Made by a program: the position numbers and the translations under genes | Assembly: GCA_025449535.1 (NCBI GenBank) | Contig: JANWJF010000001.1 | Span: 421,136 to 485,135 of the forward strand | Length of the DNA: 64,000 nt | Source of the DNA: Candidatus Saccharimonadia bacterium | GTDB lineage: Bacteria; Patescibacteriota; SICC01 | Direction: 5' to 3' | The notes under the pieces: generated by a model | Told to the model about the DNA's origin: nothing | The model's input: only the letters and a program-made list of their open reading frames with translations | Database searches by the model: none | In this document: positions 1 to 64,000 of the stretch, piece by piece | Layout of the letters: the number at the start of each line of letters is the position of its first letter | Numbering within the stretch: the first letter of the stretch is position 1

Positions 1-1
1 T

Positions 2-436
2 ACGGAGCATCTGGACCTTTCCGACGTAGCCTTCGACCCGTACGACATCTACCTGGCCTACTGGATCGCCACGCTGCGGCCGGTGCTCGACAGCGGCGGG
101 ACCTACCGGGCGTTCCTCGAGGCTAACGGATGGGTCACGCGGTATGTGCCCGGTTATGCCGACCTGGACTTCGACGTGGCCGCCCCGGCGCGGACGGCGG
201 CCTGGCGGGAACGCCTGCTCTCCGGTCGGGTCGGGGACTGGCTCGAACGACGCCTGTCCGCCTTCCAACTGAAGCGGATCGACACCGAGCCGCGTGCCAA
301 GGAACCGGACGTCCGGATCGTCGCCGACCGCACCATGCTCAAGTTCCACGAGAAAGAACGCCGCAAGACCTACCGGACCGACTGGGAACACCTGATGAAG
401 TCGCTGGGCTTCGATCCGAAGCGTATCCTGGAGTAA
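2..436 (+). CDS. hypothetical protein, C-terminal fragment (open at the 5' end of the window)
   Basis: Frame is open from base 2 with no stop before 436. No family recognised. Confidence 0.4.
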   Translation, partial: TEHLDLSDVAFDPYDIYLAYWIATLRPVLDSGGTYRAFLEANGWVTRYVPGYADLDFDVAAPARTAAWRERLLSGRVGDWLERRLSAFQLKRIDTEPRAKEPDVRIVADRTMLKFHEKERRKTYRTDWEHLMKSLGFDPKRILE

Positions 437-458
437 GCTTGCCTGCTAAAATACAGAC

Positions 459-1073
459 ATGGTACTGTCGCGGTTGCTCGACGCATTGTTTCCCCCGCGC
501 TGCGTCGCTTGCGCGTCGCCGGGATGCTGGTGGTGCACCGGCTGCGACCGGAAACTCCTCCCGCCGCCCGACGGGCCGACCCCTGGCCTGGACCGGTTAT
601 TGGCCGCGGCGGCCCATCGCGACCCGGTGACGCACCTGGTGAAGTCCCTGAAGTATCGGCACGCCAAGGCCGTGGTCCCGGCGATCACCGCCCGGCTCGC
701 TCCGTTGGCCGCGGACGTGGCGCGGGAACGCCCGTTGCTGGTGCCCGTCCCGCTCCACTCACGGCGCCTGCGGGAGCGCGGCCACAACCAGTCGGCGCTG
801 ATCGCCGAGGCGGTATCCGAAGCGACCGGACTGCCGCTCTCCGACGCCTTGGCACGGAGGCGCTACACCCGGACCCAGACGGGGTTGGGGCGGGCGGATC
901 GGCACCGGAACGTCGACGGCGCGTTCGAGTGGACGGGCGCGGCGCTTGGCGCGCAGCCGGTGCTCCTAGTCGACGACGTATACACGACCGGGGCCACGCT
1001 GGCCGCTTGTGCGGAGGCATGCCGCGCCAGCGGCGTGAAGCACGTCTACGGACTCACGGTCGGCAGGCGCTAG
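459..1073 (+). CDS. comFC: ComF family protein (ComFC-like phosphoribosyltransferase)
   Basis: N-terminal Cys-rich zinc ribbon (FPPRCVAC...CxxC). C-terminal PRTase fold motif LLVDDVYTTGAT. Confidence 0.7.
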   Translation: MVLSRLLDALFPPRCVACASPGCWWCTGCDRKLLPPPDGPTPGLDRLLAAAAHRDPVTHLVKSLKYRHAKAVVPAITARLAPLAADVARERPLLVPVPLHSRRLRERGHNQSALIAEAVSEATGLPLSDALARRRYTRTQTGLGRADRHRNVDGAFEWTGAALGAQPVLLVDDVYTTGATLAACAEACRASGVKHVYGLTVGRR

Positions 1074-2803
1074 TTCAGGCTCTGCTCGCCGGCCACCGGG
1101 AAGGCCTTGCGTGGCTTGTAGTTCGAATAGAAGACCCGGTCGATCGGCTCGGGGCCGCCCGTCACCGTGTACCGGAACGAGGCGGTACCTCCGCCTTCTT
1201 CCGTGGCGTTGATACTGAGTACATCGGTGGCGGACTTCCGCCCATCGGGCGTGCCATAGAACTGGTAGGTGATGGACTGGCCGGACACGCTGGTCTGCAC
1301 CAGGATGTGTCCCTTGGTGTTGTTGACGAACTTCATGTCCGGGTTCGGTGGATAGATCGTGGCGTCCATGCCGATCGGCGCGTAGTAGTGGACGGCGTAG
1401 GAGTGGTTCGTGCGGTCGGTGATCGGCAGGCCGGTGTCCATGGCTGCCCGGAACATCGTGGTCGAGACCTGACAGAGGCCGCCGCCATACTGCGGCGTGG
1501 TCTTGTTCTCGAGGATCACCAGCTCGGGGCGATACCCCGTCTCCGGTCCGACGTCCCCGAGGGCCGTATTGAACGAGAACTCCTGGCCGGGCTTGATCAG
1601 GATCCCGTCGAACTTCGCGGCGCCGACCCCGATGTTGAACGTCCGGTTGACCGGACTGCCTTCGAACGTCGTGGTCGCCGAGCCGATCAGTGTCTTCAAG
1701 CCGAGCTTGCCGAGGTTAGTCGGGCTGACCGTGGCCGGTTCCCGGACGATGCGCAGCGTGGCGACCTCGCCGCGCTTGGTCCGGTCGATGACCTCGCGGA
1801 CGGCCGCCGCGCGATCCACCACCAGGCCGTCCTCGGATTGCCCGGAGAAGACCACCTTGCCACCCTGCATCGCCAACCGGCCGTTCCGGGCCGGGCGGTC
1901 CACCTGGTCGGCGACCGTCTTCACGTAGGTCCCTACGCGTTCCCGGTCGTACTCCGCTGCCAACCGGTACTGCTCCTCCCCGAGCTCAGCCGGGGTCAGG
2001 TACAGGTCCTTCAGGAACGCCGGCACCACGGTCGCGTCGGACAAGGGCGTCTTCACGGTCCGCTTCGCCACCTCGAAGCCCACCCAGTCCCGGACCGTGT
2101 CCGCGCCCGGATGGAATTCCCGGTCACTCGCCTCCACCAAGGCCGGCTGGTCCGCCAGGAACCGGGCCTTGGCCAGGGCCGGGGCCAGGTCGCGGGAAGT
2201 GACCCGGGGACGCAGCGTGACGCGACGCACGGTGACGCTCGTGCCAAACCGTTCGATCGCCAGGCTGGCGTCCCGGACCGCCCGGTCCGTGTCGATGCCG
2301 AACCCGTCCTCCGCCGGCCGGCCCTCGAAGTCGTCACCGACGCGGACGACGGACGCATCGACGGACGGCACCGTGGAATCTGCCGTGCGTTCGAGCAGCT
2401 TCTGCTTGAGCGCGGCCCGGTTCAAACGGTAGACCAAGGGGGAATCATACGTGCCGAAGCCGAACGACGAAGGCGCCAGGGCGATACCGAGGTCGCTCCG
2501 CCCGGCCCGCATCGCCGCCTCGGCCGTGGCCTTGGCGTCGATCTTCAGGCCCAGTTCCGCCGCCGGAAAGACGTACGCCTTCTTGCCGTCGACGAACGTC
2601 AGGCGCTGGATCTCATTGGCCCGGTCAGCGATCGTGGCCGCCGCTTCCGACTCGGTCTGGCCACCGAGGTTACTGCCGGCCACGGACACGCCGGGCAGTA
2701 CCCGGTCGCGATAGATGACCTGGCTGAGGCCGACGATACCCAGCACGATTATTACGACCGTCAGGGCAGCGCGCAAGAACGGCCTACCCCCTCGCTCGCT
2801 CAT
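1070..2803 (-). CDS. VanW family protein with N-terminal TM anchor
   Basis: VanW-like motif GGGLCQVSTTMFRAA. Start assigned to the internal ATG (MSERGG...TM helix), preceded by a GGGGAG SD. Stop overlaps the upstream ORF by 4 nt. Confidence 0.7.
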   Translation of the reverse strand: MSERGGRPFLRAALTVVIIVLGIVGLSQVIYRDRVLPGVSVAGSNLGGQTESEAAATIADRANEIQRLTFVDGKKAYVFPAAELGLKIDAKATAEAAMRAGRSDLGIALAPSSFGFGTYDSPLVYRLNRAALKQKLLERTADSTVPSVDASVVRVGDDFEGRPAEDGFGIDTDRAVRDASLAIERFGTSVTVRRVTLRPRVTSRDLAPALAKARFLADQPALVEASDREFHPGADTVRDWVGFEVAKRTVKTPLSDATVVPAFLKDLYLTPAELGEEQYRLAAEYDRERVGTYVKTVADQVDRPARNGRLAMQGGKVVFSGQSEDGLVVDRAAAVREVIDRTKRGEVATLRIVREPATVSPTNLGKLGLKTLIGSATTTFEGSPVNRTFNIGVGAAKFDGILIKPGQEFSFNTALGDVGPETGYRPELVILENKTTPQYGGGLCQVSTTMFRAAMDTGLPITDRTNHSYAVHYYAPIGMDATIYPPNPDMKFVNNTKGHILVQTSVSGQSITYQFYGTPDGRKSATDVLSINATEEGGGTASFRYTVTGGPEPIDRVFYSNYKPRKAFPVAGEQSLN

Positions 2804-3030
2804 CGCTCCCCGCCGAGCAATTCCTTCAGTACCACTCGGGCCTGCTCGTGCCGGTCCGTCTCGGCCTGCGCTTCGCTCAGCAGCCGGACCACGACCGTAT
2901 CTCCTTTCCGGACGTCCGGAGCCTGTTCGCGGGGCCACTCGAACCGCCGGTCACCGAGGCGCAATGTGACCGTTCGTGCTGAGACGGATTCGACGACCGC
3001 TTTCTGCTCATGCGGATTCATTGTAGACAC
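2800..3030 (-). CDS. DUF3006-like small protein
   Basis: 76 aa. Pattern ...VTLRLGDRRFEWPRE..P.VRKGDTVVV resembles DUF3006. ATGA overlap with the VanW gene. Confidence 0.45.
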   Translation of the reverse strand: MSTMNPHEQKAVVESVSARTVTLRLGDRRFEWPREQAPDVRKGDTVVVRLLSEAQAETDRHEQARVVLKELLGGER

Positions 3031-3091
3031 TGCTTACCGTTTGGACATAGGGAACGTATCAGTATAGCCTGCCCGGACGTGCACCGCTCGC

Positions 3092-4216
3092 TCAATCCAG
3101 AACGGACTCGTAGACGGCGAGGGTCTCGCGGGCCATCCGCTTCCAAGAGTACCGCTTGGCCTGTGCCAGGCCGCGCCGGCGGAGCGAGGTCCGCAGGCGC
3201 CGGTCGGTCAGTACCCGCTCCAACGCCCCGGCCATCTCGGCGGTGTTCCGCGGGTTGAAGAAGTGCGCGGCCGTGCCGAGGATCTCCGGCATCGGTTGGG
3301 CGTCGGAGGAGGTCACCGGCGTGCCGCTAGCCATCGCCTCGAGCGGTGGCAGGCCGAATCCTTCGGTCAACGAGGGGAACACGAACGCATCGGCGGAAGC
3401 ATAGTACTTCGGCAGGTCCTCGTAGTCGACGAAGCCGGTCAGCCGGACGTCGCGCTCGAGCCCGAGTCGCCGGATCGTCTCAGGGATGATCGGGAACGCC
3501 GGGTCGCGCTTACCCACCAACACCAGCTCGACGTCGCGACGCTCACGGAGCTTCTTGAACGCCCGGAAAAGTCGGATCAGGTTCTTGTGTTCGCGCCATT
3601 CGCCGGCGTACATCAGGAACGGCCGGTCGAGGCCATGCTGACGCCGGAACGCGATCTTCGCCGCCGGACTGAGCGGCCGGTAACGATCCTCGGCCGCTTC
3701 GTAGATCACCTTGATCCGATCCTGCGGCGTCCGGAACTTCCGGGCCACCAGTCGCCGCTGGTATTCGGAGATCGTGATCACCGCCTTGCTGTGCGCGATG
3801 CCTTTGCGGACGACCAGACGCATCGGATGCATCTTGAGCCGGGAGAGCCGGCTGCGGCCGGAGTACTCCAGCAACGTCACGTCGTGGACCGTCACCACAA
3901 ACGGCTTCCGGTATCGGATCGGGTAGTTGAAGTTGGTGAAGTGGACCAGGTCCAGACCGGCGCGCTCGAGTTGTCCCGATAGTCCCAGCTGTTCGCGGAA
4001 CGTGTAGTGGCGGATCGTGGTCGGCAGGACCTCGAACGGTAGGCCGGAGCGCTTAAAGGCCGGCACGTCCTCCTCGAGAAGCAGCACTATGAAGATGTGT
4101 GGCGTCCGCAGCTTGGCGAGATGCTCGAGCAGTTCGCGGGTGTACCGCGCCAGGCCCGAGCCGGTCCCGTAGAACCGGGCGTCGACGCAGATCCGCTTAC
4201 CCTGTCGCTTGCTCAC
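3092..4216 (-). CDS. glycosyltransferase family 1 (GT4-type)
   Basis: EGFGLPPLEAMASGTPV motif, GT-B fold. Confidence 0.8.
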   Translation of the reverse strand: MSKRQGKRICVDARFYGTGSGLARYTRELLEHLAKLRTPHIFIVLLLEEDVPAFKRSGLPFEVLPTTIRHYTFREQLGLSGQLERAGLDLVHFTNFNYPIRYRKPFVVTVHDVTLLEYSGRSRLSRLKMHPMRLVVRKGIAHSKAVITISEYQRRLVARKFRTPQDRIKVIYEAAEDRYRPLSPAAKIAFRRQHGLDRPFLMYAGEWREHKNLIRLFRAFKKLRERRDVELVLVGKRDPAFPIIPETIRRLGLERDVRLTGFVDYEDLPKYYASADAFVFPSLTEGFGLPPLEAMASGTPVTSSDAQPMPEILGTAAHFFNPRNTAEMAGALERVLTDRRLRTSLRRRGLAQAKRYSWKRMARETLAVYESVLD

Positions 4217-5448
4217 GCGGCCCTCCGCTTCGCTGCCTGCGGCAGCACGGTCAGCAGCAGTACGACCATGAAGACCAAGGCCAGGTCGTTCTTGAGGATC
4301 GGCGTGTCCACCAGGCCGTGCGTGACGATCGCGGCCGTCATGGCGGCGGCCGGCGGGACCCAGGCGTCACGGCGCCGGTATAGCAGCCGGGCGGCGGTAC
4401 CGAGCAAGCCGAGGAGTCCCAGCAGCGCCAGCAGGCCCCATTCCGTCCAGGTGACCAGGAACACGTTGTGGGCGTCCGGTGCGCGCGGGATCACGAATTG
4501 CCGGAGTTCCTCATCCCCGCCCATCCGGCGCCGCACCTCGTCCTGGAAATGCTCCGGGCCGGCGCCGAGCAACGGCCGTTCCCCGACCACTTCCAGCGCG
4601 GTCTTCCACAGCACGCTCCGGGTGGAGTACTGGTCGCTCCGTTCGACCAGGGTGAGCCCGGCGGTCGCTACCAGTCCGAGGGCCAGGGCCACCACCGCGC
4701 CCCGCTTCAGCCAGACGGCTCCGCTGCGCAGCGCCACCAGCGTGGCGGCTCCGATCGCGAAGGCGAGCACGCCGCCACGCGACTGCGAGCCGGCCAGCAG
4801 CCCTAACGCCAGCAGCGCCGGTACATAGCGGACGTACGCCGGCAGCCGCTGCGGCCAGCCGATCAGAAGCAGGCCCAACGGCACGCCGAGGTGGGCCAGG
4901 AAGTTCGCGGACTGGAACGGTCCGGTCAGCCGACCATCGTACGACAGCGCCGTGCCGCCGAGCGCCAGTGCGGCGGTCCAGAGCGCCGTGATCCCGACGG
5001 CGGCGGCGGCTCCGTAGGCGATCGGACGAGCGGACTCCTTCGTGAACACGGTCCGGGCCACCACGAAGAACAATACGGGTTCGAGGAAGAACGCTCGCCA
5101 CAGCCCGAGTCCCTGCTGGGGGTCCGGCGCCAGGAGTGCAGCCACGAGCGAACCGCCGGCCCAGAGCGCGAGCCAGGGGTCGTACGGCGACCAGCGGGGC
5201 TTGTACGCCGGCCAACGGCTGAGTATCCCGAGCAGGACCGCGCCGAGCAGCAGCTCGAGCAACGTGGTCGGGAGACCGAGCGAGCCGCGCACCTGGTAGA
5301 GCGGCAGCGCCGCGACCACCAGCCCCAAGCCGCCGCCGGGGTGGCGACGGGTGAAGAGGAACGCTCCCAGAAGGAGCGCCATCACCGCGACCCAGGCGAT
5401 CGGGCCGGCGACGGTGAGGGTCTGCTCGGCGCCGATCGCGGAAATCAT
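4213..5448 (-). CDS. O-antigen ligase/polymerase-like (Wzy_C) polytopic membrane protein
   Basis: Multi-TM. Start moved to the internal ATG (MISAIGAE...), giving a 4-nt ATGA overlap with the upstream gene; the longer ORF would overlap it by 244 nt. Confidence 0.6.
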   Translation of the reverse strand: MISAIGAEQTLTVAGPIAWVAVMALLLGAFLFTRRHPGGGLGLVVAALPLYQVRGSLGLPTTLLELLLGAVLLGILSRWPAYKPRWSPYDPWLALWAGGSLVAALLAPDPQQGLGLWRAFFLEPVLFFVVARTVFTKESARPIAYGAAAAVGITALWTAALALGGTALSYDGRLTGPFQSANFLAHLGVPLGLLLIGWPQRLPAYVRYVPALLALGLLAGSQSRGGVLAFAIGAATLVALRSGAVWLKRGAVVALALGLVATAGLTLVERSDQYSTRSVLWKTALEVVGERPLLGAGPEHFQDEVRRRMGGDEELRQFVIPRAPDAHNVFLVTWTEWGLLALLGLLGLLGTAARLLYRRRDAWVPPAAAMTAAIVTHGLVDTPILKNDLALVFMVVLLLTVLPQAAKRRAA

Positions 5449-6770
5449 CGGGAGGACCTGATCGGTACGGTGACGGCCAAGAGTAACGCCCAGGGCACGA
5501 ACAGGAAGAGGTAGAAGAGGGCGTTGTTGAGGAACGAGGCCGCCAGGTAGGCGATCGTGAAGAAGAACAACGCGTTGGCGGGCTCGGCTGCCGGACCCGC
5601 GACAGCACGCAGCCGCCAGAGCCGGCGCAGCACCTGGGCGTAGAACGCCAGGAGCAGCGCCAGGCCGACGATCCCGGTCGTGACCCATATGTTGAGCAGC
5701 GAGCTGTCGGAGCCCTGGATCGAGTTCTTCTTGAGCGCCTTCTCGGTCACGACCTCTTGGTCAACCAGCGCCGTGCCGTAGGCATTGTAGCCGACCCCGA
5801 TCACTGGACTGGTCTGCAGCAGATCCCAGCCCTGCCGCAGCGTGGTGATGCGGGCGCTGCCGGTGGGATCACACTCCTTGTCCGTCCGTTCATCGCAGTC
5901 GAACCCTTGCTTGGAGTACCGCGAGGTGTCCGCGAGCGAGGGCGCCGTATCGAACCGCGAGCCCAGCCGGGTCGGTACGAACAGGGTGCCGATGAACACG
6001 GCGACCAGCGCCAGGCTGAATAGCTTCTTGTACTTCCAGGCGACCGCCGGGACTGCGATCAGCCCGGCCAGCCAGGCGCTGCGGGAATAGGTCAGGTACA
6101 GCCCCACCCAACCGGATAGGAAGAGGACGACGTACCCGATCCGGGTCCAGTGCTTCGTGATGAAAGCCCGTCCGAGCGAGAACGCCATCACCAGCGCCAG
6201 GAACGGACCGAAGAGGTTCGGGTCGTAGAAGGTGGACAGCAGTCGGCCCAGGTGGGGGTCCCACCCCTGCGGCACCATGAAGATGAAATTCGGGAACAGG
6301 GCGAGGATCAGGAAGCCGAACCCCACCAGCGCCACAGCGGCGGCCACGAACCACTCGGTGACCGGGCGGCGCAGCTCCTTGGCCCGGGAGGCCGTGAACC
6401 AGGCCAGGAAGAACACTACTGAGATCCGCGCCAGATAGGACGCGGCGACCACGACTTCCTTCGGTTCGTATGCGAAGGCGTTGATGCCGAGCGCGACCGC
6501 GGCCCAGAGCAGGAACGACAGGCTCCACTTCCAGACGGAATCGTGCCAGACGGACCGGAGGAAGTCCCCGAGGGAGCGGGTCTTCAGTAGGTGCCCGAGG
6601 ACGGCCAGGGACGAAATCCCGAGGACTACGTCGAGGATACTGACGGCCGCGCCGAAGCCGGAGAACGGCTGGATCCGGACCGCCTGCCCGGCGACGAGCG
6701 AACCGAAGATAGCCGCGACGAGCGCGACCGGCCAGAGTTGCTTCGTGCGGGATGCCGCCATACGTCTCAT
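5445..6770 (-). CDS. O-antigen ligase family membrane protein
   Basis: About 10 TM helices. YSRSAWLAGL motif typical of Wzy_C/O-antigen ligase. Confidence 0.65.
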   Translation of the reverse strand: MRRMAASRTKQLWPVALVAAIFGSLVAGQAVRIQPFSGFGAAVSILDVVLGISSLAVLGHLLKTRSLGDFLRSVWHDSVWKWSLSFLLWAAVALGINAFAYEPKEVVVAASYLARISVVFFLAWFTASRAKELRRPVTEWFVAAAVALVGFGFLILALFPNFIFMVPQGWDPHLGRLLSTFYDPNLFGPFLALVMAFSLGRAFITKHWTRIGYVVLFLSGWVGLYLTYSRSAWLAGLIAVPAVAWKYKKLFSLALVAVFIGTLFVPTRLGSRFDTAPSLADTSRYSKQGFDCDERTDKECDPTGSARITTLRQGWDLLQTSPVIGVGYNAYGTALVDQEVVTEKALKKNSIQGSDSSLLNIWVTTGIVGLALLLAFYAQVLRRLWRLRAVAGPAAEPANALFFFTIAYLAASFLNNALFYLFLFVPWALLLAVTVPIRSSR

Positions 6771-6780
6771 GATACTGAAC

Positions 6781-7869
6781 CTAGCGGTCCAGGGCCTCCC
6801 GGATCGCGCCCAGGGTCGCCTTGGCGCTCTTGTCCCAACCGAACCGCTTGGCGCGTCGCTGTCCGGCGGCGGACAGCTTGCGGCGGCGCGGCGCGCTGCC
6901 GAGCAGCCGTTCGATGCCGGTGCGGATCGAGGAGACGTCCTGCGGATCGACGTACTCCGCGGCGTCCCCGGCCACCTCGCGCAGCACCGGCAGGTCGGAG
7001 ACCGCGGCCGGCGCTCCCGCGTGCATCGCCTCCAGGACGGGCAGGCCGAACCCTTCCAGCAGGCTCGGGTAGGCGAAGACGGTCGCGCCGCGGTACAACG
7101 CGGCCAGTTCCGCGTCGGTCGGCGCCTCGATCACCTTTACCCGGCGGGTACCGACCATGGCCCGCTTCACCGGACGGTACCGCCAGCCCCAGCGGCCGGC
7201 GATCACCAGCGCGGTGTCACGGCGGCGGGACTCGGGGATCGACCGGAACGCCTCGATTAACCGGGCGTGGTTCTTGCGCGGTTCGATCGTCCCGACCGCC
7301 AGGACGTACCGCTTCGGCAGCTGCTGCGCCTTGGCGACCTTCCGGGCCGCGGCCGGCGCGGGAGCCGTTCGGAAGGAATCCGCGGCCAACGGCGCGACGG
7401 TGACTTCCGGCACGCGGCGGTACCGCTCCCGGAGCGCCGTGGCCGTCGCCTCGGAGTTCACGACTACGCCGGCGGCCTTCCGCAGGGCGTGCCGCAGCGT
7501 CAGCCGTTCGATCAGCCGGGTCCGCAGGCTCCCGCCCCACTGCCGCGAGAACGCCAGCAGGTCATGGACGAAGAGTACCGTGGGTACCTTCAGGTGGCGA
7601 GGGGTGAGGTAGCTGAGCGGCGAGAAGTAGCAGTCCACCGCCCGGTTCGCCGCGGCGGCGGTCCGGCGGTGCCAGAACGGTCCGCGTCCCGGTACCACCC
7701 GCCAGCGGCAGTTGTCCGGCAGGTTCCAGTCGAACCGGCGGTCGGTGAACAGCAGCCAGGTGTCGCGCGGCGACAGCCGCGCCAGGCGTGGCACCAGCTC
7801 GGCAACCACGCGCCCCTTGCCGGCCCGACGGTCCGGCGCGGCCTCCCGTACGTCTACTCCGATAACCAT
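6781..7869 (-). CDS. glycosyltransferase family 1
   Basis: EGFGLPVLEAMHAGAP motif. Confidence 0.8.
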   Translation of the reverse strand: MVIGVDVREAAPDRRAGKGRVVAELVPRLARLSPRDTWLLFTDRRFDWNLPDNCRWRVVPGRGPFWHRRTAAAANRAVDCYFSPLSYLTPRHLKVPTVLFVHDLLAFSRQWGGSLRTRLIERLTLRHALRKAAGVVVNSEATATALRERYRRVPEVTVAPLAADSFRTAPAPAAARKVAKAQQLPKRYVLAVGTIEPRKNHARLIEAFRSIPESRRRDTALVIAGRWGWRYRPVKRAMVGTRRVKVIEAPTDAELAALYRGATVFAYPSLLEGFGLPVLEAMHAGAPAAVSDLPVLREVAGDAAEYVDPQDVSSIRTGIERLLGSAPRRRKLSAAGQRRAKRFGWDKSAKATLGAIREALDR

Positions 7870-7874
7870 ACCGC

Positions 7875-9035
7875 CTATTTTACGGCACTTTTCGGCGGCG
7901 CGACGCGCGCGTTGCCCACGCCGAGTGCCTTATAGTACGCGCCGAGCGTCTTGTGGGCGGCGCGCTGCCAGGTGAACCGGGCGGCCTGCTCGTGGCCCGC
8001 CTCGACCAGGCGTTCCCGGAGCTTCGCGTCGTCGAGCACCCGTTCGATCGCCAGGCGCATCCCCTTGTCGTCGTCGGGGTCGAAGTACAGCGCGGCGGTG
8101 CCGGCCACTTCCGGCATCGAGGAGGTGTTCGACGTGACGACCGGCGTGCCGGCGGTCATCGCTTCGAGCAGCGGGATGCCGAACCCTTCGTAGTGCGAGG
8201 GGAAGACGAACGCCTTGGCGCCGGAGAACAGCGCCGGCAGTTCCGCGTCCGGCACGTAGCCGGTGAGGATCACCCGGTCCGTCAGGCCGAGCTTCCGGAT
8301 CAGCCGTTCCGTCTCCTCGAACAGCCAGCCCTGCCCGCCGACCACTACCAGTTGCTCGCGTACGTGCTTGCGCATCGCCGAGAACGCCAGCAGCAACGTC
8401 TCCAGGTTCTTCCGGGGCTCCAACGTGCCGACGGTCAGCAAGTAGTCGCGGTCGATACCGTACTTCTTGGCGATCCGGCCCCGGGTCGCCGGGTCCTGCT
8501 GCTCCGCGAACCGCGGATGGGCGGCGTGCGGCACGACGGTGATCCGGTTCCGGGAGACCCCGAACGCGTCGATGATGCCGTCGCGGGTCGACTCGGACAC
8601 GGCGATGACCTGCGCGGCCCGCTCCAGCGTATCCGGCACGAACCGCTTGAGGTACTCGAGATTCTTGGGCTCCACGTAGCCCGGGTGCTTCACGAAGGTG
8701 AGGTCGTGGATCGTCACTACGAACGGCTTGCGGGTCGGCGGGGCCACGTAGTTCGTGAAGTGCCATAGATCGCAGCGCGGCGCCGGCAGGTCCACCGTCG
8801 GCCAGCCGACGGTCTTCCAGAGCAGCTGCCAGCCACGGCGCCAGTTCCCCTGGAACGGGTAATGATGCGCGTTCGGGGCGGTCGGATGGACCGGGGATCC
8901 CCACAGGTGGTAAGCGTTCTGCGTATCGAGCTTGAGGAGTGCCGGAACCAACTGCTTGATGTAGACCCCGGCGCCGCCGGCCTGCCCGCCACGGTACTCC
9001 AGCCAGCGCGTGTCGATGTTGAAGGTGTGCGCCAT
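7875..9035 (-). CDS. glycosyltransferase family 1
   Basis: EGFGIPLLEAMTAGTPVV motif. Start set to the internal ATG (MAHTFNID), which avoids overlap with the upstream gene. Confidence 0.8.
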   Translation of the reverse strand: MAHTFNIDTRWLEYRGGQAGGAGVYIKQLVPALLKLDTQNAYHLWGSPVHPTAPNAHHYPFQGNWRRGWQLLWKTVGWPTVDLPAPRCDLWHFTNYVAPPTRKPFVVTIHDLTFVKHPGYVEPKNLEYLKRFVPDTLERAAQVIAVSESTRDGIIDAFGVSRNRITVVPHAAHPRFAEQQDPATRGRIAKKYGIDRDYLLTVGTLEPRKNLETLLLAFSAMRKHVREQLVVVGGQGWLFEETERLIRKLGLTDRVILTGYVPDAELPALFSGAKAFVFPSHYEGFGIPLLEAMTAGTPVVTSNTSSMPEVAGTAALYFDPDDDKGMRLAIERVLDDAKLRERLVEAGHEQAARFTWQRAAHKTLGAYYKALGVGNARVAPPKSAVK

Positions 9036-9045
9036 ACCTACCAGC

Positions 9046-10197
9046 TTACCGGCTTTTCCGTGCGACCTTCGCAAGCAGCCGGTCGAAGTCCTCGGCGGCG
9101 GCGTCCCAACGCCAGTTCCGTTCCACGTCGCGGCGGCCGGCTTCGGCCAGACGCTTCGCGAGCTTGAGGTCGCCCAGCACGCGGCCGATCGCATCGGCGA
9201 ACCGTCGCGCGTCCCGCGGGACCTGGAGTCCGTTCTTGCCATTGCGGACGGTCTCGGCCAACCCCGCTTCGTCCACTGCCACGACCGGGGTGCCGGAAGC
9301 CATCGCCTCCAGCGTGATCAGCCCGAACGGCTCGCGGACCTGGGCGGCCGCGAACACGGACGCCTCGCGGTAGGCCTTTTTGAGTTCCGCGTCGGAGACG
9401 CCCTTCCGGATCTGCAGCCGGACGCCACCTTCCCGTGCCAACCGTGCCAACTCCGGACCGTAGTCGCCGCGGTCGCCGATGACGACGAGCCGCGGTCGTG
9501 CGGACCGCTCCAACAGTCCCAATGCCTCGATCACGAACTGGTGCCCCTTCAGCGGATGTAGCGCCCCGACGGACAGGACGAACGGTTCCCGCGCCGTGCG
9601 ACCGGGCCGGAACGCTTTCGTATCCACCCCGTGCCGGACCACGTCGCTCGCCACGCCGTAGACCTTCCGGACGTTCCGTCTCGTGTACTTGGAGTTCACC
9701 GCCACGGCCGTAGCCTTGCGGACGGCCCGCCGGTCGAACCGGACCCGCCGACGGTCGTAGGCCGCCCGGACCGCGCGCTTGGCCGCCGTCTTCGGGTTGG
9801 CCGTGAACGGCTCGCGTTCCTTCTCGTAGACGCCGCGCAGCGGCTCGGGACAGAAGTACAGCGACGGTGTCCGGAGGTACGGCAGCACCTCCGGCGCCTG
9901 GGTCAGGAAGCTGGCCGTCGCCAGGACGGCGTCGAATCCTCCGGCGTCAATCCGCCGGGCCGCCTCACGGCCGAAGCGGGGCACGGCCCGGAGCTTTCGG
10001 TAGTCGGCCAGGAGGCCGGTCCCGCCGGGCACTTCTATCCATTGCGTCGGCACGAAACCGCCGATCCCGAAGAAATCGCTGGCGGACGTCGGCGCGAACA
10101 GTTCGAACTCATGTTCGCGGCGCCGGGCCCGGACGTACTCGGAGAGCACCCGGAGCGCCCCGCCGGAGGGAAGGTTGTGATACAGGGCGACCTTCAC
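9046..10197 (-). CDS. glycosyltransferase family 1
   Basis: EPFGLITLEAMASGTPVV motif. Probable GTG start (VKVALYH) forming a GTGA overlap with the upstream GT2. The longest ORF extends to 10308. Confidence 0.7.
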   Translation of the reverse strand: MKVALYHNLPSGGALRVLSEYVRARRREHEFELFAPTSASDFFGIGGFVPTQWIEVPGGTGLLADYRKLRAVPRFGREAARRIDAGGFDAVLATASFLTQAPEVLPYLRTPSLYFCPEPLRGVYEKEREPFTANPKTAAKRAVRAAYDRRRVRFDRRAVRKATAVAVNSKYTRRNVRKVYGVASDVVRHGVDTKAFRPGRTAREPFVLSVGALHPLKGHQFVIEALGLLERSARPRLVVIGDRGDYGPELARLAREGGVRLQIRKGVSDAELKKAYREASVFAAAQVREPFGLITLEAMASGTPVVAVDEAGLAETVRNGKNGLQVPRDARRFADAIGRVLGDLKLAKRLAEAGRRDVERNWRWDAAAEDFDRLLAKVARKSR

Positions 10198-11162
10198 CGG
10201 AGCCCCCAGTGCCAGCGCAGCGCGCCCCACAGCATCGGCAGCTGGTTTACGGCCATCCGATAAAACGGCTTTCCGGTCAGCAGGCTGAGCAACGCCAGCG
10301 GGATCCATGCCAGCAGCACGAACGCGAGCGTGACCGGCAGCAATACCAGTGCCAACAGCCGGGCCACGGCCACGTACCCGTCACCGTGGTGCTTCTGGAA
10401 GAACTTGTAGAGGCTCGGGTAAAAGAGGTTGAAGCGCTTTGCCAACGAGCCGCCCGAGTCGATGGCGGCGCCCCAGTGATGCAACACGCGAACGCCGGGC
10501 TGGTAGAGCAGGTCATAGCCTGCTTCCCGCACCCGGCGGCTGAAATCCGTCTCCTCCAGGAAGATGAAGAATCGCTCGTCCAGCGTCCCGACTTCCTTCA
10601 ACAGGTCCCGCCGGAACACCTCGCAGGCGCCGAGCAGGTCGCCCACCGCCCGACGTTTCCGGAGCTCCGCTCGGGTCAGGAGTTGCTTGCCTGGGTACCG
10701 GATCGTGGGGAACAGCCGGTACAGCACGCGGTTGAGCAGCGTGTACTCGAGGAACAAGGTCAGCAAGCCCGGATCCCGCCAGGAGGCCGATTGCTGCACC
10801 TCGCCGTCGGCGTTCCGCAGCTGCGGTCCCACGACGCCGACCTTCGGGTCCTGCTCGAGTTCCTTCGCCAGCTTGGAAAGGCCACCCTTCGGCACTTCGG
10901 TGTCGCTGTTCAACATCACGACCACGTCGCCCTTGGCCACTTTGAAGCCCTGGTTATTGGCGGCCGCGAATCCTTTGTTCTTCTTGTTCGCGATCAGCCG
11001 GACCTTGGGGAACTCCTTGCGAACCATCGCCACGCTGCCGTCCTTGGAGGCGTTGTCGATCACGATCACCTCGGCCTTCGGTTCGGCCGTGCGAAGCGAG
11101 ACCAGGCACTCCCGGAGCAGTTCCTTGGTATTGAAGTTGACGATGACGACGGAGAGCCTCAT
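10194..11162 (-). CDS. glycosyltransferase family 2
   Basis: LSVVIVNFN...VIVIDNASKDGS GT-A signature. Confidence 0.8.
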   Translation of the reverse strand: MRLSVVIVNFNTKELLRECLVSLRTAEPKAEVIVIDNASKDGSVAMVRKEFPKVRLIANKKNKGFAAANNQGFKVAKGDVVVMLNSDTEVPKGGLSKLAKELEQDPKVGVVGPQLRNADGEVQQSASWRDPGLLTLFLEYTLLNRVLYRLFPTIRYPGKQLLTRAELRKRRAVGDLLGACEVFRRDLLKEVGTLDERFFIFLEETDFSRRVREAGYDLLYQPGVRVLHHWGAAIDSGGSLAKRFNLFYPSLYKFFQKHHGDGYVAVARLLALVLLPVTLAFVLLAWIPLALLSLLTGKPFYRMAVNQLPMLWGALRWHWGLR

Positions 11163-11890
11163 GAGAAATGCTCCTTCAGTTCGGCGACGCGGTTGCCCGC
11201 GGCCAGCAGCTCGTCGGCCGAGGTCCCGGCATCGATCCAGTACCCGTCCATCACTTCCACGATCATCGTCCCTTCCTTCACGTAGAAGCTGTTGAGGTCC
11301 GTCACCTCCAGTTCGCCGCGCCCGGACGGCTTCTGACGCTTCACGAAGTCGAAGACGCGGTCGTCATAGAAGTAGACGCCGGTCTGGGCCAGGTTCCCCT
11401 TGGGCCGCTTCGGCTTCTCGACGATGGAGACGACCCGATCCCCATTCAGCTCGATCACGCCGTAGTGCTCGGGATGCTCGACCTCCTTGCCGAAGATCAT
11501 CGCGCCTTTCTTCCGTTTCTCGAACGCTTTGACGGCACGCGACAGGTCATGCGTGAAGATGTTGTCGCCCAACAGTACCAGCAGCTTGTCGGCACCCGCG
11601 AAGGACTCGGCCAGGCCGATCGCCTGCGCGATGCCGCCCACGGAGTCGTCCTGGATCTCGTACGAGAGCTTGAGGCCGAAGTCGGCGCCGCTCCGGAGCA
11701 GGTTGATGAAATCCCCGGCGTGTTCCGGGTTGGTCGTGATCAGGACCTCTTCCACACCCGCGCGAGCCATGGCTTCCAGCGAGTAAAAGATCATCGGCTT
11801 CTTGTAGACCGGAAGCAGATGCTTGTTGGTGACGTGGGTGAGCGGACGCAACCGGGTCGCCCGTCCGCCAGCGAGTATCAGGCCTTTCAC
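11159..11890 (-). CDS. sugar-phosphate nucleotidyltransferase (RmlA-like, short form)
   Basis: MKGLILAGGRATRLRPLT...LGDNIF. Confidence 0.75.
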   Translation of the reverse strand: MKGLILAGGRATRLRPLTHVTNKHLLPVYKKPMIFYSLEAMARAGVEEVLITTNPEHAGDFINLLRSGADFGLKLSYEIQDDSVGGIAQAIGLAESFAGADKLLVLLGDNIFTHDLSRAVKAFEKRKKGAMIFGKEVEHPEHYGVIELNGDRVVSIVEKPKRPKGNLAQTGVYFYDDRVFDFVKRQKPSGRGELEVTDLNSFYVKEGTMIVEVMDGYWIDAGTSADELLAAGNRVAELKEHFS

Positions 11891-11933
11891 GGCTTAAATC
11901 GTAGCATGCAGGTTATTTGAGTAGACTGTACGC

Positions 11934-12878
11934 ATGAAGCTCGTCATCCAGATCCCCTGTTTCAACGAAGAGAAGACCTTGCCTCTCGTACTTAAGAGCA
12001 TCCCCAAGCGGATTCCCGGGATCACGGAGGTCGTCGTGCTGGTCGTCGACGACGGTTCGACAGACCGGACGGTGGATATAGCGAAGCGGCACGGCGTGAA
12101 GCACTTCGTCCACCACCGCCGGAACATGGGACTGGCTCGTTCGTTTCAGGATGGCATTAACGAAGCCTTACGACAGGGAGCCGATGTCGTCGTCAGCACC
12201 GACGGCGACAACCAGTATCCGCAGGACAGGATTCCGGACCTGATCAAACCGATCCTCGAAGGGAAGGCCGACATCGTGGTCGGCGACCGACAGACGAGGA
12301 CGATCAAGCACTTCTCCTTCACGAAGAAACTGCTCCAGCGGTTCGGCAGCTGGGTGGTCAACCGGGCCGCCGGCACGGATCTGCCGGACGCGGCCAGCGG
12401 TTTCCGAGCCTACTCCCGCGAATCGCTCTTTCGGCTGAATGTCGTCACCCGGTTCAGCTACTGCATGGAGACCATCATCCAGGCGGGAAACAAACGACTG
12501 GCCATCGCCAGCGTGCCGATCAAGACGAACGAGAAACTTCGGGAGTCCCGCCTGTTCAAGTCCACGCCGCATCATGTATTGCGCTCCGCGATGGCGATCA
12601 TCCGCAGCTACCTGATGTACAAGCCGTACGCGTTGTTCATCACGTTGGGTCTCGCGTTGCTGGCGCTCGGGCTGATCCCGTTCGGACGATACCTCTGGTT
12701 CCTGTACACCGATCCCTCCCCCGGCAGCCACCTCCAGTCCCTGATTCTCGGCGCGGTACTCCTGATCGGATCGTTCCTCAGCGTCATCGTTGGCGTGATC
12801 TCCGACCTGGTCCGGACCACCCGGATCCTGCAGGAAGACGAACTCGAACGGACCAAGCGGATCCAGTTCGACCGTTGA
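11934..12878 (+). CDS. polyprenol-phosphate glycosyltransferase (GT2; GtrB/ArnC/DPM1-like) with C-terminal TM helices
   Basis: QIPCFNEE...VVDDGSTDRT GT2 signature plus two C-terminal TM segments. Confidence 0.8.
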   Translation: MKLVIQIPCFNEEKTLPLVLKSIPKRIPGITEVVVLVVDDGSTDRTVDIAKRHGVKHFVHHRRNMGLARSFQDGINEALRQGADVVVSTDGDNQYPQDRIPDLIKPILEGKADIVVGDRQTRTIKHFSFTKKLLQRFGSWVVNRAAGTDLPDAASGFRAYSRESLFRLNVVTRFSYCMETIIQAGNKRLAIASVPIKTNEKLRESRLFKSTPHHVLRSAMAIIRSYLMYKPYALFITLGLALLALGLIPFGRYLWFLYTDPSPGSHLQSLILGAVLLIGSFLSVIVGVISDLVRTTRILQEDELERTKRIQFDR

Positions 12879-13706
12879 TCAACGCTTCTTGCTGAGCGAA
12901 ACGGCCGCGATCGCCGCCGCTCCGGCGACCGCGTCCACCGCTACTGTCACCAGGCGCCAAAGTACGACCGCCGGTGTGGCAATGCCGTTTGCCGCGAAAA
13001 GCGCTTCGCGTACGCCGAGCCCGCCCGGCGCGAAGACCGCCAGGATGCTGATCGCGAAGGCGAGTGAGTTCAGAGCGACGGCTTCCGACACGGCGACCTC
13101 GGCTTGGACCGCGACGAGGGAGGCCCAGAAGGCCAAGCCGGCGACTGTCCACCCCGTGGCGCTCAAGGCCAGCAGACCGGCCTCCCGATGGGTCGAAAGC
13201 GCGGCCAGCTTAGGAATCCGGACCGTCTTCCGCAGGACCAAGGCTGCTGCTCCGGCTGCCGCCAGGACGAACAAAAGCGTGATTCCAAGCGGACGGCTGT
13301 GATTGAACAGGAAGATGATGCCACCCAAGGCCAGGGCGCTGATGATGAGGTTGGTGTATTCGATGATCTGCGCCTTGCTGCTCGCCTTGACCGGCATTCC
13401 CATGTCATGCGCGTACTTGGCTCGGAAGGAGAATGTGAACAGGCTGGAAGGCAGATATTTGTATGGCTGGGCCGCGAAAAAACTGAACCAGGTTCTGGAA
13501 GGCGTCGATGGGTCTACGGTTCGACAAACCAGTTGGGAATGCCACGCCTGCAGTCCGTAACAAGCTAGGTACAGGAACCCTGAAAGCACGAGCCAGCCTT
13601 CCCGGCCGCGCAAGTCGTCCGCCCGGAAGTCGGAGAGGAGTGTCCCCGCGTAAACCGCGACGTAGTAAATGACAACCGCAAGGACCACGACCTGCGTGAT
13701 CAGCAA
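12879..13706 (-). CDS. flippase-like domain membrane protein (LPG_synthase_TM / UPF0104-like)
   Basis: Polytopic. APGGLGVREALF motif. Confidence 0.5.
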   Translation of the reverse strand: MLITQVVVLAVVIYYVAVYAGTLLSDFRADDLRGREGWLVLSGFLYLACYGLQAWHSQLVCRTVDPSTPSRTWFSFFAAQPYKYLPSSLFTFSFRAKYAHDMGMPVKASSKAQIIEYTNLIISALALGGIIFLFNHSRPLGITLLFVLAAAGAAALVLRKTVRIPKLAALSTHREAGLLALSATGWTVAGLAFWASLVAVQAEVAVSEAVALNSLAFAISILAVFAPGGLGVREALFAANGIATPAVVLWRLVTVAVDAVAGAAAIAAVSLSKKR

Positions 13707-13806
13707 GCCGGTTCGTAAGGCTTTCTTTGAAGAAGTTTTCAGTTGCCTAGTTAGTTATTCGTGGTCCTGATAAGTATACTTTAGGAAGTTCTAACCAAGG
13801 TTCGCT

Positions 13807-14391
13807 TTGACTCATTCGCAATCCGGCGCGCAGGAAACACAAGGCATGCTGTCGCCGTTCCTGGCACGGCAGCGTTACAAGCACGCCGCCCGGTTCGTGG
13901 CGGGTAATGACATGGTCCTCGACATCGGCTGTGGGTCGGGAGCTTTTCGAAAGTATCTGCCCAAGAACGCCACGTACTTCGGAGCGGATACCGTGCGACA
14001 TTGGGACGAAGCGGATCCTCACTTCTTCGTGACGAAGGTCGGTCAGCCGCTGCCTGGCCAACTCCGCAAACAGCGCGTCTCCGCCGTCACGGCCCTGGCC
14101 CTGATCGAGCACTTGAGCGAACCCGGACAGTTGTTCCGGGATGCGGGGCGGGTCCTGCCCGAAGGCGGCCGTCTGATCCTGACGACGCCCCACCCGCTGG
14201 GACGCAAGGTCCACGACTTCGGCGGGAAGCTGGGGATCTTCAGCAGCGACGCCAGCGAGGAGCACGAAGAGTTCCTCGACAAGCGGATGATGAAGAGACT
14301 GGCGGAACGGGAAGGATTCGAGCTCGTTCGCTACAGGCGCTTCCTGTTCTGGATGAACCAGGTCGCGGTGTTCGAGAAAACCGCCTCGTAG
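13807..14391 (+). CDS. class I SAM-dependent methyltransferase
   Basis: VLDIGCGSGAF motif. Confidence 0.65.
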   Translation: MTHSQSGAQETQGMLSPFLARQRYKHAARFVAGNDMVLDIGCGSGAFRKYLPKNATYFGADTVRHWDEADPHFFVTKVGQPLPGQLRKQRVSAVTALALIEHLSEPGQLFRDAGRVLPEGGRLILTTPHPLGRKVHDFGGKLGIFSSDASEEHEEFLDKRMMKRLAEREGFELVRYRRFLFWMNQVAVFEKTAS

Positions 14392-14392
14392 G

Positions 14393-15475
14393 TTACCGCT
14401 TCAAGACGAACCGGTACGCATCTTGCGTCGCTTTCGCCGCGGACTCCCACGTATACCGCTTCATGCGGCTGCGGAGGGCCCGGCGACGGGAAGCCGGCAT
14501 GGCGACTGCCCGGAGGATCGCCTCGCGAATGCTTCGTACGCTTTCCGGGCGACAGATCTCCGCCAACTCGAAGTATTCCTCGTGGGGACTTTGCGCCGTC
14601 TGGACGATCGGACAGCCCGTCGCAGCGGCCTGCAGGCTCACCTGACCGGTCGTCTCGTACCAGCTGCAGAGGACATGCGCGGAAGCGGCCGCATAGGCGT
14701 CACGCAGCTCCTCCGTGGAAAGGTTCCCGACGTGCTTGAGCGGCACGCCAAGCCGCTTCGCCTCGTCGACGCAGTCCTGCCAGTAGTCCTTCCCGTACCC
14801 GGTGATCGGGCCGGCCACGACCAACGTCAGGCCGGTGCCCGCCATCGCCCGCACCAGGCCATCCTGGTTCTTGAGGACTTCGGTGCGTGCCGCGTTGAGA
14901 ACGAACGTATCGAGTCCGTGCTTCTTCTTGAACCGTTCCGGGCGGGCCTTGGCGAAGTAGACCGTGGGGATGCCGTTCGGCGTGACACGGATCGGGGCGC
15001 CTGTCCGGAACCGGCGCCGGATGTACCGTGCTTCTTTCAAGGAGGTCGGCACCAGAAGCGCCGCGCCGCCAAGTAGTTCGTGCGTTCGTCGCCAAGCCGA
15101 ATTGCTTTTGACTCGCTGGTCCGTCCAGCGCGAGAACGCCATAAGGGCAATCCGGGCGCCGGTCACCCTGGCAAGCAGCCGCCAAGCGGGATTCGCCTTG
15201 TGCAGCATGCCGTAGAAGTCTGTGTTGATCGCTATCGGCGAGACGACGTATGGTACGCCCGCTTTCCGGGCGCGGGCCGCCTGCTTGTAGGTGGTCACTT
15301 CGTCGAAGTCCCAGAAGTGGATCAGGTCCACGCCGCGCAGGGGCGGTTCGGCCGCGTCCGTGACCGTCACGGTGACACCGTTCTTGCGCAGCTGCGCGGC
15401 GATCTCCCGCATCCGGACGGAACCGCCGCCGACGCGGAGCTCCTTCTTCGGCATCAATTGGAAGAGGACCTTCAT
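14393..15475 (-). CDS. glycosyltransferase family 1
   Basis: GT-B architecture. Start at MKVLFQ, preceded by a GGAGGGAGG SD. Confidence 0.7.
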   Translation of the reverse strand: MKVLFQLMPKKELRVGGGSVRMREIAAQLRKNGVTVTVTDAAEPPLRGVDLIHFWDFDEVTTYKQAARARKAGVPYVVSPIAINTDFYGMLHKANPAWRLLARVTGARIALMAFSRWTDQRVKSNSAWRRTHELLGGAALLVPTSLKEARYIRRRFRTGAPIRVTPNGIPTVYFAKARPERFKKKHGLDTFVLNAARTEVLKNQDGLVRAMAGTGLTLVVAGPITGYGKDYWQDCVDEAKRLGVPLKHVGNLSTEELRDAYAAASAHVLCSWYETTGQVSLQAAATGCPIVQTAQSPHEEYFELAEICRPESVRSIREAILRAVAMPASRRRALRSRMKRYTWESAAKATQDAYRFVLKR

Positions 15476-15551
15476 CCCGCCTTGCCTCCCTCCGGCCATC
15501 GGCCGGAAGACCGCGGAGCGGTCAGGGCGTCGTCCTGGCGGCGAGGCGGGA

Positions 15552-16970
15552 TCATCGCGAGGGCTTCAGTTCCCTGAGGATGTCCTTGGTCACCACCCGG
15601 AACGCGACCAGCAGCAAGCCATAGATGGCCGCGCCTACCGGGACCGCCAGCCAGATCGTGTCATGGAACGGCCAGATCGCCCCCGCCATGATCGCGGCGG
15701 CCAGGAATATCCGCGGCACCGTGCGCAGCGAGACCCGGACGCTGAGGCTGCGCCGAGCCAGGACATAGTAGGCGGTGAAGACCACCACCTCGGAGGCGAC
15801 CGTAGCGACGGCCGAGCCGTTGATGCCGTACTTCGGGATCAGGAGCAGGTTAAGGATGACGTTCAGCACCAGGCCGACGCCGGCCACCCGCAGGACCATG
15901 CTCTGGTGGCCCATCGCCACGAAGAGCGTGCTGAAAGTGAAGATCGCAAAGGACAGCAGGATCGCCACCAGGATGATCTGGAGGGCGTCCGCGCCGGAGA
16001 CGAACTCGCTGCCGCCGATGACCTGCATGATCTGCGGCGCCAGGACGATACCGCCGGCCGCCACGCCCGCGCCGCCGGCCACCAACGCGTCAAAGACTTT
16101 CTGGACCATCGCTTCGGCGTTGGCGGTCCCCGACTTGAGCCGCCGGACCAGCACTGGAAAGACAGAGTTGTTGAAAAAGCCGGGCAGTGCCATCACCAAC
16201 TCGTACACCTTGAAGATCACGCCGTAGACGCCGACTTCCGCGGTGCTCCGCATCAGCGAGAGCAAGAAGATGTCCACCCGCAGATACAGATGGAGGATCA
16301 CCAGGGCGGCGCCGTACGGCACGGATTCCTTGAGAAGCTTCTTCCAGAGCGTCGTGTCGGTGGCCAGACGCAGGGAGACGAACTCCCGCACCAGCAGCGT
16401 GGAGACCAGGAAGGTCACGAACGATCCGAGCGCCGCGGTCGCGACCACGGCATAGAATCCCCAGTCGAGCGCGATCACGCCGATCACCGCACCGAGCGCG
16501 ACGACTCTCCCGACCAGATCGGCGATCACCGACCGGCCCATGATCAGCTTCGTCTGGAACAGCGAGATCAGGGCGGAGTTGAGCAATCCGAAGAACTGCG
16601 CGCCCGCGGCGATGCCGATCGCCACCTTCACGTCCGGCTCGTACGGCAGCAGCCAGCCGATGCCAACCGCCAGGCTGAAGACGACCGTCGCCAATAGCGC
16701 CCGCAGGACCAGCGTGTTCGAGACGATCTCCTGCATCCGCCGTGGATTCCGGCTCATCTCGCGAACGGCGATCGTGAACAGGCCCATGTCCGCGGCGATG
16801 CCGAAGAACGAAAGATAGACCAGCGCCAGGGTGAACTTTCCGTAGCCGTCCGCGCCGAGGTAGCGGGTGAGGATCGCCACCGAGACGAGCCCGATGAACA
16901 TCACGACGAGTTTGCCGGCGGCCTGGACGGCGGTATTGTAGGCGATCTTCTTGGTGGCGGACGCGGCCAT
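15552..16970 (-). CDS. oligosaccharide flippase (Wzx/MOP superfamily polysaccharide biosynthesis protein)
   Basis: About 12-14 TM helices, typical Wzx N-terminus. Confidence 0.75.
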   Translation of the reverse strand: MAASATKKIAYNTAVQAAGKLVVMFIGLVSVAILTRYLGADGYGKFTLALVYLSFFGIAADMGLFTIAVREMSRNPRRMQEIVSNTLVLRALLATVVFSLAVGIGWLLPYEPDVKVAIGIAAGAQFFGLLNSALISLFQTKLIMGRSVIADLVGRVVALGAVIGVIALDWGFYAVVATAALGSFVTFLVSTLLVREFVSLRLATDTTLWKKLLKESVPYGAALVILHLYLRVDIFLLSLMRSTAEVGVYGVIFKVYELVMALPGFFNNSVFPVLVRRLKSGTANAEAMVQKVFDALVAGGAGVAAGGIVLAPQIMQVIGGSEFVSGADALQIILVAILLSFAIFTFSTLFVAMGHQSMVLRVAGVGLVLNVILNLLLIPKYGINGSAVATVASEVVVFTAYYVLARRSLSVRVSLRTVPRIFLAAAIMAGAIWPFHDTIWLAVPVGAAIYGLLLVAFRVVTKDILRELKPSR

Positions 16971-17674
16971 CAGACCTCGAGGATGAAGAAGCGGTGGTAC
17001 GGATTCAGATGCGGGTGGAATTCCTTCTCGACGCGTTTGAAGTCCTTCCGCAGGAGCTTCCGGAACTTCCGTACGGAATACCCGCGCCGCCCAAGCTCCC
17101 AGTAGTGTTCATGGTTGCGCTCATGCACGTCGCCGGCCAGGAACTGCGGGATCCGGAGCGGCAGGCGGAGCGTCTTTCCGGGGCCGTAGGTCAGCGATAC
17201 GGCCCCGATGACCTCCACGGTCAACGACGAGTACGGGATGGAGATCACCACTCGCTTCTTCGCGATACGAGCCAGTTCCTTGAGCGCATTCGGCACGTCC
17301 GCGAACGGGATGTGCTCGAGGATCTCGCAAGCGACGACGACGTCGTGGCTGCCGGACTTGATCGCCGAAAGGTTCCGGATATCCGCGACGACGTCCGGCT
17401 TCAGGCGTTTGTCGAAGTCGCAGGTCGTGACCTTGTAGCCCGCCCGTTTCAGATAATCGGCGACCAGCCGGTTGCCGATGCCGATCTCCAGGACCGTCTT
17501 CGGATTCGCCTGGCGGACGAAGTCGATCTGGTAGAAGTACGAACTGAACCGCTGCAGCGTGTCGTACGCGGCACCGTAATGCTCTTTCGAGTCGACCTGG
17601 ACCTCGAATTCCTTTCCGGCCATGACCCCATCGTAGCAGTCGGCCGTCATATATACTGGGTCCGTTGCGAGCAA
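16970..17674 (-). CDS. class I SAM-dependent methyltransferase
   Basis: VLEIGIGNRLVADYL motif. Confidence 0.65.
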   Translation of the reverse strand: MLATDPVYMTADCYDGVMAGKEFEVQVDSKEHYGAAYDTLQRFSSYFYQIDFVRQANPKTVLEIGIGNRLVADYLKRAGYKVTTCDFDKRLKPDVVADIRNLSAIKSGSHDVVVACEILEHIPFADVPNALKELARIAKKRVVISIPYSSLTVEVIGAVSLTYGPGKTLRLPLRIPQFLAGDVHERNHEHYWELGRRGYSVRKFRKLLRKDFKRVEKEFHPHLNPYHRFFILEV

Positions 17675-17690
17675 CCGTACTACGAATCCA

Positions 17691-19304
17691 ATGATGAAAC
17701 CGAAGCTGGTCCTCTACTATGTCGCGGTCGCCGCGCTGCTGTTGATTGCGGCGTTCTCGTCACTGCGCTTGCTCAACCTGGACAGCGTCAATTACATCTC
17801 CATTGCGCAGCTGTACGCGGACGGCCACTGGAAGGAAGCGGTCAACGGGTACTGGTCTCCCTTGTTCAGCTGGTTACTGGTCCCGTTCGTAAAGCTCGGC
17901 ATAGACGGTCAGGTCGCCAGTCGGATCCTGATGATACTGTTCGCGCTGGGCAACCTGGCCCTCGGTCATCGGCTAGTCCGGAAATACGCCGCGGATAAAG
18001 GAACACGAGCGGCAACCATCATTTACCACCTGGCGATGGTGCCGCTTCTGATCGTCGCGGTACGAGGGGTGATCACGCCCGACCTGTTGACCGTGTTCTT
18101 CGTACTGTCGTTGTTGACCGTCTTGACCGGCGCTGCCCGGCGGAAAGACCGGTCCCGCCGCACGCTGGTCTTCATCGGCCTGCTCGCGGCAGCAGGCTAC
18201 TTCGCGAAGGCCTTCTTGCTGCCGTTCTTCGTGGTCATGGGTGCGGCGTGGTTCTTTGCGCTGGGAGAAGGCGGACTCACCGCCAGGTTCACCGATCGTT
18301 TGAAGCGATTCGGATTGGTCCTGGCCGCCTTTGCAATCACGATTCTCCCGTGGGTCGCCGCGCTCAGCCTGAAATACGAGCATGCCACGACCGGGAATTC
18401 CGGCGAGTACAGCCTGGCGTACATCGGACCGAACAACGTCGGCCATCCCGGCCGCAATGGCTTGCTCTCTCCTCCGCACGACTTTTCGCTGGGGCCCATG
18501 GAAGACCCTTCCACTCATCCGTACTTGCCCTGGAGTCCGCTACAGAGTCGTGAGGATTTCGAATACTACGTCGACTACCTCGTAAATCAGAACTTCGAGG
18601 CGGTCAACCGTGTCCTGACGACGCTGTCTCCGTATCTGCTCGGAGTGCTTTTGGTCCTGGTCGGCTTACTCGTAGCCGGGAAGGTCGACCGACGACAACG
18701 TGACTTCCTGACCTTAATCGCGCTTATGAGCCTGGTGTATTTGTCCGGCTACTATGCGCTGCACGTCGAAGGTGGCGGCCGGTATCTCTGGCCGGTGCTG
18801 GTGCTCTCAACCTTGGTGACTTCGATATACGCTGGGACCTGGTACGTGCGCTGCCAAGGCCGGCCTCGGAAGATCCTGGCGATCCTCCTGATAATCGCCC
18901 TGGTGTTTCCCGCTTACCGCAACCTATACGTCCACGACAAGGAGCGGGGCTACAGCGAGGAGTTATCCCTCTACCAGGCAGGTCAGTTCGTGAAAGAACG
19001 GGTGGAGCCGCGGTCCCGGTTCGCCAGCAACGTGCTTCGGGCCAGCACCCGTATTTCTTACTACGCCAACCAGCTTAGCTACGGCACCACGGGACAAGGT
19101 GTGACGCTGAAGGATCCCGGCACATTGAAGGCTTTGCGCGACTACGGAGTCGAATACTTCTTCTACGTCGACCATCCTCTCCTGGACAACGACGAGGAAG
19201 GTCTCTCAGGCTTCGAGGTCATCGGTACGACACACGTAAACTTCGCGGATCACCGCAGCAAGTTCCCCGGCGGGCCGCACAAGGCGTACCTGATCAAACT
19301 GTAA
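17691..19304 (+). CDS. GT-C fold membrane glycosyltransferase (ArnT/PMT/GT39-like)
   Basis: 537 aa. N-terminal polytopic region with C-terminal soluble domain. Confidence 0.5.
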   Translation: MMKPKLVLYYVAVAALLLIAAFSSLRLLNLDSVNYISIAQLYADGHWKEAVNGYWSPLFSWLLVPFVKLGIDGQVASRILMILFALGNLALGHRLVRKYAADKGTRAATIIYHLAMVPLLIVAVRGVITPDLLTVFFVLSLLTVLTGAARRKDRSRRTLVFIGLLAAAGYFAKAFLLPFFVVMGAAWFFALGEGGLTARFTDRLKRFGLVLAAFAITILPWVAALSLKYEHATTGNSGEYSLAYIGPNNVGHPGRNGLLSPPHDFSLGPMEDPSTHPYLPWSPLQSREDFEYYVDYLVNQNFEAVNRVLTTLSPYLLGVLLVLVGLLVAGKVDRRQRDFLTLIALMSLVYLSGYYALHVEGGGRYLWPVLVLSTLVTSIYAGTWYVRCQGRPRKILAILLIIALVFPAYRNLYVHDKERGYSEELSLYQAGQFVKERVEPRSRFASNVLRASTRISYYANQLSYGTTGQGVTLKDPGTLKALRDYGVEYFFYVDHPLLDNDEEGLSGFEVIGTTHVNFADHRSKFPGGPHKAYLIKL

Positions 19305-20648
19305 CTAGGACTTCCGGACGGGACGGCCAGGGTACGCCCGGGCGACGAGAGCCGCTACCAGCACTCCGCCCAGGAGCAGTCCTTGCGGCAGGCTCCAGAG
19401 GAAATGATCGGCTAGCGCCATCAGCACGAACACGCCGGTCAGCGCGAACAGCATGAACTCAATCGAGCGTTCCTGGCGGTCCCGGGAGGATACCTTGTGG
19501 AACCGGCGACCGAGCCGGACCGCGAACCAGGCCAGCAACGCGCCGCCAAGCAGGCCGAGTTCGGAGACGACCAGCAGCGGCACGTTGTGCACCGGCTGGT
19601 ACTGGTAGGCGGGGCGGGCGGGGTCGGCGGACCGGGCGGCCAGCACGAAGTTGCCCGCGCCGACGCCGAGCGGCTGGTCGGCGATGACCAAGGCGGCCTG
19701 CTCGTACCCAGCCTTACGGTTGGACACGCCGGTCTCCTGGCTCGACTCCACCACGGTCCGGCCCTGCCAGTACGGCGCCAGCAGCAGGGCGACGCAGAGG
19801 GTGATCGCGGCGGCGGCGGCGGCCGGCCAGGGCAGCCGTTGCCAGCGTCGCCAGGAGAAGAGGGCGACCAGGATGCCGCCGACCAGCGTGGCGGCGATCG
19901 CGACGCGGGAAAAGGTCACCAGGAGACCGACACCGAGCAGCACCAGCAGCAGGACGTAGCCGACCTGGGTGCGGCGGGGCCGTGCGCCGTCCTTCCAGAA
20001 GACCACGGTACCCACCCAGAACGCCGCCGCCGCGAGGTACGCCGCGAGGAGGTTCGGATGCGGTAGGCTGCCGTAGGCACGGACGTACGTCTCCCCGTCC
20101 GCGACCAGCTTGGCCACCCCGAAGCGTTCCGGCGCGATGTCGCTCTCACCGAGCCACCACAGGCCGAAGTCACGCTGGAGCAGGAACTGGGCGATGCCCC
20201 AGGCGGCCTGGACAGCTGCGCCGGTCGTGAACGCCCACAGCGCCTGGCGGAGAAACCGGCGGTCGCGGAACTCGTGGGCCAGGACGTACACCAACAGGAA
20301 CGCGACGAAAAGGTGGACCAGGCCGATACCGGCTAGGAACCCCCACGGCGCCCAGAGGATCGTCGCGACGGCCAGGCCGAGCATTCCCAGCAGTGGCAGG
20401 AAGGCGCCCGGGTCGCGGTCGGCCTGGGTCCGGAGCCGGGCCCAGAGCACCGCCGCGACCACGACCAGGACTTCTATCGCGTACAGGGCGGGCACCGCGA
20501 AGCTGTTCCGGACGCCCGCCACCTCGCTTCGCGCCTCGGAGAGGATCAGGACACCGCTGACCGGAAGCAGGAAGAGGACGGCGAGCAGCGCCGCCCGGAC
20601 CGTCCGTTCGAGCTTCGATTTTCCAAGTTCCCTCCAGAGCTGCTGCAT
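19305..20648 (-). CDS. O-antigen ligase-like (Wzy_C) membrane protein
   Basis: Polytopic protein. Third Wzy-like paralog in the locus. Confidence 0.55.
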   Translation of the reverse strand: MQQLWRELGKSKLERTVRAALLAVLFLLPVSGVLILSEARSEVAGVRNSFAVPALYAIEVLVVVAAVLWARLRTQADRDPGAFLPLLGMLGLAVATILWAPWGFLAGIGLVHLFVAFLLVYVLAHEFRDRRFLRQALWAFTTGAAVQAAWGIAQFLLQRDFGLWWLGESDIAPERFGVAKLVADGETYVRAYGSLPHPNLLAAYLAAAAFWVGTVVFWKDGARPRRTQVGYVLLLVLLGVGLLVTFSRVAIAATLVGGILVALFSWRRWQRLPWPAAAAAAITLCVALLLAPYWQGRTVVESSQETGVSNRKAGYEQAALVIADQPLGVGAGNFVLAARSADPARPAYQYQPVHNVPLLVVSELGLLGGALLAWFAVRLGRRFHKVSSRDRQERSIEFMLFALTGVFVLMALADHFLWSLPQGLLLGGVLVAALVARAYPGRPVRKS

Positions 20649-20927
20649 TGGGTCTATTGTAAGCGTTACCGTTTACGGACGCGGGCACGTTCGGAGCAGA
20701 GCATGTTTTATGGACCGGGCACCGTCGACAGCGAGACGTTGCCGATTAATGACGCAACGCACTTTTGTCCGGTGACTTCGGGACGTCTCGCTTGCCGAGG
20801 TGCCCGGTCCCGCCAAACCTCCACGAGGCCCAGGGAGCTCCGGTGGCGGAACGTCCTGAAGCTGCAGGCAAAAACGGCCGACCAGAAGTCTGATCAGCCA
20901 CGTTCCGCGCCGGACGTTCCCTGGGCC

Positions 20928-21380
20928 TTACTCTTCCGTCTTCTTGATCATCACCCGACGGCCACCGCCCTCGCCGATGGACTCGGTGGTCACCTCCGGG
21001 TCGTCGCGGAGTTCCACGTGCACGAGGCGCCGTTCGTACGAGGTCATCGGCGCCAGCACCGCCAGCCGACCGGTCTTCTTCACTTCCTCGGCCTTGGCCT
21101 TGGCGGTCTCCTTGAGCTGCTCCTGCTGGCGGCTCCGGTAGCCGTCGACGTCGACGATCGCGGTCGGCGATCCGCCGGCCCGCGCGGTCATCACCCGCAG
21201 CACGTGCTGGAGGGACCGGACGACCTCGCCCCGGTGGCCGATCAGCGCGCCCGGGTCCTCGGCGCCGATCTCCAGCAGCGGCGGATCGTCCTCGCGCTGC
21301 TCCACCGTGGCATCGATGCCCATCTTGGCCAGGATCTCGGCCAAAATCTCGCGGGGCTGGGTCAGGGTCTTCGTGGTCAC
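20928..21380 (-). CDS. khpB: RNA-binding protein Jag/KhpB (R3H domain)
   Basis: R3H motif YERRLVH. Gene position downstream of yidC. Confidence 0.75.
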   Translation of the reverse strand: MTTKTLTQPREILAEILAKMGIDATVEQREDDPPLLEIGAEDPGALIGHRGEVVRSLQHVLRVMTARAGGSPTAIVDVDGYRSRQQEQLKETAKAKAEEVKKTGRLAVLAPMTSYERRLVHVELRDDPEVTTESIGEGGGRRVMIKKTEE

Positions 21381-22219
21381 TTACCGCTCCGCTTCCGGAC
21401 GGTCACGTTGGCGCCGCCCTTCTTCTTCACCGTACCCTTGCCTTCGATCACCTTGGTCTTCTTGGCCTTGCCGTCCACCGGATCATCGGGGTTCGCGACG
21501 TTCCAGTCCTTCTCCGCCTCGGCCTTGGCCGTAGCCAACGGCATCTTCTTGATGATGTAGTACTGCTGGGCGATGGTGAAGATCGTCGAACTGGCCCAGT
21601 AGAGCGGCAGCGCCGCCGGCAGCGTCACCGAGAAGACCAGGGTCAGGATCGGGAAGAGCAGCATCATCTGCCGGTTCATGCCGGGCATTTCCACGCCCTT
21701 CGGCGTCAGCATGCGCGATTGCCAGTACATCACCCCCGCGGTGACCATGCCAAGGATGACGTTGGAAGGATGGACGCCGACGGTCGAGAGATCGAGCACG
21801 CCGAGGAAGGTCGGGTCGACCGTGCCCGGGTTGGCGACGAACGAATAGAGGTGGTCGAAGGCCTTGCCGGCGACGAGGTCCTTGATCGCGAAGAAGATCA
21901 CGATCAGGAAGGGGATCTGGACCAGCGTCGGCAGGCAGGAGGAGGTCGGGTTGATGCCTTCCTTCTTGTAGAAGGCCATCATCTCCTTGGCGAGCGTCTC
22001 ACGGTCGTCCTTGTGCTTCGCCTGGAGCTTCTTCAGCTCGGGCTGCAGCGCCTGCATCCGCCGCTGGGCCTTGAAGGCCTTGGCGGAGAACGGTCCGACG
22101 GCGATCCGGACCGCCAGCGTCACCAGGATGATCGCGATGCCGAAGTCGCCGGTCAGGTTATAGAGCCCCACCAGGGCGTTGAATATCGGGTCGAAGAATA
22201 TCGTCTTGAGCAAGTCCAT
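21377..22219 (-). CDS. yidC: membrane protein insertase YidC
   Basis: YidC/Oxa1 core. Synteny rnpA-yidD-yidC-jag. Confidence 0.85.
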   Translation of the reverse strand: MDLLKTIFFDPIFNALVGLYNLTGDFGIAIILVTLAVRIAVGPFSAKAFKAQRRMQALQPELKKLQAKHKDDRETLAKEMMAFYKKEGINPTSSCLPTLVQIPFLIVIFFAIKDLVAGKAFDHLYSFVANPGTVDPTFLGVLDLSTVGVHPSNVILGMVTAGVMYWQSRMLTPKGVEMPGMNRQMMLLFPILTLVFSVTLPAALPLYWASSTIFTIAQQYYIIKKMPLATAKAEAEKDWNVANPDDPVDGKAKKTKVIEGKGTVKKKGGANVTVRKRSGK

Positions 22220-22222
22220 GGA

Positions 22223-22459
22223 TTACCTCCGTACCGGATCGAAGCCGCCGGCCGCGTGCGGGTGGCAGCGGGCGATCCGCTTAGTTGCAAGTCTGGTCCC
22301 TTCGATAAGTCCGTGCCGGTCGATCGCCTGCTTGGCGTACTCCGAGCAGGTCGGATGGAAGCGGCAGGTGCCGTACGGCTTACGCGACCGCAGCCAGCCG
22401 TGGTCGGCGGACAGGGTCTTCTGATAGACGCTGATCAGGATGACGGCGAACCGCTTCAT
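22223..22459 (-). CDS. yidD: membrane protein insertion efficiency factor YidD
   Basis: 78 aa with conserved HGW...GYDPVP-like motifs. Confidence 0.85.
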   Translation of the reverse strand: MKRFAVILISVYQKTLSADHGWLRSRKPYGTCRFHPTCSEYAKQAIDRHGLIEGTRLATKRIARCHPHAAGGFDPVRR

Positions 22460-22809
22460 CGGAGCGCCCCCGCCTGCTTCAGCAGCCCCTCGAGTTCCGT
22501 GCGGAGCTCGTCGGAGCCGGCCCTGGTCGCCGGGCGCTTCGCCGAGACGACGATCTCGACCGCGGCCAGGTCCAGGCCGCGGATAATCTCCCGGAGCCGA
22601 CGGCGCACGCGGTTGCGGTCGGTCGCCTTCAGGCTGACCGTTTTGCCAACGGTGAAGCCCGCCTTGGCCCGATCCGCGTCGGCGGCCCGGACGGACAGGA
22701 GCTTCCCGTGGGCCGCGCGGCCCACGGCGAACACCCGATCGAACTCCGCGCGGGTCCGGAGCCGGTTCGTCCGGTCGGCTTGTCCGGACGGGTAAGGCCT
22801 CGCCAGCAT
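22456..22809 (-). CDS. rnpA: ribonuclease P protein component
   Basis: RnpA family. Start set to the internal ATG (MLARPYPS). Confidence 0.8.
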   Translation of the reverse strand: MLARPYPSGQADRTNRLRTRAEFDRVFAVGRAAHGKLLSVRAADADRAKAGFTVGKTVSLKATDRNRVRRRLREIIRGLDLAAVEIVVSAKRPATRAGSDELRTELEGLLKQAGALR

Positions 22810-22823
22810 CAGCGCTCCCGCGA

Positions 22824-22967
22824 TCACCCGTTCACCGTCAGGCGCTTGCGCCCTTTGGCCCGCCGACGGGCCAGGACCGCTTGGCCGTCCTTGGTCCGCA
22901 TGCGCTTCCGGAACCCGTGCTTGCGGGCCCGTCGGCGCTTGGACGGTTGGTACGTTCGTTTGACCAT
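22824..22967 (-). CDS. rpmH: 50S ribosomal protein L34
   Basis: [43 protein letters not shown]. Confidence 0.9.
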
Positions 22968-23123
22968 ACCCAGACAGTATACCCAACTTTGCCCGGCCGC
23001 TCCGGCATCTCCGCCCGGATGGCCGGACGCCGCCGATGCCGGCGTCGTGTATCCTGTGAATTGTCTGGTATCATTGCTAAGCCGACAGCAGAGACCGACC
23101 GCTGTCACATCCCAAACGCATCT

Positions 23124-24470
23124 ATGGACCCCAAAAAAATTTGGCAGGCCGTTCTTGGTGAACTTCAGGTGACGATGTCACGTCCTAACTTCTCGACATG
23201 GCTGAAGAACACGGAACTGCTGGATATCCGCGGCACCACCGCCCAGATTATGGTCCCGAGCGTCTTCGCCAAAGAGTGGCTGAAGCGCAAGTTCAACGAG
23301 GACATCCTCGCCGCCTTGCAAAAACAGGTCCCAGAGGTGGGCAAGCTCGACTTCCGGATCGGTCGGCCGCAGGAGACTCCGTCGAAGGGGGCCGCTCCCT
23401 CGGAAACGGACGACTTCGAACCCGCCCCGGCTCCCATGGCGAACGTCGCCAAGCCGACCCCCCAGGTCCGCTGCACGTTCGACAACTTCGTCGTCTCGAA
23501 CTCCAACCAGCTAGCCCACGCCGCGGCCAAGGCGGTCGCCCAGAACCCCGGCACCACCTACAACCCGTTGTTCATCTACGGACCGGTGGGGCTCGGCAAG
23601 ACCCATCTGATCCGGGCGATCGGCACGGAGATCCGCCACCGCACGGACAAGGAGGTCCTCTACGTCACCGCCGAGAAGTTCACCAACGAGGTGATCTCGG
23701 CGATCCAGGCCAATAAGACCGCCCGGCTCAAGAGCCGCTACCGCAAGGTAGACGTCCTGATGATCGACGACATCCAGTTCATGGCCGGCAAGGTCCAGAC
23801 CCAGGAGGAATTCTTCCATACGTTCAACGCGCTCCGCGACGCGGAGAAGCAGATCGTCCTGACCTCCGACCGTCCGCCGAAGGCGATCGCCACGCTCGAG
23901 GAGCGGCTGATGAGCCGCCTCACCATGGGCATGATCGCCGACCTCGGACCGCCGGAACTCGAGACGCGTATCGCGATCCTCCGCACCAAGGCCAAGGAAC
24001 GCGGCTACGACATCTCCGACGAGGTCTGCGAGTTCATCGCCAAGGCGTTCCAGCAGAACGTCCGCGAGCTCGAGGGCGCCTTGATTCGAGTGGCCGCCAA
24101 CGCCGAGCTGATCGGCGAGCCGCTGTCCGTGGAGCTGGCGGAACGCGTGCTCGGCTCGATGTTGGCCTCCCGCGAGCACAAGAAGATCTCCACCGACGAG
24201 GTGCTCGAGGCCGTGGCCAAGTTTTACGACGTCAGTGTGGACGACCTGAAGGGTCCGAAGCGGCTCAAGGAGATCGTCAAACCGCGTCAGATGGTGATGT
24301 ACCTCTTGCGCGAGGAGTCGAACCTGTCTTACCCGAAGATCGGCCGGGAGCTCGGCGGACGCGACCATACCACCGTCATCCACGCCGTCGGCAAGATCGG
24401 CACCGCTACCGAGGTCGACGAGCCGCTCCGCCGTGAGCTCAGCCTGATCAAAGAACGACTCTACGGATAA
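23124..24470 (+). CDS. dnaA: chromosomal replication initiator DnaA
   Basis: AAA+ box [10 protein letters not shown] and C-terminal DNA-binding domain. Start at MDPKKIW. Confidence 0.95.
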
Positions 24471-24738
24471 CCATGTTGAGAACCATGTGTATGACCTGGG
24501 AATCAGTTGTGTATCCCGGGTACGTTTCTGTGGGTGAATCCGAACCGATTCGGCACGTCAGGTTTGCCTCTGGATTATCGACGCGTCATCCACAGGGCGA
24601 TGGGGATGGCGATTCGTTATGATAGAGATACTTTCCGACGCTTTCCCCGTTTCCCCAGAACCTACTGCAACTACTGGATTTATATAAGAAAGGAATCACC
24701 CGGGATGTGCATAGCCTAATCTCGAACCGGCACTGTGT
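24471..24738. other. putative oriC (dnaA-dnaN intergenic region)
   Basis: TCATCCACA (1 mismatch to the TTATCCACA DnaA box) near 24587, plus weaker box-like TGTGGGTGA. Pronounced AT-rich stretch ctggatttatataagaaaggaat (about 24673-24697) in an otherwise 65% GC genome. Confidence 0.4.
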
Positions 24739-25830
24739 ATGAAACTCGTAACCACTCAAGACCAACTCGCCAAGGCCCTCAGCTCCGTCAGCCGGATGGT
24801 GAACCCACGCGGCACCCTGTCCGTGCTGGCCAACGTCCTGCTTGAGACCAAGGACGGCCGACTCCGGATCTCCTCCACCAACCTCGAACTGGGGATCGAC
24901 TACTCGATTGGGGCGAAGATCGAGCAGGGGGGGTCGATCACCGTTCCCGCCCGGTTGTTCACCGACTATGTGAACAACCTCGGCGAGGAGAAGCTTGAGC
25001 TGTCGACCAAGGACCAGACCCTGGTGATCAAGAGCACCGGCGCGCAGTCGACGATCAACGGCATCGCCGCCAGCGAATTCCCGGTGATCCCGGAAGTGAA
25101 GGACGGCAAGTCGGTCACCGTGTCCGCCGCCGGCATCAAGGACATCATCCAGAAGGTCGCGATCGCGGCCGCCAGCGACGAGACGCGGCCGATCCTCTCC
25201 GGCGTCCTCTTCCACTTCAAGGACCCGGAGCTCAAGGTCGCGGCCACCGACAGCTACCGGTTGGCGGAACTATCGATGCAATTCGAGAAGTCCGCGCCGG
25301 AGGAGCTCAAGGTCGTCGTACCGGCCAAGGCGCTGGCGGAGCTGGGACGCATCGTCGAGACGGAGGAAGTCACCGTCCGGACGGCCGAGAACCAGGTCCA
25401 GTTCGAGACCGAGCACGTCCGGCTGGTCAGCCGGCTGCTCGAAGGCGAGTTCCCCAAGTACGACCAGATCGTCCCCGAGAAGCTGACCACCAAGGCGGTC
25501 GTGAAGCGCGAGGAGTTGATGGGCAAGATCCGGATCGCCTCGCTGTTCTCCGAGGACGCGGGGTTCGGCGTACGGCTCTCGTTCGTCGCTCCCGGCAAGG
25601 TCGAGGTCGCCGCGGAGACGGCCCAGGTCGGCGATTCGCACAGTTCGCTGTCCGGCAAGGTCAGCGGCCCGGAGAACACCGTCGCGTTCAACGCGCGGTA
25701 CCTGCTGGACGGCCTCAATGCCGTCGGCGGCGAGACGATTACGGTCGAGAGCGATGGCAAGCTGAACCCCTGCGTGGTCCGCGGCAAGGCCAAGGATTAC
25801 CTCTACGTCGTGATGCCGCTGCGGGTGTGA
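24739..25830 (+). CDS. dnaN: DNA polymerase III beta sliding clamp
   Basis: Three-domain beta-clamp, 363 aa. Confidence 0.95.
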   Translation: MKLVTTQDQLAKALSSVSRMVNPRGTLSVLANVLLETKDGRLRISSTNLELGIDYSIGAKIEQGGSITVPARLFTDYVNNLGEEKLELSTKDQTLVIKSTGAQSTINGIAASEFPVIPEVKDGKSVTVSAAGIKDIIQKVAIAAASDETRPILSGVLFHFKDPELKVAATDSYRLAELSMQFEKSAPEELKVVVPAKALAELGRIVETEEVTVRTAENQVQFETEHVRLVSRLLEGEFPKYDQIVPEKLTTKAVVKREELMGKIRIASLFSEDAGFGVRLSFVAPGKVEVAAETAQVGDSHSSLSGKVSGPENTVAFNARYLLDGLNAVGGETITVESDGKLNPCVVRGKAKDYLYVVMPLRV

Positions 25831-25933
25831 GCGGACGCGGTAGACTGAGAGTATCGCGCTTACCCTCACCAAACTGACGCTCCGTAACTTCCGTAGTTAC
25901 CGGCAAGCGGCGTTCTCGTTCGCGCCGCGGACG

Positions 25934-26944
25934 GTGATCGTCGGACCCAACGCTGCCGGCAAGACCAACCTCCTGGAAGCGGCGTTCCTGTTCTCCGCCG
26001 GCAAAAGCTTCCGGGCCGGTCGGGAGTCGGAGATGGTGACCTGGGGGGAATCGACAGCCCGGGTGGAGGCCGCGTTCGCAGGCGGGTCCCGGCATAAGGC
26101 GGCTCTCACGCTGGACGCGTCCGGCCGGGTGATCAGGAAGTCGTTCGAGCTCGATGGCAAGGCCAAGCCGACCAAGGAGCTGCGGCGCCGGTTCCCGATG
26201 GTGCTCTTCTCGGCCGAGGACGGCCGGTTGGTGGACGGCTCGCCGGGCCGCCGCCGACGGGCGCTGGACCTGGTGGTCGGCCAGGGGTCGGCGGCCTACC
26301 AGGACGCGCTCTCGAAGTACAACCGGGCGTTGGCTTCCCGGAATCGGTTGCTCGAGCAGATCGCGGCGCGGGAGGCGTCCGAGGCCGAGCTCGACGTCTG
26401 GGACGTGCAGTTGGCCGAAGCCGGCACACAAGTGGTCGACGGGCGCGCGGAATACGTCGGTTCGTCCGCGGATCCGCTGCGGAACGCATACGACGCGTTG
26501 ACCAAGCGATCGGGCCACGCCGCCGGCCGGTTGTCGGTCGCCTACGAGCCGGTCGCGGACTTCGAGGCGCTACTGCGCTCCCGACGCGGCCAGGACATCG
26601 CCATCGGGACCACCTCCGCCGGCCCGCATCGCGACGACTGGTCGATCCTGCTCGACGGCCGGGCTTTGGCCTCGTTCGGGTCGGGCGGCGAGTTCCGGAG
26701 CGCCGCGCTGGCCTGGCGACTGGCGGAAGCGGCCTGGCTGGCGGCGGTCACGGAGCGGGAGCCGATCCTGCTGCTCGACGACGTCTTCTCCGAGCTTGAC
26801 CACGCCCGCGCGAAATCGCTCCAAGACGCCTTGCCGGACGGACAGTCGGTGATCACCACCCCGGAGCCGTCCGAGGTCCCTGGCGCCCTGCGCGAGGGGG
26901 CCGAGGTAATCGAGATAGAACCGAAGGAGCGGGTCGATGCGTAA
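25934..26944 (+). CDS. recF: DNA replication and repair protein RecF
   Basis: Walker A GPNAAGKTN, ABC signature and D-loop LLLDDVFSELD. Conserved N-terminal residues lie upstream with no canonical start; a GTG start is assumed here. Confidence 0.85.
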   Translation: MIVGPNAAGKTNLLEAAFLFSAGKSFRAGRESEMVTWGESTARVEAAFAGGSRHKAALTLDASGRVIRKSFELDGKAKPTKELRRRFPMVLFSAEDGRLVDGSPGRRRRALDLVVGQGSAAYQDALSKYNRALASRNRLLEQIAAREASEAELDVWDVQLAEAGTQVVDGRAEYVGSSADPLRNAYDALTKRSGHAAGRLSVAYEPVADFEALLRSRRGQDIAIGTTSAGPHRDDWSILLDGRALASFGSGGEFRSAALAWRLAEAAWLAAVTEREPILLLDDVFSELDHARAKSLQDALPDGQSVITTPEPSEVPGALREGAEVIEIEPKERVDA

Positions 26945-27275
26945 GGGAACGGGCTTCCGGACCGTCTCCGACCTGCTTCCCGACCGGCTCAACCGGCTGC
27001 GCATCCGTAAGCCCGTGGAGGCCAGCGCGGTTTGCCGCGCCTGCGACGCTGCGCTCGGCAAGACGTTCGACCACGGCGTGCCGATGCGGGCCGTCTCCTT
27101 CCGGAACGGCACGGTGAACGTGGCGGTGATCAGCCCGGCCTGGTCGCACGAACTGACCGCGGCTGCCGACGAGGTCATCGAGCATACCAACACGGAACTT
27201 GGAAAGAAGGCCGTGACGAAGCTCCGCACACGGGTGGCGCCAGGACTGGCCCGCGGCGAGGATCAGATCACTTAG
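26937..27275 (+). CDS. DUF721/DciA-like protein
   Basis: About 110 aa, canonical position after recF. 8-nt overlap with recF. Confidence 0.6.
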   Translation: MRKGTGFRTVSDLLPDRLNRLRIRKPVEASAVCRACDAALGKTFDHGVPMRAVSFRNGTVNVAVISPAWSHELTAAADEVIEHTNTELGKKAVTKLRTRVAPGLARGEDQIT

Positions 27276-27622
27276 AGCCGCTTGAACTGGTCGACGTCGA
27301 GCACGAAGACGGTCGCGCCGCCGACGGTCACGTCCACCGGGTCGGCCATATAGAAGTCGCCCGGCCCGCCCATGGTCGGAGTCGGGGCCAGCGTCTCCTC
27401 GTGGCTCCTGGCCGATTTGCCGACGATCTCGCAGACCTTCGCGACGTTCTTCGGTTCTGTGCCGACCAGGATGATCGCGTTCTTCTCCTTGAGGAACCCG
27501 CCGACCGAGTCGATCCGAGTCGCCCGGAAATCACCCTTGGTCAGCGCGGCGACGGTCTTCTCGGCGTCGTCCTTGCTGACGATCGCGAGCACGAGCTTCA
27601 TCTGCTTGCCGGCTGGACTCAT
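27272..27622 (-). CDS. darA: cyclic-di-AMP receptor DarA/PstA (PII-like, DUF970)
   Basis: Strong similarity to the YaaQ/PstA pattern: MKLVLAIV...FRATRIDSVGGFL...GGATVFVLDVDQF. Confidence 0.8.
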   Translation of the reverse strand: MSPAGKQMKLVLAIVSKDDAEKTVAALTKGDFRATRIDSVGGFLKEKNAIILVGTEPKNVAKVCEIVGKSARSHEETLAPTPTMGGPGDFYMADPVDVTVGGATVFVLDVDQFKRL

Positions 27623-27644
27623 GCCTCAAGGGTAGCAGAAGGGC

Positions 27645-28703
27645 TTACTTGGGGAAGTCTATGTGCCAATGCTGGGCACCCGGGCAGACTTCGTAATTGT
27701 TCGTGCCTCCGTATTTCTTGGCGACTTCGTGAATTTTTTCGATATTCCGGGTACTGCACGTGAGGTCCAAGGCCTCGCCGCGGTAATGCGGGGATTCCGC
27801 ACTAGAGTGGCACTTATCGGTGATGTTGCTGATGTCCACGTAGGCTCCTTGGTTCGATGCCTCGATGATCGCCTTGAGGATGTCCGGGTTGACGTCGACG
27901 TTCTTCGGGCCGCCATGTGCACGGCACGTCATCTGGAATTCCTGGCCGTTGGCAGCGCGCTTCAGCTGCGCCATCGTGTCGCCGGTGTCGCTCTTGTAGC
28001 TCTGGCCGATCTTGCCGCCCTTAATCAGGGAAAGGACCTGCTGAGCAAGCTCCTGGACGTTGCCGGATACCGTGCCTCCGCCGGCACCGGGACTGCAGTC
28101 GGCCCCTCTGGTAGTCGACCCCCCGCCTCCGGTGGCGGGGACGTGATGCTTCTCAGCATGCTTCATGACGTCGTCGGCGTAGCCGTACCCGGCAGCCTTT
28201 TTCGTCGGTCCGGCGTTGTATGAAGCCAGCGCGTCCCGCCAGTCGTTCTTCGCATTGAATCCCTTGAGGATCTTGGCGGCAGCGTAGATCGCGTCGGCTT
28301 CGTTCATGATGTCCTTCTTGCCGTCGCCGTCGCCGTCCACGCCATAGGTGTCCCAGTAATCCGAGCCGATGGCCATCGGCCCGACGTAGGGCCCGCTGGT
28401 GGCGACGTTCGTACTGAAGCTGGTCTCGTGGAAGTGGATGCCTGCCAGCATCGACGGTCCCTTGTCGCCAAGGCCGAACTGGGCGGCCGCCCCTTGGTAG
28501 AACGGGATGAACTTGCCTGGAATCGGACCAATGTTGCCTGGTCCGGTAGAACCGTCCCCAGTGTCGGCCACGGTGGACGTGTCGTCAGGGCCGCAGTCCG
28601 CGAGACCGCCGCCGCCGATCGCGAGCGCGAACGCAGCGATGATCAACGGGACGATCAGGACGATCCCCGCTACGAGCAGCCCGATGCCGATCCACTTACT
28701 CAT
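27645..28703 (-). CDS. membrane-anchored bifunctional cell-wall hydrolase (lytic transglycosylase-like N-domain + LAS/M15-type zinc peptidase C-domain)
   Basis: N-terminal TM. GIHFHETSF...YNAG SLT-like block. C-terminal SPHYRGEALD ... QHWH (H-x6-D ... H-x-H zinc ligands). Confidence 0.55.
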   Translation of the reverse strand: MSKWIGIGLLVAGIVLIVPLIIAAFALAIGGGGLADCGPDDTSTVADTGDGSTGPGNIGPIPGKFIPFYQGAAAQFGLGDKGPSMLAGIHFHETSFSTNVATSGPYVGPMAIGSDYWDTYGVDGDGDGKKDIMNEADAIYAAAKILKGFNAKNDWRDALASYNAGPTKKAAGYGYADDVMKHAEKHHVPATGGGGSTTRGADCSPGAGGGTVSGNVQELAQQVLSLIKGGKIGQSYKSDTGDTMAQLKRAANGQEFQMTCRAHGGPKNVDVNPDILKAIIEASNQGAYVDISNITDKCHSSAESPHYRGEALDLTCSTRNIEKIHEVAKKYGGTNNYEVCPGAQHWHIDFPK

Positions 28704-28758
28704 GGGATCCCTCGTGGCGCGTCTTGCTTGCTGTGTTCGGTGAAATCATGATGCGTCC

Positions 28759-29196
28759 TCAGTACACGTGCGGGGCTTCCGTTTTCATTTTCAGTACATA
28801 CGTGCCCGGGGCTTGCCCTACGTCTTTCAGCCAGCCCTCGATGAACGGACGCTGTTTCCGGATCGCGAACTGCTTGTCCTGTCCCGGCTTCACATAGACC
28901 GTCGCGTCGATCACGAGTTTGCCGTCCCGCCTACCCGAACCCAGGAGTTCCACTCGCCAGTACAGGGTCAGTTTCGGGACCCGGCTGACCACGGGGTTCT
29001 CCTCCTCGGCATCCTCGACGCTTTCCTTGTACACCTTGGTCGCCAGCGGCGACACGCTCGGAGTACCCGAAGGAGACATGGACGGGACGGGGCCAGGCCG
29101 GTTTCCGGAATCCCGTGGCGTCATCGCCACGCCGACCGCGATGGCTGTCGCGAGCGCTCCGCAGGCCAAGACCGTGATGATTACTTTCTTGCGCAT
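28759..29196 (-). CDS. hypothetical secreted/lipoprotein-like protein
   Basis: Signal peptide with VLAC motif. No known domain. Confidence 0.4.
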   Translation of the reverse strand: MRKKVIITVLACGALATAIAVGVAMTPRDSGNRPGPVPSMSPSGTPSVSPLATKVYKESVEDAEEENPVVSRVPKLTLYWRVELLGSGRRDGKLVIDATVYVKPGQDKQFAIRKQRPFIEGWLKDVGQAPGTYVLKMKTEAPHVY

Positions 29197-29197
29197 G

Positions 29198-29827
29198 TCA
29201 TTGCTTTGAAACCCCGATATGCACGTGGTCGTAGTGGTCCCCGCCCTCGTCGGTCCGGTAGATCAACTGGAACCGATAGCCGCCTTTGGTGCCGTTCACC
29301 AGGCCGCTTCCGTTCCACTGGATGCCGAAGCAGCTCGCGAGGTCTTCCGCCAGTTGGTCCATTTCCGGCGTGGGGCTGGTGCCGTTGGAAATGTCCGCCG
29401 CCCAAGCCACCTCCGGCGGTCCCTTGTGCTCGGAAGTGTTACCCGACGTGGTCTGCTGCGAGTGGGCGGCGTTCGCCGCTTCGACCGACTCGGGGGTTAC
29501 ATCCTCGAACGCGATTTCGTGCGCTATCGGCAGGGCGACGTCGTCGATGATGTCCTTGGGGGTGCCGGTAAGCTCGCCGCAACTGGCGGATCCTCCCGAT
29601 CCGACCTGCCCGGCGCTTCCCCCGGGTGACGCTCCGGATACCCCGACGATGATCACGCCGATGACCAAGACGAGCACGAGGACGACCAGCGCCACGACCG
29701 CGGCAATCCAGACCGCCGGGTTCGCCAGGAACATCGCCGCTCGGCCAGCTTTTGCCGCTTGTTCGACCTGCTTGACCGCTTTGGCGGCCTGGGCCGCCTG
29801 TCCGGTCCTGCTTTGGTCGTCAGCCAT
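29198..29827 (-). CDS. hypothetical membrane-anchored protein
   Basis: Single TM after a charged N-terminus. Gly/Ser-rich linker. Confidence 0.4.
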   Translation of the reverse strand: MADDQSRTGQAAQAAKAVKQVEQAAKAGRAAMFLANPAVWIAAVVALVVLVLVLVIGVIIVGVSGASPGGSAGQVGSGGSASCGELTGTPKDIIDDVALPIAHEIAFEDVTPESVEAANAAHSQQTTSGNTSEHKGPPEVAWAADISNGTSPTPEMDQLAEDLASCFGIQWNGSGLVNGTKGGYRFQLIYRTDEGGDHYDHVHIGVSKQ

Positions 29828-29829
29828 GG

Positions 29830-30351
29830 TTACTCCTTACCAAATTCAATGGCATTGATCTCGGTGGCGCTCCAACGTTCACCGAAGCGTCGCCAGGCGA
29901 TCTTCAGCTTCTGCTCGAATACCTTGCCGGTCTTCAGGTCCGTCGAGCGGAGCCGGACGACCGCCGTGGCCGTTCCTTCCGCCGAGCTTCCCGTCACCCG
30001 GGTGTCGAGCGCCTCGCTCCGCACGGGTTGCAGGAACGGCGCCCGGTCGGCGTACCGAAGCGTACTCCGGTAGTCCTCGAAGGCCTGCTTCGTCATGTAG
30101 GGACGGACGCTGTCCACGTACACTTGGTCGACGCGTTCGAAACTCCGGTATTTCACGGCGAACTCGGTGGAAAGTTCGGTGAGCAGTCGGCGGTCTTGCT
30201 CAACCAACGGGTCTGCGGTAGGTGACGGGGAAGCGGAAAGGACCGCTGGCGTCGGCTTCGCGCCGTCCGGGACGGACAGTACCAGCACGGTAATGCCAGC
30301 GACACAGACGGCCGCGGCTACGATCAGCAGGATCTTGAGTTTCTTGTTCAT
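29830..30351 (-). CDS. membrane-anchored protein, possible VirB8/PrgL-like T4SS component
   Basis: N-terminal TM plus about 140-aa extracytoplasmic domain. Position after the hydrolase mirrors prgK-prgL. Confidence 0.3.
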   Translation of the reverse strand: MNKKLKILLIVAAAVCVAGITVLVLSVPDGAKPTPAVLSASPSPTADPLVEQDRRLLTELSTEFAVKYRSFERVDQVYVDSVRPYMTKQAFEDYRSTLRYADRAPFLQPVRSEALDTRVTGSSAEGTATAVVRLRSTDLKTGKVFEQKLKIAWRRFGERWSATEINAIEFGKE

Positions 30352-30983
30352 GTGCCCCCTCCGACGTCTCCGGCGAACCGCTTAGCCTGGAGCGTGATCG
30401 CGTAGACGTACCAGTCAGCATGATTATACGAGTAGATGCCGTCACGCCAATTCTTAGGGGCCCCGCCGGATATGAGATGGTTGGCGGCGGCGCAGGCGCC
30501 GTTCTCGACTGAGTAGGCGGGCCAGCTCTTTGATCCCGGCTCGTTACAACCGACGACGAAGGCCTCCCAGCTGCTCTGCAGGAACTGCCACGGTCCGCCG
30601 GCGCCGGAGCTGTTGACCGTGCTGTACCCCGTATCGGCGAACCCCGACTCGATACTATGGATGCCGGCCAGGATGGAAGGCCCGCAGCCGCCCAGCTTCT
30701 TCTTTTCGGAAACGGTACTGTAAATGGGAATGAATTTCTGAGGGACCTTTTCGGTATGCCCGGACACGTACGCGGTGCCTTCCGCCTTGCCAGCCGCGGC
30801 GTCCGAGAGAATCTGGTCGAAATCACAGTCCCCGGAGAGTGACCCACCTCCGGCGGCCGGGGCAGTGCCGCCTGCCCCGCCCAGCGCCGCCGCCATGAAC
30901 AGGACCGGCACCATCAGTACCGCCGCGGCGACCACCGCGCTCCCCACGATCAGCAAGGGCATCCCGCTGGATGACTGCGCCAC
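30348..30983 (-). CDS. lytic transglycosylase-like protein (VirB1/PrgK-like)
   Basis: ILAGIHSIESGF...YSYNHADWYV paralogous to the N-domain of the 27645..28703 product. Likely GTG start 1 nt after the VirB4 stop, with a GGAAGGGA SD; the longest ORF extends to 31019. Confidence 0.55.
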   Translation of the reverse strand: MAQSSSGMPLLIVGSAVVAAAVLMVPVLFMAAALGGAGGTAPAAGGGSLSGDCDFDQILSDAAAGKAEGTAYVSGHTEKVPQKFIPIYSTVSEKKKLGGCGPSILAGIHSIESGFADTGYSTVNSSGAGGPWQFLQSSWEAFVVGCNEPGSKSWPAYSVENGACAAANHLISGGAPKNWRDGIYSYNHADWYVYAITLQAKRFAGDVGGGT

Positions 30984-30984
30984 G

Positions 30985-33021
30985 TTAGTTCCCTTCCGGC
31001 CGGAGGCCTGCGTTCTCAAGCTCCTCGAGCTGCTGCGGGTTGGTGGTGATGATCTGGTCCTCGGCGTAGCTCGCCAGGACCTTGATTGCCACGTGGTTCA
31101 GTCCGGCGAAGAACAAGCCCTCGCCGACCTCGCTCTCCAGGAGCAGCATCTTCTCGCCCTCGGTGAGGTTGAAGGTGTCGGCCACCAGGTCGATCGAGGC
31201 CGGGGACTGCCGGAGCAGCATCTGCATCGAGCTGTTGGTGACGATCGCCTTGCCGTAACTGGAGTTCAGGAAGTCCTCGACGTCCTGGGTGACGGTCGTC
31301 AGGCCGAGGTAGTACTTCCGGGCCCGCTTGGCCAGCGAGAACAGGAACTTGGCCGAGTCCTCGTGACCCATCATCTGCCAGGCCTCGTCGATCACCATCA
31401 GGCGTTTCTTGCGGTCCTTCCGGATCAGGTTCCAGATGTGATTGAGGATCATGTACATCGCGATCGGGCGGAGAGTGTCCTCCAGGTCGCGGATCGAGAA
31501 GGTCAGGAAGTGGTTGTCCAGCGAGACGTTCGACGGCTTGTTGAGCAATCCGGAGAACGAGCCAGTGACGTACTTCTGGAGCTTGGCCGCGACTCCCTCG
31601 GCGCCCTGCATGTTGTTGAGCACCTCGTGGAAGTCGGTCAGCGTCGGCGGCTGGTTCTTGTGGGTGGTCACGTCCGTGGTGATGTCACGCAGCGCGTACG
31701 TCTCCATCAGCGCGCGGTCGACCAGCGCGTCCTGCTCGGGGGCGAGCGAGCCGCACATCAGGGCCACCAAACCGTGCAGGTTGGTGATCGCGCTACGCAG
31801 GATCGCCTCGCCGTCCGTCTCGTCGCCGATGGCCGGCGGCAGGTCGAACGGGTTGATGTTGTGTTCCGAGCTCAGCGAGACGTTCACGTACCGGCCCCCG
31901 ACCGCGGCGGTCAGCGCCTGGTATTCATTCTCGGGGTCGATCACGATCGCCTCGGTGCCGAACATCAGCGAACGCAGCAGCTCCAGCTTCACGGCGTAGG
32001 ACTTGCCGCCGCCGGACTTGGCGAACATCACCATGTTGGCGTTCTCCAGCGTGAACCGGTCGAAGAGGATCAAGCCGTTGTTGTGCCGGTTGATGCCGTA
32101 GAGGATGCCGTCCGACTGGGTCAGCTCGGAGCTGGTGAACGGGAACGTGGTCGAGAGCGACTCGGTGTCCATGTTCCGGGTCACCCGGAGCTCGTCCGTA
32201 CCAGCGGGCAGCGAGCTGTTGAAGCCCTGCTCCATCTGGAGGTTGGCGTACTTGGTGAAGACGAGCTTCCCGTTCAGCGTCGACTCGAGCTGCTTGGTCA
32301 GCTTGTCCAGTTCGTCCTTCGACTTCGCGTACAACGTGAAGTAGAGGGCGTACTGGAAGAACTTCTCCTCACCGCGCTGCAGCCGGTCCCGCAGCTCCTC
32401 GGCGTCGCCGAGCGCGGTCTCCAGTTCCGGATCGCGGACCTTGCCCTTCTCGCGGTTGAGCTGCCAGGCGGATTCCATCTGGCCGACCTTCTTCCGGAGG
32501 TTCTGCATGACCTCCTTGGTCTCGACCGGGTAGATGAACATCGAGACGTCCATCGTCACGTCGTAGTTGATGATCGGGTTCAGCCAGTTCGTGTTGATGT
32601 AGCGCGGGTAGGTGAAGACGAACAGCGTCCGCACGAAGTAGTCCTCCAGCTTGAGGTAGTTGAAGGTAATCTCCATCGCGGCCGGCGCGATCAGGTCCTT
32701 GATCGTCGAGATGCCTTCCTCGTAGACGCGCTTGGCCTCCTCGAACTGCTTGGTCTGCACCTGCTGCTGGGAACGCTCCTCCGTGCCTTGCTTGTTCGAG
32801 CGCCAGGCGAAGAACTTCTCCAGGAACCCTTGCTTTGGCATGGCGACGGTCTGGGCTTGGGGCTGGACCTGTCCGATCGGCTGGGAGCCTTCGTACGAAC
32901 CTTCGCCGATCGTCGGGGCCTGGGGCGCGGCCGGCTGCGGTCCGGCCGGTGCCGGCGCGCCTTGCGGCGTCATCGGGTCCATCCCGCCCTGCGGTTGTCC
33001 TTGCGGATAGGCGTCAGGCAT
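30985..33021 (-). CDS. virB4: VirB4/TrbE/CagE-family T4SS ATPase (C-terminal ATPase part)
   Basis: Walker A KSGGGKSY, Walker B VIDEAWQ. P/Q-rich N-terminus. Confidence 0.85.
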   Translation of the reverse strand: MPDAYPQGQPQGGMDPMTPQGAPAPAGPQPAAPQAPTIGEGSYEGSQPIGQVQPQAQTVAMPKQGFLEKFFAWRSNKQGTEERSQQQVQTKQFEEAKRVYEEGISTIKDLIAPAAMEITFNYLKLEDYFVRTLFVFTYPRYINTNWLNPIINYDVTMDVSMFIYPVETKEVMQNLRKKVGQMESAWQLNREKGKVRDPELETALGDAEELRDRLQRGEEKFFQYALYFTLYAKSKDELDKLTKQLESTLNGKLVFTKYANLQMEQGFNSSLPAGTDELRVTRNMDTESLSTTFPFTSSELTQSDGILYGINRHNNGLILFDRFTLENANMVMFAKSGGGKSYAVKLELLRSLMFGTEAIVIDPENEYQALTAAVGGRYVNVSLSSEHNINPFDLPPAIGDETDGEAILRSAITNLHGLVALMCGSLAPEQDALVDRALMETYALRDITTDVTTHKNQPPTLTDFHEVLNNMQGAEGVAAKLQKYVTGSFSGLLNKPSNVSLDNHFLTFSIRDLEDTLRPIAMYMILNHIWNLIRKDRKKRLMVIDEAWQMMGHEDSAKFLFSLAKRARKYYLGLTTVTQDVEDFLNSSYGKAIVTNSSMQMLLRQSPASIDLVADTFNLTEGEKMLLLESEVGEGLFFAGLNHVAIKVLASYAEDQIITTNPQQLEELENAGLRPEGN

Positions 33022-33751
33022 CCTGTCCTCCCTGGGTTTCGGGCTCCTTGCCCGAGATGGTCGCCGCGGTCAGATCGTCGACGTTCACGAGCTTCTGCTT
33101 GGTGGCTGTCTGGGGGTTGTAGACGCTGTAGAAGAGCTCGACCAGTTCCTCCGAGTTGAGCTGGACCGCCCGGACCCCGATCGCGCCGAGCCCGGACGCG
33201 GCCCCTTCTGCGCGCTGCAGGAGCTGGCCGCGGAAGTTCTGGAAGTCCGCCTCGCGTTTGGCTGACTCGGCCTTGGGGTTCGGTTTGGTGGCGAACAACG
33301 ACTTGATGCCCTTCACCTGTTGCTCGACCCCAGGCGGGTAGAATGGCACCACCACATAGAACCGCTTGTCCATGATGTTGGTGACGGAGATCAGCCGCTT
33401 GATGAACTCGCCGTATTCGAGGGTCTGGAGCTTCACCAGTTCCAGTGTCTGGGATTCCGCGCGTTTGCTGAGCTTATCGAGGTAGTAATCCAGGTCCAGC
33501 CGTCGGGAGTGGATCAGGATCTGGATCGGGAAGTTCAGGGAGTTGAGGAACCGCTGGTAGGCGAAGATCATCGCGTCCTGTTCCTCTCCCGACTTCAGGG
33601 CGAAGTTCACGGCGCTGGTCATCAGCACGACCCGGAGCGAGCCGTCCTTGAGCACCACCACGCCGTCCTTGATCTCGGCGATATTCAGGTAGGCCTGCGT
33701 GGACGCAGCCTCCTGCTTCCTCTGCTGTTCCTGTTGTTTCTTGTCCGCCAT
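33014..33751 (-). CDS. VirB4 N-terminal domain protein (split VirB4)
   Basis: VLKDGSLRVVLMTSAVNFALKSGEEQDAMIFAYQRFLNSL resembles the VirB4 N-domain. ATG 1 nt after the prgI-like stop with an AGGGAG SD. 8-nt overlap with the ATPase ORF. Confidence 0.55.
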   Translation of the reverse strand: MADKKQQEQQRKQEAASTQAYLNIAEIKDGVVVLKDGSLRVVLMTSAVNFALKSGEEQDAMIFAYQRFLNSLNFPIQILIHSRRLDLDYYLDKLSKRAESQTLELVKLQTLEYGEFIKRLISVTNIMDKRFYVVVPFYPPGVEQQVKGIKSLFATKPNPKAESAKREADFQNFRGQLLQRAEGAASGLGAIGVRAVQLNSEELVELFYSVYNPQTATKQKLVNVDDLTAATISGKEPETQGGQDA

Positions 33752-33752
33752 G

Positions 33753-34382
33753 TCAGGCTCCCTGGGTCCGTTGCGGTTGCCGTTCGGATCCCTTGAGCAC
33801 CCGGTCAAGGTTGGCGCTGGCCCGGTCCGAACCGGTACCGGTGTCCTCCCGGGCGAGGATGTCCGCCGGCTCTTCCTCGTGGGCCATGAAGATGTTCAGG
33901 TGGGGTTTGGCCTGGGCGTCGCTGGTGACCCGCCCGGCCGTCTCCGGGTCGTCCTCATCGCTCCAGCCGCGGGCGTCGATCACGTGCGCCAGCTTGGCGA
34001 GCTTCGAACGGACCTCGTCGTCGCTGGGTTCGTCACGGACCACCTTCGGCGGCGCCTGGCGGTCTTCCAGCTTGATCTCGGCCAGCGTCGGCAGGCGCTT
34101 CCAGGCCCGCCGGGAAGGGCGGGTGGAGAAGCTCACGAACGAGGTGATGAACTTCAAGAACGGTTGGTCATACGGCTTTATGAACACGAACGCGGTCACG
34201 AACGTCCAGGTGAAGAAGGCGGTCACGAAGAAGGCCGCCTGGGAGACGGTGTAGACCGTGTTGAAGCTTACGAACGTGACCAAGCCGCCAGCCAGCAGGT
34301 AGAGGAACTGCTTGAGCGTGAACGGCCCGATGATCTTGTCCTCGAGCTCGACGTTCTGCGGGATCTTGTAGCTGGAAGCCAT
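33753..34382 (-). CDS. PrgI/VirB3-like T4SS membrane protein
   Basis: YKIPQNVELEDKIIGPFTLKQFLYL N-terminus and two TM helices, as in PrgI. Confidence 0.55.
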   Translation of the reverse strand: MASSYKIPQNVELEDKIIGPFTLKQFLYLLAGGLVTFVSFNTVYTVSQAAFFVTAFFTWTFVTAFVFIKPYDQPFLKFITSFVSFSTRPSRRAWKRLPTLAEIKLEDRQAPPKVVRDEPSDDEVRSKLAKLAHVIDARGWSDEDDPETAGRVTSDAQAKPHLNIFMAHEEEPADILAREDTGTGSDRASANLDRVLKGSERQPQRTQGA

Positions 34383-34429
34383 GTTCTGTGTGTATGATTC
34401 CCGCGGTTAGTACCCGCGAAAATTAACCA

Positions 34430-34458
34430 ATAGTAACACTTTTTTAGCCAAATGTCAA
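34430..34458 (-). promoter_or_regulatory. putative sigma70-type promoter for the prgI-virB4 sub-operon
   Basis: Minus strand: TTGACA (34458-34453), 17 nt, TACTAT (34435-34430). Shares TTGACATTTGGCT with the promoter at 41035-41063. Confidence 0.4.
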
Positions 34459-34461
34459 CGC

Positions 34462-36906
34462 CTAGAGGCCCAACTGGGTGCGCAGGTGGTCCAGCTCGCT
34501 GTCGACCTCGTCGTAGGCCTGCGGCCCGCCGGCAAGCGGCACGAAGCCCTCGCGTTTGCCTTCCTTCATGCCCTGCAGGATGCGCAGGCGTTGCAGGCCG
34601 CCCTGCTGGTCGAAGGTGGACGCGATGGCCAGGCGCTTCGACTCCACCGCCACGTTCCGGTGGTTGAGGTTCATGTTCTGGCCCAGCGCCGTGGCGTTGG
34701 CCTGGTCACGCAGGGCTTGCCGCCAGACCTGCTGCCCGGCTCCTCCGGCGTCTATCGCGTGCAGCGGCGCCCCGTTCCGGGCATACTCCATCGAGCTGGC
34801 CATGATCTTGCGCATGCCGTCGCCGTCGCGGTTCTTCACGGCGATGCCCAGCTCGGTCCGGTCGAAGTCGCCGGCCTGGAGCGTGCCGCCGCGGTAGCTC
34901 TTCTTGACGCTGGCCAGGAGCGGATCGAGGTCAGCCATGTTCTTGTGGTAACCGGTGCGGGCGTACTTGGGCAGCATCTCCCAGTCGAACCAGCCCTGTT
35001 GGGACAGGCCTTTCACGGCGGCCAACGACCCGGTCCGGCTCTCCGCGAACCCTTGCTCGAGCGAGCTCAGCCGCAACGGTTCGCCGTCGAGCTCGGTCTT
35101 GCCCATGTCGGCGGCCACGATCCGGCGCATGGCGCCTTCGTCGATGCCCTGGTTCTGCATGTCCTTGAGTTCCTTGTCGACCAGCCGCTCACGGAATGAC
35201 TGGGCCTGGGTGGAGTCGAATCCGGTCAGCGAGCGTCCGACCCCGGCCACGCCGGCGTCCTCCAGCGCCTCGTAGAGGTCCGTACCGGCGCCCGCGGCGC
35301 GCAGCTGGGCCCGTTCTTCCTGACCTTCGGTGCGCTGCTTCAGGAAGGCGCGTCCGGTCCGGGCAGCCTCACCGACGGTCATGCCGCGGCCCAGCGGGAC
35401 CAGGCCGACCGCGCCGAGCCCGCCCTTACCGGCGCCTTTGCCGAGACGCGAGCCTTGCCGGCCGGCGAGCTGGGCGATTCGTCCGCCCATGCCGATGGGC
35501 ACCATCACTGCAGCGATGACGATGCCGGCGAAGAAGATCGCCTGCAGGATCGCGGAGCCGCCCGGGTCCCCGGTATCGGAACCTTCCAGGGTGGACCGCA
35601 GCATCAGCGAACCCGCGAAGAGTAGCAACATCGCGATCGGGGCCATGTAGACCCACTGGATCCAGTTCTTGAGCAGGTTGCGCGACTCACCCCGGGTCAG
35701 CGGTAGCACCAGGAACAGGAAGACCACCGGCGAGAGGATCGCCAGGACCCAGATCACGATGATCCGGACGACCAGGAAGAAGAGCAGGATGATCAGCGCG
35801 ACCAGGATGATCAGCGAGGCGAGCAGCAGCACTACCGCCTCGCCGAACCCGTCGACGAGCCCGTCCGAGTAGCCCGACCCGACCCCGGCCGCCTGTTGGA
35901 TGAAGTCATGAGACCGCTCCAGGAACGGTTGGCTGAGCACGGCGGCGGTGTTCGCCATGATGCTCGCGAACAGGAAGCTGAAGTTCACGCCGATCACCGA
36001 GAACACCAGCAGTGGCAGCAACGAGCGGATGTTGTACTTCTGCGGCTCCAACCGGAGGATCGACATGAAGGCCATCGTCGAGAGGACCAGGATGAACAGG
36101 ACGTTCACCAGGTCGCGGACCACCATCCAGACGTCGGCCACGCCTTGGTTGTCCATCAGCGTCCCGGCGTCCAGGGCCCATTCCACCGCCGAGGTCACGC
36201 TGCCGATCAGGCTGGTGATGATCTCGGCCATCTTCTCCAGCGCTTGCGAGAACGGGTCGCTGGCCGCCCGGTCGATCAGGCTGCTCTGGTTGGTGCTCGT
36301 CTGCACGTGTTCGCCCTTCTCGGCCCACTGCAAACCCTTGTCGTTGAGCAACTTGTCCAAGAAGTCCTTCGCGAACTCGGAACTGTCGAAGCTGTTCAGC
36401 TGGGCCACCAGGTTGTCGGGGACGGCGGCGTCGCCCGGGTCGCCCCAGACCAGCGCCGCGATCTTGGCGCCGTCGGTATTGATCCGGTAGATGACCTTCA
36501 GCGGCGTCTGGATTGGCGTGTCGCCGCGGTACGGCGAGAACGTGAAGTCCCAGTTGTCGAGACCGGTGCCCCGGTCCTCGTGGTGGACCGCCGTCAGCCG
36601 GAACTCGACCGCGCCCGGCGTGCCGGCGGTGCAGGTGGAGACGGTCTGCTCGCAGACGAAGACTGAGACCTTGTCGGGGTCCGCCTTGGTAGGGTCCTTC
36701 GGCGGCGGCGAAGGCCGCCAAGCGAACTTAGGCGCGTCGTTCCCGTCGATCTTGAAAGCCTCCCGCACATCGTCGGGTCCCTGGAATCCGTTCACTTGTG
36801 CCGCGCTGACCGCCTCGGCCTGCGGTGCGATGGCGAAGGATGCCGTCATGGCCAGGACGGCCAGTCCGGATTTCAATAATGTGAGTAAACGGTTCCGTTC
36901 GATCAT
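34462..36906 (-). CDS. VirB6/PrgH-like polytopic T4SS membrane protein (paralog B)
   Basis: Signal/TM, large extracytoplasmic N-domain, 5-7 TM core, Gly-rich tail. Start at the internal ATG (MIERNRLL); the ORF extends to 37011. Confidence 0.5.
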   Translation of the reverse strand: MIERNRLLTLLKSGLAVLAMTASFAIAPQAEAVSAAQVNGFQGPDDVREAFKIDGNDAPKFAWRPSPPPKDPTKADPDKVSVFVCEQTVSTCTAGTPGAVEFRLTAVHHEDRGTGLDNWDFTFSPYRGDTPIQTPLKVIYRINTDGAKIAALVWGDPGDAAVPDNLVAQLNSFDSSEFAKDFLDKLLNDKGLQWAEKGEHVQTSTNQSSLIDRAASDPFSQALEKMAEIITSLIGSVTSAVEWALDAGTLMDNQGVADVWMVVRDLVNVLFILVLSTMAFMSILRLEPQKYNIRSLLPLLVFSVIGVNFSFLFASIMANTAAVLSQPFLERSHDFIQQAAGVGSGYSDGLVDGFGEAVVLLLASLIILVALIILLFFLVVRIIVIWVLAILSPVVFLFLVLPLTRGESRNLLKNWIQWVYMAPIAMLLLFAGSLMLRSTLEGSDTGDPGGSAILQAIFFAGIVIAAVMVPIGMGGRIAQLAGRQGSRLGKGAGKGGLGAVGLVPLGRGMTVGEAARTGRAFLKQRTEGQEERAQLRAAGAGTDLYEALEDAGVAGVGRSLTGFDSTQAQSFRERLVDKELKDMQNQGIDEGAMRRIVAADMGKTELDGEPLRLSSLEQGFAESRTGSLAAVKGLSQQGWFDWEMLPKYARTGYHKNMADLDPLLASVKKSYRGGTLQAGDFDRTELGIAVKNRDGDGMRKIMASSMEYARNGAPLHAIDAGGAGQQVWRQALRDQANATALGQNMNLNHRNVAVESKRLAIASTFDQQGGLQRLRILQGMKEGKREGFVPLAGGPQAYDEVDSELDHLRTQLGL

Positions 36907-37007
36907 TTTCGTGCAGTGCTCATTGGATTGATTACGCCTCTTCGGTGCGGTCACGCAGTTTGAAAAGGAACGCCCCCTGCGTCCTTTCCGCGTGCGCCCC
37001 CGAACAC

Positions 37008-37039
37008 CCAAAAAGCGCTCAATTATGACCTAATTGAGC
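37008..37039 (-). terminator. putative intrinsic terminator after the VirB6-like paralog A
   Basis: Perfect 9-bp stem GCTCAATTA/TAATTGAGC with a 5-nt loop. Followed on the minus strand by GCUUUUUGGG. Confidence 0.45.
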
Positions 37040-37066
37040 GGACAGGTCAAGTGGGGGGTCGATTTG

Positions 37067-39661
37067 TCAGATACCCCGTATGTCGTCCGAATCCGGTGCG
37101 TCTTTGGTTCGACGGCCTTCCGGAAGGACGACGCCGCCCGAGCTGGTTCCCGAAGTTCTCGACCCTCCTGTCCCACTGCCGCTTCCGCCGCCAGAGCCTC
37201 TGGAGGAGTAGTCTTCTCCGGCGTGAGACGGATTGGCAATCAGCGTATCCCACATCGGTCCGTGCTTGTCGCTTAGGCTATCAATAGTTTTTGTGGGGAT
37301 CTTGCCGTTGTCGTAAGCTTTTCGCAACGCTTGGACACGCGCCGGTGAATTTTGCTCCAATATACCTTCCACGGCACCGACGGACAGGTTGTCCCGTAAG
37401 AGATTAGCTCGATTCGGATCTTTCGTAGTGGCCAAGTCAGTAAGGACTTCCGGGCTGAATTGCGTGACGTTTCTGCTGCCAAGGTCCTGAATTTCGCGCT
37501 GTTGCGCTGCCAGCGGTTTCTTAGCGAAGTTGGCGGTCTCGTTGGCCAACTGCTCACCCTTGCGCCGTTCCGCGAAGGCGCCGGTGCGGATGTCGTGAGC
37601 GAGTCCCAGGGTGTCGTGCATCTTCGAGTTCGGTTGGAATTGCCCCTGCATCCGTTCCAGTTCGTCGGTGTCGAACTGATCGGCGTAAAGCTGAGCTTCC
37701 TTTTCCTGGGCGGTGCTCATCTGTGCAGCGGCCTCAGCCCCGGCTTCGCCGCCAAGCCGGCCGCCGGTAGCCGCGGACAAGCGCTTGTTGAACCCGGACC
37801 GGATACCGGCGCCGCGCAACGCCTGTTTGCGCTCGGCGCGCTGCTTGCGCTGATCGTTGGCGGCGGCCAGTCCGGATTTGCGAGCAGCTACCCCACCGAG
37901 TCCCTTGCCGGCTCCGAGTCCGGTCCGACCGGTCTTCTTCGCCGCACTGGCGGCCCGTCCCATCACTTCGCCGCCGAGTTTCAGCGGAATCATCACCGCG
38001 GCGATCAAGGCGCCGACGAAAAAGGCGATCTTAAGCAGGAAGTCTGGCCCGTTGATGTCTTGGTTTTTCGATCCGACGTTTGAAACAATCTCCGCCGCGA
38101 CAAACAGCAGCATGAACGCGACGGGAGCCATGAAGATCCACTTCATCGCGTTCTTCCACCATGATGACGCCAAGGAGCGTGTAAAAGGGAGGATCATGAA
38201 CAGGAAGACAAACGGCGAGAGCGCGGTGAGCAGCCAGATCATCAGTATCCGGACGACGAGGAAGATGAACAGAATCAGCATCGCGATGGCGACCACGATT
38301 ACCATGAGGACGGCGATGACGACCTGCCCGATGCCGGACTGGGGATCGATGATGCTGCCGTCCACCGGTGGGTTCGCCAACAGGCCGAACGCCTTTGACG
38401 CGAACGGCTGTGCGATGATGAAAGCGACGTTGGTCAGGATCTGCACCAGCACGAAGCTGAAGTTCACCGCGATTACCCCGAAGATCAGGCGCGGGAGCAA
38501 GGCCCTGATCCCGTAGCGGTCGGTATCGATGCGCAGGATGTTCGACAGGGCGACTATGCAGAGAATCAGAATGAATATTACGTTTACGAAGTCACGGATG
38601 GTCTTCCACGCTTCGACCAGGCCCTGGTTGTCGGTGAGGGTCCCGACGTCGGTCACGTTCAGCAGGGCACGTTTCACGAAGTCGAAGAAGTCACTGATCG
38701 CGACCTTCAACGCTTCCAAGGCCTTTTGCATGGCCTGCGCGAAGAAGTCGTGGTCGCTAGTGCAGCGGTTGATGCCATTGAACTTCTCGGCGACTTCGTC
38801 AATCGTCTCCTGGTCATCCGCCTGGTCGGTCAGTTCCACCCCGTTGAAGTACTTTTCCTCGTCGAGGCCGCCCGACCATTCGATGTCCGAAGCCCAGGCA
38901 TCTTCCGCGAACGTGCCGGCGCAACTCGCCGTGAACGAGAAGTGCATCTCGTCGGAGCCGAACGCATCGTTGCCGGAAGAGAACCGACCATTGTTCGCCT
39001 TGAGCGAGACGTTGAGCGCCGGGTTGAATTCGTTCCGGAAGACATAAATGATGTTCTCGTCGTTACCGCCGCCGCCGAATGGCGTGTTCTCCTGGACGTC
39101 GCCGGTGGAGTTGTTGTGGATGTCGGTCAGCACGAACCGGACCAGGTGGACGTCGTCGTGACCGACCGCGGTCCCCTCACCGTTCGGGTTGTGAATCAGG
39201 TGCTTGCTGTGGACGTAAAAGTACGGGTTGCCGTCGTACTTCGAACCGATGGAGGCGTTCCCGCGTGCCCGGAAGTCGGAAGGTTCGCCATCCTGCCCGG
39301 CGTTGATATCCAGCTTGCTGATTCCGCCGGGGTCGCCCTCGTTCGACTCACCGAAGAACGCGAGTTGAGCTTCCTTCCGGCTCCCGATCGCGTTCATCGC
39401 CCGCTTGACCCCTTCCCAACGCTCCTGTTCCTTGTTGTCTTCCTGTATCTGATCCGTCTCGTCCCCGATCATCGCGAAGCACTCCTCCTCTTCGGGAGTC
39501 AGTTCCACAGGTGGGAGGTGTTGCATGTCCTCAAAAGGGTACTTGTCCTTGCACTCCTGGAGGGTAATCGCGTATGCCGGCTGGATGGCCGGGCCGACCA
39601 TGGTCGCGAGGAAGGCGGCGGCCAGGAAAGTGGAAATCAACCGCTTGATCCGCTTGTTCAT
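37067..39661 (-). CDS. VirB6/PrgH-like polytopic T4SS membrane protein (paralog A)
   Basis: Signal peptide MNKRIKRLISTFLAAAFLATMVGPAIQPAYA. TM core closely similar to paralog B. C-terminal Gly/Ser-rich region. Confidence 0.5.
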   Translation of the reverse strand: MNKRIKRLISTFLAAAFLATMVGPAIQPAYAITLQECKDKYPFEDMQHLPPVELTPEEEECFAMIGDETDQIQEDNKEQERWEGVKRAMNAIGSRKEAQLAFFGESNEGDPGGISKLDINAGQDGEPSDFRARGNASIGSKYDGNPYFYVHSKHLIHNPNGEGTAVGHDDVHLVRFVLTDIHNNSTGDVQENTPFGGGGNDENIIYVFRNEFNPALNVSLKANNGRFSSGNDAFGSDEMHFSFTASCAGTFAEDAWASDIEWSGGLDEEKYFNGVELTDQADDQETIDEVAEKFNGINRCTSDHDFFAQAMQKALEALKVAISDFFDFVKRALLNVTDVGTLTDNQGLVEAWKTIRDFVNVIFILILCIVALSNILRIDTDRYGIRALLPRLIFGVIAVNFSFVLVQILTNVAFIIAQPFASKAFGLLANPPVDGSIIDPQSGIGQVVIAVLMVIVVAIAMLILFIFLVVRILMIWLLTALSPFVFLFMILPFTRSLASSWWKNAMKWIFMAPVAFMLLFVAAEIVSNVGSKNQDINGPDFLLKIAFFVGALIAAVMIPLKLGGEVMGRAASAAKKTGRTGLGAGKGLGGVAARKSGLAAANDQRKQRAERKQALRGAGIRSGFNKRLSAATGGRLGGEAGAEAAAQMSTAQEKEAQLYADQFDTDELERMQGQFQPNSKMHDTLGLAHDIRTGAFAERRKGEQLANETANFAKKPLAAQQREIQDLGSRNVTQFSPEVLTDLATTKDPNRANLLRDNLSVGAVEGILEQNSPARVQALRKAYDNGKIPTKTIDSLSDKHGPMWDTLIANPSHAGEDYSSRGSGGGSGSGTGGSRTSGTSSGGVVLPEGRRTKDAPDSDDIRGI

Positions 39662-41010
39662 CGCAGATCCTCGATCCGTTGCCGCGCTCGTTTCGCCACC
39701 CGCCTGAAGAGTCCGGGTTGCCGCTTCTGTTTCTTCCCAAGCATTTTCCGGAACCGCCGCTTCTTCGCGCGCTGCAGGAGCGTATCGGCGCTTTTCTCGA
39801 TACCTTTGCTGACGGCTCCGCCGCTGCCGAACACCAACGCGCGGGCGCCTTCGTACAAGCCGGCGATCTTCGCTCCCATCACTCCGGCTCCGATCAGGAC
39901 GCCGGCGACCGGCGGGGCGATTACCAGGGAAGCGATCAGGGCGATGCCGTACGCCTTGGCGAAGCGGCCAGTCAAACGCTTCTTCCAGGTCTGCAGCCGG
40001 TCACGGCCGTACTCGACGACTTCTCCGGCTGCATCGGACGGCTGACGTTCGCCCGTCGGGTAGCCGTTCTTGATCAGGTTCTGCATCCATTCGATGGCTT
40101 GCTGGAAGCGTTCCTGTCGGCTTCGGTACTGGTCCGTCAACTCCTCGACCCGCTGCTCGATCGCGTCGAACAGTTTCTCGCGCATTTCTTGCTTCAACTC
40201 CGGTGTCTGCGAGGACTCGGCGAAGGCTTGCTCGAACTCCTTCGCGAGCTCGACGGCCTCGTCCGCCCGGGCCTGCACGTTCTCGCCAGCATGGTGCCGT
40301 TCCAAGAAGTCGACCCACCGGCTCGCCTCGGTGCGGAGTACTGTCCGCTCGTCTTCAGGCTCCTTGGAAAGCGAATCCTCAAGCGATTCCCGGAGTTCGC
40401 CGGGTCGCCGGGCTTCCGCCACGGCCTGCTCGAGGTACTCCTTGGGCGCGCTGGCCTCGAGGTTCGCGATCGCCTCCTGCTCTGCCTTGTCGATGTCGCC
40501 CTTGCTCCATTCGGCGCCGTACGTCTTGGACTGCTCGATGTTCGCACGGACGTCGGCCAGCTCGGCCTCTCGGTAGAGTTCCTCCGCCCGGACCATCAGA
40601 CCGCCCGCCTCGTTATAAGCCGTCCGTACGATCTGCTTCTTCTGTTCACGGGACACCCGGTGGTACACCCGTTCGTATTCATGCGGACTCTCCTCGAAGT
40701 CGGTCGGATCCGGTTTGAGCAAGGCCTCGAGGTCGACCCCGGCGTCCTGCAGCTCCCGTTCCCGGTCGCGCGAGAAGCGCAGGTCCCCCAGGGCCACCGG
40801 CGCCCGGTTGTCCGGACCGTACGAGACCTCCATGAACTGCTTGCCGTCGTACGTGCCGAGGTACCCGGTGATCTCCACCTGGTCCTTGCTCCCGGCTTCC
40901 CAGACTTCCCGCAGGGCGGCCGGACCTTTCAGGGCCTCGACGGTCGCTTTGTCGAAGTGCGGGTCCTGGTCGACGCGCGGTTCGAAGTCTGGTGTGTGTT
41001 TTTCACTCAT
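39658..41010 (-). CDS. hypothetical coiled-coil protein with C-terminal TM segment (T4SS-associated)
   Basis: Start at MSEKHTPDF. Glu/Arg-rich helical region, TM IALIASLVIAPPVAGVLIGAGVMG, basic tail. ATGA overlap with the downstream gene. Confidence 0.45.
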   Translation of the reverse strand: MSEKHTPDFEPRVDQDPHFDKATVEALKGPAALREVWEAGSKDQVEITGYLGTYDGKQFMEVSYGPDNRAPVALGDLRFSRDRERELQDAGVDLEALLKPDPTDFEESPHEYERVYHRVSREQKKQIVRTAYNEAGGLMVRAEELYREAELADVRANIEQSKTYGAEWSKGDIDKAEQEAIANLEASAPKEYLEQAVAEARRPGELRESLEDSLSKEPEDERTVLRTEASRWVDFLERHHAGENVQARADEAVELAKEFEQAFAESSQTPELKQEMREKLFDAIEQRVEELTDQYRSRQERFQQAIEWMQNLIKNGYPTGERQPSDAAGEVVEYGRDRLQTWKKRLTGRFAKAYGIALIASLVIAPPVAGVLIGAGVMGAKIAGLYEGARALVFGSGGAVSKGIEKSADTLLQRAKKRRFRKMLGKKQKRQPGLFRRVAKRARQRIEDLR

Positions 41011-41034
41011 GTTCGGTTTGCGAAAAATTACCCA

Positions 41035-41063
41035 ACCATAGCAGAAAACAAGCCAAATGTCAA
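41035..41063 (-). promoter_or_regulatory. putative sigma70-type promoter for the 474-aa gene / VirB6-A unit
   Basis: Minus strand: TTGACA (41063-41058), 17 nt, TATGGT (41040-41035). Confidence 0.4.
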
Positions 41064-41080
41064 GTATCAGGCGGGAAACC

Positions 41081-41107
41081 AAAAAGCGTCCTCGAGGAAC
41101 GCTTTTT
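41081..41107. terminator. putative bidirectional intrinsic terminator downstream of the pilin genes
   Basis: AAAAAGCGTCCtcgaGGAACGCTTTTT: GC stem flanked by an A-run and a T-run. Confidence 0.45.
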
Positions 41108-41130
41108 GGATTCAGCGGACGTGCGGTCGA

Positions 41131-41514
41131 CTAGACGTCGAACCGGCCACGGACGCCCAGGTAGTCCTGGATCAGCCGCGTGAGCACGAACGCGATGAAG
41201 ATGACAATCAAACCGAGCACCGCGTACAGGATGGTCTTCCGGGCGGCGTCGACCTGTTCGGCGTTGCCGGTGGAGACCACGTAGCGGAAGCCGCCGATGA
41301 TCAGGAAGAGCACGGCGATGGCGCCGGCGAACAGCAGCAGCGCGTCGATGACCCGGGACAGGATCTCGCCGAAGTCAGTCTGGTTGGTCGGAGACTCGAT
41401 GTCCGGCTTGATGTTGGTCGGGGCTTGCGCCGCGGCGACCGCGTTCTTGGCCATGACCAGCGACAGCGCCGCGCCGTAACCGACACGGGATAGCGTTTGC
41501 TTCACTTTTTGCAT
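41131..41514 (-). CDS. TrbC/VirB2-like T4SS pilin
   Basis: Signal peptide plus two hydrophobic helices flanking a GxRY...GN.E.V..A+ loop. Confidence 0.5.
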   Translation of the reverse strand: MQKVKQTLSRVGYGAALSLVMAKNAVAAAQAPTNIKPDIESPTNQTDFGEILSRVIDALLLFAGAIAVLFLIIGGFRYVVSTGNAEQVDAARKTILYAVLGLIVIFIAFVLTRLIQDYLGVRGRFDV

Positions 41515-41532
41515 ATGTGTTTCACCTCCTTC

Positions 41533-42183
41533 CTATACGGTTACCACTCTACCAATGGTCACTACGATGGCATAGGAAAGGAACACGACGGCCAGGCCGA
41601 TCACGGAGTAGAGCAGGCCGCGCCGGGCCGCCTGGACCTGGTCCTGGTTGCCTTGCGAGGTCGCGTACCGGTAGCCGTTGATGATGATGAAGAGCACGGC
41701 GACCGAGGCGCTTAACAGCAGCAGCGCGTCGGCGATGCGCGGCAGGATGCTCTGCGGGTCCTGCGGCGCGCCGCTGATCGCCCCGACGATGCCGGGCGCG
41801 TCGCTGATCTTCTGCCGTGAACGGAGCACGCCTTGGACCAACAGGACGATCGCGTACGAGCAGATCGTCAGGATGAAGCCGGCGATCGACCAGGTCAGGC
41901 CCTGCTTGGCCTTCTCGACCTTCTCCGGGTTGCCGGCCGAGAAGATGTATTGGTAGCCGTTGACGACGACGAAGAGTACGGCGACCGAGGCCGCGAAGAG
42001 CAGTCCGAAGCGAATGATGTTCACCAGTATCCCGACCACGCCGCCGAGGTCTGAGGCGCGCGGGTTCTCGGGAATCTGGAAGAAGCCGAGCGCGGCGTGC
42101 GCGGACTCCGGTGCGACCAGGATGCCGATCGCGGCGAGGACGCCGAGGCCGAGCGCGAATTGTCTGAGGGAACGCATGTTCAT
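41533..42183 (-). CDS. tandem double VirB2-like pilin
   Basis: Two internal repeats, AVLFVVVNGYQYIFSAGNPEKVEKAKQGL and AVLFIIINGYRYATSQGNQDQVQAARRGL, each flanked by hydrophobic helices. Confidence 0.5.
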   Translation of the reverse strand: MNMRSLRQFALGLGVLAAIGILVAPESAHAALGFFQIPENPRASDLGGVVGILVNIIRFGLLFAASVAVLFVVVNGYQYIFSAGNPEKVEKAKQGLTWSIAGFILTICSYAIVLLVQGVLRSRQKISDAPGIVGAISGAPQDPQSILPRIADALLLLSASVAVLFIIINGYRYATSQGNQDQVQAARRGLLYSVIGLAVVFLSYAIVVTIGRVVTV

Positions 42184-42542
42184 AATCCCGAGTTAAATCC
42201 CAGCGTGCGCGAGACCAGGATGATCAACGTGACGGAGACGAGCGAGACCACGAACCCGAACACCGCGTAGAGCAGGCTCTTCTTGGCCTTCTCGACGAGT
42301 TCCTGGTTGCCCTGGGAGACCATGTATCGGTAGCCGGAGATGATCAGATAGAGCAGCGCCACTGTCGGCAGGAAGACGATCAGGATGTTGAAGATCGCGC
42401 TGACCGGTTCGCCGAGGTTGCCGAACCCGGACAGCGAGTGGATCTCCCGGGGGTTCTTGTCCGGCTGCGGCAGGGCGGCCTGGGCACCGGCCGGAACGGC
42501 CAGCGAGAGGAGCAGCAGCGAGTTGGCGATCCGTCTAATCAT
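42180..42542 (-). CDS. TrbC/VirB2-like T4SS pilin
   Basis: Signal peptide; ISGYRYMVSQGNQELVEKAKKSLLYAV motif. Confidence 0.5.
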   Translation of the reverse strand: MIRRIANSLLLLSLAVPAGAQAALPQPDKNPREIHSLSGFGNLGEPVSAIFNILIVFLPTVALLYLIISGYRYMVSQGNQELVEKAKKSLLYAVFGFVVSLVSVTLIILVSRTLGFNSGL

Positions 42543-43070
42543 TCAGCCTCCGGGTTTCGAGAAGTCGATGTCTCCGCAGCCGGGCTCGTTCTTCTCGCAG
42601 GGCTCGCTGACCGTCCGCGGGTTGATCGTGTTCAGGATCAACGCTGCCAGGATCAGGAGCGACAGGCCGATCAGCGTCTTCTCGACGATGTCCTTGGCGT
42701 TGGAGATCTTCTCGGGATCGCCATAGCTGGCCATGTAGGTGTAGCCGGCGTAGATCAGGGAGATCACCGACAGCAGCCCGCCGATGAAGGCGACCCAGAG
42801 GTACACCGCGTTGACGTATTGGATCACCGAGGTCTTCTTTACCTCAGTGCCGGTGACCGGGTCGATGTTCGAGCCGCTGGTGTCGAGGCCGTTCTTATCC
42901 GTGTCTTGCTTGCCCTTCTTCTGCTTGGTCTTGCCGCCACTGACGTCCTTGGCGTCGTCGACGCCCTGCTTCGTCTCCGCGGCCTTCGCCATCGGAGCGT
43001 CCACCGTGAAGTGCGGACCCACCGGCGTTATCGCGACCGCGGTCGCGACGCCCAATCCGAGCGCCGCCAT
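42543..43070 (-). CDS. VirB2-like pilin with extended Lys-rich N-region and Cys-containing tail
   Basis: IYAGYTYMASYGDPEKISNAKDIVEKTLIGL motif. Start at MAALGL, preceded by an AGGAGG SD; the longer ORF extends to 43103. Confidence 0.45.
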   Translation of the reverse strand: MAALGLGVATAVAITPVGPHFTVDAPMAKAAETKQGVDDAKDVSGGKTKQKKGKQDTDKNGLDTSGSNIDPVTGTEVKKTSVIQYVNAVYLWVAFIGGLLSVISLIYAGYTYMASYGDPEKISNAKDIVEKTLIGLSLLILAALILNTINPRTVSEPCEKNEPGCGDIDFSKPGG

Positions 43071-43112
43071 GGTCAACCTCCTGATTGTCGTTCCGGTTCG
43101 CATAAGGGGGCT

Positions 43113-43141
43113 ATCATACGGCTAGAAAACGTCTCTGTAAA
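43113..43141 (-). promoter_or_regulatory. putative strong promoter of the pilin gene array
   Basis: Minus strand: TTTACA, 17 nt, TATGAT, within the 41-bp gap before the first pilin gene. Confidence 0.4.
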
Positions 43142-43144
43142 GCG

Positions 43145-44467
43145 TCAGGACTCTTGCTCTTTAAGCTTCCGCAGGACGTCCGTAAGGTCGTTCGCGCCGC
43201 GGTCGATCGCGTTCTGCGGGCGTTCGCCGCGGAGCACGCTCTCGACCATCCGGGCGAAGATCCGGTCGGCCTTCTCGGGATCCCCCTTGTACCAGCTGCG
43301 GGCCGTCTCCAGCTGCTCCTGGAGCGCGTCCAGGCCGCCGGACGCCGAGACGTCCTTGCGGGCCGGGACCGACCGGGTGGCCTCGGTGTATGCGTACATC
43401 GAGTCCGTGTCGGTGAGGTAGCGGATGAACTTCCAGGCCTCCTCGGCGTGCTGGCTGTCCTTGGAGACGGTCTCCGCCCAGAAGCTGGCGTAGTTCACCG
43501 GGCTGGTGCCTTGGATCTGCGGCACCTTCTCGATCTGGTACTGGAGGTCCGGGTTCAGCCGGTCGATCTCCAGCGCGTGGTACGCGTACCCGAAGAAGTA
43601 CCCGACCTTGTTCTGGGCGAACGCCCGCACGGAGTTACCGCTTCGGCTGTTCCAAGAATAGTTCGGAGTCCGCGGGTCGGCGAAGCTGGTGTAGAACTCG
43701 AGTCCGATCCGGCCCAGCGGCTTCTGTTGCCCTTCGACATCCTGGGTGAGATTGAAGGTGGCCTGGGTGTGCTCGTCGTTGGTCATCTTGGTCCGGTTCT
43801 GCAGCATGATCAGCGCCAGGATGTCCTGGCCACGGCTGACGTTATTGTCGCCGAGTGCCACCGCCGAACGGGTGAACGTGTCGCCCTGGCGGCGGTTGAT
43901 TTGTCTGAGCACGTTCGGGTTGCCATCCTTGCCAATCAGCTGTTCCCAGGTAGCCGGCGTCTGTTCGACCGCCGCGTCCGACTCGATGTTGTCGTTCACG
44001 TACATGCCGATGGTGTCCATGGACAGCGGCAGTCCGTAGATGCGTCCGTCCTTGACGGTCTCGCGGGCCGGCGGATAGAAGTCGCGTTCGTAATCGACGG
44101 TCTTGTACGTGTCCTCGGGGACCGGCGAGATGCGGTCGAAGTACCGCGGCAACCAAGTGTTATGCACGGCGAAGATGTCCGGACCGCGTCCGTCCGCCAG
44201 CGCGTCGATCAGCGCCCGCTCGTATTCCTGGAACGTCAGCTTGCGGTACTCGATCTGCACGTTGGGATGCGCGGCCTGGTAGTCGTCGATCTGCTGCTGG
44301 TACTTGTCGGTGTCGTCGAAGACGCGCCAGTAGCGCAGGACGGTCGGGCCGGTGTCCTTCGGCGCGGCCTGCTGCTTCTTGCCGCCGAACGCGGCCAGCG
44401 CTATCCAAGCGACCAGAAGCACAAGCAGCCCTACGCCGACAACGATGAAAATAAGCCGTCTGTTCAT
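43145..44467 (-). CDS. extracellular solute-binding protein (family 1 SBP), N-terminal TM anchor
   Basis: SBP_bac_1-like. No permease or ATPase partner nearby. Confidence 0.7.
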   Translation of the reverse strand: MNRRLIFIVVGVGLLVLLVAWIALAAFGGKKQQAAPKDTGPTVLRYWRVFDDTDKYQQQIDDYQAAHPNVQIEYRKLTFQEYERALIDALADGRGPDIFAVHNTWLPRYFDRISPVPEDTYKTVDYERDFYPPARETVKDGRIYGLPLSMDTIGMYVNDNIESDAAVEQTPATWEQLIGKDGNPNVLRQINRRQGDTFTRSAVALGDNNVSRGQDILALIMLQNRTKMTNDEHTQATFNLTQDVEGQQKPLGRIGLEFYTSFADPRTPNYSWNSRSGNSVRAFAQNKVGYFFGYAYHALEIDRLNPDLQYQIEKVPQIQGTSPVNYASFWAETVSKDSQHAEEAWKFIRYLTDTDSMYAYTEATRSVPARKDVSASGGLDALQEQLETARSWYKGDPEKADRIFARMVESVLRGERPQNAIDRGANDLTDVLRKLKEQES

Positions 44468-44550
44468 ATTTGTTTCACGGGTTTACTAGGCTGATTCTAC
44501 CGTGCGCGGAGCGTAGTTGTGAAGCGGCCTTCGGATGTATACTCGGTCCC

Positions 44551-45456
44551 GTGAGCCAAGAATCGAAATCGACGTCGTCCCGGCCCCCTGTCCGCAAGGC
44601 GGTGATTCCCGTCGCCGGGTTCGGTACCCGGTTCCTACCGGCGACCAAGGCGACGCCCAAGGAGATGTTCCCGCTGGTCGACAAGCCGCTGACCCAATAC
44701 GTGGTCGAGGAAGCGGTGGCGTGTGGGATCGAAGAGATCATTTTCATCACCGGGCAGGCCAAGCGGGCGATCGAGGACCACTTCGACCGGAACATCGAGT
44801 TGGAGTATTTACTCGATAACAAAGGTAAAAAAAAGCAATTAGAACAGGTAATGGAAATCGCCGACAAGGCGGACTTCGCGTACGTCCGGCAGAAGGAGGT
44901 GCTCGGACTCGGGCATGCGATCCTGCAAGCCCGGCATCTGATCGGCGACGAGCCGTTCCTGGTGATGACGCCGGATGATATCTTCTCCGGCAACGGTCCG
45001 GCTTCTCAGGCCTTGATCGACGCGTACGAAGAGACGGGTACGCCGATCGTCGGGGTGCAGGAGGTACCCAAGGACCGGGTCCACCTGTACGGCATCGTGT
45101 CCGGTGAGCCGGTGCGTGACGGGCTGCTCAAGATGTCGGGTATCGTCGAGAAACCGGACCCGAAGACCGCCCTGACGAACCTGGCGCAATGCGGCCGGTA
45201 CATCTTCATCCCGGAGATATTCGAGCATTTTGCCAAGGCGGAGCCCGGTCCGGGCGGGGAAATCCACATTACCGTGGGGACGAACGGTCTGATTTCCGAG
45301 GGTCCGGTGCATGCGGTGACGATTCCTAACCAATACCATGACGCCGGTAGTAAGATCGGCTACCTGCAGGCGATCGTCGAGTTCGCGCTTGAGCGGGAGG
45401 ATTTGGGCGACGAGTTCAAGGCGTATCTCAAGAAACGCTTGGCTGACGAAAAATAG
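44551..45456 (+). CDS. galU: UTP-glucose-1-phosphate uridylyltransferase
   Basis: KAVIPVAGFGTRFLPATKATPKEMFPLVDKP. GTG start chosen; the ORF track begins at an upstream TTG (44470). Confidence 0.8.
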   Translation: MSQESKSTSSRPPVRKAVIPVAGFGTRFLPATKATPKEMFPLVDKPLTQYVVEEAVACGIEEIIFITGQAKRAIEDHFDRNIELEYLLDNKGKKKQLEQVMEIADKADFAYVRQKEVLGLGHAILQARHLIGDEPFLVMTPDDIFSGNGPASQALIDAYEETGTPIVGVQEVPKDRVHLYGIVSGEPVRDGLLKMSGIVEKPDPKTALTNLAQCGRYIFIPEIFEHFAKAEPGPGGEIHITVGTNGLISEGPVHAVTIPNQYHDAGSKIGYLQAIVEFALEREDLGDEFKAYLKKRLADEK

Positions 45457-45703
45457 TCTGTTTCACGTGAAACAGGGTTGGCGTTTTCTGCTTCAACCAC
45501 GACGGGTCCGAAAGCGCTGCTGATCAAAAAGAGTGGCGCTCTTCAGATATCAAGCTTCAGGGCGCTTTCGTGACCCGTGTGGTTGAACCTGAGTACGAGA
45601 AACAAGCCGTTACCGTCCGGAACGCCCTGAGGCACCCAGTTTAGTTTGCTTGCATCAACGTAATCAGCCCGCGTTCCGGCGGTAACCGGTTTGTTTCGTA
45701 TCC

Positions 45704-46999
45704 TTACTTTGTTTCACGTGAAACTTTTTTCTGCTTTTTCGTCATTTCTTCGAGATTTTTGCGAATTTCCACCTCTTTTCCACGGTTTTCTGGATTGTAG
45801 AAGCGTTTTCCGACGAGCTTGTCAGGCAGGTGCGAGTGGCTGACTTGAGCGTCAGTCTGCCCGTGAGCATATTCGTAGCCGCGGCCGTAGCCTTCCTGCT
45901 TCATCAGTTTGGTCACGGGATTCCGTAAGTGTATCGGGACCGGCAGGGCGCCCGATTGCCGCACTTCGTTCAGCGCGGAATCGATCGCTCGGTACGAGGC
46001 GTTGCTCTTGGGCGTCGAAGCCAGGTACGTCGCTGCCTGACTGAGATTAATCCGCGCCTCGGGCAGGCCGATGTACCGCACGGCGTCGAACGCGGCGACC
46101 GCTACCTGTAACGCCTGCGGATCGGCGTTTCCCACGTCTTCCGAGGCGAATATCACCATCCGGCGGGCGATAAAGACCGGATCCTCGCCGGCTTCGAGCA
46201 TCCGCGCCAAGTAATAGACGGCCGCATCCGGATCCGAGCCGCGCATGCTCTTGATGAACGCGGATATGACGTTGTAGTGTTCATCGCCCTTCTTGTCGTA
46301 ACTAAGCGCTTTCTTCGTCAGGATACGCTCGATCAGGTCCGTGGTGATGGCCCCGGAAGACGCGTTCCAGGCGGCTTCTACCGTATTCAGGAGCATCCGG
46401 GCATCGCCGTCGGCCAGCGCGACGAGCAGTTCCTTCTCCTTGGCACCGATCGTCCGTTTTCCCGCACTTTTCCCCAGTTCAGAAGTAGCTCTGTTAAGTA
46501 TCTTTTCAAGTTCCTGGGGGTCAAGGGCATGCAAACGGTACACATGTGCGCGGGACAAAAGCGGCCCCACTACTTCGAAACTCGGGTTTTCCGTCGTGGC
46601 GCCGATCAGCGTGACGGTGCCGGCCTCCACGTGCGGCAGTAGCGCGTCCTGCTGGGCCTTGTTCCAGCGGTGGATCTCGTCGATGAACAGGACGGTCTTT
46701 CTTCGTAACCGAGCGTTTTGTTCGGCAATCGTGATGACTTTCCGCAAGTCCGCGATGCCGCTGGTGACGGCGGAGAACGGCACGAACTCGGCGTCCGTCA
46801 GCGAGGCGATCAACCGCGCCAGCGTGGTCTTGCCGGTGCCGGGCGGTCCCCAAAGGATGATCGAGGGCAAAAAGTCTTTTCCCAGCAGCGTCTTCAGCGC
46901 GCCTTTGGCACCGACGAGGTGTTCCTGGCCGTAGAATTCGGAAAAGTCCGTCGGTCTCAATCGATTAGCTAGAGGTTGGGCTTGGAATTCGGAGGGCAT
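45704..46999 (-). CDS. rarA: replication-associated recombination protein A (AAA ATPase RarA/MgsA)
   Basis: GPPGTGKTTLARLIA; MgsA C-terminal domains. Confidence 0.85.
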   Translation of the reverse strand: MPSEFQAQPLANRLRPTDFSEFYGQEHLVGAKGALKTLLGKDFLPSIILWGPPGTGKTTLARLIASLTDAEFVPFSAVTSGIADLRKVITIAEQNARLRRKTVLFIDEIHRWNKAQQDALLPHVEAGTVTLIGATTENPSFEVVGPLLSRAHVYRLHALDPQELEKILNRATSELGKSAGKRTIGAKEKELLVALADGDARMLLNTVEAAWNASSGAITTDLIERILTKKALSYDKKGDEHYNVISAFIKSMRGSDPDAAVYYLARMLEAGEDPVFIARRMVIFASEDVGNADPQALQVAVAAFDAVRYIGLPEARINLSQAATYLASTPKSNASYRAIDSALNEVRQSGALPVPIHLRNPVTKLMKQEGYGRGYEYAHGQTDAQVSHSHLPDKLVGKRFYNPENRGKEVEIRKNLEEMTKKQKKVSRETK

Positions 47000-47050
47000 G
47001 GTAACTATGCAGTCTACTGCAACTGCGTTCCCTCCGCCTCGGCGATCGGC

Positions 47051-47506
47051 CTACTCGACCGTTTTTACCTTAATCGTGCGCTTCTTGGCTTTTCCGGACT
47101 TCGGGATGGTGACCGTCAGGACGCCGTGCTTGAACGCTGCCTTGGCCTTGTCCACTTCCGCACCGACCGGCAGTTCGACTATTCGCGAAAACTTGCCCCA
47201 GTAAATCTCCTGAACCACAGCATTTTTACTCTTGACGTGGTTTTCCGACCGCCGCTCCCCGGAAATCGTCACCGAGTCGTCGTCGGCCGCGATCTCCACG
47301 TCCGCCGGATCCACGCCGGCGATCGGTGAGACGATCACGATCGAATCGTCGGTCTCGTGTACATCGACGGCGATCTCGCCGCCAGCGGACTCTTCCCCCG
47401 CCTCATCCGTGCGGACCGCGAACGGCTCGGGCACCGGCGCCGCCTTCGGCTCGGGCTGGGTCGTTCCAAAGAACGGGGAAGCTGACTGATCGTCTGTTTG
47501 TGCCAT
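47051..47506 (-). CDS. Hsp20 family small heat-shock protein
   Basis: Alpha-crystallin domain; ...FKHGVLTVTIPK. Confidence 0.85.
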   Translation of the reverse strand: MAQTDDQSASPFFGTTQPEPKAAPVPEPFAVRTDEAGEESAGGEIAVDVHETDDSIVIVSPIAGVDPADVEIAADDDSVTISGERRSENHVKSKNAVVQEIYWGKFSRIVELPVGAEVDKAKAAFKHGVLTVTIPKSGKAKKRTIKVKTVE

Positions 47507-47802
47507 CTGGATTAACGCTACTAGTGTGCCTGGGGGCGGTCAAGGATTTTCGGTACCCTGCCATCGAAACGTGGCTGACAAACGATGTAAACTCGCTCTG
47601 TTGCTGCCATGGTCAGAACGTTTCGGTTGGCAGGGTGCCTCAACAGGAGAGTGTTTCATTCACGGAGATGCTTGCTAAAAGGAGGAGCGTTCCATCGCCA
47701 AGCATCCGCTTAATGTAGCTAGGTCAACAAAAGTCGAATTAAACCTGGATACGTCAGGACGTCTTGCTTGCCAAGATGCTCGCTCTAGGCAAACGGATCG
47801 CG

Positions 47803-47832
47803 TTGACAAAGTAAGCGGCCAGTCGCTAGGAT
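47803..47832 (+). promoter_or_regulatory. putative groESL promoter
   Basis: TTGACA, then TAGGAT about 18 nt downstream; immediately upstream of the CIRCE element. Confidence 0.4.
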
Positions 47833-47841
47833 GAAACTTGT

Positions 47842-47868
47842 CTGGCACTCTAAATGTATGAGTGCTAA
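47842..47868 (+). promoter_or_regulatory. CIRCE operator (HrcA-binding inverted repeat)
   Basis: cTGGCACTC-N9-GAGTGCTAA versus consensus TTAGCACTC-N9-GAGTGCTAA, about 40 nt upstream of groES. Confidence 0.7.
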
Positions 47869-47906
47869 ATCGTGAGAATTAAGCAAGAAACCGCAAGGAG
47901 GTACTG

Positions 47907-48200
47907 ATGAACATATCGCCTTTGGCTGACCGCGTGGTCATAGAGCCGATCGAAAAGGACGAAGTGTCCGCCGCGGGGATCGTCATCCCCGATACCGCCG
48001 AGAAGGACAAGCCGCAGAAGGGCAAGGTCCTGGCTGTAGGACCGGGCAAGGTCGGCGACGATGGCAAGCGCGCCGCGCTAGAAGTGAAGAAGGGCGACAC
48101 CGTCCTGTTCACGCAGTACGGACCGAGCGAGTTCAAGGTGGATGGCAAGGAAGTGCTGATCGCTTCCGAGTCGGACATCCTGGCGGTACTAAGTAAGTAA
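47907..48200 (+). CDS. groES: co-chaperonin GroES
   Basis: 97 aa; canonical Cpn10. Confidence 0.95.
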   Translation: MNISPLADRVVIEPIEKDEVSAAGIVIPDTAEKDKPQKGKVLAVGPGKVGDDGKRAALEVKKGDTVLFTQYGPSEFKVDGKEVLIASESDILAVLSK

Positions 48201-49871
<1,671 letters not shown>

Positions 49872-49886
49872 GCTTCCTCAGCCCTG

Positions 49887-49924
49887 TACAAAGAACCCCG
49901 GCGTGAGCCGGGGTTCTTTGTACG
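49887..49924. terminator. bidirectional intrinsic terminator
   Basis: Perfect 17-bp stem GTACAAAGAACCCCGGC-gtga-GCCGGGGTTCTTTGTAC, shared by convergent groEL and 49936..50691. Confidence 0.7.
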
Positions 49925-49935
49925 TCGATACGATG

Positions 49936-50691
49936 TCAGGCCGCCGCCGCTCGATTTCGGACGTGTTCCCGGGCCGATTGGACCAGGTGTTTAGCGAAAG
50001 GCGTTTCCGCTCCTTCGTCCAGCACCTGCGCGGCTTTGGCACCCCACGGGGTATCCGGCGACTGTTCCGCTTCCGCCAGGGCAAGGAGAGCGTCCGATTG
50101 GCTGCTGCGGGCCCGCTTCGCGATGGCTGCCAGACCGTCGACCGACGTGTCCTGATACCTGCCTTGCGTCAGGTTCTTGTCCAGGAGCCAGACGACTTCT
50201 TGCTGGGCGCGTTCTCGCCTGCCGAATTCGCTCTCGCTGCTCGCAAGCTCCGCGAGCATGACGGCGATCTCTTCTTCACGGCCTTGGTCCTTGCCGGTCT
50301 CGATAATATTCCGGATTGCACCAACGACACAGACGTCAGCTACTCGTTGGAGCGAACCTTGGAACGAACGTGAACACTCGAGGTCGAACGTGTCGCCGTC
50401 CCGCATCACGAACTTCACGCCCGCAAGTACTTCGTCAATGACTCGAGGATCGTGGGAACCAGGTGAGTCTGGTCCCGGGCGTCCCTTCCGGCCGGTGACT
50501 TCGCCGCTGGTCAGCTTCACGAAACCAGCGAGCCGATCCGTGGACTGCAAAGAGTCAGCAGGATTATTATTTTCAGCGGCTATCCGCCATTCGCGGACAA
50601 GCTCCAGTGCCCGTTCGGCGGGGAGCTCGGTGAACGGAACCCGTTCCGCCTGTTCAATCATCCTGTCACGTGGTGTATCGCCTGTCGGCAT
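49936..50691 (-). CDS. hypothetical protein
   Basis: 251 aa; no recognisable domain. Confidence 0.4.
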   Translation of the reverse strand: MPTGDTPRDRMIEQAERVPFTELPAERALELVREWRIAAENNNPADSLQSTDRLAGFVKLTSGEVTGRKGRPGPDSPGSHDPRVIDEVLAGVKFVMRDGDTFDLECSRSFQGSLQRVADVCVVGAIRNIIETGKDQGREEEIAVMLAELASSESEFGRRERAQQEVVWLLDKNLTQGRYQDTSVDGLAAIAKRARSSQSDALLALAEAEQSPDTPWGAKAAQVLDEGAETPFAKHLVQSAREHVRNRAAAA

Positions 50692-50826
50692 AATGTACTC
50701 CTTTGCTCAATGGTTGCAGGTTAGCGTACTAACATAGCAGAGATTAAAAGTATTTCAACAAAGATACTTTTTCTGCAGGAACGCTTTCTATCGTAATGCT
50801 CGAAGTGGTATGATTTTCCGCTACTT

Positions 50827-51258
50827 ATGGATGGTGAACCATTCGGTTTTGACGAAAAATCACCCGAAGCCGCGAAGGCCTCGGTAGAGGAGCTACGCGA
50901 AAGCCTTGCAGTGGTCGCGGAGCGATTGCCGACGGAAGAAAGCCGGCGGCTATTCGCACATGCCCTATCTGAATTCTGGCGGCATTTCGGTGTGGCCTCG
51001 GCGCATTCCGCCGTCCGGAAGGTCCTGCCGAATGCGGATATCGAGCAGTTTGAGAGAAACGCCCAGGCCGAACTACATTTTGCCAGCCAGCGCATCGGTA
51101 TCGCCAAGACTCTTATCAAGGCGTATCACAAGACCATGGATCTTGGTCCGGAAATCTCAGCGGAAGTGCTCAAGGGCACGGTGGCCGATCTTGCCAAGGA
51201 AGACTCTAACCACGCAGAATGGATTGGTGACTTCGTAGCCAGCCTGTTCGAAGATTGA
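50827..51258 (+). CDS. hypothetical protein
   Basis: 143 aa, helical; no recognisable domain. Confidence 0.4.
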   Translation: MDGEPFGFDEKSPEAAKASVEELRESLAVVAERLPTEESRRLFAHALSEFWRHFGVASAHSAVRKVLPNADIEQFERNAQAELHFASQRIGIAKTLIKAYHKTMDLGPEISAEVLKGTVADLAKEDSNHAEWIGDFVASLFED

Positions 51259-51274
51259 CCGGTATCATACAGTC

Positions 51275-51529
51275 ATGGAAAACATCCCACCCTGGTCGGA
51301 TGAGGCCAAAGCGTTCAAACCCGGCAAGTACAAGCACTTCAAGGATCGCGACGGCGATCACCTATATGCCGTCCACTTCGTGGCGCGGCACTCGGAGACC
51401 GGCGAGGAGATGGTCGTCTACCAGTCCGGTTCGCACCCGGACCGGATCTGGGTCCGGCCGTTGAGCATGTTCGTCGAAGAAGTCCGCCGCGACGGATACG
51501 AAGGCCCTCGGTTCATCAAAGTCGACTGA
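51275..51529 (+). CDS. DUF1653 domain protein
   Basis: YKHFKDRDGDHLYAVHFVARHSETGEEMVVYQS...WVRPLSMF matches the DUF1653 pattern. Confidence 0.55.
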   Translation: MENIPPWSDEAKAFKPGKYKHFKDRDGDHLYAVHFVARHSETGEEMVVYQSGSHPDRIWVRPLSMFVEEVRRDGYEGPRFIKVD

Positions 51530-51616
51530 ACCAGTCCGTCCATCCGGGGCGCAAGCAGGTTCGGTAAATACCGAGGTCACTGCTTGCGCCGGGCCGTCAC
51601 GGCTACGTGTTACTGT

Positions 51617-52012
51617 CTACGTCTGGCCTTCGTCCGGAAGTTTTGTTTTAGGCGGCGGTGTTGGCGATCTTGAAGATGGCGGAGGGTCCGAGTTCAGCAT
51701 GTGGACCGGGCACCCTCTTCTGCGAATCTCCTCTTCCAGTTCACCGAGGGAGTTCTCTTCCTCGGAGTCGTCGTTAGTCGTGTCGGTCGTGATCAGGACG
51801 TAGCTGCATCCTTTGAGCAGGACCGGATCAGGGTCGGGTTCGTACTTGACGATGGTGTGCTGCGGTGCCACCGCTCCTGCTGCCAGGAACCCAGTGACGA
51901 ACGTAATCATCACTATGCCGCTGACCCGTGCCCTGGTGTCTCGGGAGTTGATTACGACGAACACGCTGATGAGACCGAACAGAATCATCAGCAGTACAAC
52001 GAAAACAGGCAT
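51617..52012 (-). CDS. hypothetical small membrane protein
   Basis: Start at the internal MPVFVVLLMILFGL with two TM helices. Upstream ORF extension is judged non-coding. Confidence 0.3.
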   Translation of the reverse strand: MPVFVVLLMILFGLISVFVVINSRDTRARVSGIVMITFVTGFLAAGAVAPQHTIVKYEPDPDPVLLKGCSYVLITTDTTNDDSEEENSLGELEEEIRRRGCPVHMLNSDPPPSSRSPTPPPKTKLPDEGQT

Positions 52013-52181
52013 CGCTTTCCTTTCGTAGACGTGACGGGATGGACGGACTGGTTTGTAACGTGCGGTTCGTGACCCGGCCAACCAACCCAATGGGTGGTGC
52101 GGGAGCTCTGGCGGTGTTTCGAACTTCGAAACGTGGTTCCGCGCAGAGCCCCCGACTTTTCCATCACAACCACCTAATAGC

Positions 52182-52901
52182 TCATGCTGCTTGTGACTTG
52201 CGGAGCCGGACTTCCTCCAGGAACGTTGCAATCGCTTCGCCCCTGCTTGACGAGACAGTGGTTCCGTACGGGGCGTTTGCGAAGTTTTCGAGGATCCTGA
52301 TCAGGTTCGGGTCGAGGACTTCCACAAGGATGTCGAGCCAGATTCTCGCCGCTTCCGGCTCTTCCTCATAGAACTGGGTCGTGTTAGTAGCGCGGAGCCA
52401 AGCACTTGGCAAGAGCTTCCGGAACTCCGTCGCGCCGCATTCCCGTGCGAACTTCCTGAGCGCATCCTGGTCGATGTCGTCCGGACGGATCGTCCCTCCT
52501 TTGTAGCTCTCCTTGATGCACGCGAACAACGGGTCGAATTCTATGCCGAGCCGCTGGTAACCGGTCCAGGCGTACCGTTCGAGCACCTCAAGGTCGAGCC
52601 AGGCTTCCCTGGCAAGTCCCTTGACGCAGGCAAGCTCTCCGATAAGCGTGTCTGCGAATTGGCGCTCTTCGTTGGTCAGGTCTTTGATGTGACCCAGCTT
52701 GAACCGGATGACCCGGTACATCTGATGGCTGCCGAACCCCATGAGCACCATGTTGTGGAGCGTTTTCTCGACGAGGTCCGCGGTCACTATGCGCGCCGCG
52801 CTCTTGTTGTCGACACCGGTAGTGAGCTGTACGTCCCGGACTTGTCGACGGATGAACTTCTGGTGTTTCCACTTCCGATGCATGTCGGTAAAAAGCCTCA
52901 A
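52182..52901 (-). CDS. hypothetical protein
   Basis: 239 aa; no recognisable domain. Confidence 0.4.
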   Translation of the reverse strand: MRLFTDMHRKWKHQKFIRRQVRDVQLTTGVDNKSAARIVTADLVEKTLHNMVLMGFGSHQMYRVIRFKLGHIKDLTNEERQFADTLIGELACVKGLAREAWLDLEVLERYAWTGYQRLGIEFDPLFACIKESYKGGTIRPDDIDQDALRKFARECGATEFRKLLPSAWLRATNTTQFYEEEPEAARIWLDILVEVLDPNLIRILENFANAPYGTTVSSSRGEAIATFLEEVRLRKSQAA

Positions 52902-53163
52902 CGGCCTCTCCCTTCTCTCAATCGATATGCCTCATGCACATCGATACCCGTGGTTGTGACGGGTTGGTTGGCCGGGTTTTCAAAGTACGAGCCGCTAACT
53001 ATACGACTTTTTTAGCTTAACGGCAATGTTTTTAATTCAAGCCGGACTTCGCTCATCCTGCGGCTCATTGACAAAAGCACCCCCAAATGGTATGGTCATC
53101 TAATTTCCCAATCTGCCACCGCCAACCCTCACGACGGCACCTCGGGAAAGAAACCAAAAGAAA

Positions 53164-53496
53164 ATGGGATTCCAACCGGACAAGGAAGCGCTCGTAAAAC
53201 TGCTGAACGGCACGTTGGACGGTCACGCCCGGCTCGGTGACAAGAGCGTCCATTTCCTGGATGGCATCAAGCACGTCCGCGACCTGTTCGAGCAGACGTT
53301 CGCCGAGTCGGTCGAGCAGGAGGAGCTGCTGGAATTCTGCGTCAGCCTGATCTGCTCGATCCAGCCGGAGGAGCCGCGGCTGAACCGTTTCCTCTCCGAG
53401 TTGGAACAGGGCATCCTGGCCGCTGCCTACTTCCTGTACACGGCGATGCATCCGCTGGAATACAAGCCGGCGCGCTTCGGCAAGCATGCCGAGTAA
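53164..53496 (+). CDS. hypothetical protein
   Basis: 110 aa; immediately upstream of pyk. Confidence 0.4.
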   Translation: MGFQPDKEALVKLLNGTLDGHARLGDKSVHFLDGIKHVRDLFEQTFAESVEQEELLEFCVSLICSIQPEEPRLNRFLSELEQGILAAAYFLYTAMHPLEYKPARFGKHAE

Positions 53497-53499
53497 GGG

Positions 53500-54543
53500 G
53501 TGGGCATGAGGAACACGCAAATCGTCGCGACGATCGGCCCGGCGTCCGAGACGCGGGCCGTCTTGCCGAAGCTGCTCGAGGCCGGCGTGGACGTGGCCCG
53601 ATTGAACTTCTCGCACGGCGATTATGCGGAGTTCGAACGGATCGTGAAGGACATCCGGGCCTGGTCGAAGAAGCGTCGGAAAGTGACGATCCTCCAGGAC
53701 CTGCAGGGCCCGAAGCTCCGGGTCGGCGAGATCGCGCCCGGCACGCGGTACAAGGACGGCGCCGTGGTGATGGTCACTCCGGAAGCTGCGACCGGCGACG
53801 AGAAGACGATTCCGGTCACCTACGACGGACTGGCCAAGGACCTCAAGAAGGGCGATACGATCCTGCTCGCCGACGGCGCCGTGGAACTCGAGGTGCTGCA
53901 GGCCGGCAAGCGCGACCTCAAGACGAAGGTCCTGCATGGCGGCACCGTCGGCTCGCACCAAGGATTCAACGTCCCCAAGCGATCGCTCAGCGTGCCCGCC
54001 GTCACCGACAAGGACAAGGACGACCTGGCCTGGGGTCTCGCCCACGAGGTCGACTGGGTGGCGGTCTCGTTCGTCACCTCCGCGGACGACGTCCGGCGCG
54101 TGCGTCGGATGATCGAGAAGGCCGGCGTGGACAAGCACCCGCGGATCGTCGCCAAGATCGAGAAACACGAGGCGGTCGACAACCTCGAGGAGATCATCGA
54201 CGCGGCGGACGCGGTGATGGTCGCCCGCGGCGACCTCGGCGTGGAGATCGACCCGGCTGAGGTGCCGTTCGCGCAGAAGGAGATCATCCATCACGCCAAC
54301 GCCGCTGCCAAGCCGGTGATTACCGCCACCCAGATGCTGAAGTCGATGACGGACGCGCCGCGCCCGACCCGGGCCGAGGTCAGCGACGTGGCCAACGCCG
54401 TACTGGACGGCAGCGATGCGGTGATGCTCTCCGAGGAAAGCGCCGTCGGGACCTACCCGGTGGAAGCGGTCCGGACGATGGCGCACGTAATCGATGACAC
54501 GGAGCGGCTGTTCCATCGCCACCGCGAGCGGCTCGGACTGTAA
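53500..54543 (+). CDS. pyk: pyruvate kinase (short form lacking the C-terminal regulatory domain)
   Basis: IVATIGPAS...[16 protein letters not shown] motifs. Only 347 aa. Confidence 0.8.
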
Positions 54544-54701
54544 GAACCCACGAAGAATCCCCAGAAAAGCCTTTACCGTAACACCTTTTTCTGTTATCTT
54601 TCCAACATCAATTTCCCGATCACGGCAGATACGGACCTTTAAAACCAGGGCTTAACGAACACGGTTTTAGGGTCCCTCGGCTCCAGAAGGAGGAAGACGG
54701 A

Positions 54702-54851
54702 TGGACGCTTTGGTAGTCGCCGCGTCGGGATTGACCGACGCGGAGTTTCGCACGTTCGTGGTGATCGGGGCGGTTTTCCTGCTCCTGCTCATCGCGATCA
54801 GCCGGATCAACCCGCCGGACGAGCCGTCCGGAACCCACCGGCACCGCTAGG
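54702..54851 (+). CDS. hypothetical small membrane protein (49 aa)
   Basis: AAGGAGG SD 7 nt upstream; one TM helix. Below the ORF-track size cut-off. Confidence 0.3.
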
Positions 54852-55046
54852 TGGTGACGGCATGGGAATGGCATTGATCGCACTCGGATGCTTGGTCGCC
54901 GGCGTGCTCGCATCGTGCGGCATCGCCTACGTAGGCGAGCGGCTGATGGGGCGCGCGGCGACGCAACGCCGGGATGTTAGGAAGTAGGCTACTGCGGTTC
55001 CGCGAGGAATCGTAGCGGCGGTTCGAATCCGCCCTTCCCGAATCGT

Positions 55047-55119
55047 GCTGGAGTAGCTCAATTGGCAGAGCTTCGGACCTATAGTCCGAAAGATGCGGGT
55101 TCGAGTCCCGTCTCTGGCA
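55047..55119 (+). tRNA. tRNA, anticodon loop CCUAUAG (anticodon UAU, Ile2-like; identity uncertain)
   Basis: Cloverleaf folds by eye: acceptor GCTGGAG/CTCTGGC, D-arm GCTC-AATTGGCA-GAGC, anticodon stem TCGGA/TCCGA, T-arm GCGGG-TTCGAGT-CCCGT, discriminator A. Confidence 0.55.
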
Positions 55120-55406
55120 TCGATAGCATCCAACGAAAGGAGACTGCCCGAAGAAACACGGAAGGCAACGACGACACATGCGGAAACCCTCCTGTCCGTA
55201 CGTCATCCCAACCGCGACAAAGGGTGGGGACGATGGACGCGCAGGTTGGAAAAGGAAGAACGGACACGCCCCGTACGCCGCCGGCTCGCGCGGTTACGGG
55301 AGAAGATCCACCAAGAAGGAGGCTCCATACGTAGTACCGCTGCATGCAGTACGAAGTAAGAACCATCCATCCAGTATCCAGTCGAAACCAGAAAGGTTAT
55401 AGACAA

Positions 55407-56063
55407 GTGTCAACGACCACCGATGTTCCAGCGCAGCAGAAGACCACGATGACGGGTGACCGGACCGGGGTGCTCCCGGCCCGCCTACCGGTCCTTGGCG
55501 GGGACGGCATCTCCGTGCTCACGGAGATTGACGCCGAGGACGCCGCCGCCGACGGTATCGCCATGCTGATGGCGGATGCCGTTACGAACGGGATCCCCCT
55601 GTCGGACCTCGTGAGGACCGACGCCATGTTCGAGGAGGAGCCGGCCGAGGAGTGGCCGCGCAATATGGAGGAGATCCGAAGGGACCTCGAGACCCTCGGC
55701 GACTCCCCGGACCGCGACACGGTCCACCGGCACCTGACCGCTCTCCAGCAGCACCTGGAGGACGAGTTCCGGGCCAGGCTCGAAGCCATGACCGAAGAGG
55801 ACGTCATCGTCCTCGTCGAGGAACTCCCCGAGGAGCGGCTCGAGGTCATGAAACGCCTGCTCACGGGCAGGAGGAGCGCGGTCGAGCACCAGATCGACAC
55901 GTGCCGGTTCCGGCACCGGAGCAATCCGACCGTAGCCCAGCGGCTCACCGAGCCGTTCCGGGGCATCCTGCGGATGATTACGATGGTGCTCAAAGCAGTG
56001 AAACAGCGCCTCAAGGAGGTGGCACGCCTCCAGTCGAGGACGCCGGTTCCGATCGGCGCCTAG
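55407..56063 (+). CDS. hypothetical acidic protein
   Basis: GTG start after AAAGG. The longer ORF starts at 55344. Confidence 0.4.
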   Translation: MSTTTDVPAQQKTTMTGDRTGVLPARLPVLGGDGISVLTEIDAEDAAADGIAMLMADAVTNGIPLSDLVRTDAMFEEEPAEEWPRNMEEIRRDLETLGDSPDRDTVHRHLTALQQHLEDEFRARLEAMTEEDVIVLVEELPEERLEVMKRLLTGRRSAVEHQIDTCRFRHRSNPTVAQRLTEPFRGILRMITMVLKAVKQRLKEVARLQSRTPVPIGA

Positions 56064-56400
56064 CAGTACGGGCCGTCGAGGCCCAGAGCACGCGGACTTT
56101 CCCGGGAGGAGAGAGCCGTGAAACCAGTTCCCTGACGAGAACTGACCTTTGACGCGTACTGGCCGCAAAACCGTGGGAATCCCGTCCAAGCCAGCTCGTT
56201 CTTCGGAACGTTGGGCGGCCCACACCTTTGAAAGCCCCTTATTAACATCTTCGTATCGCCATTTGGCGCATACCGATCGGTGTTAATAAGGGTTCTTTCT
56301 TTGTTTGAAAAAAAATCGTAAAAGAAACGCAAAAAGTTTTTGAATTTTTTTTGAGATTTTTTCACAGCTTTTTTTGGAAAGAATCTATACTGGTAAACAC

Positions 56401-56487
56401 GGTGAGGTGGCCGAGTGGCTTAAGGCGCACGCTTGGAAAGCGTGTGGGCGGGAAACCGTCTCGTGGGTTCGAATCCCACCCTCACCG
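56401..56487 (+). tRNA. tRNA-Ser (GGA)
   Basis: Acceptor GGTGAGG/CCTCACC, long variable arm, anticodon loop TTGGAAA, T-arm GTGGG-TTCGAAT-CCCAC, discriminator G. AT-rich upstream region with TATACT. Confidence 0.85.
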
Positions 56488-56550
56488 CAGGAAGGCCCGC
56501 ATGCGAACCCGGTGGTTTTTACCGCCGGGCGGACGTACATTGTAGGGGCA

Positions 56551-57399
56551 ATGGCATCGGAAGAAACAACGGGACGACGGCCGGAACGTCCGCGCGGCGA
56601 ACTGACTGAGGCCGAGCTGAACGAGCTTCTGGCTCGCGACATGACCGCCGAAGTCGCCGGCTTGGTAGAGCGATGGACCGCGGACGAGGTGAACGAAGCT
56701 CGCGAACGTACCCAACGGGTCGAGCTAGACTTAGATGACCGCCTTCCGTATCCCCGATGGGCGCCCGAAGTCTTTTTTCTGAGTGCCGAGAATGCGATGG
56801 CTCGGTGTCGCGCCTACGGCGTAGGTCACGGCGCCACCTTGGAGCAGCCGATGGTCCAGAGCCGGTATCAGCGCGCTCGTGAAACCGCCGTCGAGCTACT
56901 GGGCGTAATCACCGACCCCGAGAAAACCCATAGTCCAAGATGGAGCGATCGTTCCCGAGCGGAGGCGTTCCCTGCCGTGATGGCCGCGATTGAAGATCCG
57001 GAGCGCCGGAGCGCTGTGACTGCCCGCGCGTTCAACTTGGCCATGGAGACGGCCGTCCTTCAGGAGGCGTTAAGCGATCATAGTTCCCGCTGGGTAGAAG
57101 ACATGAAGGATTTTCATGAGAAGTTTTCGGAATGGAAGGAAAAGCTGGCCGCCGCGGTCGAATTGACGGCTGAGGATGAAGCGCTGGTCGACCAACGGCT
57201 GACGCTCCTGGCGATGGTTACCAAGGCTCGTTCCGTGGTCGGCGAGGTGGCTCCGGACCTGCAACGGTTGTTAGTGGAGAACCTGCCGCAACGAGGGTCG
57301 TACCCGGAAGGATTCCTGGAGAAGGTCAAGGATCTCCTGGCCGGACGGATGCAGCCCGTTGTCGACGCCGGGAACGAGCTGGAAGAAATGCGGGTGTAG
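56551..57399 (+). CDS. hypothetical protein
   Basis: Start at MASEETTG (GGGG before the ATG). The upstream ORF part overlaps tRNA-Ser and is not coding. Confidence 0.45.
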   Translation: MASEETTGRRPERPRGELTEAELNELLARDMTAEVAGLVERWTADEVNEARERTQRVELDLDDRLPYPRWAPEVFFLSAENAMARCRAYGVGHGATLEQPMVQSRYQRARETAVELLGVITDPEKTHSPRWSDRSRAEAFPAVMAAIEDPERRSAVTARAFNLAMETAVLQEALSDHSSRWVEDMKDFHEKFSEWKEKLAAAVELTAEDEALVDQRLTLLAMVTKARSVVGEVAPDLQRLLVENLPQRGSYPEGFLEKVKDLLAGRMQPVVDAGNELEEMRV

Positions 57400-57402
57400 C
57401 GC

Positions 57403-57873
57403 GTGTCCGCGAAGACCGTCGTGATCATCGCCTTTCTCCTGCTGGTGATCGGCGCGGGGACGTACGCGGCCGTTCGCGGCTCGGACGACGCGGCGGAACC
57501 GGCCGCTACCGCAACGACTGAAGCCTTGCCGGCTGCGCAGAAGCAGGCCCCGGCGCGGGTCGCCGGTACCTACGTCGATTACGAGGAAGGCGTCATCCAG
57601 AAGTCCGACGGCGAACGCGTGCTCTTCTTCCACGCGCCGTGGTGCCCGCAATGTCGTTCGATCGAAAAGGGCATCAAGGAGGACGGCGTGCCGGACGGCC
57701 TCACGGTGATCAAGGTCGACTACGATTCGAACCAGGAACTCCGCGAGCAGTACGGGGTCACGATCCAGACGACCTTCGTGAAGGTGGACGAGGACGGCAA
57801 GGCCATCGGCAAGCCGTTCGTGGCGTACGACGACCCGACGTTCGACTCCGTGAAGCGCAACTTCCTGGATTGA
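57403..57873 (+). CDS. membrane-anchored thioredoxin-family protein
   Basis: N-terminal TM; WCPQC active site. Confidence 0.7.
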   Translation: MSAKTVVIIAFLLLVIGAGTYAAVRGSDDAAEPAATATTEALPAAQKQAPARVAGTYVDYEEGVIQKSDGERVLFFHAPWCPQCRSIEKGIKEDGVPDGLTVIKVDYDSNQELREQYGVTIQTTFVKVDEDGKAIGKPFVAYDDPTFDSVKRNFLD

Positions 57874-57874
57874 G

Positions 57875-58615
57875 ATGGCGCTCTTGGTGCTGTCGTTCCT
57901 GGCTGGTGTCCTGACGGTCGCCGCGCCGTGCGTGCTGCCGCTGCTACCGGTGATCGTCGGCGGCTCGGTGGTCGACCCTTCCGGCCGGCGGAAGGATCCC
58001 GATTGGAGGCGGCCGTTGGTGATCGCGGCCAGCCTGGCCGTCTCGATCGTCCTCTTCACGTTGCTGCTCAAGGCGACGACGGGACTGCTCGGCGTGCCGC
58101 AGCAGGTCTGGAGCACGGTCTCCGGCACGATCGTCGTGCTCCTCGGCAGCTACTTTCTGTACCCGGAAGGCTGGGACCGGATCAGTACCCGCTTGAACCT
58201 CTCCGGCCGTACCGGACAAGCGCTCCGGGAGTCGCAGCGGCGCGGCGGCCTGCACGGCGAGGTCCTGCTCGGGGCGTCACTCGGACCAGTGTTCAACAGC
58301 TGCAGCCCGACCTACGCGCTGATCGTGGCGACGGTCCTGCCGGTGTCCTTCGCCGAAGGATTCGCGTACCTGGCTGCCTACGCGGTCGGATTGGCGGGGA
58401 CGCTGCTGCTGATCGCCTACGCCGGGCAAGGCCTGGTGAAGAAACTCGGCTGGGTGGCGGATCCGCGCGGCCGGTTCCGGAAGGTTATCGGCGTACTGTT
58501 CGTGCTCGTCGGGCTAGCGATCCTCTTCGGCCTGGACCGCGACCTGCAGACGTACATCCTCGAGCGGGGCTGGTACGATCCGATCGGCGAGTTCGAGCAG
58601 CGGCTGGGCATCTGA
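57875..58615 (+). CDS. ccdA: cytochrome c biogenesis protein CcdA / DsbD-family thiol:disulfide transporter
   Basis: Six TM helices with conserved Cys in TM1 (AAPCVLPLLP). Confidence 0.75.
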   Translation: MALLVLSFLAGVLTVAAPCVLPLLPVIVGGSVVDPSGRRKDPDWRRPLVIAASLAVSIVLFTLLLKATTGLLGVPQQVWSTVSGTIVVLLGSYFLYPEGWDRISTRLNLSGRTGQALRESQRRGGLHGEVLLGASLGPVFNSCSPTYALIVATVLPVSFAEGFAYLAAYAVGLAGTLLLIAYAGQGLVKKLGWVADPRGRFRKVIGVLFVLVGLAILFGLDRDLQTYILERGWYDPIGEFEQRLGI

Positions 58616-58632
58616 CCGGGTAGGATGTAGGC

Positions 58633-59217
58633 ATGACCCGCATCTCCGACGAAGCGGTCGAGAAGGCCACCGGCAAGCGGCCCAAACAATGGTTCGCGCT
58701 GATCGACAAGGCCGGCGGCGCGGAGTTGGCGCATAAGGAGATCGCCCGCTACCTCTACGACGAGCAAGGCGTGGCCGGCTGGTGGGCGCAGATGATCACC
58801 GTGGAATACGAGCGGTCCCGCGGCAAGCGCGAGGTCGGCGAGACGGCGGACGTCGGGTTCGAGGTCGGCGTGCACAAGACCGTCGAGATATCCAAGGCGG
58901 CGGCCTGGAAGGCGGTCACCTCGACGAACTGGATGTCGCGCTGGCTCTACGCCACGCCCAGGCTGGTCGAAGGCCGGCCGTTCAACAACGAGAAGGTCGC
59001 CGGCGAGGTCCGGGTGGTGCAGCCGGGCGAGAAGATCCGCCTGGCCTGGAAACCGACCGGTTGGGAGCGCAGCTCGACCGTACAGATCCTGGTCCAGACC
59101 GCGCCCAGCGGGAAGACGCGTCTGGCGTTCCATCACGAGAAGCTGGCGGATGCGAAGATGCGCGAGCGGATGCGGGCGCATTGGAAAGCGGCGGCCACGG
59201 AGGTGCCGGGTGGCTGA
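58633..59217 (+). CDS. DUF4287 / SRPBCC (AHSA1-like) domain protein
   Basis: N-terminal MTRISDEAVEKATGKRPKQWF pattern; C-terminal SRPBCC-like fold guess. Confidence 0.45.
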   Translation: MTRISDEAVEKATGKRPKQWFALIDKAGGAELAHKEIARYLYDEQGVAGWWAQMITVEYERSRGKREVGETADVGFEVGVHKTVEISKAAAWKAVTSTNWMSRWLYATPRLVEGRPFNNEKVAGEVRVVQPGEKIRLAWKPTGWERSSTVQILVQTAPSGKTRLAFHHEKLADAKMRERMRAHWKAAATEVPGG

Positions 59218-59917
59218 GGTCGCCCCGCTCGAAGGGACGAAGGTCCCGCTGCTCCGTCGCCGGTCCGTCGCGAAGGACACCGTCGAGCTGACGTTCGACC
59301 GCTCCGGAGGACCGTTCGCATTCACGGCCGGCCAGTACGTCACGCTGGTCGCCGATTCGGCACTGGGCATCGATCCGCCGTCCGACCTGCGCGACCTCTC
59401 CATATCCTCGGCTCCGGACGCGCCCGGCGAACTGAGCGTCGCGTACCGAGAATCGGACAGCCCGGTGAAGCGTTGGCTCCGCGGCCTGACGCCAGGCACG
59501 GACGTAAAGCTGCGCGGACCGCTCGGTCACTTCACGCTGCCGGACGACGGCGCGCCTGTGGCGATGGTTGCCGGTGGCATCGGGGTGGCCCCGTTCCGCT
59601 CGATGCTGTTGGATTCGGCTACTGACCGCCAAACCGGCCTGTTCTGCTGGAACGTCAGCACCGAGCGGGTCCCGTACGCGGACGAATTGTCGCGGTTGAC
59701 CGCCGGACGCCGCCGGGACCTCAGCCTGCATGAGGGCTTGTTCGAGCCAGGGCCGCTCGCGTCGTGGCGGAATGCCCACCCTGGTTCACATTGGTACATC
59801 TCCGGTCCGTCGGAAATGGTCTGGAACGTGCTGGCGGCGCTCGAGCAGCTGGGCGTGCCCAAAGACCGCGTCCGGACGGAGGAATTCACCGGGTACGAGG
59901 ACCGGCCGGAAGGATGA
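59210..59917 (+). CDS. FAD/NAD(P)-binding oxidoreductase (ferredoxin-NADP reductase-like)
   Basis: GQYVTL FAD-binding and GGIGVAPF NAD-binding motifs. GTG start with a GGAGG SD, overlapping the previous stop. Confidence 0.6.
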   Translation: MAEVAPLEGTKVPLLRRRSVAKDTVELTFDRSGGPFAFTAGQYVTLVADSALGIDPPSDLRDLSISSAPDAPGELSVAYRESDSPVKRWLRGLTPGTDVKLRGPLGHFTLPDDGAPVAMVAGGIGVAPFRSMLLDSATDRQTGLFCWNVSTERVPYADELSRLTAGRRRDLSLHEGLFEPGPLASWRNAHPGSHWYISGPSEMVWNVLAALEQLGVPKDRVRTEEFTGYEDRPEG

Positions 59918-60083
59918 TTGTCATTCCCGCGGAGGCGGGAATGGAGTGCTTGCGCCCGAGCGTTGCATCTTGATTGGATGACCCTCCGCTTTCGCGGAGG
60001 ATGACGGAAGTAAGGCAGACTGAGTAGGCAAAAATCCGTATACTGATGACAAATACCCAAATCCGCGGGTATTTTTATTTGTC

Positions 60084-60515
60084 ATGGCAACGAAGCAAAA
60101 AATCCATGCCCCACACGTCGATCGGCCTGGCCGTGTCGTCACGGAAACCGGTAGCTGGCCGGAGGCTACCGAGCATCGTGACCGTCTGCTCAGGCTAAAG
60201 GACTTTTATACGGACGAAGAGCTGGCGGGGATGCTCGGCTGCGAGGTCGAGAAAGTGGAGCGATGGCCCGGCGACTCACGAGGCAGGTCAGTCCATGACA
60301 ACTTGAATTTCTTGAACCACCTGGATGCGGCGGCGGCAGTGACTCGAGCCTTTGAGGGGCTACTGGATTCTGAGTGCACACGGGAGCTCGTGCTTCGGCC
60401 GCTGGAGCGACTCAATGGCCGATCATTGGCGGACATGGTCGGAGCACGAGATTGCTTCAAGGCCGGTGCGGAGGCGCAACGCATCGCCGAATCACTAAAA
60501 AGGAAACGATCGTGA
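60084..60515 (+). CDS. hypothetical protein co-transcribed with dnaG
   Basis: 143 aa. Stop overlaps the dnaG GTG start (GTGA). C-terminal region weakly resembles DUF2384-type domains. Confidence 0.4.
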   Translation: MATKQKIHAPHVDRPGRVVTETGSWPEATEHRDRLLRLKDFYTDEELAGMLGCEVEKVERWPGDSRGRSVHDNLNFLNHLDAAAAVTRAFEGLLDSECTRELVLRPLERLNGRSLADMVGARDCFKAGAEAQRIAESLKRKRS

Positions 60516-62267
60516 GCGATACCGAGGACATCAAGGCACGGCTCGACATCGCTCAGGTGATCGGCGAGACCGTCCAGCTGAAGAAGGCCGGACGGAACTT
60601 CAAGGGGCTCTGTCCGTTCCATAACGAGAAGACCCCGAGCTTCATGGTCAGTCCCGAGCGCGGGAGCTGGCACTGCTTCGGTTGCGACCAGGGCGGCGAC
60701 GTCTTCGACTTCGTGATGCAGCGCGAGCGAGTCGACTTCCCCGAGGCGCTCCGGATGCTGGCCCAGCGGGCCGGCGTGGAGCTGAAAGGATTCGACGCCA
60801 AGGCCGGCAAAGCCAAGCAGCGCCTGTTCGACGCCAACGAGGCCGCCGCGAAGTACTTCCAGGCGGCCCTGGCGCACAAGACCGGCAAGGTCGCCCGGGA
60901 CTACCTCAAGGAACGCGGCGTCTCCGCCGGCACCGCGGACACGTTCCGGGTGGGCTACGCGCCGGACGACTACGACGCGCTTGTGAACGCGCTCAAGAAG
61001 AAGGGGTTCTCCGACAAGGAGATCATCGACGCGGGCCTGGCCCTGGCGGGCAAGCGCGGCCCGTATGCGCGGTTCCGCGGACGCTTGATGATCCCGATCA
61101 CGGACGTGCAGGGCCTGACCCGCGGGTTCACCGGCCGGGTGCTCGCTGCCGACGGACAATCCGACGGGAGCCAAGACTCCCGCGTCCAGGCCAAGTACGT
61201 GAACACGCCGGAGACGCAGGTGTACCACAAGGGCAAGCTCGTATTCGCGCTCGACCTGGCCAAGGAGCCGATCATCAAGTCGGACGTGGCCGTGCTGGTC
61301 GAGGGACAGATGGACGTGATCTCGGCCCATCAGGCCGGGACCGAGAACGTGATCGCCGTCTCCGGGACCGCCCTAACCGAGGACCAGCTCCGGTTGGTCT
61401 CGCGGTACGCGGAAAGCCTGGTGCTGGCGCTGGACGCCGACGACGCCGGTCGGAAGGCGATGCTCCGGGCCGTCGAGCTGGTCGGTGACCGGGATCTTGA
61501 GCTGAAGGTCGCGGACCTGGGGGATGCCAAGGACCCGGACGAGCTCATCTCCAAGGATCCCACGGCCTGGAAACGGGCGATCGCCGACGCCCAGCCGGTG
61601 ATCGACTTCCTGATGAACGACGCGCTCGGCGAACACGAGGCGCCGTACGACCGGACCGCGATCCGGTCGGTGCTCGGCGCGGTCTTGCCCGCGCTCCGGC
61701 ACCGGTCCGGCGTGGACCAGGATTACTACGCCGACCAGCTGGCGAACGCCTTGGGTATCGAGACGACGTCCGTGAAGGAGCGGCTCAAGGGAGCGAAGGC
61801 CGTTTCCCCGGTCGGCCGCACGCCCGTCGAGGAAGTGGCGCAGGCCGCCGCCGAACGGAAGCAGGCCGAGGAACTGGTGGCCGAGCGGATGGTCGGTTTG
61901 GTCGCGAACACGCCCGCCCTCGGCGCGAAGCTGGAAGACATGAACCTCGCGATCTTCACCGGGGCCTACCGCCAGGCTGCGGAAGAGCTGGAAAGAAGGT
62001 ATACTAAGCGGACGAAAGGGAGTCCGTCGGACGAGGTCCGCGCACTCCTTGATGTGTGCGCCCTGGCGGCGGCCGAGTACGATCCGATGAACGAGGACGA
62101 ACGCGCCGCCGAATTCGACCGGCTGTATGTCCGGCTCAAGGCGCTCTGGGTCCGACGGTTCCAGCCCAAGCTGCGGGCCGCGATCAAGCGGGCCGAAGCG
62201 GCCGGCAAGACGGACCGGCGGGACGAACTGATGAAGGAATATCTCACCCTTACCAAGGAAATCGTGC

Positions 62268-62275
<8 letters not shown>
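60512..62275 (+). CDS. dnaG: DNA primase
   Basis: Zinc ribbon [11 protein letters not shown]...CFGC and TOPRIM domain. GTG start with an AAAGGAAA SD. Confidence 0.9.
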
Positions 62276-63638
<1,363 letters not shown>

Positions 63639-63746
63639 TCCTCGACGCGAGAGGTCAATTGAACCGTTGGCTTAACGGTGCTATAACTACCTGTTAACAA
63701 TCCGTCATTCAGTCCGCAATCACCGAACGAAGGAGGTTGATGCCGC

Positions 63747-64000
63747 ATGACGGCAACCACGGCTGCAAAGGAAGGCGAGCTCACAGGGAACGGTTCCCAG
63801 CTGGACCTTGTCCGGGCGATCCTCAATCCCCTTGAGACTTTCGAGGTGGATGTCCGAGGGCTAGAGCCCAAGCGGGTCGTTAAACTGAAGCTCAAGGTGC
63901 GAGGCGTCGTGCTGGTGGATGGAGGTTCGCAGCTAATCGGCGAGGATCTCAAAGGCACCGCGTATCTCATCTTCTGCAACGATTCGGAGAAACGCATCTG
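63747..64000 (+). CDS. hypothetical protein, N-terminal fragment (runs off the window end)
   Basis: GAAGGAGG SD 8 nt before the ATG; open to the window end. Confidence 0.35.
   Translation, partial: MTATTAAKEGELTGNGSQLDLVRAILNPLETFEVDVRGLEPKRVVKLKLKVRGVVLVDGGSQLIGEDLKGTAYLIFCNDSEKRI

Follow-up and report, generated by a model that had tools for sequence, protein, structure and literature searches.

Among the closest known systems is the T4SS cluster SEML1_0006-0019 of Southlakia epibionticum ML1, which lies directly after dnaA-dnaN-recF and is without a recognisable coupling protein or relaxase (Wang et al. 2023, PMC10633639). Every gene of that cluster except the NTF2-like SEML1_0012 was essential by Tn-seq, pilins included (PMC10633639); this essentiality for growth on the host bacterium concerns a related copy in a single tested species. 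Patescibacteria often carry VirD4-like genes elsewhere in their genomes, with 5,713 homologs in 2,918 genomes, 148 of them near virB4 (Quinonero-Coronel et al. 2025, PMC12102498). The diversity of T4SSs has been reviewed (PMC12857230), and for the tubular structures between another cultivated member and its host the authors suggest possible T4SS pili (bioRxiv 10.64898/2026.06.21.733656).

Here we show that a locus in the DNA of a Patescibacterium encodes, complete and well conserved, the T4SS that ultra-small parasitic Patescibacteria/CPR keep beside their replication origin. Very probably it is a functional member of the Patescibacteria-clade T4SS, a monoderm, MPF-FATA-derived system with VirB2-like pilins that has lost its link to conjugation. 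The whole stretch analysed (the window) has 64,000 nucleotides. All 15 minus-strand ORFs listed in a preliminary description of this DNA were found where it had placed them, and 15 of 15 are intact and closely packed with overlapping stop and start codons. In the direction of transcription, and with the gene that follows them, they are:

42543-43103, minus strand: VirB2-like pilin 1 (186 aa), with a long N-terminal extension and a C-terminal tail with Cys
42180-42542, minus strand: VirB2-like pilin 2 (120 aa; PF18895 3.6e-8, TrbC 3.8e-3)
41533-42183, minus strand: tandem double VirB2-like pilin (216 aa), two pilin domains in a single protein
41131-41514, minus strand: VirB2-like pilin 4 (127 aa; PF18895 5.4e-10, NF045849 5.9e-9)
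39658-41010, minus strand: variable helical protein (450 aa from the ATG at 41010) with many charged residues
37067-39661, minus strand: extended VirB6/TrbL paralog b (864 aa)
34462-36906, minus strand: extended VirB6/TrbL paralog a (814 aa from the ATG at 36906; ORF to 37011)
33753-34382, minus strand: PrgI/VirB3-like membrane protein (209 aa)
33014-33751, minus strand: TrsD/TraC-like protein (245 aa from the ATG at 33751; ORF to 33808)
30985-33021, minus strand: VirB4 ATPase (678 aa; P-loop_TraG 7e-25, AAA_10 1.7e-10)
30348-30962, minus strand: membrane-anchored SLT-like lytic transglycosylase at the VirB1/PrgK position (ORF to 31019), with an N-terminal hydrophobic segment
29830-30351, minus strand: VirB8/PrgL-like bitopic protein (173 aa): N-terminal TM helix, linker and NTF2-like domain
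29198-29827, minus strand: membrane-anchored 209-aa protein with an H...D...HxH motif
28759-29196, minus strand: small bitopic protein (145 aa): TM helix, Pro-rich linker and alpha/beta domain of ~80 aa without a fold assignment
27645-28703, minus strand: membrane-anchored two-domain cell-wall hydrolase (352 aa): SLT domain and probable M15/LAS peptidase domain
27272-27622, minus strand: c-di-AMP receptor (DarA/PstA-like) gene (PF06153 1.3e-32)

VirB4 matched the CD1110 family NF045971 with 385 bits (cut-off 325), aligned at profile positions 179-733, and its Walker A (AKSGGGKS) and Walker B (LMVIDEAW) motifs, read from the sequence, are both intact. It is 92% identical to its counterpart in the relative L001, and a partial CedB match (5.7e-12) was also obtained. 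Every close VirB4 relative is from Patescibacteria, and the closest plasmid relatives, from Bacillota and Actinomycetota, reach at most 38% identity. The TrsD/TraC-like protein is homologous to the N-terminal region of VirB4 but stands alone, with matches to Mbov_0397 VirB4 NF045975 (4.6e-7), to CD1110 profile positions 11-114 (1.3e-4) and to TrsD (1.7e-3); its orthologs carry PF26593 TraC-like. The end of its gene and the start of the VirB4 gene share 8 nt, an overlap also seen in L001. The split VirB4 described earlier was thus recovered, since the ORF at 33014-33808 matches N-terminal VirB4 models while VirB4 itself aligns to CD1110 from position 179.

The VirB3 and VirB6 assignments also held in profile searches. 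The PrgI/VirB3-like protein matched PF12666 PrgI (1.8e-8, 35.2 bits versus a cut-off of 27), and its gene has a promoter-like site at 34458-34430 and a dN/dS of 0.25. VirB6b matched TrbL (2.8e-7, 31 bits versus a cut-off of 25.9) and the Mbov_0396 ICE TM protein (3.4e-4). As judged from hydrophobic segments, it has a signal sequence, an N-terminal domain of ~320 aa, which is probably extracellular, a polytopic core and a hydrophilic C-terminal domain of ~290 aa; DNA-level conservation with the relatives covers the membrane core only, and a terminator-like hairpin is found at 37040-37016. VirB6a (probable true start 36906) matched TrbL below cut-off (3e-4) and is a clear paralog, with 31-32% identity to VirB6b orthologs and 39-46% to its own; its ortholog in L081 carries PF19590 TrbL_3.

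The four pilin genes claimed before lie at 41131-43103, and all of them match T4SS_pilin PF18895. Pilin 1 (PF18895 1.2e-8, NF045849 9e-6) has two hydrophobic segments, 75% identity to its L001 ortholog and a promoter-like site at 43141-43113, while pilins 2 and 4 are 64% and 74% identical to their L001 orthologs, respectively (dN/dS 0.36 for pilin 2). The double pilin matched both PF18895 (2.1e-20) and NF045849 (42.4 bits, cut-off 40) in two stretches, and its orthologs are equally double-length (L001, 208 aa; L081, 219 aa; L082, 215 aa). The helical protein that follows (probable true start 41010) is tail-anchored, with one hydrophobic segment at about residues 350-386 by hydropathy, no signal peptide and no family match above threshold in the family search. 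A promoter-like site lies at 41063-41035. The gene is absent in L001, and L081 and L082 have unrelated genes (276 and 582 aa, respectively) at that position.

Downstream of VirB4, the evidence for cell-wall hydrolases is graded. The two-domain hydrolase at 27645-28703 had been read as SLT plus M15. Its SLT part was above cut-off (SLT_2, 26.4 bits versus 24.3; SLT, 22.7 bits versus 21.3), while the M15 part is suggested by sub-threshold matches of residues 200-352 (Peptidase_M15_3, E 0.014; HH_signal, E 0.17), a Sonic hedgehog match (E 0.95) and the motif SPHYRGEALD...HWHID, read from the sequence. L001 14294-15355 shares 66% identity with its C-terminal domain only and has an unrelated N-terminal half. 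The second SLT claimed (30348-31019; probable true start 30962) is a weak case, with an SLT match of E 0.005 for the domain alone and 38% identity to L081 11958-12545, annotated SLT/SLT_2 in precomputed Pfam. One of the three small membrane proteins was tentatively called VirB8/PrgL-like before, and structure confirmed this for the 173-aa protein at 29830-30351, whose gene is matched exactly in a MAG labelled 'Patescibacteria group bacterium'. The 209-aa protein gave no family match in profile searches and no homolog in L001, L081 or L082; by its motif (SEHKG...AADIS...HYDHVHIG) it may be a degenerate LAS-type metallopeptidase.

Gene identities, completeness, conservation and chromosomal context were observed directly for this locus. 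The genes yidC, jag, dnaA, dnaN, recF and dciA lie at 20.9-27.3 kb of the window, and the cumulative GC-skew minimum is at ~23-31 kb. The origin proximity described before is correct, with the amendment that the c-di-AMP receptor gene (27272-27622) stands between dciA and the locus. This gene is co-oriented, begins 22 nt after the last T4SS gene and keeps its position and strand in L001, L081 and L082; it is possibly co-transcribed with the T4SS genes and is a putative member of the system. The synteny comparison revealed the same arrangement in L001, L081 and L082/L083, comprising the pilins, both VirB6 genes, PrgI, the TraC-like gene, VirB4, the hydrolase cassette, the c-di-AMP receptor gene, dciA, recF and dnaN, with dnaA additionally seen in L001 and L081. 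Relative to L001, VirB4 DNA is 88% conserved and the flanking housekeeping DNA ~75%. Purifying selection was found: VirB4 has a dN/dS of 0.13, the TrsD-like protein and PrgI have 0.21-0.25, the pilins 0.25-0.41 and the VirB6 paralogs 0.37-0.53, values that are rough for the most divergent genes, in which dS is near saturation. The core T4SS genes have a GC3 of 0.87-0.93, the same as dnaN, GroEL and RpoD. All six promoter-like sites are on the gene strand and five are within intergenic gaps of the locus (shuffle expectation 2.5 ± 1.4).

As claimed before, no coupling protein (VirD4/TraG), relaxase, VirB11 or integrase family was found among ~55 ORFs scanned across the 64 kb window (smaller ORFs outside the locus partly covered), and no direct repeats bound the locus; tRNAs in the window are at 55 and 56 kb only. 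The lack of a relaxase and coupling protein in the window would also suit a DNA-uptake (competence) T4SS like Helicobacter ComB or archaeal Ced, which would take up DNA from the host or the environment, either as a source of nucleotides or for transformation. The ComFC homolog named in the preliminary description is indeed present at 459-1073 (TIGR00201, 5e-24), VirB4 partially matches CedB, and the 2025 survey favours import of DNA or other macromolecules and reports comF, recG and radA co-localised with the T4SS in class ABY1 (PMC12102498). However, deletion of comEC in S. epibionticum abolished competence and left viability intact, while the T4SS is essential (PMC12857230), therefore the essential role of the T4SS is not ComEC-dependent DNA uptake. 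Besides, comFC lies 27 kb off behind an unrelated polysaccharide cluster, and diderm ComB-type VirB7/9/10 were not found in the Pfam scan, so that the ComB-like alternative raised earlier is disfavoured and appears unlikely.

Still less probable is a mating-pair-formation module of a conjugative system with coupling protein, relaxase and oriT elsewhere in the genome. The CD1110 family of its VirB4 is conjugative, VirD4-like genes in Patescibacteria are usually distant from virB4 (PMC12102498), and the absence of a coupling protein and relaxase covers the 64 kb window only. Against this, no more than 103 of the 3,035 Patescibacteria genomes surveyed had relaxases and S. epibionticum ML1 has a non-essential t4cp homolog (PMC12102498), an integrase, att repeat or tRNA boundary was not found, and the place beside dnaA-recF-dciA is fixed across relatives with 75% identical flanks and is therefore unlike that of a mobile element. 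That the locus is a decaying, non-functional remnant of an integrated conjugative element is highly improbable, since the missing typical conjugation genes and the several genes without family assignment stand against intact and tightly spaced ORFs, dN/dS of 0.13-0.53, VirB4 conserved above its housekeeping flanks, intact Walker motifs and housekeeping-like GC3.

The chromosomal, origin-proximal, monoderm-type non-conjugative T4SS of the preliminary description is thus borne out by sequence evidence and the literature. One of the roles that it proposed, a cell-cell contact apparatus of an episymbiont, is supported because the locus is co-linear with the ML1 cluster essential for epibiotic growth (PMC10633639) and fits the 2025 survey, and for the same reason it is already published; the 2020-2025 literature removes its novelty. 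From this homology to S. epibionticum ML1 we infer the physiological role and a working model. Membrane-anchored lytic transglycosylases and peptidases would open the cell wall locally, and the VirB8-like, PrgI/VirB3, TrsD-like and two extended VirB6 proteins would build a cytoplasmic-membrane channel energised by VirB4. The four pilin genes would provide a surface filament or tube reaching the host bacterium. Such a machine would support the epibiotic, host-dependent lifestyle by moving macromolecules between parasite and host, whether by exporting effectors or by importing host material.

Compared with S. epibionticum ML1 (PMC10633639), gene content and order are co-linear. Both loci lie directly after dnaA-dnaN-recF with the T4SS core on the opposite strand, and both have cell-wall hydrolases (lysozyme-like, Hedgehog/DD-peptidase fold), VirB4, PrgI, two giant VirB6-like proteins, an NTF2-like protein, a PF18895 pilin array and, adjoining VirB4, a ~290-aa protein called a TrsD homologue in PMC12102498; neither cluster encodes a coupling protein or a relaxase. 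They differ in that here the pilin array is co-oriented upstream, with four genes (five domains) against six on the other strand in ML1, the NTF2/VirB8-like gene comes after the hydrolase following VirB4 instead of between the VirB6 genes, dciA and the c-di-AMP receptor gene are interposed, the hydrolases are small single-TM proteins instead of 640-1,100 aa, and the GC content is ~63%. VirB4 is ~50-56% identical to Saccharimonadia-type (Saccharibacteria/Nanosyncoccus-labelled) MAG VirB4 and forms a separate branch in a crude NJ tree, unbootstrapped and without outgroups, which together with best hits gave the clade placement.

With the surveyed Patescibacteria-clade T4SSs the locus shares a VirB4 related to MPF-FATA, the TrsD homolog beside virB4, PrgI/VirB3, VirB6, VirB2-like pilin arrays, the lack of a relaxase and closeness to dnaA/dnaN, whereas the survey detected VirB8 and VirB1 homologs near virB4 only rarely (PMC12102498) and virB4 is directly followed here by a VirB8-fold gene and three to four wall hydrolases. 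Unlike the conjugative MPF-FATA systems of Enterococcus pCF10 (Prg/Pcf) and Clostridioides CTn2, the locus lacks a coupling protein (PcfC), a relaxase (PcfG) and an adhesin, has a separate gene for the VirB4 N-terminal region and VirB2-like pilins, and is chromosomal, not mobile. H. pylori ComB is likewise chromosomal and operates without VirD4 or a relaxase, but it belongs to the diderm VirB type and has homologs of VirB7/9/10, which are absent here, and its VirB4 lineage differs. The Mycoplasma ICE models (NCBIfam Mbov_0395 pilin-like, Mbov_0396 TM protein, Mbov_0397 VirB4) are matched by the pilins, VirB6b and the TrsD-like protein/VirB4, the double pilin alone passing the curated cut-off (NF045849) and the other matches being below it; the gene order follows the model numbering if consecutive Mycoplasma locus tags are adjacent genes. 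Mycoplasma ICEs are mobile and have TraG/VirD4 and a DDE recombinase. In conclusion, the locus illustrates well a known system described in 2023-2025, not a new one, to which the present analysis adds the VirB8-fold gene at the prgL position, the turnover of the hydrolase cassette among relatives and the similarity between the pilins and the pilin-like proteins of Mycoplasma ICEs.

We established the parts list, integrity and conservation of a T4SS locus at 27645-43103, in a window with a G+C content of about 63%. The locus consists of 15 tightly packed ORFs, all on the minus strand, which were assigned as follows.

42543-43103, minus strand: VirB2-like pilin 1
42180-42542, minus strand: VirB2-like pilin 2
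41533-42183, minus strand: VirB2-like double pilin, 216 aa, two tandem domains in one protein
41131-41514, minus strand: VirB2-like pilin 4
39658-41010, minus strand: charged-residue-rich protein, 450 aa, one C-terminal hydrophobic segment, no family match
37067-39661, minus strand: extended VirB6/TrbL paralog VirB6b (TrbL 31 bits, cut-off 25.9)
34462-36906, minus strand: extended VirB6/TrbL paralog VirB6a (TrbL below threshold)
33753-34382, minus strand: PrgI/VirB3 (PrgI 35.2 bits, cut-off 27)
33014-33751, minus strand: TrsD-like protein, 245 aa
30985-33021, minus strand: VirB4 (CD1110 family 385 bits, cut-off 325), Walker A and B intact
30348-30962, minus strand: SLT-like protein (SLT E 0.005, sub-threshold), 38% identical to an SLT-annotated relative
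29830-30351, minus strand: VirB8-like protein, 173 aa, N-terminal TM helix and C-terminal NTF2-like domain
29198-29827, minus strand: membrane protein, 209 aa, no family match
28759-29196, minus strand: small alpha/beta protein, 145 aa, single-pass by hydropathy
27645-28703, minus strand: SLT + LAS protein, 352 aa, SLT domain above cut-off

Profile matches above cut-off (PF18895, PrgI, TrbL, CD1110 and SLT) bore out the string of VirB4, VirB3, VirB6, hydrolase and pilin genes that the preliminary description had read from the sequence. Other assignments fared unevenly: the second SLT and the M15 domain stayed below threshold, while VirB6a, also sub-threshold, held as a clear paralog of VirB6b (both about 815-865 aa). 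The pilin array comprises four genes with five domains, every gene exceeding the PF18895 cut-off, and a double-length ortholog of the double pilin was also found in the three related loci compared here, L001, L081 and L082. The VirB4 described as split is indeed so. The TrsD-like protein matches TrsD and, in VirB4 models, the N-terminal stretch only, and VirB4 aligns to CD1110 only from profile position 179 onward, indicating that its N-terminal region is encoded separately. TrsD-like orthologs in relatives carry the TraC-like PF26593.

The proposed prgH-L-like gene order was recovered as well, with the VirB8-like gene in the prgL position. According to hydropathy, five single-pass membrane proteins come after VirB4 in transcription order. 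Among them, the 173-aa protein shows the features of the VirB8 family: it is bitopic, has a TM helix at its N-terminus and an NTF2-like domain at its C-terminus, and is encoded inside a T4SS cluster. Iteration of its profile across 83 loci strayed to unrelated bitopic proteins when the TM helix and linker were part of the query; with the domain only, homologs were obtained only in L081 and in L082 with its duplicate L083. The C-terminal domain of the 352-aa protein gave only weak Peptidase_M15_3 and Hedgehog matches and carries the H-x6-D...H-x-H LAS motif. The 209-aa protein had no match in Pfam, NCBIfam or PDB sequences; the idea that it is a putative LAS peptidase has a motif as its sole basis.

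The genes jag, yidC, dnaA (22881-24470), dnaN, recF and dciA are located at 20.9-27.3 kb, and dnaN, recF and dciA adjoin the locus here as they do in L001, L081 and L082. The cumulative GC-skew minimum falls at about 23-31 kb, in agreement with the origin-proximal position noted at first. A DnaA-box scan gave one near-match, located between dnaA and dnaN, which is fewer than expected by chance. Gene content and GC skew alone served to place the origin. Six sigma-70-like sites were detected, all on the gene strand, versus 2.5 +/- 1.4 expected; five of them fall between genes, preceding those for the solute-binding protein, the first pilin, the 450-aa protein, VirB6a and PrgI. Together with a terminator-like hairpin 3' of VirB6b, these promoter-like sites suggest about four transcription units.

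Two genes border the locus on its own strand. A DarA/PstA-like c-di-AMP receptor gene (27272-27622, minus strand; PF06153, 1.3e-32) follows the last T4SS gene at a distance of 22 nt and keeps this place in L001, L081 and L082. It could be co-transcribed with the T4SS or provide a c-di-AMP regulatory link to secretion; no mention of this neighbourhood was found in PMC12102498 or PMC10633639. On the other side, 41 nt upstream of the first pilin, lies an orphan gene for an extracellular solute-binding protein (SBP_bac_8/1, 43145-44467, minus strand) with its own promoter-like site (44523-44494), no adjoining ABC permease or ATPase gene, and a conserved counterpart in L001. By tblastn, homologs stood beside T4SS genes in the window and in 4 of 80 related loci (L001, L010, L020 and L021), a frequency not above rough chance expectation, and a link of this protein to the T4SS was dropped.

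The early reading of a chromosomal, non-conjugative T4SS, possibly an episymbiont contact apparatus, was supported and is already in the literature (PMC10633639, PMC12102498). Against it stands conjugation of the MPF-FATA type (pCF10/CTn2). The MPF-FATA core of VirB4, VirB3, VirB6, a VirB8-like protein and a wall hydrolase in prgH-L-like order is present in the locus, but such systems also use a VirD4/TcpA coupling protein and a relaxase with oriT, and no such family occurred in the window ORFs scanned. As first noted, no coupling protein (VirD4), relaxase, VirB11 or integrase was found among about 55 ORFs in the 64 kb window, and no att-like repeats bounded the locus. ComEC-dependent DNA uptake as the function of this T4SS is disfavoured by analogy, since comEC deletion in Candidatus Southlakia epibionticum abolished competence and left viability intact (PMC12857230). 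The ComB-like uptake proposed earlier is likewise disfavoured: a ComB-type T4SS has a diderm VirB7/VirB9/VirB10 core in addition to VirB2-4, 6 and 8, and the locus gave no VirB9 or VirB10 family match. An integrated conjugative element was rejected, there being no integrase among the scanned ORFs, no att-like repeat and no adjoining tRNA (the tRNAs are at least 12 kb away), with the position conserved in relatives. The core genes have a GC3 of 0.87-0.93, equal to that of housekeeping genes, which fits the chromosome-like GC already described. The lower GC3 of the variable genes (0.77-0.81) was discarded as a sign of foreign origin, some housekeeping genes being equally low (RarA, 0.72).

Among the best 120 VirB4 matches listed, identities were 58-92%, and all matches with a source name were Patescibacteria/CPR; the best plasmid-borne relatives, from Bacillota or Actinomycetota, reached at most 38%. 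Homologs at 79-92% identity form a small group, and the next tier (about 58-67%) is labelled, where labels are given, Kazan, Berkelbacteria or 'Patescibacteria group'. The 173-aa protein is identical to that of a 'Patescibacteria group bacterium' MAG. A crude NJ tree of VirB4 built with no outgroups placed the clade closer to sequences labelled Kazan or Berkelbacteria than to Saccharimonadia of the Nanosyncoccus type, whereas the nearest genome carries the label 'Candidatus Saccharibacteria'.

The synteny comparison called for at the outset was run with L001, L081 and L082 (duplicate L083). The three loci share one layout: pilins, at most one variable gene, the two VirB6 giants, PrgI, a TraC-like gene and VirB4, followed by the hydrolase cassette (the genes separating virB4 from the c-di-AMP receptor gene), the receptor gene, dciA, recF and dnaN. 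In L001 and L081, dnaA was visible as well. Compared with L001, DNA identity was 75% in the flanking housekeeping block and 88% in virB4. Protein identities were 92% for VirB4, 91% for DnaN, 79% for the TrsD-like protein, 75% for PrgI, 61-75% for the pilins and 43-46% for VirB6, and four locus genes had no detectable match in L001. The dN/dS values were 0.13 for VirB4, 0.21-0.25 for the TrsD-like protein and PrgI, 0.25-0.41 for the pilins and 0.37-0.53 for VirB6, whose dS was near saturation. All values are below 1, so the locus is intact and under selection, and the remnant reading was ruled out.

The comparison separates a conserved engine (VirB4, TrsD-like protein, PrgI and pilins) from a fast-turnover periphery, namely the hydrolase cassette, the VirB6 outer domains and one variable gene (39658-41010). 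Conservation of the VirB6 genes at the DNA level is confined to the membrane core, and the wall-active domains after virB4 differ among relatives whose VirB4 proteins are 79-92% identical. The window cassette encodes the SLT-like, VirB8-like, 209-aa, small alpha/beta and SLT + LAS proteins. That of L081 (11958-15501) encodes an SLT protein, a VirB8-like protein, a 453-aa protein, Peptidase_M15_4 and a small alpha/beta protein, and that of L082 (11904-17487) Amidase_2, a VirB8-like protein, a 565-aa protein that matches M74 weakly, another VirB8-like protein, SLT and a small alpha/beta protein. The L001 cassette (11872-15355) holds a 210-aa protein, a PD40 beta-propeller, Peptidase_M74, a GDSL-like/LAS fusion and a small alpha/beta protein; in the fusion, the N-terminal half is a weak, sub-threshold GDSL-like match and the LAS domain is that of the window, with 66% identity in this domain only. 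This pattern looks like domain and gene replacement, not drift alone, and the cassette may be a rapidly exchanged set of membrane-anchored wall-degrading enzymes. A host-range module made up of the cassette, the VirB6 outer domains and the variable gene, with VirB2-like pilins ancestral in MPF-FATA as its corollary, is a proposal that we regard as rather unlikely. If true, cassette and periphery would decide the hosts whose cell wall the parasite is able to penetrate, instead of acting as a housekeeping VirB1 on its own wall. The split into engine and periphery points experimentalists to the parts for tests of host specificity.

Elsewhere in the window, the ComFC homolog reported earlier was recovered at 459-1073 (plus strand; TIGR00201, 5e-24); it carries a CxxC...CxxC zinc finger together with the PRT motif VLLVDDVYTTGAT, and no other competence genes were identified among the ORFs scanned. 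A surface-polysaccharide cluster (1070-20648), with GC up to 0.70, above the window average, contains three Wzy_C/O-antigen-ligase-like genes, six GT1/GT4 and two GT2 glycosyltransferases, a Polysacc_synt flippase, two methyltransferases, an NTP transferase and a VanW/PG_binding_4 protein. Between a Wzy-like gene and jag, two long, imperfect hairpins follow one another (20712-20810 and 20826-20928; arms of 28-29 nt, 79-82% complementary, loops of 43-45 nt); they had no Rfam match. The right side encodes the solute-binding protein, an NTP transferase, RarA, Hsp20, GroEL, pyruvate kinase, thioredoxin/DsbD, DnaG and RpoD. The only RNAs found by Rfam were two tRNAs at 55 and 56 kb, one of them tRNA-Ile with anticodon TAT (UAU) at 55046-55121 (plus strand). 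tRNA-Ile(UAU) is uncommon in bacteria, where AUA is usually read by a lysidine-modified CAU tRNA. Lower GC (0.575-0.60) was seen at 49900-53500 and 55344-57399, and the ORFs 49936-50691, 50827-51258, 52182-52901, 53164-53496, 55344-56063 and 56374-57399 matched no Pfam family; the last overlaps tRNA-Ser (56401-56488) and may therefore be no real gene.

In the most likely model, the VirB8-like protein, PrgI, both VirB6 proteins and the TrsD-like protein would form a membrane channel powered by VirB4. Anchored hydrolases would insert the channel through the wall, a VirB2-type filament would extend it towards the host, and the machine would serve a host-dependent lifestyle. We infer this physiological role from the homologous essential cluster of S. 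epibionticum ML1 (SEML1_0006-0019) described by Wang et al. 2023 (PMC10633639), the sole known case of a growth requirement for a Patescibacteria-clade T4SS. There, after dnaA, dnaN and recF and on the opposite strand, follow a lysozyme-like protein, a Hedgehog/DD-peptidase protein, VirB4, a 293-aa protein and PrgI, then two VirB6-like giants with an NTF2-like protein between them, and finally six PF18895 pilins. Almost all of these genes are essential for epibiotic growth, the NTF2-like protein, matched to TraM of pIP501, being non-essential, and neither a coupling protein nor a relaxase was recognised (PMC10633639). Tubular structures at a parasite-host interface have been suggested by their authors to be possible T4SS pili (2026 preprint, bioRxiv 10.64898/2026.06.21.733656).

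VirB4 was reported in 2,417 of 3,035 Patescibacteria genomes, where it forms a clade that falls within MPF-FATA (Quinonero-Coronel et al. 2025, PMC12102498). Near virB4 lie TrsD, PrgI, VirB6 and VirB2 arrays; relaxases are rare, T4CP homologs are mostly far from virB4, and dnaA/dnaN are often found near the cluster (PMC12102498). Judged from profile matches and gene order, the locus has every testable defining feature of this family: the VirB4 match, a TrsD-like gene beside virB4, PrgI and VirB6, the pilin array, dnaA/dnaN proximity and, within the 64 kb window, neither relaxase nor coupling protein. A 2025 review regards the Patescibacteria systems as unique among monoderm T4SSs (PMC12857230). 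The NCBIfam Mycoplasma ICE models Mbov_0395 (pilin-like), Mbov_0396 (TM) and Mbov_0397 (VirB4) match the pilins, VirB6b and the TrsD-like protein/VirB4, the double pilin passing the curated Mbov_0395 cut-off (42.4 bits versus 40), and the window gene order follows the numbering of these models, a comparison with the numbering only and not with Mycoplasma gene order. From these matches, VirB2-like pilins may not be foreign to monoderm MPF-FATA; they may be ancestral to part of it, a trait that Mycoplasma ICE pilin-like proteins share, rather than one acquired from diderms, which runs counter to the co-option idea in PMC12102498.

Since Patescibacteria T4SSs are already published, the locus is nothing categorically new. 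Its additions are modest: a VirB8-fold gene, recognisable as a subunit in the classical prgL position, the turnover of the cassette, and the likeness of pilins, VirB6 and VirB4 to Mbov_0395, 0396 and 0397. Few molecular entry points exist to the way in which a very large, mostly uncultured part of the bacterial tree lives off other microbes. The Patescibacteria T4SS is among them, and the locus represents a clean, complete, high-GC example of it from a lineage far removed from the cultivated Saccharibacteria.

Follow-up and report, generated by a model that had tools for sequence, protein, structure and literature searches.

A tandem array of four pilin genes, carrying five T4SS_pilin domains in total, lies in the 64,000-nucleotide stretch of Candidatus Saccharimonadia bacterium DNA analysed here (the window). 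We think it reasonably likely that the array encodes the VirB2-like membrane or pilus subunits of a chromosomal, origin-proximal, monoderm-type patescibacterial type IV secretion system (T4SS), and that its five domains are non-redundant and assemble together. The locus fits the chromosomal T4SS of Patescibacteria with a pilin array: the tandem pilin genes are near virB4, PrgI/VirB3, VirB6 and TrsD/TraC-like genes, and the whole is close to the replication origin. The conserved two-domain fused pilin is the sole small new clue from the locus, as pilin arrays themselves have already been published.

Layout of the array and its T4SS neighborhood

The array is made of four consecutive open reading frames (ORFs) on the minus strand, 41131-43103 (Table 1), and the four tandem pilin genes described from the sequence alone were recovered both as ORFs and by a PF18895 match in every gene. 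The stop codon of gene 1 immediately precedes the ATG of gene 2, and genes 2 and 3 overlap by ATGA at 42180-42183. Gene 1 most likely starts at 43103 rather than at 43070, because its orthologues begin M-[IR]-T/I... with the basic n-region needed by a signal peptide; against this start, an AGGAGG stands ahead of 43070, and gene callers picked 43070 (175-aa product). A Lys-rich N-region and a Cys-x6-C tail had been assigned to the fourth gene. Both are present (GGKTKQKKGKQDTDKNG and CEKNEPGC, respectively), but their carrier is the promoter-proximal gene, which is transcribed first. The tail is kept in the orthologues of gene 1 (CxxxxxxC...GDIDF), and the N-extension is of low complexity and strongly divergent between them. 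At the other end of the array, the orthologues of gene 4 in two related loci (L002 and L004) are 66-75% identical.

Table 1. Positions of the pilin genes, regulatory signals and T4SS genes in the window
Feature	Position	Strand	Remarks
Promoter, sigma-70-like, TTTACA-17-TATGAT	43113..43141	-	10/12 consensus matches; kept at six orthologous loci
Pilin gene 1, 186 aa	42543..43103	-	PF18895 35.3 bits; predicted signal peptide, Lys-rich N-extension (predicted extracellular), one domain, C-x6-C tail
Pilin gene 2, 120 aa	42180..42542	-	One T4SS_pilin domain; PF18895 33.8 bits; two TM helices
Pilin gene 3, 216 aa, fused double pilin	41533..42183	-	PF18895 73.0 bits, two matched stretches
Pilin gene 4, 127 aa	41131..41514	-	One T4SS_pilin domain; PF18895 39.7 bits
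Hairpin, terminator-like, 13-bp stem then U-run	41081..41107	-	Folding and inverted-repeat detection
Second promoter-like site, TTGACA, 17 nt, TG-n-TATGGT	41035..41063	-	10/12 matches and TG extension; precedes downstream T4SS genes
Charged coiled-coil protein, 450 aa, C-terminal TM segment	39658..41010	-	Lineage-specific insertion between pilin and VirB6 genes
VirB6/TrbL-like polytopic protein, 864 aa	37067..39661	-	PF04610 31 bits; PF19590 TrbL_3
Second VirB6/TrbL-like protein, 849 aa	34462..37011	-	PF04610 21 bits, below cut-off; L002 orthologue has PF19590
PrgI family (VirB3-like) protein	33753..34382	-	PF12666 35.2 bits
TraC-like/TrsD-like protein before VirB4	33014..33808	-	No own Pfam match; 79%-identical L002 orthologue has PF26593 TraC-like
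VirB4-type ATPase, 678 aa	30985..33021	-	PF19044 87.9 bits and AAA_10; L002 orthologue 91% identical
SLT lytic transglycosylase, VirB1-like candidate	27645..28703	-	PF13406 and PF01464 above cut-off; distal end of locus

The near-consensus promoter proposed for the array held up, since both hexamers and their spacing are conserved in the alignment of six orthologous loci. The hairpin proposed to follow the array was likewise confirmed by folding: the 61-nt region has a folding energy of -23 kcal/mol (z = -3.8 relative to shuffled sequences) and continues into UUUUUGGUUU, though a simple consensus terminator scan did not call it. The predicted signals on both sides support the array as a separate promoter-driven unit ahead of the T4SS core genes.

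The pilin array is directly upstream of, and co-directional with, these core genes, an Hsp20 gene is near the array, and dnaA, dnaN and recF (22881-26944) adjoin the T4SS locus. The gene order is kept in a 66%-identical relative, and the relatives of the locus are Saccharibacteria or Patescibacteria metagenome-assembled genomes. For the 450-aa protein between the pilin and VirB6 genes, no Pfam family reached its cut-off; its only homologue was a 29%-identical protein in L006, with none found in L002, L004 or L009. A scan of the ORFs from 19 to 54 kb of the window showed no relaxase or coupling protein.

Identity of the array products

All four products exceed the gathering cut-off of the Pfam family PF18895 (T4SS_pilin, 26.6 bits), and a lack of similarity to any pilin family, the outcome that would count against a pilin identity, did not occur. 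For PF04956 (TrbC/VirB2, gathering cut-off 27.9 bits), the proteins of the window remain below the cut-off, with the best score of 17.9 bits for the 120-aa protein, while 15 of the 27 orthologues of the fused gene match the family (E <= 0.01, best E = 2e-11); this indicates relatedness at the level of the superfamily and not membership of the family. The four products score 25.2, 31.5, 42.4 and 35.5 bits with NF045849 (NCBIfam, Mbov_0395 family of the Mycoplasma ICE), whose curated cut-off of 40 is exceeded only by the two-domain protein through the summing of its two domains, so the kinship looks distant rather than equivalog. The IMG name for the fused-pilin protein is 'VirB2 component (pilin)', and a PDB sequence search with the fused-pilin family profile returned no match even at E <= 10. 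With PF18895 in every gene and PF04956 in orthologues of the fused gene, the VirB2/TrbC-like identity given in the sequence-only reading was borne out, and the profile matches support the array products as pilin-like proteins of the VirB2/TrbC superfamily.

Hydropathy analysis showed two hydrophobic helices of roughly 20-30 residues in each domain, as had been described for each gene. The signal peptide described along with them is seen as an N-terminal hydrophobic segment in three of the four proteins, that of the 127-aa protein being below the cut-off used. The signal-like segments are followed by AxA-type cleavage motifs (AQA↓AL, AHA↓AL, AQA↓PT and VDA↓PM). All five domains have the loop pattern G-[YF]-x-Y-x-x-S-x-G-[ND]-x-[ED]-x-[VI]-x-x-A-[KR], which was read by eye; a regular-expression search for loop charge returned nothing. 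The motif first proposed, G-x-R-Y-x-x-S/T-x-G-N/D-x-E-x-V-x-x-A-K/R, is therefore right in its pattern, but its Arg is present in only three of the five domains, and its Glu and Val in four each. The AF2 model predicts helical hairpins whose 4-residue turns have R/K on either side. As far as cleavage and topology can be predicted, the proteins match the VirB2-like architecture of a cleavable signal peptide, two TM helices, a short charged loop and termini on the same side.

Because a two-TM hairpin is a simple fold on which structure searches do not discriminate, and weak sub-threshold matches to unrelated TM families were also seen, the four proteins might instead be unrelated two-TM proteins (holins, Flp-type pilins or other membrane peptides) tandemly duplicated by chance. 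We consider this extremely improbable, since the curated pilin HMM is passed by all five domains, homologues reach TrbC/VirB2, the synteny with VirB6, VirB3 and VirB4 is conserved across genomes, and the neighboring ORFs scanned contain no phage or lysis genes. The repetition of the domain is not a matter of chance, because five domains match one curated HMM and the paralogous DNA is 60-73% identical over 110 nt. A holin, Flp or phage identity was rejected, being effectively refuted by the family matches and the synteny.

Conservation of the paralogues and of the fused pilin

Among the related loci, every array seen whole carried 4-8 pilin genes, and the commonest domain count among the sampled arrays was five. 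The premise that T4SSs normally have a single VirB2 gene is valid for the classical systems but not for Patescibacteria, in which multi-pilin arrays are the norm in the related loci examined and are documented as such (PMC12102498, PMC10633639, PMC12857230). The five domains have collinear 1:1 orthologues in L002, L004, L005, L008 and L009, with identities of 48-89% as opposed to 19-45% between paralogues. Over the whole gene, pilin conservation is 64-76%, compared with 65% for SBP, 68% for Hsp20, 69% for PrgI and a lower 44-45% for VirB6. In a neighbor-joining tree without support values, the domains cluster by array position across genomes, Doudnabacteria included, and gene 1 falls in the position-1 clade. 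Beyond the immediate clade, at loci of 30-45% identity, best-hit orthology mapping was neither collinear nor resolvable. Repeat and inverted-repeat scans of the array found no long near-identical repeats or invertible elements. Judged from these comparisons, the paralogues are ancient, keep their positions in the array and vary no more than the neighboring genes do.

The expansion had been taken to hint at antigenic or functional diversification of the pilus, or at a heteropolymeric fibre. If the diversification were antigenic or for host range, the paralogues would be interchangeable alternative major pilins, used for evading host defences or for binding other host strains; the analogy with Bartonella and Anaplasma has been raised for the Patescibacteria arrays (PMC12102498), and the high divergence of the paralogues within the array and the variable N-extension of gene 1 agree with it. 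However, each paralogue has a collinear orthologue about as conserved as the neighboring housekeeping-type genes, the domains cluster by position and not by genome, and the array lacks both the near-identical repeats for gene conversion and inverted repeats resembling invertible elements. One conserved promoter serves all four genes with no sign of switching, and either/or usage sits badly with two paralogues being permanently and covalently fused. Essentiality in a cultivated relative also speaks against interchangeable pilins: Southlakia epibionticum has a six-gene pilin array, the text of its Tn-seq report calls the series of pilin subunits essential, and SEML1_0017-0019 are scored essential in the part of its listing covered here (PMC10633639). 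Antigenic diversification was thus not borne out, and we regard this explanation as very unlikely.

The 216-aa product does hold two complete pilin copies, as shown by two PF18895 stretches and by two helical hairpins in its AF2 model (H46-81/H86-119 and H143-175/H180-214). Its order is signal peptide, domain A (about 41-125), a roughly 25-residue linker and domain B (about 133-216). This two-domain layout recurs in at least 37 protein clusters, the most distant at 41% identity, and its domains A and B each have a signature of their own. Fused pilins of 3 to about 10 domains occur elsewhere, independent of the A-B fusion. In relatives, N-terminal pilin domains are also attached to giant Ig/Fn3/PKD extracellular regions. 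That the multi-domain pilins are gene-calling artefacts of an alternative genetic code was rejected for the fused gene of the window and for L038 and L039, all of which are uninterrupted ORFs under table 11.

It is conceivable that the linker is cut after membrane insertion to release two ordinary pilins, and that the fusion reflects translational coupling or genome compaction only. The second TM helix of domain A is oriented like a signal anchor (N-in/C-out). Conservation across the 27 orthologues and confidence in the AF2 model are both lowest in the linker, which has small-residue motifs (AISGA↓PQD), and with array genes that already abut or overlap, loss of a single stop codon could create a fusion. 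On the other hand, the candidate cleavage motif is about 20 residues past the hydrophobic core, an unusual distance for a signal peptidase I site, no AxA motif is conserved in the linker across the 27 orthologues, the fusion is retained down to 41% identity, and larger fusions recur independently. Such a polyprotein appears distinctly unlikely to us.

Conservation of the fusion in so many clusters, together with the larger fusions elsewhere, suggests co-assembly of non-redundant subunits, and the retention of the conserved loop residues by all five domains supports their non-redundancy. Taken together, the positional conservation, the lack of hypervariability and the conserved fusions argue for obligate co-assembly over antigenic variation. 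On this sequence evidence, the conserved fusion favors a heteropolymeric fibre or functional diversification as a viable interpretation.

Proposed assembly and comparison with known systems

The closest described counterpart is Ca. Southlakia epibionticum ML1 SEML1_0014-0019 (Wang et al. 2023, PMC10633639), where tandem PF18895 genes (SEML1_0014-0016, 0018 and 0019 in the part of the annotation covering them) are beside a monoderm-type T4SS with PrgI, VirB4, a VirB6-like protein and a cell-wall hydrolase. Both loci are near the chromosome start with Hsp20 close by, and in both the pilin array is its own transcription unit. The S. epibionticum cluster has no recognised relaxase or coupling protein (PMC10633639). 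By analogy with that species, the machine of the window is probably needed for host-dependent growth rather than conjugation. The S. epibionticum array differs in having six single-domain genes, apparently divergent from the core, whereas the present locus has four co-directional genes with five domains, one fusion and the lineage-specific 450-aa gene between the pilins and VirB6. Similar VirB2 arrays, with tandem pilins near virB4 and the T4SS close to dnaA, were surveyed in 383 Patescibacteria assemblies by Quinonero-Coronel et al. 2025 (PMC12102498), who reported 2-11 VirB2-like pilin genes per array, abundance in Saccharimonadia, and a mean within-array identity of about 25% (maximum 54%). 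The window agrees with this published picture; the survey itself is a count of genes, in which multi-domain (fused) pilins, positional orthology and promoter conservation do not come up.

Outside Patescibacteria, the array products resemble by description PrgF of Enterococcus pCF10 (bioRxiv 10.64898/2025.12.18.695078), which is likewise small and has two TM helices and a short charged loop, and whose gene is close to VirB6 in a T4SS of the MPF-FATA type. Unlike the present locus, the PrgF plasmids are conjugative, encode a relaxase and a coupling protein (T4CP), and have one functional VirB2-like gene each. In Anaplasma and Bartonella, several divergent virB2 copies are also in tandem, but those arrays belong to intracellular animal pathogens and are read as antigenic variation, whereas the paralogues here are ancient and positionally conserved, with one promoter and one fusion. 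Like the classical VirB2/TrbC/TraA pilins (PF04956), the products are predicted to have a signal peptide, a pair of hydrophobic helices with a basic loop, and N- and C-termini that both face outwards; the classical Gram-negative T4SSs differ in their single pilin gene and diderm envelope, in a VirB7/9/10 core and, often, in a VirB5 tip. The T-pilin, TrbC and TrhA are cyclised head-to-tail, so that their termini are adjacent. Such adjacency makes a C-to-N fusion of neighboring subunits plausible.

We propose that the pilins would be exported by Sec and take up a membrane topology in which the loop is inside and the two termini are outside. They would then be extracted from this membrane pool and stacked on the VirB6 platform into a tube or short pilus, as proposed for Gram-negative VirB2 and for PrgF, which is essential and is modelled as stacking on the VirB6 pentamer in Gram-positive T4SSs (bioRxiv 10.64898/2025.12.18.695078). 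The five paralogous domains would act as non-redundant, co-assembling parts and not as interchangeable variants. In the fused protein, the extracellular linker would tie the C-terminus of domain A to the N-terminus of domain B; since this is sterically sensible only if the two domains are side by side, it would fix a 1:1 stoichiometry in the assembly. Cleavage of the fused protein after export would weaken this stoichiometry argument. The product of gene 1 may be a surface-exposed or tip/minor subunit, given its long N-extension rich in Lys and a tail able to form a disulfide.

Alternatively, the proteins could be VirB2-like without forming a pilus, as a hetero-oligomeric ring or channel lining in the membrane around VirB6/VirB3/VirB4 with no fibre beyond the thin envelope. 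The literature reports no visualised VirB2-type filament on Patescibacteria or on any Gram-positive bacterium, direct host attachment is by other pili so that a short conduit may suffice, and a fusion with as many as about 10 domains can readily be imagined as a multi-pass membrane protein. We nevertheless find this unlikely: the family is homologous to the pilus-forming TrbC/VirB2 through the fused-gene orthologues, and the conserved charged turn and the predicted topology with both termini out agree with pilins. In addition, labelling data indicate that the PrgF loop becomes externally accessible in the Gram-positive system (bioRxiv 10.64898/2025.12.18.695078), and the giant Ig/Fn3/PKD regions on pilin domains in relatives suggest surface display. 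On a cultivated member of Saccharimonadia, the filaments resolved so far have proved to be Ig-fold Pam pili; the other appendage known is the type IV pilus. A preprint on a 'novel pilus system in CPR' was considered as a match and rejected, as it describes the unrelated Ig-fold Pam pili.

For the co-assembling pilin subunits that we favor, a more specific form is possible, and we put it forward tentatively: the five domains, in fixed proportions, would together build a heteromeric VirB2-type tube on the VirB6 platform. If so, the pilin-pilin fusions may serve as 'Rosetta-stone' evidence that the paralogues are neighbors in the polymer. A version with one paralogue per protomer of a five-fold layer is speculative and comes from five being the commonest domain count among the sampled arrays. 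The published array sizes of 2 to 11 (PMC12102498) do not imply a single fixed architecture.

The locus adds no new kind of system. The multi-pilin array is one feature separating the Patescibacteria T4SS from other monoderm systems, and to our knowledge no other T4SS has been shown to be essential for the growth of its owner. The positional conservation, the lack of hypervariability and the conserved fusions, from two domains here up to about ten elsewhere, sharpen the question of why these bacteria have so many pilins. If true, a heteromeric VirB2-type tube would be the first heteropolymeric conjugative-type pilus or conduit.

Identity and transcription of the pilin array

A tandem array of four pilin genes, one of them double, was proposed from the sequence alone, and the analysis bears this out. 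There are four ORFs with pilin HMM matches, and in the 216-aa product of gene 3 (the fused pilin) the matches form two separate stretches. Gene 2 opens with its ATG immediately after the gene 1 stop codon, gene 3 overlaps gene 2 through a shared ATGA, and an 18-nt gap separates gene 4 from gene 3. The array proteins also match PF04956 (TrbC/VirB2) and the NCBIfam Mycoplasma-ICE pilin-like family, mostly below cut-off. By hydropathy, each pilin domain contains two hydrophobic helices, and three of the four proteins have a signal-like segment at the N-terminus. AxA-type motifs lie downstream of the signal segments; signal-peptide cleavage and topology are predictions. The five aligned domains share the turn region G-[YF]-x-Y-x-x-S-x-G-[ND]-x-[ED]-x-[VI]-x-x-A-[KR]. 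The array proteins are almost certainly pilins. A non-pilin identity was effectively excluded, and structure-based comparison did not discriminate.

Features of the pilin array, the T4SS locus and related loci
Feature	Position	Strand	Remarks
Solute-binding protein, nucleotidyl transferase, MgsA, Hsp20, GroEL	upstream of array
Promoter of pilin array, TTTACA-17-TATGAT	43141-43113	-	promoter scan
Pilin array, four tightly packed ORFs	41131-43103	-	186, 120, 216, 127 aa
Terminator-like hairpin after array	41081-41107	-	13-bp stem, then U-run
Second promoter-like site, extended -10	41063-41035	-	scan; after hairpin
Charged coiled-coil/TM protein, 450 aa	39658-41010	-	downstream of array; function not assigned
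Two tandem paralogous VirB6/TrbL-like genes, very large	34462-39661	-	864 and 849 aa
PrgI (VirB3-like) protein	downstream of array	-
TraC-like protein	downstream of array	-	PF26593, assigned via orthologue
VirB4 ATPase	downstream of array	-
Several small ORFs, then SLT lytic transglycosylase	SLT 27645-28703	-	closes T4SS locus
recF, dnaN, dnaA, yidC	within 21377-28703	+, +, +, -	beyond SLT
Giant pilin-led proteins	L028-L037 (e.g. L032:5821-11883), L038:9056-13930		other Patescibacteria MAGs, two labelled Gammaproteobacteria

The promoter proposed for the array was recovered by the scan, and both hexamers and their spacing are kept in six orthologous loci with otherwise diverged flanks. In the promoter alignment A2 the conserved block runs past the -10 box: TATGATAGCTCCCTTA (43095-43141, minus strand). 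For the hairpin region the folding energy is -23 kcal/mol (z = -3.8), in agreement with the terminator of the sequence-only reading, although termination itself is a prediction. Because of the conserved promoter, the terminal hairpin and the second promoter-like site after it, the array looks like a separate transcription unit.

Since gene 1 orthologues begin at an upstream Met with the basic n-region required by a signal peptide, gene 1 likely starts at 43103. The previously given start, 43070, has AGGAGG upstream and is picked by gene callers. The ATG at 43103 lies 9 nt past the -10 box, so the mRNA would be near-leaderless. The same distance is found in the related locus L008, and about 21 nt in L002, L004 and L005, implying a leaderless or near-leaderless first-pilin mRNA in the window and L008.

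Conservation of the paralogues by position

The array had been considered unusual; it is in fact the standard, published Patescibacterial arrangement. Across 383 assemblies, Quinonero-Coronel et al. 2025 (PMC12102498) counted 441 arrays, which comprise 2-11 pilin genes at about 25% mean identity and are enriched in Saccharimonadia and Microgenomatia. The window array is a correctly recognised published hallmark in an unstudied MAG. An HMM built from the window's five domains was run over 37 fetched loci. Close relatives had four genes with five domains; more distant Saccharibacteria, Doudnabacteria and other Patescibacteria had 5, 6 or 8 separate pilin genes in tandem, and the commonest count was five. 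A 66%-identical relative, GCA_040902515.1, keeps the gene order from GroEL through VirB4, with an array of 157/122/213/121 aa. Relatives are Ca. Saccharibacteria or Patescibacteria MAGs. An NCBI ‘Patescibacteria group bacterium’ MAG contains a protein identical to the fused pilin; IMG labels this protein ‘type IV secretory pathway VirB2 component (pilin)’.

Inside the clade, each of the five domains has a collinear 1:1 orthologue (48-89% identity). In a neighbour-joining tree of 94 domains, without support values, they cluster largely by array position and not by genome, and the position-1 clade covers the phylum-level diversity sampled. Between the window and L002, whole-gene identity is 64-76% for the pilins, 65% for SBP, 68% for Hsp20, 69% for PrgI, 44-45% for VirB6, and 91% for VirB4 and GroEL. 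Within the array, paralogous domains share 19-45% identity, the maximum being that of the fused protein's own two domains, and only 60-73% at the DNA level. Neither long near-identical repeats nor invertible-element-like inverted repeats were found in the array DNA. The analogy with antigenic variation has been raised for such arrays (PMC12102498), and the sequence-only reading hinted at it. Antigenic or host-range variation is nonetheless improbable here, given the conservation by position, the one shared promoter, the lack of recombination substrates and the fusion of paralogues.

A Lys-rich N-region and a C-x6-C tail, previously assigned to the fourth gene, do exist, but on the promoter-proximal gene 1. 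The tail (C..C-GDIDF..PGG) is kept in orthologues and the N-extension is not. The longer tail motif NTINPRT..PC....GCGDIDF..PGG (42543-42620, minus strand) is near-invariant, while the extension is free to differ in both length and composition; this suggests a specific disulfide-stabilised interaction surface. The gene 1 product, whose basic N-extension is variable and whose tail could form a disulfide, is a candidate exposed or minor subunit.

The fused pilin and poly-pilins

Modelled with AF2 from a 27-sequence alignment (pLDDT 72.5), the 216-aa protein forms two long helical hairpins, H46-81/H86-119 and H143-175/H180-214, with the four-residue turns AGNP and SQGN; the linker joining the hairpins is of low confidence. 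PF04956 matched 15 of the 27 aligned members (best E = 2e-11). The N-terminal domain A carries the signature NGYQYILSAGNPEK.EKAK.GLTW and domain B GGYRY.TSQGNQD.VE.AKKTILY. Two-domain pilins of about 205-225 aa are conserved, with identities as low as 41%, in 37 or more protein clusters. Because outgroups have separate genes, the fusion is derived and old.

An exhaustive profile search returned 62,249 representative proteins at E <= 1e-3. The best 150, a list skewed toward multi-domain proteins by the two-domain query, carry between 2 and 10 pilin domains each; one has 8 in 820 aa, another 6 in 552 aa. Since the two such proteins checked on DNA (L039:1777-3435 and L038:7016-9014) are uninterrupted table 11 ORFs inside pilin arrays, pilin concatenation is recurrent and not peculiar to the window genome. 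‘Poly-pilin’ proteins (P0047, P0049, P0117 and others) have 3 to about 10 tandem domains resembling PF18895 (T4SS_pilin); the near-identity of several neighbouring domains in P0049 suggests that they were duplicated internally not long ago. In giant proteins of 600 to >2100 aa a T4SS_pilin domain comes first and Ig-like, TIG, Fn3 or PKD repeats follow; here the pilin module looks as if it anchors adhesin-like extracellular regions in the membrane or the pilus.

The T4SS locus and a proposed assembly

The T4SS locus adjoins dnaA/dnaN/recF/yidC and is thus origin-proximal, as reported for Patescibacteria; a T4SS near dnaA was observed by Quinonero-Coronel et al. 2025 (PMC12102498). Cumulative GC skew has its minimum at about 28-30 kb of the window. 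The 450-aa protein is highly charged and coiled-coil, with a C-terminal TM segment and a basic tail. Its gene is an insertion between the array and the VirB6 genes, accompanied by the second promoter-like site; the only homologue (29% identical) is at the same position in L006, and in L002, L004 and L009 the gene is absent and pilins lead directly to VirB6. The VirB6/TrbL-like genes are the fastest-evolving part of the locus. In the tables of Wang et al. (PMC10633639), SEML1_0014-0016, 0018 and 0019 of S. epibionticum have PF18895, SEML1_0017-0019 are scored essential among the rows consulted, and Hsp20 is the next gene; in the window Hsp20 also lies near the array. VirB2-like PrgF is essential in pCF10 and has been modelled stacking on a VirB6 pentamer (2025 preprint, bioRxiv 10.64898/2025.12.18.695078).

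Family membership, architecture, VirB6/VirB3/VirB4 synteny, the conserved promoter, positional orthology and the kept fusion are established at the level of sequence and locus. In the proposed mechanism, the inserted pilins would have their two termini outside and their loop inside, and extraction followed by stacking on a VirB6 platform would build them into a tube. The alternative of a role wholly within the membrane, with no filament formed, would fit the fact that no VirB2-type filament has been seen in Patescibacteria, where resolved filaments have so far been the unrelated Pam pili; we consider it unlikely. In Gram-negative pilins, some of them cyclised, the N- and C-termini are adjacent on the outer face, so a short extracellular linker between neighbours would be sterically plausible. 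The only sensible arrangement for a conserved covalent C-to-N tether would be two paralogues side by side. That the fused protein is instead cleaved after export seems distinctly unlikely.

The paralogues appear non-redundant and co-assembling, because each of them is conserved, because the series in S. epibionticum is reported as essential, and because the tether is kept. Pilin identity together with such co-assembly is, as a whole, reasonably probable. Of the readings suggested earlier, a heteropolymeric fibre or functional diversification is favoured over antigenic diversification. Fused pilins are not mentioned by Quinonero-Coronel et al. 2025 (PMC12102498), and the conserved fused pilin with the wider poly-pilin phenomenon is a modest, apparently undescribed detail that favours heteromeric assembly.
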